The notes beneath the pieces are model-generated. The model ran no database searches. It worked only from the letters and a program-made list of their open reading frames with translations, and was not told where the DNA came from. Shown here one piece after another: positions 1-64,000 of a DNA stretch of 64,000 bases (positions are counted from its first letter, which is position 1; every line of letters starts with the position of its first letter). The stretch spans positions 106,329,127-106,393,126 of the forward strand of contig NC_057717.1 in NCBI RefSeq assembly GCF_004010195.1. Reading direction: 5' to 3'. Source of the DNA: Chiloscyllium plagiosum. Lineage: Eukaryota. The position numbers were made by a program, and so were the translations under genes.

Positions 1-490
1 GGTGGGATAGGTGGGAAGGAAGTTAGGAGGATGGGGATAGGTGGGAAGAAAGATAGACAGGTGGGGATAGGTGGGAAGGAAGATAGACGGATGGGATAGG
101 TAGGAAAGAAGCTAGATGGGTGGGGACATGTGGGATGGAAGATAGATTGGTGGGATAGGTGGGAAAGATGATAGACGGATGGGGATAGATGGGAAGGAAG
201 ATAGACGCGTGGGGACAGGTGGGAAGGAAGATAGACGGATGGGGATAGGTAGGAATGCAGATAGACGAGAAAGCAGATAGATGGGTGGGGACAGATGGGA
301 ACGAAAGATTGACGGTGTGGACAGGTGGGAAGGAAGATAGGCGGGGTGGTGACAAGTGGGAAGGAAGGTAGACGGGAGGGAAGATTGAGAGGTGGGGATA
401 GGTGGGAGAGAAGATAGACGGGTGGGACAGGTGGGAGGGAAGACAAACGAGTGGAGATAGGTGGGAAGGAGGAGTTGGGTGGATAGAGAA
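1..490 (+). repeat. Purine/G-rich minisatellite, ~30-bp unit (ggggataggtgggaaggaagatagacggat)
   Basis: About 16 degenerate tandem units; runs off the window start. Confidence 0.9.
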
Positions 491-921
491 TTGACTAATG
501 AGCAAGAAACAGTGAGTGGGGATTAGGGGTTCTTTTTCAAGTTGGCGACCTGTGACCAGTGAGGTCCCACCTGAATTAGTGCTGGGACAGCAACTGTTTA
601 TGATATAAAAGGAGGAAGCAAATTTACTGTAGTTTGCAAAATGTTGGTAAATGGAGTATAATGTGAGAAAATGTGAAGTTATTCACTTTGGAAAGGAGAA
701 CAAAAGACTAAAATATTATTTTAATGGAGAGAAACTGCAGAAATCTGCAACACAGGTGCAGCAGGAATCAAGAAGGGCAATAGAATGTTGGCCTTATTTC
801 AATGGTGTTAGGGCAATTGATTTCCCAAAATGCATCACTCAACTTATCCGGATTAAACTCCATCTTCCATTTCTCCACCTAACTTTCCATTTGGTCTTTA
901 TTCTGCTGTGTCCTTTGATAT

Positions 922-3430
922 AAAGAACTAAGAAAATTTACAGCCCAGGAACAGGCCCTTTGGCCCCCCAAGCCTGAGCCGATCCAAATGTACTGCCTAA
1001 ACCTGTTGGTCAATTCTTAAGCATCTGTATCCCTCTGCTCCCCACCTACTCATGCATTTATCCAGACGCATCTTAAATGAATCTACCGTGCCTGCCTCTA
1101 CCACCTCTGCTGGCAACGTGTTCCAAACACCCACCACCCTCTGTGTGAAGTAATGCGGCGTGTATTCCCCTTAAACTTTCCACCTCTCGCCTTGAAAACG
1201 TGACCTCTCGTTATTGAATCCTTCACCCTGGGAAAAAGCTTGTCTCTATCCACCTGGACTGTGGGAGGAAACCAGAGCACCCGGAGGAAACCCACGCAGA
1301 CACGGGGAGAACGTGCAAACTCCACACAGTCAGTCGCCTGAGGTGGGAATTGAACCCGGGTCTCTGGCGCTGCGAGGCAACAGTGCTAACCACTGTGCCA
1401 CCGTGCCGCCCAGCATTCTTCATAGCTAGTACTTTCCATACCAGGCAACATCCTTGCAAACCTTCTCTGCACCCTCTCCAAAGTGTCCACATCCTTTTGT
1501 ACACAGTATTCTAAATGCGGCCCAAACAATGTCTTGTACAATGTTAACATGACTTGCCAGCTCTTCTCCTCAATACCCCGTCCAATGAAGGCAAGCATAC
1601 TATGTGCCTTCTTGACCACTCTATCCACCTGTGCAGCAACCTTCAGGGTACAATGAACCTGCACTCCCAGATCTCTCTTCCCATCAACTTTTCTCAAGGC
1701 TCTTCCGTTCATTGTATAATTCGCTCTCAAATTAGTCTTGCCTAAATGCATCACCTCACATTTGTCTGGATCGAAAACCATCTGCCACTTTTCTGCCCAA
1801 CTCTCTATCTATATCCTCCTGTATTCTCTGACAGTCCCTTATGCTTTCTGCTACTCCACCAATCTTCATGTCATCTGCAAACTTGCTAATCATACCAACA
1901 GCGCGCTCTTCCAGATCATTTGTATATATTCCAAATAACAGTGGCCCCAACACTGATCCCTGTGGAACACCACTGGTCATCTTTCTCCATTTCAAGAAAC
2001 TCCCTTCAACTACTACTCTCTGTCTCCTGTTTCTCAACCAGTTCTTTATCCACCTAGCTACAACACCAAGCACACCATATGACTTCAATTTCTCCATTAG
2101 TCTACCATGGGGAACCTAATCAAACGCCTTACTAAAATCCATGTATATGACATCAACAGCCCTTCCTTTATCTATCAACTTGGTCACTTCCTCAAAGTTG
2201 GTAAGGCATGATCTCCCCTGCACAAAACCCTGTTGCCTATCACTGATAAGCCCATTCTTTTCTAAGTATAAATAGATCCTATCCCTCAGTACCTTTCAGT
2301 ACCTTCTCCAGCAACTTTCCCACCACCGACGTCAGGCTCACTGGTCTGTAGTTATCCGGAATATCCCTACTACCGTTCTTGTACAAGGGAACAACATGAG
2401 CAACCCTCCAGTCCTCCGGCACCTCACCTGTATTTAAGGATGCCACAAAGAAATCTGTCAGGACTCCAACTATTTCCTCTGTTGCCTCCCTCAGCAATCT
2501 GGGATAGATCCCATCCAGTCCTGGGGATTTGTCCACCTTAATAACCTCTAGCCTACCCAACACATCTTCCCTACTTATGTCAACGTAATCCAGACTAATC
2601 AAACTTCTATCTCTAATCTCAGGATTCATCATGTTCCTCTCCTCAGTGAACACTGATGCAAAGTAATCATTCGGAATCTCACCCATTCTTTCAGGTTTGA
2701 CACACAGCTTTCCTTTGTTATCCTTTAGTGGACCAATCCTTTCTCTAGTTACCCGCTTGCTTCTTATATAAGAATAAAATGCTTTGGGATTCTCCTTAAT
2801 TCTGCTTGCTAAAGCTATTAAATGACCCCTTTTAGCCCGCTTGATTCCTCATTTAAGACTTGTCCTGCTCTTCCGATATTCTTCCAGGGCCCGTTCTGTT
2901 CTTAGCTGCCTAGACCTTTTGTATGCTTCCTTTTTACTGTCATCCATGGTTCACGAATCTTGCCCTTCCTATCCTTTGCCTTCAATGGGACATGCCTATC
3001 CTACACTATCTTTAACCTATCTTTGAAAGCCTCCCACATCTCAAATGTGGACTTCCCTTCAAATAGCAGTGTCCATTCCACATTTCCGAGCTCCTACCTA
3101 ATTTTGATATAATTGGCCTTGGCCCAGTTTAGTACTCTTCCCTTAGGACCACTCTATTCTTTATCCACGAGTATTCTAAAACTTACAGAATTGTGGTCAC
3201 TGTTCCCAAAGAAATCCCCCACCGCAACATCTACCACCTGTCCTGGCTAGTTCCCCAGTACCAGTCCAATATGGCCCCTTCCCTCATCAGACTACTCACA
3301 TACTGCTCTAGAAAACTCTCCTGGACTTTTCTTACAAATTCTACCCCATCCAGACCTCTGACGTTAAGTGTATCCCAGTAAATGTTGGGAAAATTAAAAT
3401 CTCCCATCACCACTACCCTATTGCCTATCT
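922..3430 (-). mobile_element. CR1 LINE, decayed ORF2 (endonuclease end + RT) with 3' end
   Basis: MGDFNFP, KSPGxDG, NYRPVSLTS, SGVPQGSVLGP, KFADD motifs across broken ORFs. Confidence 0.9.
1256..1411 (-). mobile_element. HE1-type SINE 5' fragment nested in the CR1
   Basis: gggcggcacggtggcacagtggttagcac...ccgggttcaattcc, with tRNA-like A and B boxes. Confidence 0.8.
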
Positions 3431-3469
3431 TTCCTCATTATCCTTCACCAAGTCATCTACAAACTTATT

Positions 3470-4495
3470 AATCAGACCACTGACATTTTCATCTAAATTA
3501 TTTATTACCAACAACTGAGGTCCTGTGCTAAATCCTTACGGAACACCACTAGTCACAGACCTTCAGTCAGAAAAATAACCTTTGACAAATACCCCCTGTC
3601 TTCTCTGGCCATGCCACATTTTGTATCCAACTTGTCAATTCACCATGAATTCCATGTGGTTTGATTTACTGAACCAGCCTACCACGGGAGACTTTGTAAA
3701 ATGCTTTAGTGAAATCCATATAGCTAACATCTGCTGCCTAATCCTCATCCATCATCTTTGTCACTTCCTCAAAAAACGCAATCATGTTCATAATATTTGC
3801 ATAAAGCCATACTGACTATCCTTATTAAGTCCATTCTTTTACAAATGCAAGTAAATCTTGTCCCTAAGAATCTTCTCCAGTAATTTCCATACCACTGACA
3901 TAAAACTCACCAGATTATAATTTCCTGGATTATCCCTGTTGTCCTTCTTAAACAAAGGAACAGCATTGGCTATTTGCCAGTATTCTTGGACCTCGCCTGT
4001 GGCTCAAGACTACACAAAGAGCTTTTTCAAGGCCCCAGCAATGTCCTCCCTTGCCTCCTTCTGTATCTTGGTATAGATCCGATCAGGCCCTGGGAACTTA
4101 TCTATCTTAATGTTTTTTGAGACACCAACACCTTTTTAATATTTTCATGCCTTATAGTATCAACAAAGCCTGCTCTAAACTTATGATCTCTAACCTTACG
4201 TTTTTCTCCTTGGTGAAGTACTAATTAAGGACATCACACACTTCTTCTGGCTCAATGCATAAATTCCTTCCTTTGTCCTTGAATGGATCTACCCTTTCTG
4301 TCGTTACCTTCCCACTCTAATATGTGTATAAAATACCTTGGGATTCTCCTTAATCCTACTTGCCAAGCATGTTTCATGGACTCTTCAAGCCCTCCTAATT
4401 TTTTTTAAAAATTATTTTTTGCTTCCCTTATATTCCTGAAAGGCCTTATTTGATTTATGTTTCCCAAACCTTAAATATTCTTCCTTTTTATTTAA
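3470..4495 (-). mobile_element. Older CR1 RT fragment
   Basis: Degenerate similarity to the neighbouring CR1 RT region. Confidence 0.75.
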
Positions 4496-4499
4496 ACCT

Positions 4500-7400
4500 A
4501 GAGTTATACAGTCATAGAAATGTACAGCATGGAAACAGACCCTTCGGTCCAACCCGTCGATGCCGACCAGATATCCCAACCCAATCTAGTCCCACCTGCC
4601 AGCACCCAGCCCATATCCCTCCAAACCCTTTCTATTCACATACCCATCCAAATGCCTCTTAAATGTTGTCATTGTACCATCCTCCACTACTTCCTCTGGC
4701 AGCTCATTCCATACATGTACCACCCTCTGCGTGAAAACATTACCCCCATAGGTCTCTTTTATATATTTCCCCTCTCACCCTAAATCTATGCCCTCTAGTT
4801 CTGGAGTCACCAACCCCAGGGAAAAGACTTTGTCTATTTATCCTATCCATGCACCTCATAAGGTCTAAACCTCGATAAGGTCTATAACCTCAGCCTCCAA
4901 CGCTCTAGGGAAAACAGCCCTAGCCTGTTCAGCCTCTCCTTGTAGCGCAGATCCTCCAACCCTGGCAACATCCTTTTAAATCTTTTCTGAACCCTTTCAA
5001 GTTTCACAACATCTTTCCGATAGGAAGGAGACCAGAACTGCACGCAATATTTCAACAGTGGCCTAACCAATGTCCTGTACAGCCGCAACATGACCTCCCA
5101 ACTCCTGTACTCAATACTCTGACCAATAAAGGAAAGCATACCAAACGCCTTCTTCACTATCCTATCCACCTGCGACTCCAGTTTCAAAGACATATGAACC
5201 TGCACTCCAAGGTCTCTTTGTTCAGCAACACTCCCTAGGACCTTACCATTAAGTGTATAAGTCCTGCTAAGATTTGCTTTCCCAAAATGCAGCACCTCGC
5301 ATTTATCTGAATTAAACTCCATCTGCCCCTGTATTCCATGAGATCTAACCTTGCTCATCAGCATCCCATGGGTAACCTTGTCGAACTCCTTATTAAGTCC
5401 ATATAGATCACATCTACTGCTCTGCCCTCATTAATCTTCTTTGTTACTTCTTCAAAAAACTCAATCAAGTTTGTGAGACATGATTTCCCACGCACAAAGC
5501 CATGTTGACTATCCCTAATCAGTCCTTGCCTTTCCAAATACATGTACATCCTGTCCCTCAGGATTCCCTCCAACAACTTGCCCACCACTGAGGTCAGGCT
5601 CACCGGTGTATAGTTCCCTGGCTTGTCTTTACCGCCCTTCTTAAACAGTGGCACCACGTTTGCCAACCTCCAGTCTTCCGGCACCTCACCTGTGACTATT
5701 GATGATACAAATATCTCAGCAAGAGGCCCAGCAATCACTTCTCTAGTTTCCCACAGGGTTCTTGGGTACACCTGATCAGGTCCTGGGGATTTATCCACTT
5801 TTAACCGTTTCAAGACATCCAGCATCTCCTCCTCTGTAATCTGGACATTTTGAAAGATGTCACCATCTATTTCCCGACTGTCTATATCTTCCATATCCTT
5901 TTCCACAGTAAATACTGATGCAAAATATTCATTTAGTATCTCCCCCATTTTCTATGGCTCCACACAAAGGCCGCCTTGCTGATCTTTGAGGGGCCCTATT
6001 CTCTCCCTAGTTACCCTTTTGTCCTTAATATATTTGTAAAAACCCTTTGGATTCTCCTTAATTCTATTTGCCAACGCTATCTCATGTCCCCTTTTTGCCC
6101 TCCTGATTTCCCTCTTAAGTATACTCCTACTTTCTTTATACTCTCCAAAGGATTCACTCGATCTCTCCTGTCTATATCTGACATATGCTTCCTTCTTTTT
6201 CTTAACAAAACCCTCAATTTCTTTAGTCATCCAGCATTTCCTATACCTACCAGCCTTCCCTTTCACCCTGACAGGAATATACTTTCTTTGGATTCTTGTC
6301 ATCTCATTTCTGAAGGCTTCCCATTTTCCGGCCGTCCCTTTACCTGCGAACATCTGCCTCCAATCAGCTTTTGAAAGTTCTTGCCTAATACTATCAAAAT
6401 TGGCCTTTCTGCAATTTAGAACTTCAACTTTTAGATCTGGTCTATCCTTTTCCATCACTATTTTAAAACGAATAGAATTATGGTCGCCCTCCCCAAAGTG
6501 CTACCCCAATGACACCTCAGTCACCTGCCCTGCCTTATTTCTCAAGAGTAGTTCAAGTTTTGCACCTTCTCTAGTCGGCACATCCACATACTGAATCAGA
6601 AAATTGTCTTGTACACACTGAAGAAATTCCTCTCCATCTAAACCTTTAACACTATGGCAGCCCTGGTCGATGTTTGGAAAGTTAAAATCCCCTACCATAA
6701 CTACCCTATTATTCTTACAGATAGCTGAGATCTCCTTACAAGTTTGTTTCTTAATTTCCCTCTGACTATTGGGGAGTCTATAATACAATCCCAATAAGGT
6801 GATCATCTCTTCCTTATTTCTCGGTTCCACCCTAATAACTTCCCTGGATGCATTTCCGGGAATATCCTCCCTCAGCACAGCTGTAATGCTATCCCTTATC
6901 AAAAATGCCACTCCCCCTCCTCTCTTGCCTCCCTTTCTATCCTTCCTGTAGCATTTGTATCCTGGAACATTAAGCTGCCAGTCCTGCCCATCCCTGAGCC
7001 ATGTTTCTGTAATTGCTATGATATCCCAGTCCCATGTTGCTAACCATGCCCTGAGTTCATCTGCCTTCCCTTTTAGGCCCCTTGCATTGAAATAAATGTA
7101 GTTTATTTATTAGTTCTACCTTGTCCCTGCCTGCCCTGACTGTGACTCACTTCTGTTCTCAGCTGTACCAGTCTCAGATTGATCTCTTTCCTCACTATCT
7201 CCTTGGGTCCCACCCCACCACCTTACTCGTTTAAATCCTCCCGAGCAAATCTCGCTGCCAGTGTATTAGTCCCCTTCCAATTTAGGTGCAATCCATCCTT
7301 CTTGTACAGGTCACTTCTACCCCAAAAGAGATTCCAATGATCCAAAAATGTGAATCCTTCTCCCATACACCAGCTCCTCAGCCATGCATTCATCTGCTCT

Positions 7401-9046
7401 ATCCTCCTATTCCTGCCCTCACTAGCTNNNNNNNNNNNNNNNNNNNNNNNNNNNNNNNNNNNNNNNNNNNNNNNNNNNNNNNNNNNNNNNNNNNNNNNNN
7501 NNNNNNNNNNNNNNNNNNNNNNNNNNNNNNNNNNNNNNNNNNNNNNNNNNNNNNNNNNNNNNNNNNNNNNNNNNNNNNNNNNNNNNNNNNNNNNNNNNNN
7601 NNNNNNNNNNNNNNNNNNNNNNNNNNNNNNNNNNNNNNNNNNNNNNNNNNNNNNNNNNNNNNNNNNNNNNNNNNNNNNNNNNNNNNNNNNNNNNNNNNNN
7701 NNNNNNNNNNNNNNNNNNNNNNNNNNNNNNNNNNNNNNNNNNNNNNNNNNNNNNNNNNNNNNNNNNNNNNNNNNNNNNNNNNNNNNNNNNNNNNNNNNNN
7801 NNNNNNNNNNNNNNNNNNNNNNNNNNNNNNNNNNNNNNNNNNNNNNNNNNNNNNNNNNNNNNNNNNNNNNNNNNNNNNNNNNNNNNNNNNNNNNNNNNNN
7901 NNNNNNNNNNNNNNNNNNNNNNNNNNNNNNNNNNNNNNNNNNNNNNNNNNNNNNNNNNNNNNNNNNNNNNNNNNNNNNNNNNNNNNNNNNNNNNNNNNNN
8001 NNNNNNNNNNNNNNNNNNNNNNNNNNNNNNNNNNNNNNNNNNNNNNNNNNNNNNNNNNNNNNNNNNNNNNNNNNNNNNNNNNNNNNNNNNNNNNNNNNNN
8101 NNNNNNNNNNNNNNNNNNNNNNNNNNNNNNNNNNNNNNNNNNNNNNNNNNNNNNNNNNNNNNNNNNNNNNNNNNNNNNNNNNNNNNNNNNNNNNNNNNNN
8201 NNNNNNNNNNNNNNNNNNNNNNNNNNNNNNNNNNNNNNNNNNNNNNNNNNNNNNNNNNNNNNNNNNNNNNNNNNNNNNNNNNNNNNNNNNNNNNNNNNNN
8301 NNNNNNNNNNNNNNNNNNNNNNNNNNNNNCCCCCCTTCCTCTAACTGCCATCCATCACATACTGTTGCTGTTGCAAATTCCTCATCGCTTCTATCAGTCT
8401 CTCCACTCGATCTGATAAGATTCGCATCCAACAGCATTTATGGCAGATATAATCCGCAGTAACCCTTAAACTCTCTTTAAACTCCCACATCTGACAAGAA
8501 GTGCATATCACTGCAAAGGCCATTTTTGCTCCTTCACAATCTACAGACCCAGAAAATAACATTGTCTTATTCCTCTACAAACACTGTCCCAGGTTAAATT
8601 AATAGCTATGGCTTACATTTTAAGTTTAATCAAGAGACTTATCTCCAAAAACATATAATCAAGAAAGAATCCACTACTCACTACTGCAGCCTTTCTCTTG
8701 GACAGACTTAAAACAACAATTAACTTGTCTGATTCTGTGCTGTGAACTTCGCCCAACAGTTCCTCCAAGATTAGTTGTGAATTTCACTGTTTGATAATTT
8801 TCCCAGATGCACTCCGATGTCCAGTGATACACAAATTCAAACAGCAAAGGCAGTAACTGTGCAGGTTCTCCCTCTCTCCCTCTCTCCTGCACTGTCCTCA
8901 CCATGTGCTTCCTTTATCTGCTCTTCTCCCTTTTAAAGTGCTGTTGTTTTGACTTTTTTTTTCCAAAATTCCAAAACAATGCAACAGCATATAAAATAGT
9001 AATTGCTGCTCCTGGAATTCGAGGAAATCACCTCCAACACCTAAAC
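4500..9046 (-). mobile_element. Near full-length CR1 LINE (Zn-finger/esterase ORF1, APE-RT ORF2), with gap and internal RT deletion near 5325
   Basis: ORF1 CTSCQMWE...CHKC and DGLHLN; ORF2 endonuclease and RT motifs; 3' UTR at 4500. Confidence 0.92.
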
Positions 9047-9325
9047 CAAGGTTACCAAATCTTTCCATCCTTATCTTTCATCCTCACAGGAAAATACTGG
9101 TCCCTGAATCTTGGTCAACTGGTTTTTAAAAGATTCCTACATGACTTTCTACAATAAACCCACGTTATCTGCATTGTCTTTGATCAATAACTGCTCATTA
9201 ACCCAGCTGTGATCAAGACGAAATTGCATTTGTCTGTTAATCTGTTTTACTCCACTCTGAAGTATCATTCCTTATAAAGCCTGTATCAACCTACATTAAA
9301 TCAGACAGGTTCCACTTATCATCAG

Positions 9326-9535
9326 GAGAAAGTAAGGTCTGCAGATGCTGGAGATCAGAGCTGGAAATGTGTTGCTGGAAAAGCGCAGCAGGTCAGGCAG
9401 CATCCAGGGAACAGGAGAATCGACGTTTCGGGCATAAGCCCTTTCCTGAAGAAGGGCTTATGCCCGAAACGTCGATTCTCCTGTTCCCTGGATGCTGCCT
9501 GACCTGCTGCGCTTTTCCAGCAACACATTTCCAGC
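9326..9535. mobile_element. Short palindromic Penelope-derived insertion with 15-bp TSD
   Basis: TSD tccacttatcatcag at 9311-9325 and 9536-9550; ~86-bp perfect inverted arms; termini resemble the GIY-YIG Penelope at 11-12 kb. Confidence 0.85.
9444..9475 (+). ncRNA. Minimal type I hammerhead ribozyme motif
   Basis: tc-CTGAAGA-a-GGGC(ttat)GCCC-GAAAC-GTC-ga: conserved core, stem II, palindromic loopless stem III, GUC site. Confidence 0.7.
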
Positions 9536-9607
9536 TCCACTTATCATCAGCAATGCCACCCCATGCCGCTGTATTTCTTTAATGCCAGGTCTTGAGTTTA
9601 TACTTAC

Positions 9608-9877
9608 TGTACACTGTGACATACTCTTTCACATCCTTTAGCTGAGGATCCAGACATTTCACAGAACATGCTAGTGTTAAATCCCACTTCTGGACACTTG
9701 GGAAATAGTCATTGTACCAAGTTCTGCCCTTTGTTCTAATGAAATTTACTCCTGGTTTATGTTCCACATTCATTGTTGGTTTTGGACATGTTGTGCTGCA
9801 GTTCATCTCGATGGCACCTCCAAATTCCACGGCTGGGGGGTTTACATCGATTGAAACTTCAAATCCAGTTACAGTGG
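9608..9877 (-). CDS. Gene A exon: ICAM-type N-terminal Ig domain D1 (xTVTGFEVSIDVNPPAVEFGGAIEMNCSTTCPKP...W...LACSVKC...VTVY)
   Basis: Acceptor ttttcttggcag|CC, donor A|gtaagt, 270 nt, phase 1-1. Two C-x3-C pairs are diagnostic of ICAM/VCAM/MAdCAM D1; NCSTTC matches ICAM-2. Confidence 0.85.
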
Positions 9878-10131
9878 CTGCCAAGAAAACAAACCACAGT
9901 AAATACAAACAGACAGAATCCACAAGGCAACATATTGCATGTAACTCACTGACATAATAGTACATTTGAGGACAAAGTTTTTTGAATGCATACTTTAGGT
10001 AGAAGCAGATGATCACTTACTGAGGAGAGGAAGAAGTTAGTTAAACATGAGAGGAACTACAAAGGAATTAGAGAGAGAAATATGGGACAGAAGTTTTCTA
10101 GTGTGACATTTCATGATATAAAGCGACTAAT

Positions 10132-10348
10132 GGGCGGCACGGTGGCACAGTGGTTAGCACTGCTGCCTCACAGCGCCAGAGATCCGGGTTCANNNNNNNN
10201 NNNNNNNNNNNNNNNNNNNNNNNNNNNNNNNNNNNNNNNNNNNTAAGGGGTAAATGTAGGGGTATGGGTGGGTTTCGCTTCGGCGGGTCGGTGTGGACTT
10301 GTTGGGCCGAAGGGCCTGTTTCCACACTGTAATCTAATCTAATCTAAA
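10132..10348 (+). mobile_element. HE1-type tRNA-derived SINE (gapped)
   Basis: A box TGGCACAGTGG, B box GGGTTCA.., (TAATC)n tail. Confidence 0.88.
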
Positions 10349-10403
10349 CTTCAGGGCTGTCTCAATAAGCATGGTTTTCAGAACCATCAGAATGAATGGT
10401 TAC

Positions 10404-10458
10404 CTTTTACCCAGTACTAACTTAATAAATACAGGAGCTGCCACAGAGACATGCCCAT
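10404..10458 (-). pseudogene. Gene A leader (signal-peptide) exon with in-frame stop: MGMSLWQLLYLLS*YWVK
   Basis: ATG at 10458 in gacATGG context, hydrophobic core, phase-1 donor AAG|gtaacc that joins D1 as ...VK-A-TVTG/FEV; TAG at 10417-10419. Confidence 0.65.
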
Positions 10459-10999
10459 GTCCAGCGCAAGAAATGTCCTTAAAGTTTTTAAACACTTGGA
10501 AGTTAACTTTTTAATCCAGGGAACAATTTGTTTTTAAGCAGTTCCTTTAACACAGGTACTCACTTTGGATCCAGAAAGCCAGCACTGAAGGGATTATGTT
10601 GCTGTACATGCTGCTAAGAAACATCAATTGCTCAATTTGACACCAAACCCAGATAGTTTCAGATACAAGTGTATCAGTGAGACCGTAAGTGATGATTTCA
10701 ACATGTCCAAAACAAGTTTATTTGGCAGTTGAATGATTGTGTGCTGCATTTTAAATAGTAACGGTTTTATGTTATCTGTAAGTAGCACCCTTTAGTCCCT
10801 CAATGTGTGCTATACTGCACCGCCCAAAAACTGTAAGGAAAACTGAATATGAAAACAAAATGATTACAGTAAAAATGAATAGTCTCCTGATATGTCTTTC
10901 AACATTAAAAATGTTAATTTTCAAGGTTTGAAAGGCTTTAAGTACATTTCGACATTTTAGAAGGCTCCTCATATGAAGCCACATGGTTAGAGCTTACAA

Positions 11000-12058
11000 T
11001 AGGCCGAAAAGGGTGGGGTTGGAAAAGTACAGTTGTCAGGCAGCATCTGAGGAGCAGGAGAGTCGACGTTTCAGGCTTAACAGGGGAGGGGAAAGGGGAC
11101 TGAGAGATAAATATGAGTGGGTGGTAGGGTTGGGGGGGATGGTAGCTAGGAAGACGATGGGTATATGCAGGTGGGGAGGTGATGGTGATAGCTTGGAGTG
11201 GAGGGTGGAGTGGATTGGTGAGAAGGAAGATGGACAGATAGGACAGGTCAACAAGGCAGTGACGAGTTGGATGGTTGGATCTCGGTTGAGGTGGTGGGAG
11301 GGGAGATGAGGAAACTGGTGCAATTGATGTTGATGCCGTGTGATCAGAAGGTCCCAAGACAGAAGATGAAGCATTCTTCCTCCAGGCATTGGGCGGCTAG
11401 GGTTTGGCAGTGGAGGAGGCCCAGAACTTGGGAGAGGAGAGTTGAAGCAATTGGCCACAGGTCAGTGGGGTTGTTTGGTATGTGTCCCAGAGATGTTCTC
11501 TGAAACATTCTACGAGTTGGTATCCTGTCTCCCCAATGTAGAGGAGACCGCATCGAGAGCAACAGACACAGTAGATCAGGTGTTTGGATGTGCAGGAAAA
11601 TCTGTCTGATGTGGAAGGATCTTTTGGGGCCTTGGTTGGAAGTGAGGAAGGAAGTGTGAGCGCAGGGTTTACACTTCTTGCGATGGCAAGGGAAGGTACC
11701 GAGAATGGAGGGTGGGTTGGTGGGGGTCATGGACCTAACGAGGGAGTTGCAGAGAGAATGATCTCTGCGGAATGCTGATAGGGCTGGGGAGGGAAATGTA
11801 TCTCTGGTAGTGGGGTCTGACAGATGGTGGTGGAAATGGTGGAGGATGATGCGCTGTATCCAGAGATTAGTGGATTGGAAGGTGAGGACCAAAGGGATTC
11901 TATCCTTGGTGGGGGAGGCCATGAAATGGCATCAGGAATGCCACTGCTAGACATAAGACTCCAGTAAATGAGAGAGACAGTTTATTTCAGGGGATGGCGT
12001 TTGGTGTAGTAACCACTGAAGCTCTGATCTCCAGCATCTGCAGTCCTCACTTTCTCCT
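11000..12058 (-). mobile_element. Penelope-like element 3' part (GIY-YIG endonuclease region) with inverted terminal piece
   Basis: RIPLVLTF...SAFRRDHSL...GTFPCHRKKCKPC, CLEEECFIFCLGT; typical of the PLE linker and GIY-YIG domain. Confidence 0.85.
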
Positions 12059-12225
12059 ACATGACACTGACCCAGCTAGCTCAGATTTGGCTCATAGAGT
12101 GAACAGAACCCCTAACAGTCAGGACTCCCTGATTGGACCAGGTTAACAGCCTCAGTCAGGGAACTTATATTCTATAAGATCCACTCGACTGACACCGTTC
12201 AGATCACTACAAATAATAATTGAAG
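12059..12225 (-). mobile_element. Gypsy LTR fragment
   Basis: ccctgattggaccag...tcagggaact similar to the LTR at 53345-53815. Confidence 0.55.
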
Positions 12226-12264
12226 TTGAAGTTGAGGAATCTTTTGGAAACTGGCTCCCCACAG

Positions 12265-12710
12265 TTAGAGTCATACAGCATGGAAATAGACCGTTCAGTC
12301 CAGCCAGTCCATGCCAAACATAATCCCAAACTAAACTAGTCCTGTCTGCCTGTTCCTGGCCCATATCTGTCCAAGTCTTTCCTATTCATGTACTCATCCA
12401 AATGTCTTTTAAATGTTGTAATTGTATGCACATCCACCACTTCCTCAGGAAGTTCATTCCACACGCAAACCACTCTCTGTGTAAAAAAGATTCCTCCATC
12501 TTTTTCTAAATGCCTCATCTCACCTTACAAATATGTCCCCTAGTCTTGAAATTCCCCATCCTAGAGTTAAGCCAACTACCATTAACTCCGTCTATCGCCC
12601 TCATTATTTTATGTATTTCAATGTATCTCCTATGCTCCAGTGAAAAGAACTCCCAGCCTATCTAGCCTTTCTTTATAACTCAAACCATCCATACCTGACA
12701 ACATGTTCAA
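12265..12710 (-). mobile_element. CR1 3' fragment
   Basis: FFTQRVV..WNELP motif plus CR1 3' UTR. Confidence 0.8.
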
Positions 12711-14699
12711 AGGTCCTGCTTGTGGATAGTTCTCTGACTTGCTGGCAATGATGAAAATCTGGCAGCAGGTCTCTGTCCTATATTCCCTTTATTTTTGTTT
12801 CCAGATTTTGGGCAATATAGCAGTGGAAAATCCAGTTCACAGTGCTACAGCTATCAACTACATCAGAATACAGATAATCTTCTGCATTAAAAAAGTTGAT
12901 TTTGTTGGGATTACATTTCCATCTCACTGTATTATTTAGGTAGTTTTGTAGTTATGTAGTTCTACGTTCTTAGTGTAAAGTGTGATGAAATTATCAGAAA
13001 CAAGCTATAAGTGTTTCGGCATTCTGCTTCTAGCAGAGGGCACCATCTTGTTTTTTGACAATGTTGAAGCTACAAATAGAAGTGCCAAGGGAACTGGTAT
13101 GTGCCGGTACAGTTACAACATTGAAAAGGCAGGTACATGAATAGGAAAAGTTTAAAAGGATATGGGCCAGACACAGGCAAGTGGGACTAGTTCAGTTTGA
13201 GAAACTTGGTTGTCATTGGATAAATTGGACAATTCCTGAAGTGCCAGTGCCCAAAACATTCACTCTCTTGCTTCTCGGATACTACTTGACCTGCTGTGCT
13301 TTTTCCAGCACCACGTTTTTCGACTCTACTTATTTTGTAGACCCACTCTTTGACAGGAAGCCCGAGAAGTTTTGGAGGAGTGATCCGAGAGGAAATGAGA
13401 GGAATGGTGGGCAGGGGAAATAACTGGGCAAAAGGCCAACATTTCAGGATCTCACAGGAAGGTCAACTTTTGCAATTAAGTTTTCCAACCTTAAAGGTGG
13501 ATTGACCTCCCTGACTACAGGGGTCAAGAGGCTTATCTGCATGTATTTCCATTTCATTAAAGCAATGGAATTAAATCCTCAGAATCAAATGCTTGCTCCT
13601 AATTAAGTTCTACCCAATTGAGAAATCCATGTCTTCAGGTACCTAACTGCATATAAGCGACATGCACCCTGGTGAGACTGACTTCTTCCATAACTTTGGA
13701 GTAACATGCTTGCTACTTACAGCTTAAAGTTAAGGTTAGATTATGTTGTGTTGCAAGATCTCTAAGTGGAGCAAAAACAGTATAGAGGAAGAAGGTGGCT
13801 GTAGCTGTGGAGGGGGGGGAAGTAAAGTAGCAAAGGAGAGGGAAAGTCAATGAGGCATTGTTTGGATGTAGAGAGAAAGGAAGATATGTTTATATCCTGT
13901 TAAATTAAGAAATATTTACAGTAGTCTGGATTATATAACACCAAATGATCACTATGCCACCCATGTATATTGAATGTGTCTTTTTCTTTCTTAGCCAACC
14001 ACTGTGCCTTGATGCAGCCCTGATGTCCACAGCTGAAGTGGACCATGTAGATAAATGTGTGGGAATGTGGAGAAGTAAGAAATGAGGGCAATTGTGTCCC
14101 ACATACCTGTCTGCTGCTGCTCTTTCTCCTTGTATATGTGGGTGCAGTCCTTGATTGCTGAACTACATGGTCCTATCCTGCCTGGTGCTCAGCAGGTGCC
14201 TGGTCTTGCACCAAACTTTCTGATAAAGGTTTTGGTGAAGCATGTTTTGATCAAACAGACTGAAGCATCCATGCCAACCAAGGGAGATGCTTGAGTTGGC
14301 TTTGAACTCTGTACCTGAGGAACCATACCAGGGCCTGGTTACTGTACCTAGATTGAATAAGAAATATGTTACTTCAAACGTGTTGCAATCTGGTAACTCA
14401 ATAAGGCTCCTTTGACAGCACTTTGCAAATCCACAACCTCTACCAACTATAAGAACAAGGGTAGCAGACACATGGGAATGCCACCATCAGTAAGTTCCCT
14501 TCAAACTCACATCCCATACAGACTTGGAAATATATATTAGTTCCTTCATCATTACTGTGCATCCAGATGAGCACACCCATTCTGATGCTGCCCTGCTCAC
14601 TGCTGGACAGAATCTGGATATTTTGGAAAAGGGGAATATGGCACTACAATTTTCCAACAGGGACCTGGAGGTCCTTATTGGCACAGTAATGCAAAGGAC

Positions 14700-15035
14700 A
14701 GGAGTGATGGTTTAATGGTATTATCACCAGATTATTAATCCAAACACCCCCTGGTAGTGGTGTGCTGGGTACCTGGTTTTGAATCCTGCCACAGCAGATA
14801 GTAGAATTAGAATTCAATAAAAATCTGGAATTTAACACTTAATGATGATAATGAAACATTTGTTAATTGTCAGGAAAAATCCATCTGGTTCACTAATGTC
14901 CCTTAGGAAAGGAAACTGCCATCCTTACCTGGTCTGGCTTATATATGACTCCAGACCCACAATGATGTGGGCAATTAGGGATGGGTAATAAATGCTGGCC
15001 TAGCCAGTGACACCCACATCCTGTGAATAAATTTA
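14700..15035 (+). mobile_element. tRNA-derived SINE (same family as 50610-50950)
   Basis: Decayed A/B boxes; reverse-complement similarity to 50610-50950. Confidence 0.65.
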
Positions 15036-15424
15036 AAAATGGATTACTCTTCCTGGAGAGCTACCAGAGGCCATATCATCAGACCCTGCCATCTAGATCA
15101 GTCTGCCTCCAGTAGTGTTGTAAGAAGGTCAACAACCTTCCCTGTTGCATCAAGATAAGCACCAGACTATTCCCTCTGCAACTCATACTGTCTCTGCTTC
15201 TGCACCAACTTCCCACCAAGTCTCATGGTTCAACACCATCAGTATTATTCTGCAACATTTTCTCTGCAAGCAAAGGAGTTTGTTCAAGCATTGTCCTGTT
15301 TTTAATGAAACAGAAGTGTGAGGAATGTTAATTCTGTTGTGCATTCTTTATGAAAGTCTCCCCAATCAGCATCTGTTTGCCAACCAATCAGCACTCATTT
15401 CTTGTGCAGTATAAAGTTATAATT

Positions 15425-15510
15425 AATAAGCACTACTGCAGTTAGGCGGTAGTGTGGGGGTTAAGAAAAAGAAAAAAAGAAAAGAAAAGTAAAAAAAGAG
15501 AAGAAAAAAA
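15425..15510 (+). mobile_element. 3' fragment of the unclassified hairpin/A-tail repeat, with TSD
   Basis: aataagcactactgcagttaggcggtagtgtgggggtta + A-rich tail; aaagttataatt repeated on both sides. Confidence 0.7.
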
Positions 15511-15626
15511 AGTTATAATTTCTTTGAAATTTTGTAGTTTTGTATCAGTCCTGATAAGTTTTTTATCAAAGGCAGACAGAAAAACACTAACAAGAAACTG
15601 ATTTATTGCACATCTTTAGATAGATA

Positions 15627-15770
15627 AAGTTAAAGCTAGTGGATTAGCTACTTAATCCAGCAGCACTCCGAAAGCTTGTACTTCCAAATAAACCTGCTGG
15701 AGTATAAACTGGTGTCATGTGATTTTTAACTTTGTCCACCCAGTCCAACACCGGCTCTGCCACATCATGG
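15627..15770 (+). mobile_element. Short Penelope-type terminal fragment with 13-bp TSD
   Basis: TSD ctttagatagata (15614-15626, 15771-15783); partial hammerhead 3' half ctccGAAAGCTT. Confidence 0.65.
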
Positions 15771-16921
15771 CTTTAGATAGATAGACATTTTTACTGTTCT
15801 CTATGTAGTCATATCTAGGATTGAATAAGTTTTTTGACTGAGTTTGAATTGCATCAAGGAGTTTTGAGAATTTGTAACGAGGCCAAGTGAGTTATCTTGA
15901 CAAATCTTACCAAAGTTGTTTAATTAGCTACTTATCCCACCCTACAGTGTTTTTCACATATAATTTCCACCCCATCATACCATGCAACCTTTCCACAACA
16001 ACTTGAAGTTCTGGCATTCATTGGTATCCCTTTAGTTTGCATCATCTTTAAAAGCCTATTATTCACCTGGACAAGCATTGTTAGTCAGTAGCTGCCCTGC
16101 ACTGTTCCTGACATTTACCCTGGACGTGGTGGATAGGGGGAATTCCACTTTGCAGACAGAGTCCTGGAGATCTTTCTGGACAAGGTGGTGTAGAGATGGC
16201 ACTTCTTCTTCTCCTAGGACCAGCAGTGGAGGTCATGACACCTGAACATGCCAACCTTGTCCAAAGTTGCCACCCAGGTTAATAAAGCCTCATCTATCTG
16301 AAGAAATGCTCAGCACTGTTGAAAGGAAGTCAGTGTTCTTTTCCATTCTGCCGGCATAAGGCCTATCATATTCTGTAATACCTGCATCTCTCACTCATTC
16401 CAGGAGGAAAATAGCCCAAAATCAGGCAGAAAGAGTCTAGACAGGTCATGCGCTGCCTGCCATTTGTCTCCTCGCCCCTTATAGGGTGGGTATTTTAACT
16501 CTGACAGCTCCAAGGAGGACCTGGCCTGGTACTGAAGGCTGCTTTTAGCTTACTGTGCTGGGATCCTTGAGCAAAGGCCCTTGGCTTGACTGACACTGCT
16601 GACAACCATAAAAAAAACCTGACTTTTTTTTGTATGCTAAACACCAAGGCAGGACAGAAATAATATGACCCTGATCTCTCTGATTGAGGGAACACAAAAG
16701 CAAGGCATATTCCTGTGGTCACTTTGACAGCCAATAAAGAACCTGGAATGTCCCTGAGCGCGCAACGTCTTTCCTGCAGTATTACAGTCCTGGTTGCTGA
16801 TGCAGCTTGTGATTACCATCCAAGTACAGAAGTGTCATGTAAGTGAATGAGAAATGTGCTGTGTGGGTTTTAGAAGCAGGCACACATCAGAGATCATTGT
16901 CTGTGGATGTGAAGCTTTTCA

Positions 16922-19900
16922 CAGCAGAGAGCGTCGCGAGCTGGGCGGAAGTGAGGTTGGAGCGCAGAGCTGTTCAGGAAGATAAGTGATTGATATTTGA
17001 GTGGGTGTGTTCTAGACCCCAGGCCCTACATAGTAGGGCCTCCCTCCCATCCTCCTCCTCTAACCTAACTTTAAAGTTCACAGGTAAGCTACTCAGTGTT
17101 CTTGTTTTGGAGACGAAGTGTAGAGTAATGGCAGCGCAGGCAGTGGAATGTTCCTCCTGCCGGATGTTTGAGGTAGGGGTGACCACCGATGCTCCTGCCG
17201 ACTTCATCTGCAGGAAATGCAGTCAGATCCTGCTCCTCACAGAACGAGTTAGGGAACTGGAACTGGAGTTGGATGAACTGAGGACTATTCGAGAGGCTGA
17301 GAGGGTGATAGATAGAAGCTACAGGGACATAGCTACGCCAGAGAACAGAGGTAGCTGGGTAACAGTTAGAGGTGGGAAGGGGAAGAAGAAGGCAGTGCAG
17401 GGTTCCCCTGTGGTCGTTCCCCTAAAAAATAAATATACAGCTTTGGAAACTGTTGGGGGGGACAGCGTTGCAGGTGTAAGCTGCAGTGAAGGGGTCTGTG
17501 GCTCTGAGACTCAGAAGGGAAAGGGAGAGATGAGGAGAGCGCTAGTTATAGGAGACTCTCTAGTTAGAGGGACGGACAGGCGGTTCTGAGGACATGGGCG
17601 AGAGCAAGGAATAGGGAGAGAGTTCAGTTGAACACGTGGCTGCAAGGATGGTGTAGGAGGGAGGGCTTCAGGTATTTGGACAATTGGACTGCATGGACTG
17701 CATTCTGGGACCTGTACAAGCAGGACGGGTTGCACCTGAACCAGAAGGGCACCAATATCCTGGGGGGTATGTTTGCTAGCACTCTTCGGGGGGGGTTTAA
17801 ACTAATTTGGCAGGGGGATGGGATCCGGACTTGTAGTCTAGCAAATAGGCTAGCTGTTTTTCAGGATGTCCAAGAATGTAGGGAGGCTGTGGAGAAGGTA
17901 GCACTGACAGAGAATACCTGCGGACACAGAGATGGGTTCAAGTGCGTCTACTTCAACGCAAGGAGTATCAGAAATAAGGTGGGTGAACTTAAGGCGTGGA
18001 TCAGTACCTGGGACTACGATGTTGTGGCCATCACGGAAACGTGGATAGAAGAGGGACAGGAATGGTTGTTGGAGGTTCCTGGTTACAGATGTTTCAGTAA
18101 GATTAGGGAGGGTTGTAAAAAAGGAGGGGGGGGTGGCATTGTTAATTAGAAATGGTATAACGGCTGCAGAAAGGAAGTTCGAGGGGGATCTGCCTCTGGA
18201 GATAGTGTGGGCTGAAGTCAGAAATAGGAAAGGAGCAGTCACCTTGTTGGGTGTTTACTATAGGCCCCCCAATAGCAGCAGAGATGTGGAGAAACAGATT
18301 GGGAAACAGATTTTGGAAAGGTGCAGAAGCCACAGGGTAGTAGTCATGGGCGATTTCAACTTCCCAAATATTGATTGGAAGCTCTTTAGATCAAGTAGAT
18401 TGGATGGGGCGGTGTTTGTTTGTCCAGGAAGCTTTTCTAACTCAGTATGTAGATTGTCCAATCAGAGGGGAGGCCATATTGGATTTGGTACGAGGTAACG
18501 AACCGGGACAAGTGATGGGCTTGTTAGTGGGTGAACATTTTGGTGATGGTGACCACAATTCTGTGACTTTCACCTTGGTTATGGAGAGAGATAGGTGCGT
18601 GCAAAAGGGTTGGGTTTACAATTGGGGGAAGGGTAATTATGATGCTGTAAGACAGGATCTGAGGAGCATAAGTTGGGAGCATAGGCTGTCAGGGAAGGAT
18701 GTCGTGGAATTGTGGACCTTTTTCAAGGAACAGATACGACGTGTCCTTGATATGTATGTACCTGTCAGGCAGGAAAGAAATGGTCGTGTGAGGGAACCTT
18801 GGTTGACGAGGGAGGTTGAATGTCTTGTAAAGAGGAAGAAGGAGGCTTACATAAGGTTGAGGAAACAGGGTTCAGACAGAGCAGTGGAGGGATACAGGAT
18901 AGCCAGAAGGGATCTGAAGAAAGGGATTAGGAGAGACAAGAGAGGGCATGAAGGATCAAGGATAACCCAAAGGCATTTTATGCGTATGGGAGAAACATGA
19001 GAATGACGAGAACGAGAGTAGGTCCAATCAAGGACAGTAGTGGGAGACTGTATATTGAGTCGGAAGAGATAGGAGAGATCTTGAATGAGTACTTTTCTTC
19101 ANNNNNNNNNNNNNNNNNNNNNNNNNNNNNNNNNNNNNNNNNNNNNNNNNNNNNNNNNNNNNNNNNNNNNNNNNNNNNNNNNNNNNNNNNNNNNNNNNNN
19201 NNNNNNNNNNNNNNNNNNNNNNNNNNNNNNNNNNNNNNNNNNNNNNNNNNNNNNNNNNNNNNNNNNNNNNNNNNNNNNNNNNNNNNNNNNNNNNNNNNNN
19301 NNNNNNNNNNNNNNNNNNNNNNNNNNNNNNNNNNNNNNNNNNNNNNNNNNNNNNNNNNNNNNNNNNNNNNNNNNNNNNNNNNNNNNNNNNNNNNNNNNNN
19401 NNNNNNNNNNNNNNNNNNNNNNNNNNNNNNNNNNNNNNNNNNNNNNNNNNNNNNNNNNNNNNNNNNNNNNNNNNNNNNNNNNNNNNNNNNNNNNNNNNNN
19501 NNNNNNNNNNNNNNNNNNNNNNNNNNNNNNNNNNNNNNNNNNNNNNNNNNNNNNNNNNNNNNNNNNNNNNNNNNNNNNNNNNNNNNNNNNNNNNNNNNNN
19601 NNNNNNNNNNNNNNNNNNNNNNNNNNNNNNNNNNNNNNNNNNNNNNNNNNNNNNNNNNNNNNNNNNNNNNNNNNNNNNNNNNNNNNNNNNNNNNNNNNNN
19701 NNNNNNNNNNNNNNNNNNNNNNNNNNNNNNNNNNNNNNNNNNNNNNNNNNNNNNNNNNNNNNNNNNNNTTGTGAAGGGTAGGTCTTGCCTTCCAAGTCTT
19801 ATTGAATTCTTTGAGGAAGTGACCAAGCTTGTGGATGAGGGTAGAGCAGTGGATGTAGTGTGCATGGATTTTAGTAAGGCATTTGATAAGGTTCCCCATG

Positions 19901-20695
19901 GTAGGCTTATGCGGAAAGTTAGGAGGCATGGGATAGAGGGAAATTTGGCAGTTGGATAGAAAACTGGCTAACCGGTCGAAGTCAGAGAGTGGTGGTAGAT
20001 GGTAAATATTCAGCCTGGAGCCCAGTTACAAGTGGAGTTCCGCAGGGATCAGTTCTGGGTCCTTTGCTGTTTGTAATTTTTATTAATGACTTGGATGAGG
20101 GAGTCGAAGGGTGGGTCAGTAAATTTGCAGATGATACGAAGATTGGTAGAGTTGTGGATAGTGAGAAGGGCTGTTGTCGGCCGCAAAGGGACTTAGATAT
20201 GATGCAGAGTTGGGCTGAGGAGTGGCAGATAGAGTTCAATCCTGCCAAGTGTGAGGTTTTCCATTTTGGAAAGACAAATAAGAATGCGGAATACAGGGTT
20301 AACGGTAGGGTTCTTAGTAAGATGGAAGAACAGAGGGATCTTGGGGTCTATGTTCATAGATCTTTGAAAGTTGCCACTCAGGTGGATAGAGCTTGTAAGA
20401 AGGCTTATGGTGTATTAGCGTTCATTAGCAGAGGGATTGAATTCAAGAGTCGTGAAGTGATGTTGCAGCTGTACAGGACTTTGGTTAGGCCACATTTGGA
20501 GTACTGTGTGCAGTTCTGGTCGCCTCACTTTAGGAAAGATGTGGAAGCTTTGGAGAGGGTGCAGAGAAGATTTACCAGGATGTTGCCTGGAATGGAGAAT
20601 AGGTCGTACGAGGATAGGTTGAGAGTGCTAGGCCTTTTCTCGTTGGAACGGCGAAGGATGAGGGGTGACTTGATAGAGGTTTATAAGATGATCAA
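16922..20695 (+). mobile_element. Near full-length CR1 LINE (ORF1 Zn-finger/coiled-coil/GDS esterase; ORF2 APE-RT), gapped, 3' end missing
   Basis: CSSCRM...CRKC, VIGDS, DGLHLN; NARSI..K, ITETW, GDFN, SGVPQGSVLGP, FADD. Confidence 0.92.
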
Positions 20696-22199
20696 AATGT
20701 GTCAGTGCAGGCTTGGAGAACTGAAGGGCCTGTTTCTGTGCCATACTGTTCTTTGAAATCAGGCTTGATAGATCATATTTTGTTTTTGTTTTAATGAGGT
20801 GGTCTTTCACTGAACATAAGCATAGCAATGCTGCAGACTCAGTTTTAACAATAAAATCGAAGTTTATTACAGAAAAAGGTAAAATATAATACACTAAATT
20901 GTTTACATATAACATAAGTTTATAGATTTTGAAACAAAATAAATAAAAATCCCATTAATCCCAACAAGAAGCATTTATAGTACTTACAGCAAAGAGAACT
21001 CCTTTCTCTATACCACATCAGCTTTGATTTAGCTGTGGCTGTAATTCCTGGTGTTGAGAATCTGATCAGTTGTTCATTGATACATCATACAACGGAGCAT
21101 AACCATTCTCAGTTTTAAATAACTAAACACTTAGAAATTTTGCTAAACATCTGACACTTAGGTAATCTAATTTAAACAGTTCTAAATTATATTTTTCCTT
21201 TCTAAGGAACAACTGCATAACTGCACAAAGTGAAACTAAACAAAATATCATCCAAGCACTAGGTCTTACCCCTAACTAAAAAAGAACTCTGACCTTCCAA
21301 AGTAGAGCTTAAAACATAATAATTTATCGTGTTCGCTTATTCTCCCATAAGAACAAAAACCCATTACTCTCTAAGAAGTCTTTCTTTCATATTGTTTTAA
21401 GGCAGAAAACTTACATGTCACTGGCTCAAATTCAAAAGTCCAAATTCAAAAATAAATGATATTAAAATATATATCAATCACACACCTTACATCACAATCA
21501 CTAAGTGTTTTTGTTTCTGCAATTCCAATCCATACATTGGCTTATAGGGAACATGTGTCAAACAATTGGGCTATAGTATTATAGACCTGTTACTGATCAA
21601 TGTTCACTTTGTCATTGGCTCTCTGCTGACAAGGATAAAACTAAACCTCTCATTTTCAGTGAGTTGGAATGAAAGGGTCATGGAAGTCTTGGACACCTTG
21701 TCTTGAAAGACTGAGAATGCTAAGGGTCAATTACAACATTTCAGGACAGAGGTGAGCAAATGATTTAGAACAAAGATAAGTAAGTGGAGTCAGTCATGAT
21801 TTCAATAAATGTAGAACAGGCTGAAGAGGCCAAATAGCCGACTGTAACACCTTAGCATTCTTGTTATCCTAGAATCAAAGATGTTAGGTCAGGGCCATCT
21901 TTCTTGTCTGAGGAGTCACATTTTATTTCTTTGTTACTTACATGGCAACTTTTAGAAACCAACAGGCATTAGAAATTTTTCTCACTTTCTCTAACTCAAA
22001 CAATATGAAAATATAAATCAGTCTTAAAGCTACATACCATTCTAGAACTTAAGTCTCCAAATAATAACAAATTAATGTGAACCCTCATCACAATTTGCAT
22101 TCCTATGTGATATTTAATGATGATATTCAAAGGAATATTTTCCTCCTGTTGAATCCAATTTCATACGGGTGGATTATTGTAAACTTTATAAACATCAAT

Positions 22200-22838
22200 T
22201 TCAAGGGGCATGGCAGATGACTGGAAAGTGAGTAATGTTGTGCCTTTGTTTAAGAAGGGATTTAAGAAAAGCCTGGGAATTACAGATCTGTGAGTCTGAC
22301 TTCGACATTAGATAAGTTGTTGGAAGCAATTCTGAAAGATAGTATTTACAAGCATTTGCAGATGCCAGGAATATTAGGGATTGTCAGCATGGTTTTGTAC
22401 AAAGGAAATCATATCTCACAAACTTGATTGAGTTTTTTGAGGAAGTAACCAAGAAGATTGATAAGGGCAGAAGATTGATAGTGCCCATTGTTTACTTGGA
22501 CCTCAGTAAAGCCTTTGCCCAGGTTGTTCTTGGTAGACTGATTAGTAAAGTTACATCACATAGGATTCAGTTTGAACTCGTCAACTGGATACAAAATTAG
22601 CTTAATGGCAGGGAATAGAGAGAGATGGTGGAGAGTTGTTTTATAGACTGAGAGGCTGTGACTAGTGATGTTCCACAGGGTGCTGGGTCCATTTTTGTTT
22701 GTCATTTATTTACATGATTTAGATGAGAATATAGAAGGCATGGTTAGTAAAGTTGCAGATGACAGCAACATTAGTGGTATAGTGAAGAACATTGCCTCAA
22801 AGTACAAAGAAATCTTGATCAATTGGGTCAATGGGCTA
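22200..22838 (+). mobile_element. Old CR1 RT fragment (left part; continues at 27945-28725)
   Basis: Decayed RT sequence interrupted by the younger minus-strand CR1. Confidence 0.75.
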
Positions 22839-25800
22839 AAGACCATAAGACATAGGAGTGGAAGTAAGGCCATTCGGCCCATCAAGTCCACTCCACCATT
22901 TAATCATGGCTGATGGGCATTTCAACTCCACTTACCCGCATTCTCCCTGTAGCCCTTAATTCCTTGTGACATCAAGAATTTATCAATCTCTGCCTTGAAG
23001 ACATTTAGCGTCCCAGCCTCCACTGCACTCTGCGGCAGTGAATTCCACAGGCCCACCACTCTCTGGCTGAAGAAATGTCTCCGNNNNNNNNNNNNNNNNN
23101 NNNNNNNNNNNNNNNNNNNNNNNNNNNNNNNNNNNNNNNNNNNNNNNNNNNNNNNNNNNNNNNNNNNNNNNNNNNNNNNNNNNNNNNNNNNNNAGTGCCA
23201 GTATGTCCCTCCTGAGGTGTGGGGCCCAAAACTGGACACCAGTACTCCAAATGGGGCCTAACCAGAGCTTTATAAAGTAGCACATCGGTGCTTTTATATT
23301 CCAACCCTCTTGAGGTAAATGACAACATTGCATTCGCTTTCTTAATCACGGATTCAACCTGCATGTTTACCTTTAGAGAACCCTCAACTAGCACTTCCAG
23401 ATCCCTTTGTACTTTGGCTTTATGAATTTTCTCACCGTTTAGAAAGTAGTCCATGCTTGTATTCTTTTTTCCAAAGTGCAAGACCTCGCATTTGCTCACA
23501 TTGAACTTCATCAGCCATTTCCTGGACCACTCTCCCAAACTGTCCAGATCCTTCTGCAGTCTCCCCACTTCCTCAGTACTACCTGCCTGTCCACCTGTCT
23601 TCGTATCATCAGCAAACTTCGCTAGAATGCCCCCAGGGCCTTCATCCAGATCATTAATATACAGCGTGAACAGCTGCAGCCCCAACACTGAACCCTGTGG
23701 GACACCACTTGTTACCAGCTGCCATTCCAAAAAAGAACCTCTTATCCCAACTCTCTGCCTTCTGTCAGACAGCCAATCCTCAATCCATGCCAGTAGCTCA
23801 CCTCGAACACCATGGGCCCTCACCTTACTCAGCAGCCTCCCGTGTGGCACCTTATCAAAGGCCTTTTGGAAGTCTAGATAGACCACATCCACTGGGTTTC
23901 CCTGGTCTAACCTACTTGTCACCTCTTCAAAGAATTCTAACAGGTTTGTCAGGCATGACCTACCCTTACTAAATCCATGTTGACTTGTTCTAATCTGACC
24001 TGCTCTTTCAAGAATTCTTCCAAGAATCCTTAACGATGGATTCTAGAATTTTAGCAGCAACCGAGGTTAGGCTAATTGGCCTATAATTTTCCATCTTTTC
24101 TCTTGATCCTTTCTTGAACAATGGGGTTACAACAGCGGTCTTCCAATCATCCAGGACTTTCCCTGACTCCAGTGACTTTTGAAAGATCTCAACCAACGCC
24201 TCCGCTATTTCCTCAGCCACCTCCCTCAGAACTCTAGGATGTAGCCCATTGGGGCCAGGAGATTTGTCAATTTTAAGACCTTTTAGCTATCTCATTTGTA
24301 ATGGCAACCATACTCAACTCAGCCCCCTGACTCCCTTTAATTGTTGGGATATTACTCATGTCTTCCACTGTGAAGACTGACGCAAAGTACTTATTAAGTT
24401 CTCCAGCTATTTCCATATCTCCCATCACTAGCATCAGTTTGAAGTGGCCCAATGTCTACTTTTGCCTGTCATTTGTTTCTTATGTATTGAAAGCAAACTT
24501 TTACTATCATTTCTAATATTACTGGCTAGCCTACCTTCATATTTTATCCTCTCCTTCCTTATTTCTCTCTTTGTTATGCTCTGTTTTTGTAGCCTTCCTA
24601 ATCTTCTGATTTCCCAGTGCTCTTGGCCACTTTATAGGATCTCTCTTTTTCTTTGATACATTTCCTGACTTCCTTTGTCAGCCATGGCTGTCTAATCCCT
24701 CCCCGGATAGAACTGCTGTACAGTGTCCTCAATTATATCCACAAACTCCTGCCATTTTTGCTCTACTAGGCTAGGCTCTGCTTCCAGTCTATTTTCGTCA
24801 GTTCCTCTTTCATGCCCTCATAATTGCCTTTATTTAACTGTAACACCATTACATCCGATTTTGCCTTCTCTCTTTCAAACTGCACACTGAACTCTACCAT
24901 ATTATGATCGCTGCTTCCTAAGTGTTCCCTTACTTTAAGATCTTTTATAAAGNNNNNNNNNNNNNNNNNNNNNNNNNNNNNNNNNNNNNNNNNNNNNNNN
25001 TGACAAGCTGTTCCAAAAAGCCATCCTGTCAGCATTCCAAGAATTCCCTTTCTTTGGATCCACTGGCAACATTATTTACCCAGTCCACCTGCATTTTGAA
25101 ATCTCCCATGATCACCGTGACCTTGCCTTTCTGACATGCCTTTTCTATTTCCCGGTACATGTTGCGCCTCTGGTCCTGACCATTGTTAGGAGGTCTGTAC
25201 ATAACTCCCACTGTGGTTTTTTTGCCTTTGTGGTTCCTCAATTCCACCCACACAGTCTCCACATCATCCGACCCTATACCATTAAATGCCATAGATTTAA
25301 TTTTGTTCTTAACTAACAAGGCCACCCTGTCTTTTCGACAAGTTGTAAATCCTTAGATGTTTAACTGCCAGTCCTGAATCCCCTGCAACCATATCTGTGT
25401 GATGCCTACCACATCATAATCATTCACGATGATCTGTGCCGTTAGTTCATCTACTTTGTTATGAATGCTACGAGCATTCAGGTAAAGTGCCTTAATGCTA
25501 ACATTCTTATCATTAGAGATATTGGAAGTCATAAGATGTCCTAAGTTATCCTTCCTTTTTGCTGCATTCCCAGTCTGTCTCAGGTTTAAATCCACCTGCA
25601 TCAGAAGTTTAAAGTCCTACTGACCACCGTATTTATCCTCTTCGCTAGAACATTGGCACCAGATCAGTTCATGTGGAGACCGTCCCAACGGTACATATTT
25701 CCCCCGGTTCCAAAACTGATGCCAATGCCCCATGAAATGGAATCCCTCTTTCCCACACCAATCCCTTAGCCACGTGTTTACTTCCCTAATTTTCTTACCC

Positions 25801-27944
25801 CTATGCCAATTGGCACGTGGCTCAGGCAGTAATCCGGAGATTATGACCTTTGAGGACCTGTACTTCAATTTCCTTCCTAGTGCTCGATAATCCCCAAACA
25901 GGTCCTCCATTCTAGCTTTGCCTATGTTGTTAGTCCCAAAGTGGACTACAACAACTGGATCCTCCCCCTCCCCCTCCAATATCCTTTCAAGCTGGTCGGA
26001 GATGTCCCGCACCCTGGCACCGGGCAGACAACACACCATGCGAGACTCCCGATCCGGCTTGCATAGGATACTATCTGTCCCCCTAATTATAGAATCCCCT
26101 ATAACAACTACTTGTCTTTTTGCTCCCCCCTCTTGAATGGCCTTCTGCACCATGGTGCCGTGGTCAGCTGGCTCATCCTGTCCAGAGCCCTTTTTGTCAT
26201 TCATATAGGGAGCAAGAATCTCATACCTGTGGAACAAGGTCAAGGGCTGAGGCTCCTGAACTCAGGTTCCCCCTACCTGCCTCACTTACTGTTACATTCT
26301 GATGTTCCTGATCACTAACTGAATGTGAATTACTTAATCTCCCAGGTGTGACTGCCTCCTGAAACAAAGCGTCCAAGTAACTCTCCCCCTCCCGGATGTG
26401 CCGCAGTGTTTGAAGCTCAGATTCCAGATCATCAACTCTGATCCGGAGCTCTTCCAGCAACCACCACTTGCTGCAGATGTGGTCACTGCCGTTCACAATG
26501 GGATCAGCCAGCTCCCACATCATACAGCAACAGCACATCACCTGCCCAGCCATCTCTGCTTAGTTAATTACTTTATTACTTTGTANNNNNNNNNNNNNNN
26601 NNNNNNNNNNNNNNNNNNNNNNNNNNNNNNNNNNNNNNNNNNNNNNNNNNNNNNNNNNNNNNNNNNNNNNNNNNNNNNNNNNNNNNNNNNNNNNNNNNNN
26701 NNNNNNNNNNNNNNNNNNNNNNNNNNNNNNNNNNNNNNNNNNNNNNNNNNNNNNNNNNNNNNNNNNNNNNNNNNNNNNNNNNNNNNNNNNNNNNNNNNNN
26801 NNNNNNNNNNNNNNNNNNNNGCTTGCAAAGGATACTATCTGTCCCCCTAATTATAGAATCCCCTATAACAACTACTTGTCTTTTTGCTCCCACCTCTTGA
26901 ATGGCCTTCTGCACCATGGTGCCGTGATCAGCTGGCTCATCCTGTCCAGAGCCCTTTTTGTCATTCATATAGGGAGCAAGAATCTCATACCTGTGGAACA
27001 AGGTCAAGGGCTGAGGCTCCTGAACTCAGGTTCCCCCTACCTGCCTCACTTACTGTTACACTCTGATGTTCCTGATCACTAACAATGTGAATTACTGAAT
27101 CTCCCAGGTGTGACTGACTCCTGAAACAAAGCGTCCAGGTAACTCTCCCCCTCCCGGATGTGCCGCAGTGTTTGAAGCTCAGATTCCAGATCATCAACTC
27201 TGATCCGGAACTCTTCCAGCAACCAACACTTGCTGCAGATGTGGTCACTGCCATTCACAATGGGATCAGCCAGCTCCCACATCATACAGCTACAGCACAT
27301 CACCTGCCCAGCCATCTCTGCTTAGTTAATTACTTTATTACTTTGAATAGGTTTGAGTTAAAATACTTTCTGATACCTCTTTCTATAGTCTTTTTCTAAA
27401 AAACCAATTAATAGATAAACCATAAAAAAGTAAATTTTTAACCATTCACCGATAAAGAAATAGAAAATCCTTACCTTAACAAACCAGAGTCCTATTTTTG
27501 AAGTGGGGGGGTTGGGAGACACAACACGTGTAGTGTCTCGGGTTTAGCCACTGCCCAGATATATTACCAGCAGTCCCCTGGTCGTCGCTCCCGCTCTTCC
27601 TACTTATTAACTAGGTTAGAGGAGGAGGGCGGGTGGGCGACACTACAGTAGTAGAGTCTCGAGTTTAGCCGCCTTGCTGATATATATGGTCACTGCTTAC
27701 CTTCCCGGCTACCCCTCTGGTCCCCGTCACTTCCTCCGCTGCTCCTGCTCCTTCTGTGAAAAACACCGCTGCCCGCTACCAGTAAGTAATTTTAATAAAA
27801 ACTGCCTTACCTTATCTGCAGTCTTCCGAGTTCGTCCTACCTCTGCTGCTGCTCGCACTTAAAATGGCCGTTGGCGTCGAAGGGTGAGTATTTATACTTA
27901 CTGCTTAGCTTCCCGGCTACCCCTCTGGTACCCGTCACTTCCAG
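22839..27944 (-). mobile_element. Full-length CR1 LINE nested in an older CR1; several gaps
   Basis: 5' UTR with internal repeats, ORF1 Zn-finger + VIGDS esterase, ORF2 endonuclease and RT motifs, 3' tail near 22839. Confidence 0.92.
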
Positions 27945-28725
27945 ACTACAAGATCAAGTTTAATTTGGATAAATGCAAGGTTTTGCAAAAGTAGGGCCAG
28001 TGGGTAGTATTGTAGAACAGAGAGATCTAAGGGTTAAGGTAAATAATTCTTTGAAGTTTGCGTCACATATAGATACAGTGGTTAAGAAGGCATTTAGCAC
28101 GCTTGCCTTCATTGCTCAGACCTTTGAGTATAGGAGTTGGGATGTTATATTGTGGTTGTGCAGAATGCTGGTATGGCCTATTCTGGAGTACTGTGCCCAG
28201 TTCTGGTAGCCCTTTTACAGGAAGGATATTATTAAGCTGGAGAGGATTCAGAAGAGATTTACCAGGATGTTGCTGAGTATGGATAGTATGAGTTATAAGC
28301 AGAGGCTGGATAGGCTGGGACTTTATTCACTGGGATGTTGGAGATTGAGAGGTGACCTCATAGAAGTTTATAAAATAATGAGGGGTATAGATAAGGTGAA
28401 TGGCAGGTGTCTTTTGGGTGGGTATTTCAAGACTAACTAGGGAGCATATTTTTAAGGTGAGAGGAGGAAGATTTTAAAAAGACATGAGAGGCAATTTTTG
28501 TTTACACAGAGTGGTTCATTTGTGGAATGAACTTTCAGAGGAAGTGGTGCATGCAGGTACAATTACAATATTTAAAAGACATTTAGATAAATACATGAAT
28601 AAGAGTTGTTTGGAGGAATATGGGCCAAGCGCAGGCAGGTGGGACAAGTTTATTTTGGGATTATGGTTGGCATGGGCTGGTTGGACTGAAGAGTCTGTTT
28701 CCATGCTGTGTGGCACTATGATTAT
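27945..28725 (+). mobile_element. Old CR1 3' part
   Basis: EQRDL...LEYCAQFW...WNELS plus 3' UTR. Confidence 0.8.
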
Positions 28726-28727
28726 GA

Positions 28728-30417
28728 CTGGATGACATTTGTTGTAGATAAAGATTGGGAAGCTTTTAAAGAGCAACAGAGGATTACTAAGAAGGAAATC
28801 CGCAGAGGAAAAATGAGGTACGAAGGTAAACTAGCCAAGAATATTAAGGCGAATAGTAAAAGCTTTTTTAGGTATGTGCAAGGCAAAAAAATGGTTAGGA
28901 CAAAAATTGGGCCCTTGAAGACAGAAACAGGGGAATATATTACTAGGAACAAAGAAATGGCAGAGGAATTAAATGGGTACTTCAGATCTGTGTTCACTTG
29001 GGAAGACACAAGCAATCTCCCTGAGGTAACAGTGGCTGAAGGACCTGAACTTAAGGGAATTTATATTTGCCAGAATTTGGTGTTGGAGAGACTGTTCGGT
29101 CTGAAGGTTGATAAGTCTCCGGGGACTGATGGTCTGCATCCCAGGGTACTGAAGAAGGTGGCTCGGGAAATCGTGGATGCGTTGATGATTATTTTCCAGA
29201 GTTCAATAGATTCGGCGTCGGTTCCTGATGATTGGAGGGTGGCTAATGTTATACCACTTTTTAAGAAAGATGGGCGAGAGANNNNNNNNNNNNNNNNNNN
29301 NNNNNNNNNNNNNNNNNNNNNNNNNNNNNNNNNNNNNNNNNNNNNNNNNNNNNNNNNNNNNNNNNNNNNNNNNNNNNNNNNNNNNNNNNNNNNNNNNNNN
29401 NNNNNNNNNNNNNNNNNNNNNNNNNNNNNNNNNNNNNNNNNNNNNNNNNNNNNNNNNNNNNNNNNNNNNNNNNNNNNNNNNNNNNNNNNNNNNNNNNNNN
29501 NNNNNNNNNNNNNNNNNNNNNNNNNNNNNNNNNNNNNNNNNNNNNNNNNNNNNNNNNNNNNNNNNNNNNNNNNNNNNNNNNNNNNNNNNNNNNNNNNNNN
29601 NNNNNNNNNNNNNNNNNNNNNNNNNNNNNNNNNNNNNNNNNNNNNNNNNNNNNNNTACTACCTCACTGGAATCAATTTATGTAAAGGGGCAGTACAGAGA
29701 GATCTGGGGGTTCTTGTACACCACTCAATGAAGGTAAGCATGCAGGTACAGCAGATAGTGAAGGCGGCTAATAGCATGCTGGCCTTCATAACAAGAGGGA
29801 TTTAGTATAGAAGCAAAGAGGTTCTTCTGCAGCTGTACAGGGTCCTGGTGAGACCACACCTGGAGTATTGTGTGCTGTTCTGGTCTCCAAATTTGAGGAA
29901 AGACATTCTGGCTATTGAGGGAGTGCTGCGTAGGTTCACGAGGTCAATTCCTGGAATGGCGGGATTACCTTACACTGAAAGACTGGAGTGACTGGGCTTG
30001 TATACCCTTGAGTTTCGAAGACTGAGAGGGGATCTGATTGAGACGTATAAGATTATTAAAGGATTGGACACTCTGGAGGCAGGAAACATGTTTCCGCTGA
30101 TGGGTGAGTACCGAACCTGAGGACACAGCTTAAAAATACGGGGTAGACCATTTAGGACAGAGCTCAGGAGGAACTTCTTCACCCAGAGAGTGGTGGCTGT
30201 GTGGAATGCTCTGCCCCAGAGGGCAGTGGAGGCCCACTCTCTGGATTCATTTAAGAAGGAGTTGGATAGAGCTCTCAAAGATAGTGGAATCAAGGGTTAT
30301 GGAGATAAGGCAGGAACAGAATACTGATTAGGAATGATCAGCCATGATTATATTGAATGGCGGTGCAGGCTCGAAGGGCTGAATGGCCTACTCCTGCACC
30401 TATTGTCTATTGTCTAA
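28728..30417 (+). mobile_element. 5'-truncated CR1 with (CTATTGT)n tail, gapped
   Basis: ORF2 motifs; possible TSD gattatga at 28720-28727 and 30418-30425. Confidence 0.88.
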
Positions 30418-31298
30418 GATTATGATTACCACCGTGGTGATTATGTCAAGCAGTAACAATCCTTTGTATCTTTAATCCGTGAGGACATTAGTGAAAAAAC
30501 AAAACATTAGTTTGTTGCAGAGCAACATGTTTATAATGAAACTCCTGGTAATTTCCAAAATCCATTGCTTATTCACATTATTATCATATTTATCAGACAG
30601 TCTGCATTGGTTCAAGGAGGAACCTCAATACCACCTTGCTATGGATAATTCTCAAAGGGTGGGCAGCAAGTGCAGGCCCAGCCACCAATGGTATCATCCC
30701 ATGAAAGAATAAATAAATAACATTCATGGACTCTCCAAACTGCAATACTCTCAACTAATAATTGTATTGAAGGATATATTCTTCATCTTTCTTCGTTGTC
30801 CAAAAATTGGACCTTTATTAATTACTTACTCATATACTCTGTCCCTCATACAGCATTAGATCATTGATTCCTTTCTCCTGTTGTTCTCCACTGCCTCCAA
30901 TTTGTCACATTAATTGTCTGATATTCAGTATGGGATGAGCAGGAATGTCCAGCAACTAGTTATGGGAGAAAGTCAAAGCCATTGTTGTAAGCCCCTGCCC
31001 CAATTTTCATTCCCTACCACCAACTCCATTCCCCTTGCAGTCCACACTTCGAGGTGAACAAACCTGTTTTTGAAGTTGACCTCCTCTATGAGCCTGTGTT
31101 GAATTTCTGACCCCAATTATGTTTCCAACACTCAAACCAGCCACTTGCACCACTGTAACATTGCCTCAACCCATCTGCTGCTGCAACCCACATCCTTGTA
31201 TTTGTAACCTTGAAACTCACCTTTCCCCTGAAAATCCACCCATTCCAACCAGGTTCATTGCCAGTTTCATAAACTACACCCTCTGTGAAGTTAATTTC

Positions 31299-31460
31299 AT
31301 CCAAACTCTGTTCCTTGTATCCTAACACACATCAATTCAACCAAACTCTGTTCCCCATACTCTATCACACACCAATTCATCCAAACCCTGTTCCCCGTAC
31401 CCTAACACACACCAATTAATCCAAACTCTGTTCCCCGTACCCTAACACACACCAATTCTA
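31299..31460 (+). repeat. Minisatellite, ~40-bp unit x4
   Basis: ccaaactctgttccccgtaccctaacacacaccaattcat repeated four times. Confidence 0.85.
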
Positions 31461-32249
31461 TTTACCCAACATGCCTGTCCTTGCTGACTTCCAGCTTCCA
31501 CTGAAGCATTTTCAAATTATCAGCTGCGATTTCAGTTCCCTCCTTGACTTCATCTGTTCCACTTTTTACACTTTTTGTATCTATCCCCAACCCTGCAAAT
31601 TTATCAGAATTCTCTGCTGCTCCAACTCTGGTCCTTGCATATCCCTGATTTTAACCATATATGCCATGTCTTGAAACGGGGCTAAACCGAAGCATTTGAG
31701 TGTGTAACAGTAAAATGGAGGAAGGGGCCTTCCACATATAACTACCATCCAGTGAATCAATATCTGGGGTATAGCCACCACTAGCCTTATCAGGACTGGG
31801 TAAATCATTCAAAATGATACGCTGCTATTGAGCAGATGCAGCATCATGATTCAGACCTCAGTTTTTATTTGTGTGCTTACAATCTGAAAGGGGACTGAAA
31901 TCGACAGCCTTAAAGAAGCAAGCATGCTAGAAAGTGACACAAAGTTTGATCAACATTTATAGGTTTTAAGAAAGTCTCAAAGAGACTGGGAGGACTTCCA
32001 GAGGTCAGGGCCTAGGGCTGTTGAAGGCAAAGTTGCTAATGGTCTTGGGGAAATGAAAATCAAAACACACAACATACCTGAATTGGAGTAGTATATAATT
32101 CTTGGAAGTTTACAGGGCGGAGGGAGTTTATGGAGATACAGAGAGGAAAGGCATGGAGGCATTTAAACATGATGTGAATTTTAAAATTGAGATTTCACAT
32201 CTCGTCTTGATTTCATACATTTGGAAAACTATAGATTACAAATACAATA

Positions 32250-32255
32250 TTTATT
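32250..32255 (-). promoter_or_regulatory. Candidate polyadenylation signal of gene B
   Basis: AATAAA on the minus strand ~390 nt past the stop codon, in unique AT-rich sequence. Confidence 0.4.
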
Positions 32256-32642
32256 CTATTAAAGCAAACAGTCACAATAGGTAAATTATTTTACAGAATA
32301 AACAAATCTTATATCTAGTCTTCGTGTCAATTAGTGGGAAAGAAAGTTGTTTTCATAAAACTTTGATGATATCGATGCTGAATCTAGTTACCAGAGCTCA
32401 GGTGACAATCCAGAGTTTGAAAAAATGCAAGAAAATGATCAATACAACATTTCAAAAGCAATCTAAAATGTTGAGAAATGTGAGGAAAATGTTGTCATTA
32501 CAATTATTACAGTAATTACTGCAAACAATTTTAATATTGCAATGAGCTGCACTTGTTGGATACAATATCGATTACAGGATCATCGGAATTTCTCTTCAAA
32601 ACATATATCATACTAGTTTGTAATTATTGTTGTGCTACCAAG

Positions 32643-32839
32643 CTATGGATGAAGTTTCTCCAAAGGAACATCTTCCTGATGATCCTTTCCGTTGGGGACT
32701 TGTGTATTGTTGTTGGGCTTTGCTTTGTCTAATTTATACTGTCCTCTTTTATGGGCACTGCATTTCCAGTACAAGGCCATCACTGCAAATACCATCAATA
32801 CTGCTATTCCTGTAGTTATTAGTATTATCCATCTTAAAC
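32643..32839 (-). CDS. Gene B terminal exon: transmembrane helix and cytoplasmic tail (GLRWIILITTGIAVLMVFAVMALYWKCSAHKRGQYKLDKAKP...EKLHP*)
   Basis: Acceptor ttttcatag|GT in phase 1, ~22-residue hydrophobic run, basic juxtamembrane segment with GxYxL as in ICAM/VCAM tails, stop at 32643-32645. Confidence 0.85.
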
Positions 32840-33485
32840 CTATGAAAACATAGAAAGAAAAGATCATCAACAGTCCAGGGAAGTATATTTATTGCAAAAT
32901 GCCTGAATATTTCTAAAATCTAGTGTCCCCATGTGCTTAATCAGCTTTTTCATGGCTGTTTTCCTGCTTGTATTTTTCACCTTCTTTCATTCTTCCCACA
33001 TCACACACCATTCCTTGGCAGTCTGCTCTCAACTCACTATCTATTCTTGTTTATGTTCTGCGGGAATTACACACTGGTAAGTAAATTTAATATAATGCTC
33101 CAAACATACCGCTGACAAGCTTTCTTTTCAGCTGGTTCCAGAATTTCCAGAGTTTATAATTCTTCTCTATCTCTTACATTACTGAAAATTACATATCCTG
33201 TCTTTCTTTCAATTTTCAACCCTAAACATCCATTAGCATTTTCCCCAAGGCACTGATTAAGCTGCTGTGTTTGCATACTTCTTGCTTGTGTTTGTTTCCT
33301 GTTACCCCACCTCATGAGGAGAAATGAAGCTTAGAGATGTGTGTTTCACTCACTGATCTGCTCCAAATCTCTGCTTCATGGAGTGTGTAATGATTAAAAT
33401 CATGGCCAAGTGAATGTCATTGACAATGAGACTCTTCATTGTCATTGTTAACCTTGGCCAATCAGGGAGCTCTGGCTAACAAATG

Positions 33486-34568
33486 TTAACATAGGATTAT
33501 TTAATCCCTCCCCTCCCTTTCACTGTTTGATCACACAGCATTGCCCTTTGATGTGAAGGGCACTGCTTGTCATTGGCAACTTGGGTGTTTCCTTTCTTCC
33601 TGGTGGTGGAAACTGAATAAAGATTCGTGCACCTTGTGTCTTTCACTGTGTCTCACATTTGCACACACACACAACATGGGTGCTGGGGAAAAATAAGCAC
33701 TACTGCAGTTAGGCGGTAGTGTGGGGGTTAAAAAAAAAGAGCAGGAATATAAATAAAAGAAAAAAATTAACATAGGATTATCAATCCCTGCCCTCCCCTT
33801 CCCTGTTTGAACACACAGCATTGCCCTTTGATGTGAAGGGCACTGCTTGTCACTGGCCACTCGGGTGTTTTCTTTGTTCCTAGTGGTGGAAATTTGAATA
33901 AAGATTTGTGCACCTTGTGTCTTTCACTGTGTCTCACACCTGCACACACACACAACCTGGGTGCTGGGGAAAAAATAAGCACAACCGCAGTTAGGTGGTA
34001 GTGTAGGGGTATAAAAAAAGAATGAAAAGATAAAAAAGTTTAAAAAAATAAACAAGGGTGCCAGACATCCTGTTCACTCTGAGAAGAAACAAAATAACCA
34101 GGAGACAGTGTCAGAGATTCTGTTCACTCTGAGAGCTGGCTCTGAGGGAGCTGGATCAAAAAAAATTAACATAGGATTATTTAATCCCTGCCCTCCCCTT
34201 CACTGCTTGATCACACATCATTGCCCTCTGAGAAGGGCACTGCTTGTCACTGGCCACTCGGGTGTTTCCTTTCTTCCTGGTGGTGGAATATAAACAAAGA
34301 TTTACACACTTGTTTTTCACGGTGTCCGACACCTGCATACACACAACATAGATGCTGAGGAAAAATAAGTACTACAGCTGTCAGATGGTACTATGGGGGG
34401 AGGGGGAAAAAAGGTGAAAAAAGAGAGAAGAACATGAATGTCAGACATGCTGTTCACTCTGAGATTTAGAAAAAAAATTAACTTAGGATTCACACAAACA
34501 TGGGTGCTAAGAAATATAAGCACTATTGCAGAATTGCAATAGTGTAAGGGGAGAAAAGAAAAAAAAAT
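33486..34568 (+). repeat. Cluster of four copies of an unclassified ~270-bp hairpin-rich, A-tailed repeat inside the Gypsy 5' LTR
   Basis: Copies start ttaaca/cttaggatt at ~33486, 33767, 34166 and 34478 (last internally deleted); each ends in a hairpin, a G-run and an A-rich tail. Confidence 0.8.
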
Positions 34569-35410
34569 TATAAACAGGAGATTTCGAATCTCAATTCAGG
34601 TGACTGATTCTGAGCTAGCTGGTCACAGTGAGTGTACTAAAAAGGAAAAGAAAAAAGAACAGTATAAACATCGCATTCAGAATCTCCTCAGTTCAGGGAC
34701 TGACTCTGAGCTGGCTGATCACAGCCAGTGTAGTGTGCACACATAAATAATGGGTGACTTGGTGACAGGATTCCAGCCTCTGTGCAATTATATCAGTGGA
34801 GACAAGAGAAAACAATACATGCCTGAATATAATTTGTTTAAAACAGTCGTCTTTCAGTTGGGGTAAGCATTTTATTTTGAAAGCTTGATTCATTCAATTT
34901 TGTCATCAAAGATTAGGCCCAGTATTTGGCTGTTTGAGAACCAGGGGCATCCATATCGAGATTTTTGATGAGGTTAAGACAACTGGCAGAGACATTGGTT
35001 AACCCTGAATGATATGCTGAGAGACCATTTGGTATGTGGCATTCATGAGGTAACCCTGCAAAGTACCTACTAACTGAAGTCCAACTGGACTTCAAACAGG
35101 CACTACAACTGGCTTTGTCATTAGAAAATGCAGCATGGGAGTTAGAGGGCATCCCAACGAAAGTGAACACTTGTCCAACAGAGGTTGGGGAAGAGCACTT
35201 GAGTGTAGGCAATCACAGTGACTCAAGCAGGGCATGAGAGCAGAAGGACCCTTGGTCAGTCCACAGCAAAGCTGAGCCTTGGCCAGATGGCTGAAAAGTT
35301 ATTCAAGATCTGGACTGGCAAGCCATTGTAGTTGTTGCTGGTATGTGGGCTTGAGACAGCAAAGGAGCCCTATGAGACCTGAGTAAGAAAACTCAGACCA
35401 GTATCCAGGA

Positions 35411-35872
35411 GAGTTGAGACTGTGTTGCTGGGAAAGCACAGCAGGTCAGGCAGCAGCCAAGGAGCAGGAGAATCGACGTTTCGGGCATAAGCCCTTTGTC
35501 AGGAATGAGGCTTGTGGGCCAGGACTGAGAGATTAATGGGAGGGGGGTGGGGGAGGGTAAGGTAGCTGAGAAAGCGATAGTCGGATGAAGGTGAGGGAGA
35601 AGGTGATAACTCAGAGATGGGAGTGATAGACAGGCCCGGAGGGTGGTGCTGAGTTGGAAGCTTGGGACTGGGATAATGTGGGAGGAGGGGAAATGAGGAA
35701 GCTGTTGAAATCCACATTTATCCAATGTGGTTGCAGGGTCCCAAGGCAGAATATGAGGCGTTCCTCCTCCAGGCATTGGGTGGTAACGGTTTGGTAGTGG
35801 AGGATGTGCAGGACCTGTATGTCCTTGACGGAGTTTGAGGGGAAATTGAAGTGTTCAGGCATGGGTTGGTGG
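35411..35872 (-). mobile_element. Penelope 3' fragment nested in Gypsy, with mutated hammerhead
   Basis: CLEEERLIFCLGTLQP; cattcCTGACAAagggcttatgcccGAAACGTC on the minus strand. Confidence 0.85.
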
Positions 35873-38800
35873 GTGCACACTCTGGAAAGTCCACCTTTTT
35901 GTGGTTTGGAACAGTTAAATTGTACCACAACATCCAAATCAGAATCAATTAAAATAAATGTCTGGTTAAATGGTCACCCGGTTCTCATTGAGGTTGATGT
36001 GTCAGTGGTTACAGAACCAATCTTTAACAAGATTTCCTCTGGGCCTAGGTTTGCGCAAGACCTCGGCCAGATTGAGAACAGTCACCAGGGAACTGTTACA
36101 CACTAAGGGTACGACATTGGTTCTGGTCCCCTATAAGAAGTAATCACTGATTGTTGGAAGAAGCTCAATCCTGTTGGAGCAGAATTGGTTGAGAAAGATC
36201 GACCTAGATTGGCTCAACATTTTGCAATTAGAAAATAGCTGCCTGAATGAAGTTCTAATGAAATAGCCAGGAGTTTTTCAGAAAGAGGTTGGGACTATCA
36301 AAGGAGTCAAGGCCATTTTATATGTTGACCAGGAAGCAATTCCACAGTTTTGCAAGGCCTGCCCAGTGCTATTTGCCTTACGGGCAAAAGAAGAGGTAGA
36401 AATCAGGAGGCTGGAGAGCGAGGGAATCATCAAATCAATGCAGTTTGTGGAATAGGCAACAGTGGTTGTATAGATTGTGAAGTTTGACGGCTCCGTTCGC
36501 CTTTGTGAGGATTTGAAGAAAAGCGTAAAACACTTCTCACAGCTGGATATATACCCAATATTTTGCATAGAGGTTTTGTACATAAAATAGGTAGGGAGGG
36601 GCCATGCCACCTTCAGTTATGACTAAATGAGGAGTCCCAGAAGTATGCCACAATTAATTCACATGGGAGTTTGTACCAATAAACAAGACTACCATTTTAG
36701 ATAATATCAGCCTTAACCATTTTCAGTGGACCATGGAGAACATATTACAAGGACTACCCTGGGTTTCCTTTTATCTGGATGACTTGCCAATAACCAGGAT
36801 GACCAATAAAGAGCACTTGGAGAATTTGGACGTAGTGCCTAAACATTTCTCCCGGGCAGGTTTATGCATTAGAAGGAAAAAATGAGAGTTCCATGTGCTC
36901 CAAGTGACCTATTTGGGCTACAGAGTCAACAAATCTGGGTTACACTCATTGGAAGATAAAGTGAGAGTGATCAGATGTGCCCTGGTTCCCACGCCTCTAC
37001 CAGAGCTTAGGTACTTCCTTGGGTTAGTGAATTATTATGGAAAATTCAAATGTAACCTGGCTTCCATCGTTGCACCTTTACAACTGTTGAAAAAGGGTCA
37101 GCCTTGGAAATGGTCACACAGCCAAAAAGTAGCCTTTGGGGAAGTGAAAAAGCAGCTATTGTCATCTAAGGTGTTAACCCACTACAATTCAAAGCGAGAG
37201 GTAGTGCTGACATGCGATGCCTCCCCATATGGTACCTGGGTAGTGTTGGCTCACGAGTGGCCCAACGGAGAGGAATATCTGATAGTGTTTGCTCGCCAGA
37301 CTTTGGCTGATGCTGAACACAAATACATCCATATAGAGAAGGAAGGTATGGCAGTCATTTTTGGTGTGAGGAAGTTCCACCTTTACGACATATATTTGTC
37401 ATCGTGAAGGGCCACAAACCCTGATAGAGCTACTTAAAGAAGGCAAGGCCATGTCACCCATAGCTTCTGGTCAAATTCAACAGTGGGTCCTTTTTCTCAG
37501 TGGGTACCATTACTACTTGGAATACCGTCCAAGAGGCCAAGTGACAAATGTGCATGCTTTCAGGCACCTCCCACTGGCAGATACTCCTCTGGTGGTGCTT
37601 CCCCTGGAAGAGTCCATTCTGGTTTTAAACTTTCTGGGCACCCTTCTCGTCACCATTGACAATATCCGATTCTGGACACAGAAAGATCCCATCCTTGCAA
37701 AACTAAAACAGCTCTTGGTAATGGGAAACAAAAGGGCCATCTCAACCAGGATTGAAATCTTTCTGGACTTGGTGAGACCAGATCAGCGTAGAGAATGACA
37801 TATTACTATGGGAGCTAGAGTGATTGTCCCAAGTAAAGATCACGGCCAGATACTGGCTGAACCCCACCTGGGTCATCCAGGGATTTCCAAAATGAAGATG
37901 TTGGCAAGGAGTTATGTCAGGTGGCCAACATAGCTGTGTTGGTGGGGCAGTACCCAGAGTCCCACAAGGCCAATTCAAAGTGGTTAGGCATGCAGAGAAT
38001 TCATTTGGTAAATTCAGGGATGATGAGTGAAAAGCTGTGAGCTTTGTTTGTGATACATGGACTCCTAGTTAAGGACAATGTGACATCATTTACCAGCAGG
38101 AATTTGAGTATTTCCTAAAGCCAAATGGCATTTGGCCTGTTCATACAGCTGCATACCATCCATCGTCCAGTGTTCTGGAGGAAAGAGCAGTCCAAATGTT
38201 GAAGGCAGGTTTAAAGAAACAGCCGATAGCTTCACTTGATACCAACTTGTCCTGGTTACTGTTCGATTATGGGACCATCCCTCAGGCAACACCAGGGTTG
38301 GGTCCAGCAGAGTTGCTGATACGGAGAAGATTCCACACAAGGTTAAAGCTGATATTCCCAGACCTGGAGGTCAGGCTGAAACAGCAGTAAGAATGTCAAT
38401 GCCTGCCACATGCCTCCTCTAAGCAAATTTATTTCAGGTGAAGACATTTGGTGCTGGAACCACGGAAATGGCCTGACATGGGTATGGGACAAGGTCAATG
38501 CAATGTCAGGTCCTATGACAAACAATGTTTGGGTAGGTGAGGGGGTCCTGAACAAATGTGGGTCACCTGAAAGCTGCCAGTATGCAAACGGTGCAGGTGC
38601 AAAATATACCTGGCCCCTCAGAACAGCCAGAAAAGAGTGAGAAATTGTGAGTTGCTCCCCCTTGTCTAATATCGAGGAAACCTCAAAGTCTGAGGTGGAT
38701 TCAGTCTCAATACTGTTACTGCTGGAAGAAACTCTCCCAGATGCTGCAGACATAGGAGGCAGACTATGGTGTGGCACACACACCCATTTCCATTCAGAAG

Positions 38801-39352
38801 AACCAGACCTAGGGCAAAAACATCCCAGGAGAAGCTGCAAGAAAAAGGACAGGTACATCCTTCCTGGAATTGTTTGATTGGAACCATGGCTAGATGGATC
38901 TCATTGACAATGAGATTCTTGATTTGCATAGTTTAACAAGCCTCGTCAGGGAACCCTGGCTGACAGACATAAACAGGGAATTCAGAAGGGCTCCTCAATC
39001 TAAGGACTGACTTTGAGCCGACTAGTCACAGCCCAGGGGACATGTAAATAAGGGGAAAGTTGGTGACAGGGCCTCACTGCAATTATTTTAGAGTGGTAGT
39101 GTGTAGATTCACAGCCACAACTGCCCTCCACCCCAGAGTTATTACTCGGGCAGGTGGGACAAACATACAACAGGAGAATGGTGCTTCTATGCACAAAGAG
39201 AAACACGTGCAAGAGATTCTCATACTGAACCACCTGTACCCAATGTACCAGAGGCCAGTTACAGAGCAGCATTGTTAGAGGCAGGCAACAGTTTATCCAT
39301 TTGTCCCATTGTCAGGAAGGGTGGAGTTAAACAGGAACCCAAACTAATAATA

Positions 39353-39685
39353 CAGGTGCACAATCCTTTCTCTGAAATGCTCAGTACAGCAGGTTTTCGG
39401 AATTCAGAATGTTTTGAATTTTGGAATAAGTGACAGTTCTATGGTGAAATTTTAAAAAATTTTACTGGAGGAGCATGACTCACTCAGTAAAACGGGACTT
39501 GAGAGAGAATTGAGGCCTGCCGGTGCTGGACCACGGCCCCGCATGTTGCGTCGAGTGGGTGTTGACTGGGTTAATTGTTTGCATGCCAAACAACATTGTT
39601 AATGAGAAAAAAACTTTACAAAAAATGCCTTTGGACTTCGGCGCTTTTCGGATTTCGTGATTTTGGATAAAGGGTTGGCTACCTG
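39353..39685. mobile_element. Tc1/mariner-pogo (Tigger-like) MITE
   Basis: Imperfect TIRs CAGGT...aatcctttctctgaaat / atttt.ggataaagggtt..ACCTG flanked by TA on both sides. Confidence 0.75.
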
Positions 39686-39708
39686 TAATAGTAATTTTAG
39701 ATTCTGAC

Positions 39709-39996
39709 CTTTGACCCTGATGTCCACTTCCTTCTTATCAATTCCATATTGATTGGCAGCTCTACCTTTATAAATTCCTTGGTGCTCTGAGGTTATGTAC
39801 GGAATGTGCAGAAATCCAGAGGGACCAATCTCAATGTTGCTGCCATTACTGGGGTTTACCCACTCTAATGTAGGTGAGGGTCTTCCATTGGACTTACAGC
39901 TTAATGTAATTTCATCACCTTCAGCAGTTTCTACTGGAACGCCTGACATGGTTTTGCTATTTACCGATATGGTCATGATTGTGTCTTGTGGTTTAT
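39709..39996 (-). CDS. Gene B exon: membrane-proximal Ig domain D6 (xKPQDT...LSCKSNGRPSP...W...HQGIYKGRAANQYG...IRVK)
   Basis: Acceptor cttttccag|AT, donor G|gtcaga, 288 nt, open frame. F-strand motif is G-I-Y-K-G (GGT) instead of Y-x-C (TGT). Confidence 0.85.
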
Positions 39997-40330
39997 CTGG
40001 AAAAGAGAAGAAAAAGATGAAAATAGGCAGGCAGACAGGATCACTGATACAGCTCTCCAACACGGCTTCAATTAACAGGATGTCTAAACCTCACCACATA
40101 TTGTGCTGTCATCTATCTTCCAACAATCATTTCAGAACAGGTGAATCTCTGCAGTCGTGTTACAGCCTGGGTCGTACTTACAGTCATCTGTTATTATGAC
40201 GGCTGTTCACAGTGAAATGCAGTCATTGTGTAAATACTAATTCAGGTTTACAGCTAGTGGGTTTCATAGTCTAAGGGTTCACACTGCTCAGAATATTCAA
40301 AGATTCAATTTCATGTAATCTGTTGCTCAT

Positions 40331-40576
40331 ACAAAATAGTTGCATTTAGAGATGAGGTTTTAGATCAGTGCTCATTTTTGACCGTGCACACATACAGTCC
40401 CCCATGCTGCATTTGAACAGATGGGATAAAGAGTATTTCTCTGCTTTCCATTTTCCCATCTTTGATCCAGACCCTCTGGGGATCTGGGTTCCCTTGCCCA
40501 TGACATGTTAAATTCTGTGATTCCCCTTCAATCCAGTTTTCTTGAGCTTTAAAGATCACTGCTTTTGCTGGTGCAT
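40331..40576 (-). pseudogene. Gene B exon: Ig domain D5, disabled (xAPAKAVI...LTCHGQGNPDP...W...GLYVCTVKNEH*SKTSSLNATIL)
   Basis: Acceptor ctttacag|AT intact. TGA at 40365-40367 falls where the N-x-x-G motif predicts GGA. The phase-1 donor reads T|atgagc rather than gt. Confidence 0.75.
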
Positions 40577-41579
40577 CTGTAAAGTTCATTCCAATCAAAA
40601 ATTAAATCAGTATACTACACGACTCAAAGTTCAAATATTCTTCAAATTCTTTCTGGTGCTCTCCAGATTTTAATATTTAGAATAAAATTGGTTTCTATTT
40701 TAAAACCCAGTGTCAAACAGTACCAAACAGTACTGAATCAAACAGTACCAGGCAAAGTAAAGCACAGGATAAAAGGTGGAATAACCTGCTCTGAATTCTG
40801 TGAAAAATGTAACATTCTGAGTGCTGCTTTTCAGAAATTTCCAATTAATTTCGTTTTCTGTTGGGATCCTGAGTAACTGAGGAAAGAGGTTATAAATACA
40901 TTTCAGAGACTGGGTTACCTTCATACAGCAATTGTAATAGGGTTTTTAAATACTGGGAGATAGACTGATACAGAGGTAATATAAAGACCAACAAAGGGAA
41001 AGTATTCCGAGACTGTTCCGGAGAATTTTCTCCAGCAGTAAGTGTCCAGACCGATAAGAAAGGAGGAACTGCTCGACCTGGTCATGGGAATGGGCCAAAT
41101 GAAGCAAATGTCAGTGGGAGAACACGGAGGGCTCAGTGATCATCGTATCATCAGTACAATGGCAGAAAATGACATTGGTCAATCCAGAGTAAGAATATTC
41201 AACTGGGGGAGAGTGGCCTTCAGTAGGGCAAGAACACAGCAGGATCAAGTGAACGACAACCAAAGGTTCATGGGAAAATCAATGGCTGAACAAAGAGCTG
41301 TCTTCAGAGAAGAAATGGTCTGGGCACAGTCAAAGTAAATTCCCACAAATGGGAAAAGGGAGACAAACAAATGCAGAGCTCCCTTGATGTCAAAGGAGAT
41401 GGATATTCAGAAAAGGAAGTGTGTTTATGACATGTGTCAGGTAGTAATTGCAGTTAAGAACCAAGTACAATACAGAAGGTTCAGAAGTGATGTTAAAAAG
41501 TAAAGTGAGAAACAGATTGTGTGGACTGACATTGAACATAAAGAAAATCTGGATATCACTGACAGGTACATCTAAAATA

Positions 41580-43228
41580 AAAACACAGAACATTATAGCG
41601 CAGTACAGGCCCTTCGGTCCTGGATGTTGCGCCAACGTGTGAAACCAATCTGAAGCCAATCTAACCTACACCAGTCCATTTTCATCCATATGTTTATCCA
41701 ATGACCATTTAAATGCCCTAAAGGTTTGCAGGGTGTTCCATGCCCCTACTACTCTCTGAGTAAAGAAACTACTTCTGACATCTGTCCTATATCTATCACC
41801 CCTCAATTTAAAGCTATGTCCCCTCGTGCTAGCCATCACCATCCAAGGAAAAAGACTCTCACTGTCCATCCTATCTAACCCTCTGATTATCTTATATGTC
41901 TAAATGAAATCATCTCTCAACCTTCTTCTCCCAAAGGAAAACTGCCTAAAGTCCCTCTGCCTTTCCTCGTAAGACCTTCCCTCCATACCGGACAACATTG
42001 TTGTAAATCTTCTCTGAAAATTTTCCAAAGCTTTCACATTTTTCCTATAATGCAGTGATCAGAACTGTATGCAATACTCCAAACATTGCCACACCACAGA
42101 TCTGCACAGCTGCAACATGACCTCATGGCTCCAAAACTCAATCCCTCTACCAATAAGAGCTAACATACTGTATGCATTCTTAACAACCCTATCAAATTGG
42201 GTGGCAACTTTCAGGGATCTATGTACATGGACACTAAAATCTCTGCTCATCAACACGACCAAGAATCTTACCATTAGCCCATTACACTGTAATCCTCTTG
42301 CTCCTCCCAAAGTGACTCACCTCACACTTTTCCGCATTAAACTCCATTTGCCACCTCTCAGCCCAGCACTGCAGCTTATCTATGTCCCTCTGTAACCCGC
42401 AACATCCTTCAGTACTAGTCACAACTCCACCAACCTTAGTGTCATATGCAAATTTACTAACCCATCATTCTGCGCCCTCATCCAGGTCATTTATAAAAAT
42501 GACAAACAGCAGTGGCCCCAAATCAGATCCTTGTGGTACACCTGTAGTAACTGAACTCCAGGATGATCATTTCCCATCAACCACTACCCTCTGTCTTCTT
42601 TCAGCTCACCAATTTCTCATCCAAACTGCTAAATCACCCTCAATCCCATGCCTTCATATTTTCTGCAATAACCTAGTGTGGGGAATCTTATCAAACGCCT
42701 TACTGAAATTCATATACATGACATAAACTGCTTTACCCTCATCCTCCTGTTTAGTCACCTTCTCAAAGAACTCAATAAAGTTTGTGAGGTACAACCAACC
42801 CTTCACAAAACCATGTTGACTATCCATAATCAACTTATTCCCTTCTACATGATTATAAATCCTATCTCTGATATCCCTTTCCAACACTTTACCCACACCA
42901 AAGTAAGGTTCACTGGTCTACAATTACCAGGGTTGTCTCTACTCCCCTTCTTGAACAAGGGGACATTTGCTATCCTCCAGACTTCTGGCACTATTCCTGT
43001 AGACAATGCCAACATAAAGATCAATGCCAAAGGGTCTGCAATCTCCTGCTTGGCTTCCCAGAGAATCCTAGGATAAACCCCATCTGGCCCAGGGGTCTTA
43101 TCTATTTTCACACTTTCCAGAATTGCTAACACCTCCTCCTTGTGAACCTCAATCCCATCTGGTCTCGTAGCCTGTATCTCAGTATTCTCCTTGACCACAT
43201 TGTCTTTTTCCAGTGTGAATACTGATGA
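41580..43228 (-). mobile_element. 5'-truncated CR1 (RT + 3' end) nested in the older CR1
   Basis: KTPGPDG, QHGFVKG, FSKAFDK, FFTQRVV motifs. Confidence 0.88.
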
Positions 43229-43717
43229 AGAGGGTGGTGTAAGGGGGATTCGGGACAATGAAAGGGGCAAGTGGCATGGCTGAGGTGGTAAACTATTTTT
43301 CTATTTCTGTCTTTACCAAAGAGGTAGATGCTGCCCAGGCCATGGTGACAGAGGAGGAAATTTCATCACTTTGAATGGTTTAGATTTGATAAAGAGGAGC
43401 TTTTGGATAAGCTGTCAATATCTAAAGGTGAAAAGTCCCAGAACCAGATGAAATGCTTCCAAAGACCTTGGAGGAAGTGAGAATTGAAATTGCAGAGGCA
43501 CTAGCAATAATCTTTCAATCTGGCCTGGATTTGAGGACAGTGCTGGAGGAGTTTAGAATTGCAAACCTTTTTCAAAAAAGATTGAACCAGCAATTACAAA
43601 CTAATCAGTTAAACTTTGGCAATGGGGACACTCCGAGAAGCAATTGCTGATAAAATAATTAATCGTCACATGGAAATACTTTGTAGATGTGGAAGAATCT
43701 GCATGGATTTTTTTTAG

Positions 43718-43920
43718 AGGGTCACTTTAGCTCAGTTGGCTGGATGGTTGGTTTGTGAAGCAGTGTGATACCAACAGTCTGGATTCAATTCCCATCACCA
43801 GCTTTGGTTACTATGAAAGTCTCTCCTTTTCAGAATGTCGCCTCATCAGGAGCATGGTGACCATGAGTCATCTCTCTCTAAGGGGAGAGCAACCCTTTGG
43901 TCTGGTTAGACAATGTTGAC
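43718..43920 (+). mobile_element. tRNA-derived SINE
   Basis: A box tagctcagttgg and B box ggattcaattcc. Confidence 0.6.
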
Positions 43921-44309
43921 ACAATAATATCAACAACAAAATGAAGGGAAAGTGTGTCTAAGTAACTTGGAGTAGTTTCAAGACTAATAGAAATGGTTGA
44001 TGAGGACTAGGTTGTTGATGTGGTGTATAGGGTTCCAAAAGGTGATTGATACTGTACCACACAACAAATGTTTGAGGAAAGTGATAGGTCATGGAATAAA
44101 AGGGACTATACTAATGAGGATACAAACTTGGCTGAGTGACATGAAACGGAGCATGACAGTTAATGGATACTTGTGGTAGAGTTTCAACTGTACCAGTTGG
44201 AAGGCTTGTGGTAGAGTTCCCCACCTCTAATTTTATGGTTGTAAATGTTCTAGATCTTGTTGTGTAAGGGACAATTCCAAAATGTGTTCATGTCACAAAA
44301 TGTGGAAGC

Positions 44310-44787
44310 ATCCATGTCAGATGCCATATCACTTGCCCTTCACTCCTTCCTAGAACATCTTGACACCAAGAACAGCTATGTAAGAATCCTACTCTTTGAC
44401 GACAGTTCAGCCTTCAACACTATTATCCCCTCGAGACTGATTCCATCTACCAGGCCCGCGGTCAAGGAAAGGCCGGCAGCATTCTCAAAGATTCATCCCA
44501 CCCTGGCAATGTTTATCTACAACCTCTACCATCGGGGAGAAGGTACAGAAGCCTGAACACATGCACCAGCCAGTTTCGAAACAGCTTCTCCCCTATTGTT
44601 GTTAGAATACTGAATGGACTCCCAAACTCTTAACATTCACCTGTATCTGTGTTTTTCTTTTTGCTGCTATTTACCTATTATTTACTTATCTGTGCTACTT
44701 AACTATGTGATCTGCCTGTATTGCTCGCAAGACAAAGCTTTTCACTGTGCCTCGATACATGTGACAATAAATTCAATTCAATTCAAA
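44310..44787 (+). mobile_element. Internally deleted Rex1/Babar-type LINE
   Basis: DAISLALH...EHLD...[18 protein letters not shown] motif; aataaa followed by (TTCAA)n tail. Confidence 0.7.
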
Positions 44788-45361
44788 CATTGTAGACTGT
44801 GAGGAGAACAATGTCAAGGTCATTTATAAGGCTGAAGTAGGCAGATGGGTGACAGAGGCAGTGGCACATTGGTATACAGTTGGCAACAAGTTGTCCTGGG
44901 AGGCTCCAACATTGACTGTGGACCCCAGAAAATGACACAACATTTGGTCAAACATAGACAAGGAAACCTCCTGCTGATGACCATAATCCCCTCCTGTTCT
45001 GAATTTGTACTCCTCCATCTTGAACATCATTTAGAGGAAGCACTGAGGGTAGCCGGGTGCAGAATATACTGTGGGTGGGACACTTCAATGTCCATTGCCT
45101 AGAGTGACTCGGCAGCATCACCACTGACTGAGCTGTTCAAGTACTAAAGGACATTGCTGCTAGACTGGGTCTGTGGCAGGTCAAGAGAGAACCAACAAGA
45201 GGAACAAGCAAACTTGACCTCATCTCCACCAATTCGCCAGCTCCAGATCAGTCTCTGCAAGACAGTGATCACCATGCAGTCCTTGTGGAGACAAAATGCT
45301 GTTTCACAGTGGGGATACCCTTCATCGTGTTGTGGGCTCCATTACTGTACTAAATGGGATA

Positions 45362-45660
45362 CATGACTTGGAGGTGCCAGTGTTGGACTGGGGTGGACAA
45401 GGTTAAAAATCACAAAACACCAGGTTATAGTCCAACGGGTTTATTTGGAAGCACTAGTTTCAGAGCGCCGTTCCTTTATCAGGTGGTTGTGGAGAATAAG
45501 ATCATGATTACAGAATTTATAGCCAAGGGAGTCCAGTGTTACAGAGATGTGATACATTAAACAATTTTAGGTTAAGTCTTTCATCTGTTAGAATGGGATA
45601 TGCCGGTTTCTGTTCTTTGATATGTAAAACCCAGAACTTCTTTTAAATTACATAAATTTC
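45362..45660 (-). mobile_element. Penelope-type terminal fragment (same family as 60188-61056)
   Basis: Shares aaaaatcaca..acaccaggttatagtccaac; decayed hammerhead on the minus strand. Confidence 0.65.
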
Positions 45661-45799
45661 AATAAAATTACAATTGTCTTGGACCCCCCTCGCCTCAGCG
45701 CCAAGAACTTGTGCTGCTAAGCGAGTGTAGTAACCAGAGTGCAACAGTTTCCCCACATGAAGAGAGTTCTTGCACAGGCACCTTCCACACCGTCAGGAA

Positions 45800-46110
45800 T
45801 GTACTGTGGCTCCATGGTTATCATTGATGCCTCAGCACCAGGGACCCGGGTTCGATTCCAGCCTCAGGTAACTGCCTGTGTGGAGTTTGCATATTCTCCC
45901 CATCTCTGCATGGGTTTCCTCCGGGTGCTCCGGTTTCCTCCAACAGTCCAAAGATGTTCAGGTCAGGTGAATTGGCCATGCTAAATTGCCCATAGTGATA
46001 GGTGCATCAGTAGGGAGTTGGGAAATGGGTCTGTGTGGGTTACTGTTCAGAGGGTCGGTGTGGATTGTTGGTCTGAAGGGCCTGATTCGCAACTATAGGG
46101 AATCTAATCA
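45800..46110 (+). mobile_element. HE1-type SINE, diverged
   Basis: B box gggttcgattcc, HE1-type body, aatctaatc tail. Confidence 0.8.
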
Positions 46111-48267
46111 TGAAGTTCAGGACCCTTACGGACAGTGATCGACCGGAACACCATGTCGCCATCATTGCTCAGGAACGCAGGTGCGATGATACTGACATCA
46201 CCATACTGAGTGAAACCTGGTAGGCAGGGGAAGGACAGCTCAGGGACAAAGGTAGTGACTACACCTTCTTCTGGAAAGGCAAGGCTGAAGAAAAGTTCCC
46301 ATCCTGGAGTCGGCTTCACCATCAAAAATGAACTGGTGCATGAACTGAAAGGCTCCTCCTTCGGAATAAATGAATGCCTCATGACACTTTGATTCCCCCT
46401 TGATGGGTATTAGTATGTCAGGATAGGCAGTGCATATACACCAAATCTCAAAGCAGCAGATGAGAAGGAGAAATTCTACTCCAACCTTGACAAATCTCTC
46501 TCACGGGTCCCTGCAGCGGAGAAACTTATCAACCTTGGCAACCTCAGTGCCAGAGTCAGCAAAAGTGCAGAGGTCTGGGACAATGCGATCAGGAAAGAGG
46601 GAGCAGTGATGCAAAACTCCAATGGCACCCTTTTCCCGATCAAATGCTGTGAACACAACCTCCTCATCATTCACACACCGTTCCACCAAAGGGACAAATA
46701 CAGGACAATGTGGCAACACCCCCGCTGGAAACACTGACGCCTCCTTGACTATGTCATTGTCAGATGAGGGATCGAAAAGATGTTAGAATTACACATGCCA
46801 TGACCACAGCCAGCGACCTCTGGACAGACTGTCACCTGATCCAAGCCAGGATCAACATACTTCCAGACCCGCAGCAGAGGAGACAACAGAAGCAATTCCA
46901 AAAACAGTTTAACATTGAGGCACTTAAAGACCGGGAGAAAATAGCCTCAGACAATCAACTCGTCTCCACAAACCTAGCGAGTCTCAGCGATACCATGTCA
47001 CGGGATCCCAACAGTCTCTGGTCCACCCTTAAGACTACCATTATCACTGCCTGCAAAATGCCAGTCAGCCAATCCACCAGGAAACACCAGGACTGATTTG
47101 ATGAGAATGATCTGGAGATTAAGGAACTACCAAGCTGGAAGCGCATGGCATTTCTGAGTGAAAACAAAAACTGTATATTCAAAAATGGAAAGGCAGGTTT
47201 ACAGGTGCTGAAGGCTGAGGAACAAAACCAAACCCACAACATAAAAAATGGGTGGTGGGTGGAGAAACACTGGAGATCCAACAAATGGCCAACAGCCATG
47301 GTGTGATGGGTTTCTTCTGCGTTGTCAAGACGACATACAACCAAACAGCCAAGGCCCCACTCCACTGCTGGCCAAGGACAGAGTGACTCTTATCAAAGAT
47401 AAAGAAACCATCAAAAAGTGTTGGGAGAAGCACTTCAGAGACCTCAAGCAGGGCTCTGTCATTGATCTGAGCATTCTTGAATGCATCCTACAGCATTCTA
47501 CACACCATGGGCTCAGCAATACCCCAGCCCTGCACGAAATAGAGAAGACTGTCCGCCATCTTAAGAACAACCAGACAGCTAGAGGAGACAGTACACCCAC
47601 TGAGGTATTGAAATGCAGAGGCAAAGACCTACTGTTGCAGTTGACAGCCTTGTCTGCCTTATCTGGAACGAGGAGAGCATCTCAGAACTGCTCCGAGATG
47701 CCACAGTTCAGAGTATTTCCAAAAAAGGGAACAAGTCCAAATGTGGTAACTACAGAGGAATCTCCCTGCTGTTGACGGCAAGGTCCTCCACAAGTATTTC
47801 CTCCCTGTGGCTGAGGAACTCCTCCCGGAGTCACAGTGTGGTTTTCACCACGGAGGGGCACAATGGACATGGTTGTCACTGTGCGACAGCTGCAGGAGAA
47901 ACGCAGAGACAAGAACCTCCCCTGGACATGGCTGCCTTCGACCCTACAAAGGCCTTTGACACTGTCAACTGGCGAGCATATGCAGGGTCCTTTTCTGTTT
48001 TGATTGTACCATGAAGTTTGTCACCATCCTTCACCTGCTCCAGGACAAAGTGGAAGTCAATGGTCAAAGACCATCAAAAGTGGAGGAGGAGCATCCAGAA
48101 AGGTATTGAGCATCTCCAGCCTTGTATTGGCAGAAAATGGAAGCCAGGCCACAACATCAAAAGCAGTGCGCTGCCACACCAACACTCCACCCACCCCTTC
48201 CCCAGGTCACCACCTACCTGAGCGGTGATGAGAATCGTCGTCGTCGTCGTCGTCGTCGTCGTCATCG

Positions 48268-48319
<52 letters not shown>

Positions 48320-48355
48320 TTGCTAGGAACCACCAACGATGATGGGCCACCTGTT
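46111..48355 (+). mobile_element. Decayed RTE (BovB-like) LINE
   Basis: Endonuclease fragments (LSET..GEGQL...YTFFWKG, GVGFTIKN, WTDCHL) and RT fragments (KKGNKSKCGNYRGISLL, FDPTKAFDTVN). Confidence 0.85.
48235..48318 (+). repeat. Compound microsatellite (CGT)n(CAT)n
   Basis: Seen directly; near the RTE 3' end. Confidence 0.95.
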
Positions 48356-49017
48356 GTGAGATGTAGTCAAGGGCACTCACCTCCATAGTTACACTTTAGG
48401 AAGGGAGTGATAGCCTGGTGGATAATGTAAAAGAGAGTCATTAAAATGGGACAAGGGATGAGTGGCTTCCCTTATGTGGAAAGAATGGAAAAGTTGGGAT
48501 TCTGCCAATCAGGCAGTGAGGGTCAAGAGAAGTTCTGATAGTCATGTTCAAGATAATGAACCAATTGTAGACAAATAAAGAGGAGTTTTTAGTGGCAAAA
48601 GGTTTGATAATCATGAGACACAGATTTAAGGTGATTAGAAAAGGAACAAATGTGATGTGATTGTTTTTTTAAAGAAAGCAGTTGATTGTTTTCTAGCATG
48701 AATAGTGGAAGCAGATGCACTAGTGTCTTTCACAGGAGAATTGGAAAAATATTTGAAGGGGAAACACATACTCCCATGATTGCACTCTGTGGCACAATGC
48801 ACCGGGGTAATAATGGACAGTGTCCTCACATGTCCTGACCCCAGGATCTGTATCCCTTTGGTCTCAGTGACAAAGGAGCTGCTGCAAGGCAGTCCCTGTG
48901 TGAGGAGACCAATTCAAATTGGTTCGGACTAAGAGGAAAGTTGGGATGAGGATTTCATTGTCTCCATTTTGAAAAAAAATCCCACTGACGTTTTGTGAGG
49001 AAAGTAATGCTACTTAC

Positions 49018-49305
49018 ACAGGACATGGAGGGTTTCAATCTGTTGTTTTATAACAGGGCTTGTCATTGACTGATCTTGAAGTTTCAGTTCAGCTTCACAG
49101 ATATACTGCTGTCCATCCAGCTTAACTTGAGCTTCTACTGTATGAGAGATAGTGAGCCCAGTACTGCTTGATCCATTCACTAATGTGTCATTTCCTTTCT
49201 TCAGTCTGAGTTCAAGATCCCCTGAGACTTTTAACACAAGGCATGTAATATTAACCAGATTTCCTTCCTGGCTGGTTGGTACTTGGATTTCAGGGGAAGA
49301 GAAAG
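49018..49305 (-). CDS. Gene B exon: Ig domain D4 (xFSSPEIQVPTSQEGNLVNITC...DGQQYICEAEL...LHVL)
   Basis: Acceptor tattatttttag|CT, donor T|gtaagt, 288 nt, open frame, both cysteines present. Confidence 0.85.
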
Positions 49306-50073
49306 CTAAAAATAATAGAAAGATACTGTTAGAAACATTGTTGTATCTAGTAGTCCCTCAGTGTGAGGTTAATAACAATGAAACAAAGGCAGATTGCATT
49401 TCGTGCTCTTGCTCATCCTCTGCTTCATTGCTGTATCAGGGAGATGTACAAAGCCCTACATCATCTTTCCATGTTCCTTCAGTGTCTGCAGTATCTTAGT
49501 CAACATTCATTCCTGACCCAAACTCACCAAAAATGTATTCTGCTCGTTTCTGTTTGTAGAATCCTGAAATCTGTATTTATTTTAATGCAGATTTATTTAT
49601 TACCGCCTGTTTCTTCCACACGGTATATTCCTGATTGGTGTATGTTTTTGCACCCCTGCAGTTTTTAGGGTACATTGGTTGTTTAAACATTTAAACATTC
49701 TCTTGTGATCCTGGAATACTAAGTGTGAGTAACACTCACCTATGAGCAGCGCATACAATGTCAATCACATTATCTCAGGATCTCAGAATATCTCGAGTCA
49801 TTAAGACTTTCTCAGAATGCTTTTCATTGACAGAGGGTCATATAGAATATATGGCACAGAAACAGACCATTCCAACTAATTAGCCAATGTTTATGCTTTA
49901 CTCAACCAAGTGTCTGAGTATACAAACATTTCCACAAGCTTCCCAATTTGTTACTCAATGAAAAGGATTTTATTACTGAAAGTGGTGGAAATGCTGACAT
50001 GTTGTATTGTTGACAGTGATGAACTATCAGAATGTTGTCTGATTTTAAACTCCCCCACAACCAGAATTCTTAC

Positions 50074-50367
50074 CATACACCTCAATGAAAGCACTATTAT
50101 TCTTTGAGGGAATTGATGGATATTTCTCAAAATCGGCCATACAGACGACTTCCAACAGACCAGATTCCTGTGGTGTCCATGCTGCTGTTATTCGGACAAT
50201 GTTGGAATTTGGCCTTGTGGTATCTGAGTTCAGTTCCACACCATCCTGAAACCATCTTACTCTCATCTTCTCAGTAGGATAGACACTTGAGACCTCACAT
50301 GTTAATGTGACCTCTTGCTTCACTTCTTTGGGTCTTTTGTCCAGGATTCTAGGCTGATCCATGAAAG
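50074..50367 (-). CDS. Gene B exon: Ig domain D3 (xFMDQPRIL...LTCEVSSVYP...VRW...VVCMADF...IEVY), non-canonical acceptor
   Basis: Open Ig frame with both cysteines and the tryptophan; donor G|gtaaga. The expected acceptor reads ttataC|ct instead of AG, and an in-frame TGA lies just upstream. Confidence 0.75.
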
Positions 50368-50609
50368 GTATAATTCAGACAAGAAATTCACTTCATTTTA
50401 ATTTGCTGCAGTGTGTTTCAGTTTATAATGGACAGAGTGGGAAACTGGCCAGTGTAGGTATTGGACAATACACCACCCCAGGAATATATCACATTCACTC
50501 ATAGTCATAAAACTGGAGTCATCTGCAGGAGGCCATAGTGCATTTTGAGAGGGAACTGGCAATGCCAATCACGGTGTGCGATTGGTAAATTTGTCTAAGT
50601 ATTTTTGAC

Positions 50610-50950
50610 AATTCATTCATAGGATAAGGGCATTACAAGCTGGACAGCATTTATTACCCATCCCTAATTGCTCAGAGGGCAGTTCAGAATTAACCATGTT
50701 GCTCTAGGTCTGGAGTCACATCTGGGCCAGACAAGGAAAGGATGGCAGTTTCCTTCCCTGAAGGACATTAGTGAACCAGATCAGTTTGTACACCAATCAG
50801 CAATGGATTCATGGTCATCGTTGGACTGTTAATTCCAGATTTTGTTTTTGTTAGATTCAGATTCCACTATGGCAGGATTCAAACCCAGGTCATGGGAACA
50901 TTATCTAGATCTCTGGATTAAGGGTCCAGGGATAATATGTTTAGGCCAGC
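50610..50950 (-). mobile_element. tRNA-derived SINE (family of 14700-15035)
   Basis: Reverse-complement similarity to 14700-15035. Confidence 0.65.
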
Positions 50951-51134
50951 ACCTCAGTTCAAAACCACAAAACAGCTCATCTATTTTATTTTTAAATTAA
51001 TTCTTGCTACTTTTCAACTATTAAGGCCTTTGACCATCGTGTATGTCAGTTTCGTGTATGTCAGTCACTCTGAGCAGTACAGGCTGATGCACTCCTGATT
51101 TACCTTTGCTTTGATCTTTACTTGCATCTGTCTA

Positions 51135-52720
51135 GAATATCCTTCTTAAAGGGGAGGATGAGCAGCTAGAGGCCCTGGTACACATCCATACCAGTGACAT
51201 AGCTCGGAAAAGGGATGAGGACCTGAAAAGTGAATATAGGGAGTTAGTTTGGAAGCTTAAAGGCAGGATGAGCAGAGTAGTAATCTCAGGTTTGTTACTA
51301 GTGCCACGGGCTAGTGAGGCTAGAAATAGAGAGTAAGTGCAGATGAACACGTGCCTGCAGAGCTGATGTCAGAGGGGGGGCTTCAGATATGTGGGTCATT
51401 GAGACACGTTCTGGGGAAGGTGGGATCTGTACAAGGAGGACGGGTTGCACCTGAACTGAAGGGGCATCAGTATCTTGGGCAGCAGGTTTGCTAGAGCTCT
51501 TGGGGAGGGCTTAACTAGATTGGCAGAAGGATGACAACTAGATCTATGGATCAGAGATGAGGTAGCTGGTGAACAGGCAAACACAGCATGCCGAGAGTCT
51601 GTGAGGAAGGATAAACAGTTGATAGGTCAAAGTTTCAGTCAGTGTGATGGGTTGACATGTGTCAATTTTAACGCAAGAAGTGTCAGGAATAAGGATAATG
51701 AACTTAGACCATGGATTTGTACTTGGAGCTACAATGTGTAGCCATTATGGAGATTTGGATATCACATGGGCAGAAATGGTGTTGGATGTTCCACGATTTA
51801 AAATGTTTCAAAAGGAAATAGAAAGAGGTAAAAGAGGTGGGGGAGTGACATTGCTAAGCAGGGATAGTATCACAGCTGCAGAAAGGGAGGGCGTTGAGGA
51901 GGGTTTGTCTACAGAGTCAGTATGAGTGGATGTCAGAAACAGGAAAGGAGCAGACACTTTATTGGGAAGTTTCTAGATAACCCCCCCCCCCCCTCCCCCA
52001 ACAGCAGCAGAAACACAGAGGAGCAGATTGGGAGGCAGATTTTGGAAGGTGCAGAAACAACAGTTGTTGTCATGGGTGACTTCAACTTCCCTAATTTTGA
52101 TTGGAACCTCCTTGGTTCAAATGGTTTGGATGGAGCAGACTTTGACAGGTGTGTCCAGGAAGGATTCCTGACTCAATATGTAGATAGGCTGATTAGAGGG
52201 GTGCTTGGCAATGAATCAGGTCAGGTGTCGGATCACTTAGTGGGAGAGCATTTCGGTGACAGTCATCACAACTCCCTGACCTTTACTGTACTCATGAAGA
52301 GGGATAGGAGCAGGGTTTTTGAGAAAGTATTTAGTTGGAGGAGGGTGAATTAAAATGCTATTAGGCAGGAACTGGTGTGCCGAAATTGGGAACAGATATT
52401 ACAGGGAAATGCATGAGAGAAATGTAGCGGTTGTGGAGGGAGCACTTGCTGCAAGTTCTGGATTGGTTTGTCCCACTGAGGCAAGGAAGGGATGGTAGGT
52501 TGAAGGAACCTTGGATGACAAAGGATGTGGAACATTAAATCAACAGGAAGAAGGAAGCGTACTTAAGGTTGAGGAGGCAAGGATCAATCAGACAGGGCTT
52601 TAGAGGTTTACAAGGTAGCCAGGAAGGAACTGAAGGTTGGACTTAGGAGATCTAGAAGGGGGCATGAAAAACCTTTAGCAGGTAGGATTAAGGATAACAC
52701 TAAGGCATTCTACACTTACT
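51135..52720 (+). mobile_element. CR1 fragment (ORF1 esterase end + endonuclease)
   Basis: DGLHLN-type and MGDFNFP motifs. Confidence 0.85.
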
Positions 52721-52903
52721 TATATTATTAAGACTCAGCTTGGCAAAAAAAGAAAGTTATTCAAAATACTGTAGGCCACCACTATCAAACTATGGTTTGC
52801 ACATGCTCTGGCTGACTTAAAGCAAACATTTACATTTACTGGATATTTGCACCATAATACAAGATAAGTTTTTTTTGTAATATCTTGAGCAATTGGAACT
52901 CAC

Positions 52904-53218
52904 CGTAAGTTTGCAGTGTGACAGAAGAGTTTGTGATTGACTTTGTGGTATTAGAGCCCAAGTCCACTTCAGCCAAGCAGGTGTACTCCTGTCCATCATC
53001 TGATCGACTCGCAACGAAATTGAAGACATTTCTCAACCTTTTATCTTCATCCGGAAGACCTAGTTCACCTGTGGAATCTCTCTGGACAATCTCACTCCCT
53101 CTCAGCCATGTGAGAATGAGTTTGTTGTTTGCATAGACTCTTGGGCCAATGCACTCCAGACGATATGTTCTGTTAATCTCCAGTACTTCAGGAAGTACTG
53201 TAATGCTTATCTCTCGAT
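52904..53218 (-). CDS. Gene B exon: ICAM D2-like Ig domain (xREISITVLPEVLEINRTYRLEC...LTWLRG...GQEYTCLAEVDL...VTLQTY)
   Basis: Acceptor ctcctttaacag|AT, donor G|gtgagt, 315 nt, open frame. C...W-L-R-G...Y-T-C-x-A-E-V-D-L resembles ICAM-1 D2 (LLRG...FSCRTELDL). Confidence 0.85.
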
Positions 53219-53538
53219 CTGTTAAAGGAGAATCACAGTTAACAAGTTTCACTGAAATAGTGTACCTGAGGACCATGTTCTATCTCCTCACACATTTACT
53301 CAGATACATAAGAGATGTAAGTGTGTATGTATTCAACAAAAGGTTACTAAAATACTTGAACAGAGGCCAGTATCCTGTCACCAAGTCACCCTTTATTTAC
53401 ACATGGAGACTAATCCATCTCCGTCAGGGCCAGCTCTCAGAGTGATCAGAACCTCTGACACTCCTGTTTATACCTGTCAGCCACAGCTCCCTGATTGGAC
53501 CAGATAAAGAGCCCTAATCAGGGAACTCATTCTATGAT

Positions 53539-53771
53539 ACCCAGAAACAAAAATCAAGATTGCTGGAAAAACTCAGCAGGTCTGGCAGCATCTATGGAGA
53601 CAAATCAGACCTAATGTTTGGGGTCAAGTGACCCTTTCCCTATTCTGAGGAAGGGTCATTTGACAGGAAATATTAACTCTGATTTCTCTCCACAGATGCT
53701 GCAAGACTTGCTGAGCTTTTCCAGCAATTTTGATTTTTTTTCTGATTTACACCATCTGCAGTTGTTTCAGT
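53539..53771. mobile_element. Palindromic Penelope-derived insertion (family 2) with 9-bp TSD
   Basis: TSD ttctatgat (53530-53538, 53772-53780); inverted arms; decayed core CTGAGGA-agggtca..tgac..GAAA. Confidence 0.7.
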
Positions 53772-55184
53772 TTCTATGATGTCCACCTGGCTGACCTCAT
53801 TACAATTATTACATCCCTCCCTCTTTATTTTCCTCTTTAGGTGGCAAAGGCATTGAGACAGTGACATCCACCTCAGATTTTGTAGTACCTTAAATGCTTA
53901 ACGGAGACAGAGACCCCATGGGTTTTTGAACAGTCAGAAAGGCAGTGAAGAGCAGGGCACATTTTGCTCCTGCAATGTTTGCAGCTTTCATATGATCCAT
54001 GTACTTGTTCAGGACTGTTGCACCTACCCAAACCTTAGACATCACTGGACCTGACCTTACATTGACTGTGACTCCAGCGCATTCAAGGCCATTCCCACGG
54101 TTCCTACACCAAACTTTGAGCCCTAAAGTAAACTGTCTCTCTCATTTAGTGGAGCATTGTGTCCAGCATTGATGTTTCTGATACCATTTCACCCTCCCCT
54201 CAAGACTAGGAAGATCAGGTTTAACCTGTTGTGGAGTCTTCTACCCATTAGCAACTCTGCTGGAGCTATCCCTGTAGTTGCATGAGGGATGGGTCGATAG
54301 TCAAACAGGAACTGGGACAGTTTGGTATCGAGTGAAGCTGTAGGCTATTTCTTTTAGCCTGCCTACAAAATTTGAAATGTTTTTTTCTGCCATACCATTG
54401 GATGATGGAATGGCTCAGAGCTGTCTTATGTGATGCATATCATTCGGCTTTAGGAAATAGTCAAGTCCCCTGCTTGAAATGATAGTCTGTTATCTGTGAC
54501 CAACATCTCGAACAGTCCACGTATTGTAAAATATTTGCAGTACTCTGTCATCATCCATGTGTAAGACAAATTAACTCTACACATATCCAGCCATTTTGAG
54601 TGGATATCCAAAAAGACTAAGGACATTGAGCTCATGACAGGAGCCGCATAGTCAAAGTGTAACCGAGTCCAGTGTTTACCCAACCATTTGCACAAATGTG
54701 GGGAGTGCTTTTGGTCATTTTTGTCCTTGTGTGTATTGCCCCACCAATGCAGCTTTGTCTGTATCCAATCCTCCAATCCAATAACTTCTCATCAATGTCT
54801 TCATTTTGGAAACCCTTGTACACCCCTGTGGAGTTCAGTCAGTATCTTGGTGCTGACCCTTGCTACGGACAACCACTCTTGCTCCCCATAATAAAATGCT
54901 GTCCTCGACTGTGATCTGATCTCTCTAGGTCCAGAAACATTTCAATTCTGATTGTGATGGCCCTTTGGCTTCCCCCCCATCACCACCAGCTGGTTCAGTT
55001 TTGCCAGGACTGGATCTTTGTCCAGAGTCTGATATTGTCAGTTGTGACTGGAAGTGTGTCCAGAAAGTTTAATACCAGAGTGGACTCTTCTTGTAGTGGT
55101 CCCACCGGTGGTGTACCTTCCAGCAGGAGGCGGTTCAGTGCAACTACATTTGCTCCTTGGCCTCCCAGACAGTGTTCCAACCTG

Positions 55185-55494
55185 TAGATTAGATTAGATT
55201 ACTTACAGTGTAGAAACAGGCCCTTCGGCCCAACAAGTCCACACCTACCCGCCAAAGCGCAACCCACCCAGACCCATTCTTCTACACCTAACACTACGGG
55301 CAATTTAGCATGGCCAATTCACCTAACCTGCACATTTTTGGACTGTTGGAGGAAACCGGAGCACCCAGAGGAAACCCACACAGACACTGGGAGAATGTGC
55401 AAACTCCACACAGTCAGTCGCCTGAGGCAGGAAATGAACCCGGGTCTCTAGCATTGTGAGGCAACAGTGCTAACCACTGTACCACCGTGCCGCC
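55185..55494 (-). mobile_element. HE1-type SINE, full length
   Basis: tRNA-like head at 55494, (TAATC)n tail at 55185. Confidence 0.88.
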
Positions 55495-55558
55495 AATATA
55501 ATTAGAGCCCACCACTGAATTCAGTCTGAAGCTGTGAGCAGCACTGCCTTGTCCTCTT

Positions 55559-55769
55559 CAGTTAAAAATCACACTACACCAGTTTATAGTCCAACAGGTT
55601 TATTTGGAAGTACTAGCTTTCAGGTAACTAGTGGGGCAGGATCATAATTTGTAGCTATAAGGGGCAGCACTCTGAAAGCAAGTACATCCAAATAAATCTG
55701 TTGGGACTACAACCTGGTGTTGTGTGATTTTTAATGTAGTCCTCCCAGTCCAATACTGACACCTCCACA
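55559..55769. mobile_element. Palindromic Penelope-type insertion (family 3) with 12-bp TSD
   Basis: TSD ccttgtcctctt (55547-55558, 55770-55781); inverted arms. Confidence 0.7.
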
Positions 55770-56133
55770 CCTTGTCCTCTTTAAGTAGACCTAGAAGGGT
55801 TTGTGGTCTGTTAATATTACAAATTTATGTCTGTCAAGGTATTGGTGGAACATCCTGACTCCAAACGTGACTGCTAAACCTTCATTCTCCATCAGGGCAT
55901 ACAGGGAAGCACCGCATGTCAGTACCAGATCCTGTTTAGAATCTTAATGTTTCTTACAGGAATTACCTGTTTCTTGGCTTCCCTGAAAGCTACGGCTTGG
56001 CTACATGACCATTTCTGAGGCTGACCCTTTTTAAAGAGTTGATTCCAAAGGTGCCAGGATGGAGGCCACATTGTGTATCAACTTTCCGGAATAGTTCACC
56101 AGCCCAAGGAAAGACCGAAGCTCTGATACTGAG

Positions 56134-58360
56134 GTGGGAATAAATTGGGAACAGGGAAATGCGTTCCTGAAGAAGGGGCTTATGCCCGAAACGTCGATTC
56201 TCCTGCTCCTTGGATGCTGGCTGACCTGCTGTGCTTTTCCAGCAACACATTTTTCAGCTCTGATCTCCTGCATCTGCAGTCCTCACTTTCTCCCAACAGG
56301 GAAATGCAGAACAGAAATGTGGAAGTTGTTTAGGAAGCACTTGCTGATAATACTGGATAGCTTTGTATCATTGAGGCAAGGAAGGGATGGTAGAGTGAAG
56401 GAAATTTGGATGACAAGAAATGTGGAACATCTAATCGAGCGGAAGAATGAACCTTACTTAAGGTTGAGGAGGCAAGGATCAGACAGGGCTCTAGAGAGTC
56501 ACGAGGTAGCCAGGAAGGAACTGAAGAATGGACTTAGGAGAGCTAGAAGGGGGCATGAACATGCTTTAGCGGGTTGGATTAAGGATAACACCAAGGAATT
56601 CTACACTTATGTGAGGAACAAGAGGATGGCCAGTGTCAGGGTAGGGCTGATCAGGGATAGTGGAGGAAACTTGTGCCTGGAGTCAGAGGAGGTAGACTGA
56701 GGACCTTGATGAATACTTTGCTTCAGTATTCACTACTAAGGGGGTCCTTCTCATTTGTGAGGACAACGTAAAACACGCTGATATGCTTGAACAGGTTGAT
56801 GTTAAGAAAGAGGATGTGCTGAAAAGTTTGAAAAACATAAGGATACATAAGTCCCCTGGGCCAGAGATGGCATATACCTAAAGTCAGTACAGGAAGCAAG
56901 GGAAGAGGTTGCTGTGTCTTTGGCGATGAAGTTTGCGTCCTCACTATCCAGTGAAGTAGTACTAGATGACTGGAGGGTGGCAAATGTTATTCCCTTGTTC
57001 AAGAAAGTGAATAGGGATAACTCTGGGAATTACAGATCAGTCAGTCTTATGTCTGTAGCAAGCAAATTATTGGAGAGGATTCTGAGAGACAGGACTGATG
57101 ATTACTTGGAAAACCATAGTTTCATTAGAGATAGCATGGCTTTGTGAGTGGTGGGTCATGCCTCACAAGCCTTTTTGAAGGATGTGACAAAACACATTGA
57201 TGAAGGTAGAGCAGTGGATATGGTGTATATGGATTTTACCAAGGCATTTAAAAGGTACCTCATGATAGGCTCATTCAGAAAGTAAGGAGGCATGGGAAAC
57301 AGGGATATTTGGCTGTCTGGACACAGAATTGGCTGGCCAATAGAGGACAGAGGGTGGTAGTTGATGGACAGTGTTCAGCCTGGAGCTAGGTGACTAGTGA
57401 TGTTCCATAGGGATCGGTTCAGGGACTCTGCTCTTTGTGATTTTTATAAATGACTTGGTGAGGAAGTAGAAGAGTGGGTTAGTAAGTTTGCCAATGACAT
57501 GACTGTTTGTGGAGTGGTTGATAGTTTGGAGGGCTGGTGTAGTTGCAACGGGACATTGACAGGATGCAGAGCTGGGCTGAGAAGTGGCAGATGGAGTTCA
57601 ACCTGGAAAAGTATGAAATTATTCATTTTGGAAGTTCAAATTTGAATACAAAATACAGGATTAAAAGCAGGATTCTTGGCAGCGTGGAGGAACAAAGGAA
57701 TCTTGGGGTCTATGTCATAGATCCCTCAGATTTGTCACCCAAATTGATAGGGTTGTTAAGAAGTTACACGGTGTGTTGCCTTTCATTAGCAGGGGGATTG
57801 AGTTTAAGAGCTGTAAAGTTGTGCTGCAGCTCTGTAGAGCCCTGGTTAGACCACATATGGAATATTGTGTTCAGTTCTGGTCGCCTCGTTATCGGAAGGA
57901 TGTGGAAGCTTTATAGAGAATGCAGAGGAGATTTACCAGGATGCTGCCTGGACTGGAGGTCATGTCTTATGAAGAAAGGTAGAGAGTGCTAGGGCTTTTC
58001 TCAATGGAGTGAAGAAGGATGAGAGGTGACTTGATAGAGGTGTACAAGACGATGAGAGGCATAGATAGAGTGAGTAGTCTGAGAATTTTTCCAAGGCCAG
58101 AAATGACTATCATTAGGGGCATAATTTTAAGGTGATTGGAGATGTCAGAGGTAGGTTATTTACACAGAGACTGGTGAGTGTGTAGAGTGCACTGTCAGCA
58201 ATGGTAGTAGTGTCAGATATATTAGGGACATCTAAGTGACTCTTGGATAGGCACATGGATAATAGTGAAATGAAGGGAATGTAGGTTAGTTTGATCTTCC
58301 AGGTCGGCACAACATCGAGGGCTGAAGGCCTGTACTGTGCTGTACTGATCTATGCTCTCT
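56134..58360 (+). mobile_element. 5'-truncated CR1 (RT + 3' UTR)
   Basis: ORF2 motifs throughout. Confidence 0.9.
56163..56294 (+). mobile_element. Short Penelope terminal insertion with hammerhead motif and 13-bp TSD
   Basis: TSD aacagggaaatgc (56150-56162, 56295-56307); ttcCTGAAGAaggggcttatgcccGAAACGTCga. Confidence 0.8.
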
Positions 58361-58364
58361 GTAA

Positions 58365-59520
58365 ATCAAGTGAGACACAATTTCTCAACCACCAAGCCAT
58401 GTTGACTATCCCTAATCAGTTTTTGCCTTTCCAAATGCGTGTAGATCCTGTCCCTCAGAATCTCCTCCAACAACTTGCCCCCCATTGACGTAAGGCTCAT
58501 CAGTCTATAATTCCCCACTTTTTCCTTACTTCCTATTCTTAAATAATGTCACCACATTAGTCAACCTCCAGTCTTCCAGTGCCCCACCCTATTGATGATA
58601 CAAATATCCAGACTGTAGGGATTCTATCTCAGCAAGGGACCCTGTAAACTGTTTCGTGGCTCCCCACAAAGTTCTGCGATACACTTGATCAGGTCTCAGG
58701 GATTTATCTGCCTATATAAATTTAAGACCTCTAGCACATCTTCTTCTGTAATGTTAACTCTCTCCAAGACATTTGCCAAAGCTATCACTTGTCCCCCTTT
58801 TGCCCTCCTGATTTCCTTCCTATTGCCCTCATACTAGTCTAGGGATTCACTCGATCCCAGCTGTCTATACCTGACATATGCCTGCTTTTCCTAACCAGAG
58901 CCTCAATTTCTCTACTCATCCAGCATTCCCTACACCTACCAGCCTTGCCCTTTGCACTAACAGGAACTGTCTCTGAACTCTTATTACCTTTTTTTTAAAG
59001 CCCTTACACTTTCCAACCATCCCCGTACTGGAAATAATGATCTCCAATTAATCTTTAAAAGTTTCTCTGTAATACCATCAAGATTGGCCTTGCCCTAACT
59101 TAAGACTTTAACTTTTTGATCAGTTCTATACTTTTTTATAACTGTTTTAAGACAAATAAAATTATGATCACTTGCTTCAAAGTGCTCCTCCACTGACACC
59201 TCAGTCACTTGCCCTGCTTTGTTTCCTAACAGGAGGTCAAATATTACTCTTTCTCTAATAGATACATGCACATGTTGAATAAGGATGTTTTCCTGTACAC
59301 ACTTAAATTCCTCCCCATCTAGGCACTTAACACAATGAGAATCCTAGTCATTTCGCCATTCCTGATGAAAGGCTTTTGCCTGAAATGTTGATTCTCCAGT
59401 TCCTTGGATGCTGCCTGACGTGCTGTGCTTTTCCAGCACCACACTCTCTAATCTCCAGCATCTGCAGTCCTCACTTTTGACTATGAGAAAACCTAGTCAA
59501 TGTTTGGAAAGTTAAACCTG
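58365..59520 (-). mobile_element. Old CR1 ORF2 fragment
   Basis: Similar to 5470-6700 with deletions. Confidence 0.75.
59351..59482 (+). mobile_element. Short Penelope terminal insertion with hammerhead motif
   Basis: cattcCTGATGAaAGGC(tttt)GCCTGAAAtGTTga; imperfect TSD atgagaa..cctagtca. Confidence 0.75.
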
Positions 59521-59632
59521 TTTCTATCATCCTTTCAGATAGTGACTTCCAGTTACCCACCATCCACTCTCTGGTGAAGAAAATATGCCTTAAATCACCT
59601 CTCCTGAGAGGATAAATTTCTTCCCATCTCCT

Positions 59633-59960
59633 TTAGATTAGATTCACTACAGTGTGGAAACAGGCCCTTTTGCCCAGCAAGTCCGCACCGAACCTCTTAA
59701 GAATAACCTACACAGACCCAGTCCCCGACCCTACATTTACCCTAACTAATGCACCGAACACTATGGGCAATTTAGCATGGCCAAGTCACCGAAACTGCAC
59801 ATCTTTGGATTGTGGGGGGAAACTGGAGCACCTGAAGGAAACCCACGCAGACACAGGGAGAACGTGCAAACTCTACTTAGACAGTCACCCAAGCCTGGAA
59901 TCAAACCCAGGTCCCTGGCACTGTGAGGCAGCAGTACTAACCACTGAGCCACCATGCCAC
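59633..59960 (-). mobile_element. HE1-type SINE
   Basis: tRNA-like head and (TAATC)n tail. Confidence 0.85.
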
Positions 59961-60187
59961 CCCAAATTTATTTATGCCCCCCAATTGTGTACACCTCAAC
60001 CAGGTCCCCATTCAGTCTTCTGTGCTCTAAGGAAAACAACCCCAGCCCACCTTGTCTCTTTTCATCACTGAGTTGCTGTAGTCTAGGCAACATCCTGCTG
60101 AATCTCTTCTGCACCCCCTCCAATGCAATCACATCTTTCCAATAGTGTGGTGACCAGAACTGAACTAGCTGTGGCCTAACTAGTGTT

Positions 60188-61056
60188 AAAAATCAGACAA
60201 CACCAGGTTATAGTTCAACAGCTTTATTTGGAAGCACGAGCTTTTGGAGCATTGCTCCTTCATCAGGTAGCTAGTGGGGTAGAATCATAGGACACAGAAT
60301 TGAGAGTAAAAGATCAAAGTGTCATACAACTGATGTGATATGTTAAACAAACCTCAATTGCTGTTCAGTCATTAATCACTTTGAATGGGGATGCACATAA
60401 CCTTTTAGAAATAACATAACCTTTTAGAAAAGAAAAGTGACATCTCAGCTCAGACAATGCATTAAAGGTGTGAGGTTAGAGTCTGTCTGTATCCCAAACT
60501 TGAGTCAGACTGATTTTGTTTCCATAGTAATTTATAAAATCCTACATGGACTGACTGTCTACAGACTTTGTGCTTTTTCAGCAAAATAGAATGTGTCCGC
60601 AAATATAATTCTGCAAAAGCAAATTTACCCTACAGACTTATATGTGTGTGTGCGTGCATATGAGGGAGAGAAAGTATGTGTGGGAGAAAGAGGGAAAGAG
60701 TGTGTGAATGAATGTGCATGTGTGTGAGTGTGTGTGTCTGTATTTGTGCATGCTTAATACAGTGTGTGTGTGAGTGTGATGGAGTATGTATCTGTGAGAG
60801 GGTGTGTGCACATCTGAGAGAATGTGTGTGGATGAGAGAGTGTCTGCATAAGTGTGCGTGATCGTGTAAGAGTGTGTATATATTTGTTCAATACATTGCA
60901 TCAGTTGTATGACACTGATCTTTTACTAAAATTCTGTGTCCTATGATCCTGTCTCACGAGCTGATGAAGGAGCAGCGTTGTTGGCTATTACCTGGTGTTG
61001 TGTGATTTTTAACTTGTTCACCCCAGTCCAACACCAGCACCTCCACAGCATGGCTT
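60188..61056. mobile_element. Penelope-type non-coding insertion (family 3) with inverted termini, TG-rich tract and 9-bp TSD
   Basis: TSD actagtgtt (60179-60187, 61057-61065); CTGATGAaGGAGC cores on opposite strands near each end. Confidence 0.7.
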
Positions 61057-61935
61057 ACTAGTGTTGGAAACAGCTCCATCATAACCTCACTGCTCTTGTA
61101 TTCAATGCCTTGAATAATAGAGGCAAGTATCCCATGTGCCTTCCTAACCACCTTATCTACCTGCCATGTGGCTTTCAAGGATTTAAGAACATCTGCACCA
61201 AGGTCCCTCGGATCCTCTGTATGTCGGGTCTGACCATTCACTTGCCTTGTTAGTCTACCCAAAATGTATAATCTCACCGTTTTCAGGATTACATTTCATT
61301 TGCCATTGTTCGGCCTGTTTTGGATCTTCTTTATTATACTGTAATCTAAGACTTTCCTGTTTATTATTTACCACACCACCAAACAAACATACTGATCATA
61401 ACTTCTGCATTCATGTTTAGATCATCACCTTACACAACAAACAGCAAAGGACCCAGCACCAGTTCCTGTAGAACCCCACTGGACACAGGTTTCCAGTCAC
61501 TAAAATTCTTCAACCACCAGCTTCTCTTCTTATCACTGGCCGATTTTGGAGCCATTTGCCAAATTGCCCTGGATTCCGTGGGCTCTGATATTCTTGGGCA
61601 GGGTGTGAGCATTCTGAACCTCCAACCCTCTACACAAGCTTGATAGTTACTACTGAACACTCTCTCTACCCGATAAACGCAACCACTGGGATGGCAAATG
61701 TCTCCATTTGTGATTTTAAAACCATGTTTTCCTGTTGTTTGAAAGTCTGATATTTCATTCTGTCTTGATCTCATGTGTACTTCCCAATCATTTATTTTCA
61801 TTTGTCTAAAATGTTAATGAAAATGAAAAATCCCCTCTTGTTAAACTCTCGGGTGTAATTTCTGGTGAGGAGTGGTCTGTGGCTGTATTTGACTGAGATT
61901 AACTACATACCGTACTGGATGCCGTCACTGTTGCT

Positions 61936-62035
61936 GGAAAGTCCCCGGACTGTTCCGCGGACGGAGCGAGGTCACTCCAAGGACAGGAGAACATTCTTGG
62001 GGAAAGTTTCAGTCCAGCTCAGTGGGGAATGCCCC
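61936..62035. promoter_or_regulatory. NF-kB site cluster (copy 1)
   Basis: GGGACTTTCC (minus, 61936-61945), GGGGAAAGTTTC (61999-62010, imperfect) and near-palindromic GGGGAATGCCCC (62024-62035) within 100 bp of CpG-rich unique sequence. Confidence 0.6.
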
Positions 62036-62050
62036 TCACTTTGCCGTTAC

Positions 62051-62354
62051 CTGAGCCACTCATAACCGTGTCCATCTTTATTACCGAGGATTTCTACCGC
62101 AGTATTCAATACTGAACGGAACAGACGGATTCTTTACATAGTGGACAATGACTGGTTCATGTCCAGGATTTGCTCCGTGTGTGTGTGTTGGGGCAGTTTG
62201 AACAGACAGTTGGAATTGCTGCTCCCGGGATGGTACACCGGCAGCAACTCAGCACCGTCAGGTCTAACAGCACCGGAACAGCAGAAACCACACTGATACA
62301 ACTGACTGAACTCAACGGAGCCCAGAGCTCTGCGATCTCTGCTCGAGGGACGGT
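62051..62354 (-). other. Candidate CpG-rich first exon / promoter, ending in donor CAG|gtaacg
   Basis: Visible CpG enrichment relative to the window and a plausible donor at 62051. The only phase-1 ATG frame is MDTVMSGS, which is not a signal peptide. The 5' limit is a guess. Confidence 0.35.
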
Positions 62355-62368
62355 GAAGAGAGTCGAGA

Positions 62369-62491
62369 TTCTGGATTAGTGGTGCTGGAAGAGCACAGCA
62401 GTTCAGGCAGCATCCGGTCCTCAGCTGTGCTCTTCCAACACCACTAATCTGGAATCAGGTTTCCAGCAACTGCAGTCATTGTTTTTACCTA
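62369..62491. mobile_element. Palindromic Penelope-derived mini-insertion (family 4) with 14-bp TSD
   Basis: TSD gaagagagtcgaga (62355-62368, 62492-62505); inverted arms; no hammerhead core retained. Confidence 0.7.
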
Positions 62492-63484
62492 GAAGAGAGT
62501 CGAGAGCCTGGGCTGGGTGTGGGGTTATAGAACCCCACTTCCAGCTAACCCATCAAACATTTCAGCGAACGTACGAAGCCTCACAGCACCTCCACAGCAT
62601 GGCTTACTAGTGTTGGAAACAGCTCCATCATAACCTCACTGCTCTTGTATTCAATGCCTTGAATAATAGAGGCAAGTATCCCATGTGCCTTCCTAACCAC
62701 CTTATCTACCTGCCATGTGGCTTTCAAGGATTTAAGAACATCTGCACCAAGGTCCCTCGGATCCTCTGTATGTCGGGTCTGACCATTCACTTGCCTTGTT
62801 AGTCTACCCAAAATGCATTAGCTCACCGTTTTCAGGATTACATTTCATTTGCCATTGTTCGGCCTGTTTTGGATCTTCTTTATTATACTGTAATCTAAGA
62901 CTTTCCTGTTTATTATTTACCACACCACCAAACAAACATACTGATCATAACTTCTGCATTCATGTTTAGATCATCACCTTACACAACAAACAGCAAAGGA
63001 CCCAGCACCAGTTCCTGTAGAACCCCACTGGACACAGGTTTCCAGTCACTAAAATTCTTCAACCACCAGCTTCTCTTCTTATCACTGGCCGATTTTGGAG
63101 CCATTTGCCAAATTGCCCTGGATTCCGTGGGCTCTGATATTCTTGGGCAGGGTGTGAGCATTCTGAACCTCCAACCCTCTACACAAGCTTGATAGTTACT
63201 ACTGAACACTCTCTCTACCCGATAAACGCAACCACTGGGATGGCAAATGTCTCCATTTGTGATTTTAAAACCATGTTTTCCTGTTGTTTGAAAGTCTGAT
63301 ATTTCATTCTGTCTTGATCTCATGTGTACTTCCCAATCATTTATTTTCATTTGTCTAAAATGTTAATGAAAATGAAAAATCCCCTCTTGTTAAACTCTCG
63401 GGTGTAATTTCTGGTGAGGAGTGGTCTGTGGCTGTATTTGACTGAGATTAACTACATACCGTACTGGATGCCGTCACTGTTGCT

Positions 63485-63584
63485 GGAAAGTCCCCGGACT
63501 GTTCCGCGGACGGAGCGAGGTCACTCCAAGGACAGGAGAACATTCTTGGGGAAAGTTTCAGTCCAGCTCAGTGGGGAATGCCCC
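63485..63584. promoter_or_regulatory. NF-kB site cluster (copy 2)
   Basis: Identical to 61936-62035, offset +1549. Confidence 0.55.
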
Positions 63585-64000
63585 TCACTTTGCCGTTACC
63601 TGAGCCACTCATAACCGTGTCCATCTTTATTACCGAGGATTTCTACCGCAGTATTCAATACTGAACGGAACAGACGGATTCTTTACATAGTGGACAATGA
63701 CTGGTTCATGTCCAGGATTTGCTCCGTGTGTGTGTGTTGGGGCAGTTTGAACAGACAGTTGGAATTGCTGCTCCCGGGATGGTACACCGGCAGCAACTCA
63801 GCACCGTCAGGTCTAACAGCACCGGAACAGCAGAAACCACACTGATACAACTGACTGAACTCAACGGAGCCCAGAGCTCTGCGATCTCTGCTCGAGGGAC
63901 GGTGAAGAGAGTCGAGATTCTGGATTAGTGGTGCTGGAAGAGCACAGCAGTTCAGGCAGCATCCGGTCCTCAGCTGTGCTCTTCCAACACCACTAATCTG

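Follow-up and report, generated by a model that had tools for sequence, protein, structure and literature searches.

A 64-kb stretch of Chiloscyllium plagiosum DNA, referred to here as the window at its full length, contains a number of short insertions bordered by duplications of the target site (TSDs), several of which include a hammerhead ribozyme motif. The locus raises the question of which element these insertions derive from, and of what determines the point at which they end.

Insertions and their fold-back form

A sequence-only reading of the window had proposed at least eight TSD-flanked insertions, with TSDs of 9–16 bp. All eight are genuine and located in introns, and all their TSDs were recovered: six exact (9311/9536, 15 bp; 15614/15771, 13 bp; 53530/53772, 9 bp; 55547/55770, 12 bp; 56150/56295, 13 bp; 62355/62492, 14 bp) and two imperfect (59335/59482, about 16 bp with one small indel, 8 exact; 60176/61054, 12 bp with one mismatch, 9 exact). 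As a chance control, an exact repeat of at least 8 bp was found in 1 of 284 random site pairs. The size initially given, mostly 120–235 bp, holds for seven inserts (123–233 bp) but not for the one at 60188, which is 866 bp long. Four insertions of the same families had been overlooked (11003–12058, 13232, 35393–35880 and 45362–45591), and the window thus includes 12 (Table 1). TSDs of variable length (9–16 bp) flank 9 of the 12; a TSD was sought and not found for the copies at 11003, 13232 and 35393. The fold-back at 62369 is present again at 63904 by means of a tandem duplication.

Table 1. Insertions in the window and one complete ribozyme core. Arm ends are given relative to the core.
Position	Strand	Feature	Insert and TSDs	Description
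9311–9550		Family A fold-back	210 bp + 15-bp TSDs	Minus-strand arm with tail, ending at +6/+7; plus-strand arm without tail, starting at −3; arms 100% complementary over 86 nt; intronic, 57 nt past an ICAM-like exon
9446–9473	+	Complete minimal hammerhead core		Cleavage predicted 3′ of C 9473; GGGC/GCCC as stem II and a loopless ACGU stem III; core predicted to be buried inside the 86-bp hairpin
11003–12058	−	Older long family A copy		Remnant of linker and GIY-YIG ORF (11907–11254), ribozyme decayed, end without tail; inverted tail-only arm at 12020–12058
13232–13330	+	Decayed tail-less solo copy, family A type		Starts at −4
15614–15783	+	Family C copy	144 bp + 13-bp TSDs	16-nt inverted stub, then a tail-bearing arm that begins at −7 and has lost CUGANGA
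35393–35880	−	Long family A copy		C-terminal GIY-YIG remnant (35871–35641) followed by 3′ untranslated sequence; A of the Initiator-like site at −4 (35506); ribozyme with a single core substitution, C3 at 35502; ends without tail near 35421
45353–45600	−	Family C solo copy	230 bp + 9-bp TSDs	Tail-bearing, starts at about −109; absent from the earlier reading
53530–53780		Family B fold-back	233 bp + 9-bp TSDs	Core decayed, complementarity of the arms 85%; tail arm on plus strand from about −7; tail-less arm ends at about +8
55547–55781		Family C fold-back	211 bp + 12-bp TSDs	Deletions inside the ribozyme in both arms
56150–56307	+	Family A solo copy	132 bp + 13-bp TSDs	Starts at −3/−4, tail-bearing; complete core at 56167; antisense to host gene
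59335–59499	+	Family A type solo copy	about 131 bp + imperfect 16-bp TSDs	Tail-bearing, starts at −5 to −11; core CpG-decayed
60176–61065		Family C fold-back	866 bp + 12-bp TSDs (one mismatch)	Minus-strand arm long and without tail, its core at 60266 with one substitution; plus-strand tail arm short, from about −85, with an internal deletion
62355–62505		Fold-back, further related family	123 bp + 14-bp TSDs	Arms begin at +45 and +61 and hold no ribozyme

Seven of the 12 insertions are fold-backs, in which an adjacent inverted 5′-truncated copy lies head to head with the other. This form, known from PLE insertions but missed in the sequence-only reading, is that of six of the eight insertions first reported (9326, 15627, 53539, 55559, 60188 and 62369), with a tail of 30–40 nt on one arm. 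Tail-bearing and tail-less 3′ ends are both present among the window copies, and the same two ends occur in contigs of two public DNA runs aligned to the 35393 copy, at 35410 (286 and 280 contigs) and at 35421 (374 and 363). In six of the seven fold-backs (9326, 11003, 15627, 55559, 60188 and 62369, but not 53539) the tail-less arm extends further upstream than the tail arm. As snap-back of one tail-primed cDNA cannot produce fold-backs with this asymmetry, the arms favour two priming events over self-priming of a single cDNA. Small deletions within the ribozyme are frequent in the fold-backs. With regard to the host gene, its transcript could be affected by the perfect 86-bp hairpin, which lies 57 nt from a splice donor.

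The ribozyme and its parent element

The ribozyme layout that had been assigned to the eight insertions as a whole stood for two of them, 9326 and 56163, which keep the full core; the other six are decayed, partial or devoid of ribozyme. Taking all arms that overlap the ribozyme, a complete core (CUGANGA plus C-GAAA-NN-UH) is found in 2 of 15 (9446 and 56167). CUGANGA is kept and the 3′ half mutated at 53539, 59351 and 60188, CUGANGA is missing at 15627 and 55559, and at 62369 the arms (+45/+61) begin downstream of the whole ribozyme. Core boxes with G10.1-C11.1 and the palindromic 15.2-16.2 pair are nevertheless recognisable across families A, B and C. An Rfam search of the window gave no match at gathering score, and none of 19 matches at E ≤ 10 was a hammerhead. 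The AGGC/GCCT stem II at 59351 had been taken as family-specific pairing. We dropped it as true covariation: it occurs in a single copy with CpG to TpG changes at +20, +25, +28 and +65, and CpG decay is the likelier cause.

Stem I was analyzed in 128 matches outside the window, a set in which kinship is uncontrolled and stem II is fixed by the search pattern. Each of three positions is paired in 42 of 48 distinct types, when shuffle means are 34, 25 and 22 and none of 5000 shuffles reached the observed value; in register, pairing amounts to 356/378, versus 84–152 when the strands are slid. The covariation of stem I, together with ORF remnants on the longer copies, bears out the view that this is a minimal type I hammerhead of Penelope origin. 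When one or two copies are folded computationally, the active form is not the predicted lowest-energy structure, and solo modules are predicted to fold no better than shuffles (z about 0).

Derivation from Penelope-like elements (PLEs), also proposed from the letters alone, is supported by two long family A copies, 11003 and 35393, in which the module is contiguous with the end of a GIY-YIG ORF (11907–11254 and 35871–35641; tblastn E values of 9e-46 and 7e-20). The PLE homologues used as queries that match these copies carry GIY-YIG and RT domains and a cysteine linker motif. The decayed ORF pieces of the window went unrecognised by Pfam and were identified through homologues. A zinc-finger-like cysteine motif of the RT-EN linker is found in the ORF at 11344–11931 and in its closest matches. 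As this motif is a feature of the Neptune clade and common to Nematis, the ORF appears, judging by its sequence, to be of Neptune or Nematis type. Window copies retain no RT, and no ORF link was found in the window for families B and C and the 62369 family. Outside it, ORF remnants are present in 46 of 123 loci; N-termini of long PLE proteins, searched downstream of the ribozyme, followed the module in 0 of 128 matches, and a protein search with the module translation gave no match. The short copies are colinear with, and 89–93% identical to, the ORF-bearing copy. The insertions are stubs of the terminal-repeat module of PLEs, of a kind already in print.

The 5′ ends of the copies

The initial claim that truncations stop near the ribozyme can now be stated more sharply: ends cluster at its upstream edge and are absent from the cut site. 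The distribution over 19 arms is not uniform: 10 of them end between −13 and +8 of the core, and the cut site with the 10 nt on either side of it holds no end. Of 13 arms ending between +100 and −13, those 10 fall in the 22-nt stretch from −13 to +8 (binomial 4e-5, the stretch being chosen post hoc). Two arms within that stretch end at +6 to +8; other ends are at +45, +61, −24, −85 and −109, with five arms at −85 or beyond. At unrelated loci outside the window, the 5′ ends of 11 solo copies spread from −3 to −39. TSD candidates there (33 of 102 matches) have no chance control; only those of at least 10 bp that are not microsatellite were used.

We then consider the loose ends of contigs from the two DNA runs, which come from two organisms. 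With the copy at 35393 as reference, and among the six loose-end rows listed per run (1080 others lie outside the listing), loose ends are found at 35496 (581 and 669), 35506 (257 and 286) and 35507 (163, run X1); they are long and heterogeneous, and were drawn from 6523 and 7086 partly aligned contigs. The loose-end consensus at 35496 retains 10 further element letters, up to −4. Contig ends pile up on an Initiator-like A located 4–5 nt upstream of the core. Between 35524 and 35640 the reference is a poor match, so the count of truncations in that part is too low. The A at −4 belongs to a match to YYANWYY, the Initiator consensus, which 1.2% of window positions match. The first loose letter is a sense G at 35506 in both runs and the rows at 35496 do not show it, making the hint of a cap G a mixed one. 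Some RNA reads clipped at 35496/35510 run on into the body of related subfamilies. From RNA run X21, a poly(A) single-cell library, 2165 reads aligned over the two strands, and their ends do not pile up; since such a library cannot display cleaved ends, it was counted neither for nor against cleavage. No reads of run X22 aligned to the reference. A splice acceptor at the stem I edge, which occurs in D. virilis, was considered as a general cause and rejected: AG is present at −9/−8 in the 35393 copy and at −6/−5 in two family C copies, but is absent from 45362 and most outside families, and the loose ends share no common first exon.

The explanation that we consider probable, with room for doubt, is that the stubs represent the terminal-repeat module of endonuclease-bearing PLEs, primed by the parent enzyme at two internal sites and likely ending at the transcript start. 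Internal initiation at two sites and both-strand priming are taken from the Anolis PLE in vitro (Frangieh 2024, PMC11167929), where 5′-shortened templates also give shorter products and ribozyme mutants insert normally. The parent's enzyme would prime at two RNA sites 30–40 nt apart, often on both target strands, and the joining of two separately primed cDNAs would give the fold-back. Each cDNA would run off at a transcript start a few bases before the hammerhead, giving the cluster at −4/−5, where PLE transcription likely starts. What the window itself provides is the TSDs, the colinearity with ORF-bearing copies, the two kinds of 3′ end, the fold-back geometry and the 5′ ends clustered upstream of the core. 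The ends at +6 to +8, at +45/+61 and far upstream need ordinary truncation besides run-off. The spread of 5′ ends at outside loci, the even read ends of X21 and the lack of an ORF N-terminus behind the module in the 128 outside matches also count against this explanation. We infer that the ribozyme is a passenger and that its cleavage does not set the insertion ends.

These same scattered ends (from +61 to −109), the coexistence of long and short copies of one family and the small deletions inside the ribozyme of fold-backs would also be accounted for by heavy ordinary 5′ truncation, with a hot spot at the ribozyme upstream edge caused by RNA structure, bound protein, microhomology or endonuclease cutting of an intermediate, instead of a transcript start. 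Family A even has at −4 the ATT motif that the Anolis enzyme prefers for cutting, but family C and most outside families do not. Moreover, a structural stall would be expected at the 3′ side of the ribozyme, which reverse transcriptase meets first, and the solo modules fold like shuffles. We regard this explanation as unlikely, albeit deserving consideration.

Solo copies starting at −4 might instead be self-propagating non-autonomous units of about 130 nt, with their own start, ribozyme and priming sites, that borrow the PLE enzyme as SINEs do with LINEs. Their sharp 5′ boundary and Initiator-like site agree with this, as does the excess of module over ORF end, both in summed contig depth (8.0M versus 0.93M and 13.4M versus 0.82M, which are not copy numbers) and in RNA reads (1828 versus 38). 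In addition, non-autonomous PLE derivatives have been proposed in print, and in rotifers pLTR sequences suffice for mobilisation in trans. Against it, the short copies follow the ORF-bearing copy in sequence and order, no two of them in the window have identical ends, a complete core is missing from 13 of the 15 arms that overlap the ribozyme, and tandem monomers are absent (0 of 17 tandem-repeat rows in the window overlap an element). Nor was a Pol III B box found in the eight short inserts, which begin at the ribozyme. The independently mobilised ribozyme retroelements suggested initially are thus doubtful. Equally speculative is a stronger version, in which the module would by itself make up an entire minimal retroelement, with a Pol II start 4 nt ahead of the hammerhead, stem I formed from the first transcript bases, two internal priming sites, solos that seed subfamilies, and RNAs paired through the palindromic stem III that are copied together on both target strands. 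If so, stem III pairing of two RNAs would explain the head-to-head fold-backs, and the ribozyme would be a dimerisation clasp.

That ribozyme cleavage defines the inserted unit, through a cleaved or circularised RNA template as in retrozymes, is very improbable. Core and stems are conserved and covary across families, and Cervera and de la Pena 2014 proposed circular templates for PLEs; but the arms avoid the cut site, no cut-site row is found among the loose ends listed, a single-ribozyme unit cannot be excised at both ends, insertion in vitro is unchanged in ribozyme mutants (PMC11167929), and we rejected it on the lack of cut-site ends and of tandem units in the window. MITE-like DNA transposons with terminal inverted repeats, suggested by hairpins with TSDs, are barely credible and were rejected, since a 30–40 nt tail carried by one side offsets the inverted repeat, the TSDs range from 9 to 16 in length, one-armed solo copies exist and the arms match ends of RT/GIY-YIG elements.

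Relation to known systems

Ribozyme, tail, inverted copy and large TSD are all already in print. The stubs bear on how PLE insertion is completed and on what the hammerhead does, and they add a natural record of reaction ends, with 5′ ends at the ribozyme upstream edge and not at the cut site, as well as an arm asymmetry favouring two priming events. Both clues yield straightforward predictions for CAGE data and for the in vitro PLE system that already exists. No paper found in our searches places PLE 5′ breakpoints at the edge of the ribozyme; Lunse 2017, supplements of Frangieh 2024, Cervera 2014 and the 2026 preprint could already do so.

Cervera and de la Pena (2014, PMC4209133) described minimal hammerheads in the pLTRs of metazoan PLEs. 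According to the available parts of that paper, they share with the window CUGANGA, one extra base, a short stem II with G10.1-C11.1, GAAA, a loopless palindromic stem III and a short stem I; they are mostly single motifs in truncated PLEs and, as here, some form opposite-strand pairs 100–700 bp apart. In contrast, stem I of family A comprises merely 2 bp plus U-U and A-U. In those parts 5′ breakpoints are not mapped, and no shark term occurs in the one supplement searched. Complex PLE insertions (Craig 2021, PMC8557442; Arkhipova 2013, PMC3846280), with an inverted 5′-truncated copy and a 30–40 bp tail, likewise show head-to-head inverted arms, a tail on one arm, TSDs of 9–10 bp or longer and solo pLTRs, whereas both arms here are often shorter than 130 nt. 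Anolis Poseidon (PMC11167929) appears to have in common two internal RT start sites that define the tail, extension of both strands, and a ribozyme near the ORF start that is dispensable for insertion; it belongs to the Poseidon clade, unlike the ORF with cysteine linker (Neptune or Nematis type) found here, and its main text reports no 5′-end cluster. Finally, non-LTR retrozymes (Cervera and de la Pena 2020, PMC7229834; Li, Clavereau and Pollet 2026, preprint 10.64898/2026.07.22.740005), which have been described from one cartilaginous fish, are also non-coding, with a type I hammerhead, large TSDs and kinship to PLE pLTRs. They consist of tandem ribozyme units and give circular RNAs, whereas the window copies are single or head to head, with minimal and mostly decayed cores.

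Insertions, identity and setting

Direct repeats flank all eight of the insertions for which target-site duplications (TSDs) had been claimed in a sequence-only reading, against a chance control in which an exact repeat of at least 8 bp occurred in 1/284 random site pairs. Seven of these inserts measure 123-233 bp, close to the 120-235 bp described for most of them, and the insertion at 60188 spans 866 bp. Profile searches built from the arms, that is, from single copies of the hammerhead-bearing module of the terminal repeat (pLTR) of Penelope-like elements (PLEs), recovered 12 insertions with 18 arms in the window and zero decoy matches; a further arm, a 16-nt stub at 15627, was found by eye, which makes 19 arms in all. 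Head-to-head fold-backs, with a 30-40 nt tail on one arm and none on the other, account for 7/12 insertions.

In two longer copies the family A module adjoins the end of an ORF matching shark proteins. One matched protein has GIY-YIG and RT matches together with a cysteine linker motif, which passages of Craig 2021 (PMC8557442) present as a feature of the Neptune and Nematis clades. Against the module of the 35393 copy, the short copies of family A show 84-93% identity. The Penelope origin proposed for all the insertions is thus upheld for family A; families B and C and that of 62369 share its plan and have no ORF link in the window. In the zebra shark gene model P0002, C-terminal residues behind the GIY-YIG domain appear to resemble a translated ribozyme core.

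The window has a G+C content of 42% and seven runs of N. It is most likely intronic shark DNA, because it includes minus-strand exon-like ORFs with ICAM_N and Ig domains, and a repeat ORF whose top protein matches come from whale shark and zebra shark. The exon with the N-terminal domain lies downstream of the remaining ones, which makes two tandem ICAM/VCAM-like genes likely. The tandem duplication at the right edge, which starts within the 60188 element's tail, carries the 62369 element over to 63904; it is either a recent event or an assembly artefact. The purine-rich array at the left edge weakly resembles the 11003 element's 3' untranslated stretch, and is probably a piece of another PLE cut by the window edge.

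Features of the window, with arm ends counted from C3 of the hammerhead core as +1
Feature	Position	Strand	TSD or other evidence	Arm ends
Insertion, family A type	9326		15 bp, exact	-3, +6
Insertion, family A type	56163		13 bp, exact	-3/-4
Insertion, family A type	59351		about 16 bp, small indel	-5 to -11
Insertion, family A type	13232			-4
Insertion, family B	53539		9 bp, exact	about -7, +8
Insertion, family C	55559		12 bp, exact	-7 (tail arm)
Insertion, family C	15627		13 bp, exact	-7, -11
Insertion, family C	60188		12 bp, one mismatch	
Insertion, further family	62369		14 bp, exact	
Remaining nine arm ends				about -24, -85, -109, -370, -600, beyond -800, +45, +61, about +92
ORF end beside family A module	11907-11254		shark protein, E 9e-46	
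ORF end beside family A module	35871-35641		shark protein, E 7e-20	
RNA hairpin	9326-9540		perfect, 86 bp, -196.7 kcal/mol; 57 nt past splice donor	
ICAM/VCAM-like immunoglobulin gene exons	9607-9870, 39599-40090, 49010-49357, 52836-53279	minus	ICAM_N E 5e-8, Ig domains	
Tandem duplication	61035-64000		period 1549; 1414/1417 bases compared identical	
Purine-rich tandem array	1-480		30-nt unit	
Presumed decayed LINE-like RT fragments (many), dispersed short repeats (about 220 bp) and ORF pieces resembling LTR retrotransposons	1188-6622, 17000-29800, 41884-43102, 55272-59961, 36886-38900		named from motifs	

The hammerhead core within and beyond the window

The ribozyme layout said to be shared by the insertions is kept in part: both core halves are present in 2/15 ribozyme-overlapping arms, 15627 and 55559 lack CUGANGA, and at 62369 the insert starts downstream of the ribozyme. 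In line with the proposal that stem II differs by family with pairing kept, stems I, II and III co-vary among families A, B and C, those of B and C as read from decayed copies; stem III reads ACGU in A and B, and AGCU in C. The AGGC/GCCT variant of stem II more likely reflects decay, its sole source being one copy with decayed CpG sites. An Rfam search of the window left the ribozyme unmatched. Small deletions lie within or beside ribozyme stems in family C fold-back arms (55559, 15627 and the right arm of 60188), possibly template slips or lost hairpin centres. Folding of the 9326 insert predicts that its core is hidden inside the perfect hairpin; this hairpin is very young and would probably be open to editing or small-RNA processing.

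A scan with the ribozyme pattern gave at least 128 matches in at least 123 outside loci. Scored only at positions left free by the pattern, and with statistics that ignore kinship, stem I shows pairing at three positions, each of them in 42/48 distinct types among the matches listed (shuffle means 34, 25 and 22), and 356/378 cells pair in register vs 84-152 when slid. Stem I therefore covaries across the outside matches listed, the check that had been proposed; position 17 is non-G in 126/128 of them. Judged by its sequence, the hammerhead is a real motif, and it agrees with the minimal hammerhead of Cervera and de la Pena 2014 (PMC4209133), passages of which describe mostly single motifs in truncated PLEs, and also pairs on opposite strands. 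PLE ORF remnants occur in 46/123 outside loci listed, and an inverted arm lies close upstream in 21/113 examined matches (raw count). Eleven outside solo copies with repeats of at least 10 bp start 3-39 nt ahead of the core, again a raw count. In unrelated AT-rich loci (L005, L033, L040, L072, L087, L088 and others) the plan recurs: TSDs measure 10-14 bp, solo copies start 3-39 nt ahead of the core, fold-backs occur, and 3' ends fall at two points some 50 nt from each other. The plan is not confined to sharks.

Position of the 5' ends and a candidate mechanism

With family B and long-copy ends taken from alignments and TSDs, 10/19 arm ends fall at -13..+8. Truncation near the ribozyme, as had been claimed, describes these ten, and nine ends lie elsewhere. 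Compared with the cleavage site (after +28), as had also been proposed, the ends bunch at the upstream edge, and 0/19 lie within 10 nt of the cut.

Four public sequencing runs were aligned to 35380-35900, which holds the long family A copy, and loose ends were taken from the six rows listed per run. Those at 35496 come from 581 and 669 contigs of two organisms, and their consensus keeps ten more element letters, to -4; among the rows listed, 257 and 286 contigs have loose ends at 35506 and 163 at 35507, out of 6523 and 7086 partly aligned contigs. At all three positions the loose ends are long, AT-rich and heterogeneous. The 3' ends form two classes, tail-bearing (286 and 280 contigs) and tail-less (374 and 363), and 6/12 of the joint rows listed start at 35505-35508. 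As these are six rows per run, beyond which 1080 more were counted, and the reference matches poorly upstream of the module, the contigs show a cluster of 5' ends and not their full distribution.

The A at -4 belongs to what we take to be an Initiator-like match, giving modest backing to a transcript start there; such matches have a background of 1.2% per position, and three more lie within 138 nt upstream. If priming took place on a module at the transcript front, the cDNA would run off at the RNA start after 95-130 nt. Such run-off would account for the ends clustered at -4/-5, and we infer a transcript start at that point in this genome. RNA read ends aligned to 35380-35900 show no pile-up, and protein searches of the window and the outside loci listed found no module ahead of an ORF N-terminus. 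Other PLEs carry the ribozyme close to the front: in the Anolis PLE it is located at the ORF start (Frangieh 2024, PMC11167929), and in the D. virilis PLE it sits at the end of an intron opening 46 nt past the start site.

In the Anolis PLE, reverse transcription begins at two internal sites bounding the tail, each target strand is both cut and extended, and shortening the template 5' end shortens the product (Frangieh 2024, PMC11167929). From this one would expect a pair of 3' ends, as well as fold-backs that combine a tail-primed cDNA with a tail-less one, as is seen. In 6/7 fold-backs the tail-less arm extends further upstream than the tail arm, which rules out its origin by snap-back from the tail-primed cDNA. 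Self-priming on an antisense template may also yield fold-backs, according to passages of Arkhipova 2013 (PMC3846280).

Among other explanations of the insertions, we regard a truncation hot spot at the ribozyme's upstream edge, with a cause other than transcript start, as unlikely, though worth keeping in view. Self-propagation of solo modules is more doubtful. Cleavage-defined or circular RNA templates are very improbable: no arm ends within 10 nt of the cut, and Anolis insertion is normal with ribozyme mutants (Frangieh 2024, PMC11167929). Retrozymes have as their defining traits ribozyme units in tandem and circular RNA (PMC7229834; 10.64898/2026.07.22.740005); a search of the 64-kb window found no tandem arrays overlapping an element. 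For the fold-backs, an origin as MITE-like transposons is scarcely credible.

Our literature search, which covered supplements incompletely, found no paper placing PLE 5' ends at the ribozyme's upstream edge, and these ends add a useful but unproven mechanistic clue to insertions of a known kind. Published work already covers each component: the ribozyme, the tail, the inverted copy, the large TSD, the solo pLTRs and the non-autonomous units derived from PLEs. The fold-backs of the window match the PLE pattern of an inverted copy plus tail, as described in parts of Craig 2021 (PMC8557442) and Arkhipova 2013 (PMC3846280).

Follow-up and report, generated by a model that had tools for sequence, protein, structure and literature searches.

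Two neighbouring ICAM-family genes of the shark Chiloscyllium plagiosum, one a likely recent pseudogene, probably in an old cluster with homogenised inner exons

Does a pair of neighbouring adhesion-receptor genes in Chiloscyllium plagiosum belong to a lineage-specific cluster that expands and decays, as the initial annotation of this locus proposed, or to something older? The window, by which we mean the whole 64-kb stretch of DNA that was analysed, holds two ICAM-family genes, A and B. The annotation had described two same-strand Ig-superfamily genes about 22 kb apart; all of their exons were confirmed on the minus strand, and 22,019 bp separate the stop of gene B from the ATG of gene A. Six-frame profile searches find each of the domains D1-D6 once and neither gene whole: gene A is represented by its leader and D1, which carries the D1 motif, and gene B by D2-D6 and the transmembrane (TM)/tail exon, which supply the D2 and tail motifs. 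The D1 of gene B falls outside the window, the 10.8 kb upstream of its D2 being free of a D1, and the 9.6 kb that remain 3' of gene A's D1 hold no D2. No further Ig, leader or tail exons were found in the window by these searches, nor were other host genes recognised there. The best candidate for an extra exon, a stray match at 22190-22101 (E 3e-04), contains a stop and was rejected as chance. The window has seven N gaps, some of them between B and A. It also contains two near-identical duplications that look like assembly artefacts.

The single copy of each domain and the position of the gaps between B and A would suit one gene misordered in the assembly, with the leader and D1 of A belonging before the D2 of B. 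Yet 12 of the 13 models with gene A's leader type end in an RRLAA tail and none in the tail type of gene B, and in the sister species C. punctatum both types form consecutive loci (chiPu_0018250 and chiPu_0018251) on one 367,558-bp scaffold. The missing D2 of gene A is moreover unremarkable, since the D1 of gene B is likewise missing from the 10.8 kb before its D2. A and B are therefore separate genes, and we give a single misordered gene almost no credence.

The leader exon of gene A (10564..10624, minus strand) opens with an ATG at 10624, ends in a phase-1 GTGAGT donor and matches the leaders of the homologous models P0018, P0005 and P0029. A signal-peptide-like translation just 5' of D1 was discarded as the pyrimidine tract of the intron, the true leader being 10624-10564. 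The D1 exon (9608..9877, minus strand) encodes an ICAM N-terminal domain with the anticipated double C-x3-C. Both exons have open frames, GT/AG splice sites and matching phases, D1 has no private changes at conserved columns, and no lesion was found in leader and D1, the part of gene A within the window; the claim that both copies are damaged thus stands for gene B and fails for gene A. D1 hits Pfam ICAM_N (PF03921) with 33 bits against a cut-off of 21 (E 4.8e-08), and its C26 and C30 are invariant in 32 rows. The first six Foldseek matches of its predicted structure (pLDDT 89.6) are ICAM-3, -1, -5, -5, -1 and -2, all of them D1s. Glu38 terminates the predicted strand 34-38; it is matched to the LETS Glu when D1 is aligned with ICAM-3 or ICAM-5, though not with ICAM-2. 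A Glu 8-10 residues past the first C-x3-C is found in 61 of 62 D1 rows, a pattern that in one N-terminally cut row was matched at the second motif. Glu38 is predicted to have the integrin role that ICAM-1 E34 and ICAM-3 E37 have at the end of strand C. Gene A's D1 is 90% alike GCC19179.1 of C. punctatum, and the gene's type (AFWIQ leader, RRLAA tail) is present in nine shark species. The tail of this type is short and has no tyrosine motif.

Gene B, also on the minus strand throughout, tells a different story. Its D2 exon (52904..53218), of the ICAM D2 type, has intact splice sites and one private change (P29A); it matches 53 chondrichthyan proteins at 64-96% identity, far beyond chance, and its best solved match is the D2 of ICAM-2 (E 1.6e-06). 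The expected LRG...C-x-x-E-L-D-L motif is there, except that V replaces the first L after E (LRG...CLAEVDL). The D3 exon (50074..50367; Pfam ICAM1_3_5_D2), whose start was set by the homolog junction AFMDQP, has AC instead of AG as acceptor at 50369-50368. D4 (49018..49305) has intact splice sites and the private changes N25K and A60V. D5 (40331..40576) carries a premature TGA at 40367-40365, where homologs have Gly, and AT instead of GT as donor at 40330-40329, and in the I-set domain D6 (39709..39996) the second Cys, present in 87 of 87 homolog domains, is Gly (39766-39764). The TM and cytoplasmic exon (32643..32839) is open to its stop and ends in a GQYKL tail, as the GxYxL motif of the annotation foretold; a candidate AATAAA polyadenylation signal was read from the sequence at 32250..32255. 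These four lesions (D3 acceptor, D5 stop, D5 donor, D6 Cys to Gly) replace an alternative scoring with a GG acceptor for D3 and a 3-nt deletion at the D5 donor, which was rejected on the homolog junctions.

The lesions are disabling and the introns retained, as in an unprocessed pseudogene. Private changes at conserved columns of D2-D6 number 7 against 1.65 expected (Poisson 0.0016); for the three exons whose splice sites are sound, the figures are 4 and 1.08 (0.024). The test is post hoc, counts the stop among the 7 and uses comparison models chosen as intact. Gene B is 94-98% alike XP_043550978.1 (Chiloscyllium plagiosum) in D2-D5 and 96/94/98% alike P0014, of another paralog type, in D2/D3/D4; against its likely Stegostoma ortholog these values are 81/86/82%. 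Its likely orthologs in Chiloscyllium punctatum and Stegostoma are undamaged, an assignment that rests on a 66% tail match (the nearest tail being Stegostoma P0031, the next best 64%) and on gene order; a search with the B tail gave one match among three candidates, P0014, which is weak evidence. No protein identical to A or B was among the matches of the protein searches. Gene B is likely a recent pseudogene and, taken alone, an ordinary decaying paralog. It would represent the neighbour type with an MDFRRKS-like leader, and may have become dispensable because paralogs carry a near-identical ectodomain.

Could gene B nevertheless be alive as a shortened receptor (D1-D2-D4-(D6)-TM) that skips dead but optional D3 and D5 exons? 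No single lesion must break its frame, since all of its exons are phase 1-1 and homologs without these domains exist: D3 is absent in P0018, and D5 in 10 of 69 models (D1-D2-D3-D4-D6). Three of the four lesions fall in D3 and D5, D5 is optional among the isoforms of the likely C. punctatum ortholog (P0223, P0015), and the open last exon is covered by contigs of X2 (depth 18) and X4 (depth 8), runs that may be RNA. These contigs, however, are unspliced across the TM acceptor up to 33005, and no D6-TM splice joint is among the joints listed for X2 and X4. D6 has also lost its conserved cysteine, D2 and D4 carry private changes at conserved columns, and we consider such a receptor unlikely. The spliced D4-D5-D6 form in X2 has the residues of P0014, not those of B; run X21, of which about 2/100 was read, yielded roughly one read for the TM bin and two for the D5-D6 joint, too few to weigh; and the run search listed no RNA run holding the region. 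Errors of a gapped short-read assembly that mixed near-identical paralogs would be another way to account for the lesions, given the seven gaps, the artefact-like duplications and several D5 and intron positions that DNA run X1 covers solely by contigs with other letters. At 40367, however, the Gly letter accounts for 3.87 of the X1 depth of 7.77, so about half carries the stop letter, in a run whose independence of the assembly is uncertain and for the only one of the four lesions with read support seen in a DNA run. Mixing of intact paralogs would also not yield residues absent from every homolog, and we hold this explanation to be highly improbable.

To which family do the genes belong? The initial annotation had read their motifs as marks of ICAM/VCAM/MAdCAM proteins; the sequences place them with ICAM proper and not with VCAM or MAdCAM, as indicated by the Pfam ICAM_N match, the six top Foldseek ICAM D1s and a D1+D2 tree. 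In this tree a clade of shark and bony-vertebrate ICAMs (37 rows) has support 98/91 and leaves VCAM-1/MAdCAM-1 outside, the outsiders being one row named VCAM-1b, one named MAdCAM-1 (a long branch) and unnamed VCAM-like rows, which do not form one side of a branch. The chondrichthyan rows, 18 in total, are united in a single clade (100/99) beside the bony-vertebrate ICAMs, grouping with neither VCAM-1 or MAdCAM-1 nor any single mammalian ICAM (1, 2, 3 or 5). Automatic names (ICAM-1/2/3/4/5-like, VCAM1-like, hemicentin-like) accordingly do not mirror orthology in the tree. Homogenisation itself could have erased an older orthology to single mammalian ICAMs. From their family, intact members are predicted to be type-I membrane proteins that bind I-domain beta-2 integrins, LFA-1 among them, via the conserved D1 glutamate. 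Alpha-L has been reported from cartilaginous fish (PMC8359198). The exon plan is one Ig domain per phase-1 exon followed by TM and a short tail. Gene B had been credited with at least six Ig domains, a count unlike those of mammalian ICAM-1/3, VCAM-1 and ICAM-5; the six-Ig type is right, but not unusual, as exactly D1-D6 are found in 10 of 69 shark and ray models from seven species, and the first five domains are colinear with D1-D5 of human ICAM-1, plus one extra I-set domain.

About five paralog types, which differ in leader and tail, reappear in different shark orders, and comparison of their exons shows which parts of the genes follow the paralog and which the lineage. Identities, given here at the protein level as paralogs within species / same paralog across lineages / different paralogs across lineages, rest on the 45 of 69 models that could be classified, with four ray rows, four tails (P0024, P0043, P0045, P0054) and the gene A leader row left out (the last also from the label-change comparison). 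They are 93.6/81.1/80.9% in D2 (57 within-species pairs, only one identical), 98.7/76.4/76.4% in D3 and 97.8/74.3/74.7% in D4. The leader, at 26.1/54.8/28.4%, and the tail, at 28.9/52.8/26.6%, follow the paralog, the former result being circular and the latter partly so, since types were assigned by eye from leaders and, for some rows, from tails or D1. Tails are not strictly paralog-specific, two types having near-identical ones in bamboo sharks (up to 97%). In D2, the lineage label changes 7 times, which is the minimum (shuffled 27.8), and the paralog label 29 times (shuffled 25.5); D3 and D4 behave in the same way. D2-D4 thus sort by shark lineage, with no signal of the paralog label, and trees in which the D2 of the 3-Ig type, or that of gene A's type, forms a clade are rejected by AU tests (p 9.6e-47 and p 3.8e-83, respectively). 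Because the D3 sequence does not differ at all in 7 of 11 within-species pairs, a single genomic exon may have been built into more than one model. Within-species paralogs are, at the protein level, more alike than sequences from different species, and this in the inner exons only, as concerted evolution of part of a gene would have it. At the DNA level, an intron contig and a D1 read-through common to the window and P0081 give hints only.

If each lineage had recently duplicated one gene, with the copies then decaying, the decay of gene B would be explained, as would the grouping by lineage of D1 in three types and the fused models with repeated D1-D2 units (Scyliorhinus, Mustelus, Cetorhinus, Hemitrygon) that suggest extra copies. 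Recent whole-gene copies should, however, be alike throughout, whereas the 3-Ig type and its same-species paralogs share 87-100% in D2, 27-46% in D1 and 42-58% in D6. The same leader and tail types are met in different shark orders, and gene A is without a lesion. As the sole process, such plain birth-and-death is improbable; the identity and label-change results largely refute whole-gene duplication, which survives as an added process in some lineages, where some lineage-specific duplication probably exists too. Of the expanding and decaying cluster first proposed, the decay of gene B is retained, but the spread of gene A's type over nine shark species, the intact likely orthologs of gene B and the restriction of likeness to inner exons do not agree with its being lineage-specific. 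The cluster is unlike a young birth-and-death array; the best fit is an old scaffold on which concerted evolution is confined to certain exons. We therefore think it probable that gene B, likely a recent pseudogene, and gene A, with its undamaged first two exons, are members of an old cluster in cartilaginous fishes that has about five types and in which repeated exchange between neighbours likely keeps the inner exons alike. The exchange may be gene conversion, or else unequal crossing-over among tandem genes on one strand, all exons being phase 1; leader and TM/tail exons would mostly escape it, keeping each gene's identity, and D1, with its three classes, would escape in part.

If exon-limited exchange is right, the ICAM expansion of cartilaginous fishes took place independently of the bony vertebrates, and several paralog types have been retained in different shark orders even as the stalk exons were homogenised; for a leukocyte-adhesion family, this would be a clean example of concerted evolution restricted to some exons. 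Such exchange would also explain the frequent fusion and misnaming (VCAM1-like, hemicentin-like) of public models, and would make short-read expression values for shark ICAM genes unreliable. The mechanism behind this wider pattern is already known, and the pattern is only moderately surprising. A bolder and rather doubtful reading is a modular receptor system, in which about five ancient leader/promoter and TM/tail identities share one re-copied stalk and three binding-domain classes. With all exons in phase 1, a gene could outlive its lesions: B could survive exon-skipped, or switch between dead and live when conversion copies the sequence of an intact neighbour over its exons. Individuals would then differ in stalk length and in the status of their genes.

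Among known systems, the public shark and ray ICAM-like models (XP_043550978.1, XP_072420547.1 and GCC19179.1 of C. punctatum, XP_059495907.1 of Stegostoma) share family and exon plan with A and B, and are without the four lesions of gene B. Mammalian ICAM-1, -2, -3 and -5 (PDB 1z7z, 1zxq, 1t0p, 4oi9) resemble the shark D1 in fold, in the double C-x3-C and in the Glu that ends a strand, and the six-Ig shark form is colinear with D1-D4 of ICAM-5 (E 2e-22) and D1-D5 of ICAM-1 (E 1.8e-16). It differs from them in that its additional I-set domain is membrane-proximal, its LETS-like motif is VEHK/VEYK or IEG, and, as a clade of its own, the chondrichthyan group has no one-to-one mammalian ortholog. 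VCAM-1 and MAdCAM-1 are integrin-ligand Ig proteins that also have a four-cysteine D1, but their acidic residue is Asp, whereas the shark D1 has Glu; none of their chains is among the 60 listed of 156 solved-structure matches. A literature search, whose coverage stops short of most subscription papers, turned up no publication on ICAM clusters of chondrichthyans or on gene conversion among ICAMs. The closest parallel is offered by the CEACAM genes, in which tandem Ig-superfamily exons are likewise kept alike within species by conversion while some escape (PMC7042247; PMC2832619). For paired CEACAM receptors, conversion often acts on the ligand-binding exon itself (PMC2832619), whereas in the shark ICAMs homogenisation is strongest in D2-D4 and three classes persist in D1, the predicted ligand-binding domain.

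Six-frame translation and splice-site reading reveal eight coding exons in the window, all on the minus strand and surrounded by LINE-, LTR- and SINE-like fragments and seven N gaps. In one ICAM-family gene (gene B), individual exons encode the Ig domains D2 (53218-52904), D3 (50367-50074), D4 (49305-49018), D5 (40576-40331) and D6 (39996-39709), followed by a transmembrane (TM)/tail exon (32839-32643). The next gene (gene A), present with its leader (10624-10564) and D1 (9877-9608), starts 22,019 bp past gene B, in agreement with the spacing of about 22 kb in the initial annotation. In searches with profiles built from homologs, D1-D6 each turn up exactly once in the window. D1 of gene B is therefore either past base 64000 or absent, and D2 of gene A is past base 1, inside a gap, or absent. 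The D5-D6 boundary of gene B is confirmed by a spliced joint (39994/40329, two ambiguous letters) in X2, a public sequencing run labelled "DNA?". Where the D1-D2 intron of gene B would run, 61035-62451 is directly duplicated at 62584-64000 (1,417 bp, 99.8%), probably through an artefact of assembly, and a 97.5% duplication of LINE-like sequence (26057-26583 and 26821-27345) flanking the N gap at 26586-26820 is likely a scaffolding artefact. The last intron of gene B holds several tandem copies of a high-copy element of about 280 bp (33486-34595).

Gene B carries four lesions: the D3 acceptor is AC, at an exon start that the AFMDQP junction in homologs pins down; a TGA in D5 occupies the site of a Gly in homologs; the D5 donor is AT; and the second Cys of D6, kept in 87/87 homolog domains, is replaced by Gly. 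The two exons of gene A harbor no lesions: their frame is open, their GT/AG sites match in phase, and none of their conserved columns carries a private change. The initial claim that both copies are damaged thus holds for gene B but not for gene A as far as it is seen. That gene B merely lost two optional exons would be in keeping with the phase 1-1 of all its exons and with the existence of natural forms lacking D3 or D5. Against this, D2-D6 show 7 private changes at conserved columns, where the models of bamboo and epaulette sharks predict 1.65 (Poisson 0.0016); for D2, D4 and D6 alone the count is 4 versus 1.08 (Poisson 0.024). In this post hoc test, whose comparator models were picked as intact, the excess favours gene-wide decay. 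Both genes are real; gene B is likely decaying, and gene A is intact as far as seen.

Four of the 24 listed runs were compared with 32200-41000, and among the four lesions their support concerns the D5 stop. In DNA run X1, which is perhaps dependent on the assembly, depth at 40367 is 7.77, of which the Gly letter accounts for 3.87, indicating the stop letter in about half, beside an intact paralog. X2 yields a spliced D4-D5-D6 contig (depth 519) encoding V18, R41, Y49 and G70, the residues of the C. plagiosum model P0014 and not of gene B; P0014 is 98% like gene B in D4, which makes a bamboo shark the likely source of this DNA. In X2 (depth 18) and X4 (depth 8), the last exon of gene B is covered by contigs that are unspliced across the TM acceptor and compatible with either a working or no working transcript. 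At 32691 and 32705 in this exon, X2 and X4 carry one silent change and one Thr>Ala change relative to the window, with which X1 agrees. In the D5-D6 intron (40085-40203), both X1 and X2 include a contig that departs from the window by 11 listed substitutions and one deletion, indicating that a paralog or other haplotype resembles gene B through this intron.

The D1 of gene A passes Pfam ICAM_N, and its predicted model (pLDDT 89.6) has ICAM D1s as its top six Foldseek matches. The domains of an intact homolog with six Ig domains match ICAM-5 D1-D4 and ICAM-1 D1-D5 in the same order. The six-Ig form therefore corresponds to the five-domain core of the ICAMs with one additional I-set domain. This form had been implied to be unusual, and is ordinary for sharks (10/69 models, 7 species). 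In a D1+D2 analysis of 44 rows, the 18 chondrichthyan rows all fall into a single clade (100/99). This clade groups with the ICAMs of bony vertebrates (98/91), to the exclusion of gar VCAM-1b and lizard MAdCAM-1, in a tree that is imperfectly rooted and where homogenisation can mask older orthology. Also within its ICAM clade fall P0077, P0098 and other likely teleost matches, long proteins, some named hemicentin-1, with several stretches matching the ICAM D1-D2 profile.

Homologs occur in 12 shark species and several rays, several per species, and those of one species mostly come with a longest contig of equal length. By leader and tail, 45 of the 69 models were sorted into five types; isoforms were dropped, as were most models that are fused or partial. 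Gene A belongs to the AFWIQ-leader type (9 species), in which 12/13 models finish in a short RRLAA tail without a tyrosine motif. In its orthologs P0005, P0018, P0029, P0032, P0038, P0040 and P0066 the tail is short and basic, RRLAA precedes the TM, and the GxYxL-like motif carried by the other four types is absent; this type may be distinct in its signalling or anchoring. The tail of gene B is nearest to Stegostoma P0031 (66%), whose leader is of the MDFRRKS type, and gene B may be assigned to that type, less firmly, as the next best tail reaches 64%. In C. punctatum the MDFRRKS-type locus chiPu_0018251, with the intact six-Ig model P0223, adjoins the gene A ortholog chiPu_0018250, making it very unlikely that A and B are one misordered gene. 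Models named hemicentin-like or VCAM1-like (P0001-P0004, P0009, P0011, P0060, P0210) consist of repeated D1-D2(-D6) units and are probably fusions of adjacent near-identical genes.

The exons of these genes differ in their histories. At the protein level and with rays left out, D2 of different paralogs within one species is 93.6% identical (57 pairs, 1 identical), versus 81.1% for the same paralog and 80.9% for different paralogs between lineages. D3 and D4 follow this pattern (D3 is identical in 7/11 within-species pairs, some of which may reflect a single physical exon shared by two models), D1 and D6 give a mixed picture, and leader and tail show the opposite, a result that is circular for the leader and partly so for the tail, where four tails were dropped. 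Tails too exchange between some types. On quick trees of D2, D3 and D4, lineage labels require minimally 7, 6 and 5 changes (0/500 shuffles as low), whereas paralog-type labels do no better than shuffled; a careful D2 tree, with lineage clades starred, concurs, and AU tests reject a D2 clade for the 3-Ig type and for the gene A type. The sharpest case of exon-limited likeness is the 3-Ig type, which matches same-species paralogs at 87-100% in D2, but at 27-46% in D1 and 42-58% in D6. Strong purifying selection is ruled out as the source of this likeness because lineages differ by about 19%, and so is recent whole-gene duplication. In Pristis, the sole ray in the set with several paralogs, the 3-Ig D2 (P0047) is not homogenised, unlike in every shark tested (62-68% to its own paralogs P0036, P0042 and P0052, 75-76% to other rays). 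At the intron start past gene A D1 (9608-9582, minus), the read-through peptide equals the C-terminus of C. punctatum P0081, whose leader is the neighbouring type's and not that of the gene A type; this match hints that D1 exchange between neighbours extends into the intron.

Concerted evolution that is confined to certain exons and acts on an old scaffold fits these patterns best, and the lineage-specific birth-and-death proposed initially is at most a secondary process. Same-strand neighbours may exchange exons by gene conversion or unequal crossing-over that mostly spares leader and tail, and gene B may have been freed of constraint because the ectodomains of its neighbours are nearly identical to its own. 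By analogy with the family, its intact members are predicted to bind I-domain beta-2 integrins via the D1 glutamate; alpha-L is reported from cartilaginous fish (PMC8359198). In a literature search of incomplete coverage, neither clusters of shark ICAM genes nor conversion among ICAMs came up as the subject of a paper. Gene conversion among tandem Ig-superfamily genes has been described for the CEACAMs (PMC7042247, PMC2832619), and the shark ICAM cluster would resemble them in this respect, its pattern being a variant on an already known mechanism.

Follow-up and report, generated by a model that had tools for sequence, protein, structure and literature searches.

A damaged tandem ICAM-like gene of the bamboo shark is probably a young, decaying duplicate

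Organization of gene B and its neighbor

The window, the whole 64,000-nucleotide stretch of the bamboo shark Chiloscyllium plagiosum genome analyzed here (NC_057717.1, positions 106,329,127 to 106,393,126), contains gene B, a tandem ICAM-like paralog, and a neighboring paralog, gene A. Their features are as follows.

52904..53218, minus strand: gene B Ig exon D2 (315 nt), open; Pro29 changed to Ala at 53132-53130
50074..50367, minus strand: Ig exon D3 (294 nt), open frame; matches Pfam ICAM1_3_5_D2 at 30.1 bits (cut-off, 27.5); Thr56 changed to Ile in an invariant column
49018..49305, minus strand: Ig exon D4 (288 nt), open; Asn25 changed to Lys, which removes a sequon, and Ala60 to Val
40331..40576, minus strand: Ig exon D5 (246 nt), a cassette exon in paralogs, broken in gene B
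39709..39996, minus strand: Ig exon D6 (288 nt), open, canonical splice sites, only one Cys
32643..32839, minus strand: last coding exon, intact and present once in the window; encodes the TM helix and a short tail
32250..32642, minus strand: predicted 3' UTR with ATTAAA (32535) and AATAAA (32255); its words are present in transcriptome-sized runs
22101..22190, minus strand: vestige of a second ICAM-type cytoplasmic tail, truncated and lacking a TM segment; contains an in-frame stop
10564..10624, minus strand: gene A leader exon
9608..9877, minus strand: gene A D1 exon, intact; Pfam ICAM_N, 33.7 bits

Gene B has tandem Ig domains like those of an ICAM stalk. D2 to D5 are 94 to 98% identical to the C. 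plagiosum protein P0014 (XP_043550978.1), which matches the solved structures of ICAM-5 (1.8e-25) and ICAM-1 (8.6e-17) in the PDB, and a search with D2 returned 53 elasmobranch ICAM/VCAM-like matches; a PDB search with D3 alone was uninformative, with antibody constant domains among the matches listed. The N-terminal ICAM_N domain that marks the family, with its two disulfides and the acidic residue for integrin binding, was found in neighboring gene A, at the domain level. A tblastn search of positions 53219-64000 with 67 N-termini found no leader or D1 for gene B (best E, 0.016). The window also includes seven N gaps and a tandem duplication at 99.8%. A search of titles and abstracts found no paper dedicated to the shark ICAM cluster, a locus that supplements to shark genome papers may list.

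Across the cluster, D1 domains group by paralog and D2 domains by lineage. At the level of sequence grouping, this difference suggests that the stalk has evolved in concert; its exons are near-identical and may have been homogenized by gene conversion or repeated duplication. This process may merit more attention than gene B itself.

Three lesions in D3 and D5

The earlier note described three lesions in gene B, and each is present in the window.

50368..50369, minus strand: D3 acceptor, AC replacing AG; the two nearest AGs preceded by pyrimidines (50355, 50350) are out of frame
40365..40367, minus strand: premature TGA in D5, where all 11 other copies have Gly70; the last junction lies 322 nt downstream
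40329..40330, minus strand: D5 donor, AT; TTT|GTATGA is now available 2 nt upstream, out of frame

Ten of the 13 AGs in the range scanned for cryptic D3 acceptors are out of frame, and the three in frame (50327, 50324, and 50315) lie in purine-rich surroundings, with 4 to 7 pyrimidines per 18 nt. Use of a nearby cryptic acceptor would be predicted to shift the frame, and inclusion of D5 would introduce a premature stop, making the message a likely target of nonsense-mediated decay. A U12-type AT-AC intron carries an AT donor and an AC acceptor on the same intron, together with the U12 donor consensus. This explanation was rejected, as the two sites belong to different introns: the D2-D3 intron begins with GTGAGT and ends in AC, and the D5-D6 intron begins with ATGAGC and ends in AG.

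The splicing arithmetic of the earlier note is correct. Exons D2 to D6 are all symmetric (phase 1-1, lengths divisible by 3); skipping of D3 and D5 preserves the frame, with GCT, TAT, and GGT as junction codons; and D2, D4, D6, and the TM exon keep open frames and AG/GT splice sites, together giving 1,088 nt without a stop, frameshift, or splice lesion. Joins of D2 or D4 directly to the TM exon would also be in frame. From the placing of the lesions in skippable symmetric exons it had been argued that gene B may be shortened rather than dead, and that argument fails. Because every Ig exon is symmetric, frame symmetry cannot discriminate between the two outcomes. For three lesions scattered randomly in proportion to exon length, the probability is 0.68 that every one lands in an Ig exon, 0.45 that no more than two exons are hit, and about 0.35 that both conditions hold, so the clustering in skippable exons is at chance level and not surprising. 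A caution for genes with one exon per Ig domain follows: every lesion lands in a "skippable" exon, and frame symmetry alone is uninformative on survival.

Damage in the exons expected to survive

The lesions are also not confined to D3 and D5, as had been claimed. D6 has lost a cysteine, a change seen both in the alignment and in a contig from a DNA run, and D2 and D4 carry changes at invariant sites.

39764..39766, minus strand: D6 Gly77 (GGT), where the Y-x-C motif has its F-strand Cys

All 44 other D6 copies have Cys here, at a position that corresponds to the Y-x-C cysteine in solved structures of I-set domains; gene B has two cysteines in each of D2 to D5 and a single one in D6, which lacks the Ig cysteine pair. 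The D2 P29A column is invariant in 64 copies, and the D4 N25K and A60V columns are both invariant in 24. Altogether, 6 of 124 invariant columns are altered in gene B, one or two per Ig domain and in all five domains. The kept exons (4 of 71 columns) and the lesioned exons (2 of 53) are affected alike (Fisher P = 1.0).

Among 36 distinct hemiscylliid control copies, only three invariant-column changes were found in total, compared with four in the three kept exons of gene B (Poisson P = 1.3e-4; P = 0.015 against all elasmobranch copies). The control copies come from gene models annotated as intact, and their leave-one-out counts are lowered because a close ortholog of many of them is also in the set. 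The comparison is a protein-level proxy rather than a dN/dS measurement; it covers the five Ig exons, and the set includes neither an ortholog of gene B nor the gene A stalk of C. plagiosum. One residue that appeared private to gene B, D3 Thr31, is also present in a contig of run X2 that splices D2 to D3. A count of synonymous and nonsynonymous changes was rejected as a test; it drew on 19 exon letters from the 30 rows listed out of 134, and it is uninformative because intact paralogs likewise differ mainly by amino acid changes (five of the six letters listed that cannot be assigned to gene B). As judged from the protein alignment, constraint appears relaxed across all five Ig exons.

Sequencing-run contigs over gene B

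Four of the 24 listed runs (X1, X2, X3, and X12) were compared with positions 39500-53400, a range that ends short of the TM exon. X1 is a genome-sized DNA run, and the other three behave as RNA on the upstream exons; D4 to D6 are scarcely covered, if at all, by X2 and X3, which carry no evidential weight there. Such contigs collapse near-identical paralogs, drop rarer variants, and show presence only. They mostly carry paralog letters, and the three named lesions, absent from the contigs listed, are neither confirmed nor refuted by them. At 40367, X1 has one listed contig, with GGA at a depth (3.9) close to single copy; a paralog may be its source, because all X1 contigs over neighboring 40392 also differ from the window. 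No contig over 50368-50369 was among the pieces listed. The D6 Cys-to-Gly change was seen in an X1 contig with no other letters differing from the window over 39583-39845. Each of the four runs shows only non-window letters at 53132 and 53062; the same holds at 49229 and 49125 for X1 and X12, the two runs that cover these positions.

X12 contains a spliced D4-D6 joint at depth 110 and a D4-D5 joint at depth 191, neither assignable to gene B. The D4-D6 joint is explained by a paralog, because the Ser33 letter in the X12 D4 contig is that of P0070/P0071, two models in which D4 is joined to D6; the X12 D5 contig agrees with P0014 in every letter listed, the Val18 unique to P0014 among them. A D2-D4 joint was absent among the 15 joints listed out of 120, which is not evidence, since the listing was cut short and contigs show presence only.

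Exon usage among relatives

Exon-level shortening does occur in the ICAM-like family of gene B, for D5. D4 is joined to D6 in 15 of 76 related proteins, and the Chiloscyllium punctatum isoform pair P0017/P0056 differs only by D5. D2 is joined to D4 in a single relative, a "hypothetical protein" model, and the D2-D4-D6 arrangement was found in none of the 76. Alternative last exons also occur among relatives (P0054/P0055, P0070/P0071, and P0024/P0072), as do D1-D2-D3-D4-TM and D1-D2 forms.

The last exon and 3' end

Between D6 and gene A, a single hydrophobic phase-1 exon was found, at 32839-32643, and it encodes the single TM helix and short cytoplasmic tail of the ICAM family. Between 0.48 and 0.87 of 77 sampled words from this exon were present in 10 transcriptome-sized runs from three studies, compared with only 0.05 to 0.12 in four rows from organisms B and C; no RNA run is on record for it, which is neutral either way. 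X2, X3, and X12 are among the 10 runs. The last exon of gene B is probably transcribed. The nearest C-terminal half is that of Stegostoma P0031 (25 of 32 residues identical), a protein that keeps D3. Searches of public proteins with D2, D6, or the tail returned no protein of gene B's own, a weak negative, and those with the tail yielded nothing beyond paralogs or remote relatives.

Gene B as a probable decaying duplicate

The earlier note left two options, and the young-pseudogene branch fits better; the argument for shortening by fixed exon loss was not upheld, real as D5 skipping is in the family. Since the damage extends to exons that should have survived, gene B is probably a young and likely still-transcribed duplicate in decay rather than a deliberately shortened receptor. 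The decayed second tail exon downstream supports the same reading. Gene B would have lost selection after the last homogenization of the stalk and then gathered changes evenly. If so, it is an ordinary decaying paralog.

Alternatively, gene B could be a live ICAM in the course of being shortened, having escaped stalk gene conversion, with D3 and D5 as pseudoexons and an mRNA of D1-D2-D4-D6-TM. The preserved frame, the canonical sites on the kept exons, the optional D5 of the family (the 15 D4-D6 relatives, P0017/P0056, and the X12 joint), and the intact, probably transcribed last exon are consistent with this, and precedents exist in KIR pseudoexon 3 (PMC3504360) and mouse Icam1 isoforms (PMC10215618). 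D6 would have to fold without its disulfide, as a membrane-proximal Ig domain with a predicted unpaired cysteine that could form a covalent dimer. The four invariant-site changes in kept exons, the D6 cysteine among them, argue against a working receptor of this kind, as do the unmatched four-domain architecture, the paralog origin of the X12 joint, and the D3 retained by the nearest tail match, and we regard it as unlikely. Were it true, gene B would mirror KIR2D pseudoexon 3 outside the mammals and would capture a step by which shark ICAM architectures of three to six domains arise.

The lesions might instead lie on one haplotype, or reflect a mosaic assembly of near-identical paralogs, so that other individuals carry an intact or a less damaged gene B (a polymorphic null allele). 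The GGA contig, the non-window letters at the four D2 and D4 positions, the X2 contig that shares Thr31 with the window yet splices D2 to D3, and the N gaps and duplication would suit this. Contigs drop rarer variants, however, and the exons of gene B exist in several near-identical copies; the X12 D5 contig matches P0014, Val18 included; the D6 change is present in X1; and a dozen scattered substitutions without an exon indel are unlike consensus error. We consider this quite improbable. A gene reduced to its two ends, with the intact last exon spliced to D1-D2 or D1-D2-D4 (the Cys-less D6 being skipped too) or borrowed by an upstream paralog as an alternative last exon, is highly improbable: the D2-TM and D4-TM joins, the varied last exons and short forms of relatives, and the last-exon words in many runs would allow it, but D2 and D4 carry three invariant-site changes and the canonical sites of D6 mean that nothing forces its skipping.

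Comparison with known systems

As a probable decaying duplicate, gene B resembles an unprocessed pseudogene in a birth-and-death immune cluster ("Uncertain Loss" or "Lost" in TOGA terms): it is an intron-containing tandem copy with several inactivating changes. It differs from the typical case in having an intact last exon, from which transcription probably continues. In the TOGA2 report, three readings of such a case are given, namely, early gene loss, base errors, and single nonconserved exons (bioRxiv 10.64898/2026.06.30.735536).

With the ICAM family (ICAM-1, -2, -3, and -5) and the elasmobranch "ICAM5-like," "ICAM1-like," and "VCAM1-like" models, gene B shares one exon per Ig domain and a type I membrane layout; unlike them, it has a stop codon, two dead splice sites, a lost D6 cysteine, and a tail of its own. 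For mouse Icam1, skipping of whole Ig exons is reported to give functional shorter ICAM-1, and insertions in exon 4 or 5 to leave residual isoforms (PMC10215618). There the gene is intact and the splicing alternative, whereas the changes in gene B are genomic and reach the kept exons.

The mechanism proposed in the earlier note is that of pseudoexon 3 in lineage III KIR2D genes, where an Ig exon remains in the gene and is left out of the mRNA, giving a shorter ectodomain (PMC3504360). Gene B likewise retains a disabled Ig exon between frame-preserving neighbors. By the protein-level proxy, the remaining exons are not conserved, however, given the four invariant-site changes in D2, D4, and D6; in KIR2D the skipped mRNA and a working receptor are established, whereas in gene B, as read from DNA, the kept domains are themselves damaged.

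Identity of the locus

On its minus strand the window carries gene B as five Ig exons (D2 to D6) and a transmembrane/tail exon, with the leader and D1 of the neighboring paralog, gene A, further downstream. A protein search with gene B D2 returned 53 elasmobranch matches with ICAM-, VCAM- or hemicentin-like names; the top ones, from Chiloscyllium and Hemiscyllium, are 95-96% identical. D3 and gene A D1 match Pfam ICAM1_3_5_D2 and ICAM_N, respectively, above cut-off, and the closest full-length paralog of gene B, P0014 (C. plagiosum XP_043550978.1), matches solved ICAM-5 and ICAM-1 structures. A search with 67 N-termini gave no leader or D1 for gene B in 53219-64000 (best E 0.016); because gene A likewise has no D2 match in the 9.6 kb after D1, this absence is not evidence of loss. 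The gene A leader and D1 (9608-10624) are intact, with every residue seen in other copies, and no C. plagiosum protein matching gene A was among the homolog search matches.

Other features of the window are as follows.

3-470: 30-bp purine-rich array
31296-31458: 40-bp minisatellite
33486-34320: 280-bp tandem repeat
48235-48319: compound trinucleotide repeat
26224-26559 and 27082-27321, minus strand: two near-identical open stretches separated by an N gap (26586-26820), which likely reflect either duplication of the start of a retroelement ORF1 or overlap in the assembly
61034-62450 and 62583-64000: tandem duplication, period 1,549 bp, 99.8% identical over 1,417 bp

In both copies of the tandem duplication, clustered NF-kB-like motifs on the minus strand (62035, 61945; 63584, 63494) precede a donor-like GTATGT; the duplication could be an inflammatory promoter/enhancer of gene B or an assembly duplication. 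Elsewhere the introns contain many LINE-, SINE- and LTR-like fragments.

Lesions and damage in the Ig exons

The window sequence bears out the exon coordinates, phases and junction codons (GCT, TAT, GGT) of the earlier note, together with three lesions, all on the minus strand.

50369-50368: D3 acceptor, AC
40367-40365: stop codon TGA in D5
40330-40329: D5 donor, AT

Every one of the five Ig exons is symmetric. Near the D3 acceptor, the two closest AGs with a pyrimidine-rich run are both out of frame. At the end of D5 a cryptic donor, TTT/GTATGA, is available 2 nt upstream, so that skipping of D5 is not forced; in a message that retains D5, the stop would be 322 nt upstream of the last junction and, by the usual rule, a likely trigger of nonsense-mediated decay (NMD). 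Rescue of the AC and AT sites by U12 AT-AC splicing was rejected, since they belong to different introns. When three lesions are placed at random by exon length, the probability that only Ig exons are hit is 0.68, that no more than two exons are hit 0.45, and that both hold 0.35; their placement in gene B is no more than chance.

Each domain was aligned with all distinct copies among 77 proteins (64 D2, 24 D3, 24 D4, 11 D5, and 44 D6). Gene B alters 6 of 124 invariant columns (D2 P29A, D3 T56I, D4 N25K and A60V, D5 G70stop, D6 C77G), compared with a total of 3 changes in 36 distinct hemiscylliid copies tested alike by leave-one-out; the controls come from models annotated as intact, many of which have an ortholog among the aligned proteins, and the aligned set lacks both an ortholog of gene B and the gene A stalk of this species. 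The four changes in the three kept Ig exons, D2, D4 and D6, give a Poisson P of 1.3e-4 against the hemiscylliid controls and 0.015 against all elasmobranch copies, in what is a protein-level proxy and not dN/dS. The rate is no different between kept and lesioned exons (4/71 versus 2/53 invariant columns, P = 1.0). D6 C77 aligns with the Y-x-C motif cysteine of neurofascin and contactin structures, and its loss leaves D6 with one Cys; one DNA contig (39583-39845, depth 2.8, no other letters) matches the window across this change. Once amino-acid damage is counted, the proposal that only skippable exons carry lesions is wrong.

Domain joins in 76 related proteins with domain matches were D3-D4 in 38, D4-D5 in 17, D4-D6 in 15, and D2-D6 in 34, the last count taking in more distant D6-like domains. 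Since D4-D6 joins occur in the family, and P0017 and P0056 (isoforms X1 and X2) differ in D5 only, the D5 lesions by themselves could be harmless. Judged from these protein models, loss of D3 with D4 retained is rare: D2-D4 was found in one of the 76 (P0018, a "hypothetical protein" model) and D2-D4-D6 in none. That gene B is a functional shortened receptor appears unlikely, given that the Ig exons it would keep carry changes at invariant sites.

Possible concerted evolution of the stalk

Trees were built from 23 hand-picked proteins and the window (9609-9875 for D1; 52905-53216 for D2). D1 sequences of one paralog type grouped together irrespective of species, with support of 97/94 and 99/97 for two of these groups, whereas D2 sequences grouped by lineage (95/94 for Stegostoma, 96/86 for Heptranchias, and an unstarred 89/91 for Hemiscylliidae). 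This difference suggests that the stalk is under concerted evolution in the shark ICAM cluster, which would go with diversified ligand-binding tips and tails. The last exon of gene B (32643-32839) looks mosaic: its N-terminal, transmembrane half most resembles paralogs of the same lineage (P0014, 23/32) and its C-terminal half Stegostoma P0031 (25/32), a protein that keeps D3 and is without D5.

Read evidence

The gene-B-specific last-exon region (32150-32900, 77 words) had shares of 0.48-0.94 in 16 of the 24 runs listed, all from one organism; contigs total 2.2-3.0 Gb in four of these runs and 70-160 Mb in ten others, which come from three studies. Over 39500-53400, the transcriptome-sized runs X2, X3, and X12 lack depth in three bins (46460-47851) where the genome-sized DNA run X1 has it; spliced joints are present in X2 and X12, and X3 has a loose end at the start of D2 whose sequence resembles a D1 exon end. 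By depth, joints, and loose end these three behave as RNA, although no run is recorded as such. Their last-exon shares (0.87, 0.84, and 0.68) lie near the hand-worked value of 0.80 for exon plus UTR, which makes transcription of the last exon probable.

The 15 joints listed, of 120, include D2-D3 in X2 and four in X12 (D3-D4, D4-D5, D5-D6, and D4-D6). Because the letters in the exon contigs are those of paralogs, no spliced join is assignable to gene B: the X12 D5 contig matches P0014, its listed letters giving Val18, a residue that among five hemiscylliid proteins with D5 is unique to P0014, and the X12 D4 contig carries the Ser33 letter of P0070/P0071. As X12 is from the organism whose runs best cover the window, the Val18 match makes C. 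plagiosum the likely species. Positions 53132 and 53062 show only non-window letters in all four runs, DNA included; such letters are expected where contigs collapse near-identical copies. Contigs of X2, X3, and X12 also run from D3 into the D3-D4 intron (49277-50103), a read-through that ends after 9 codons, with polyadenylation signals at 49974, 49601, and 49586; it may represent a retained intron or a paralog's soluble form with three domains.

Two contigs speak against the reading favored below. Over the D5 stop, the single listed X1 contig has GGA, at a depth close to single-copy; an X2 contig has the D3 Thr31 of the window and yet splices D2 to D3. Because of these two contigs we leave a small probability to the lesions being haplotype-specific or an assembly mosaic, though X1 also differs from the window nearby, at 40392, and its contig may come from a paralog. 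Use of the ends of gene B only is very improbable.

A probable decaying duplicate

The window combines the lesions, damage in all five Ig exons, and an intact last exon, in a family where D5 is optional. We favor, with some reserve, the interpretation that gene B is a decaying duplicate. It would have lost selection after its last homogenization with its neighbors and now be in decay, with a promoter that is probably still active; its predicted messages would be NMD targets, be frameshifted, or encode a receptor with a destabilized membrane-proximal domain. A second tail exon (22190-22101, minus strand) is a truncated ICAM-type cytoplasmic tail remnant containing a stop, with LINE-like sequence in place of the expected transmembrane half, and is consistent with continuing turnover of the cluster.

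Comparison with known systems

No paper dedicated to shark ICAM clusters was among the literature search listings. The exon omission proposed in the earlier note is already established elsewhere: in human lineage III KIR, pseudoexon 3 is omitted and the receptors have two Ig domains, not three (PMC3504360), and functional exon-skipped isoforms are made from mouse Icam1 (PMC10215618). The TOGA2 definition of "Uncertain Loss" spans the same three readings of such a case, namely early gene loss, errors in bases, or a single exon that is not conserved (bioRxiv 10.64898/2026.06.30.735536). Gene B resembles the KIR pseudoexon class in having a disabled, frame-neutral Ig exon but differs from it in that its remaining Ig exons are not conserved.
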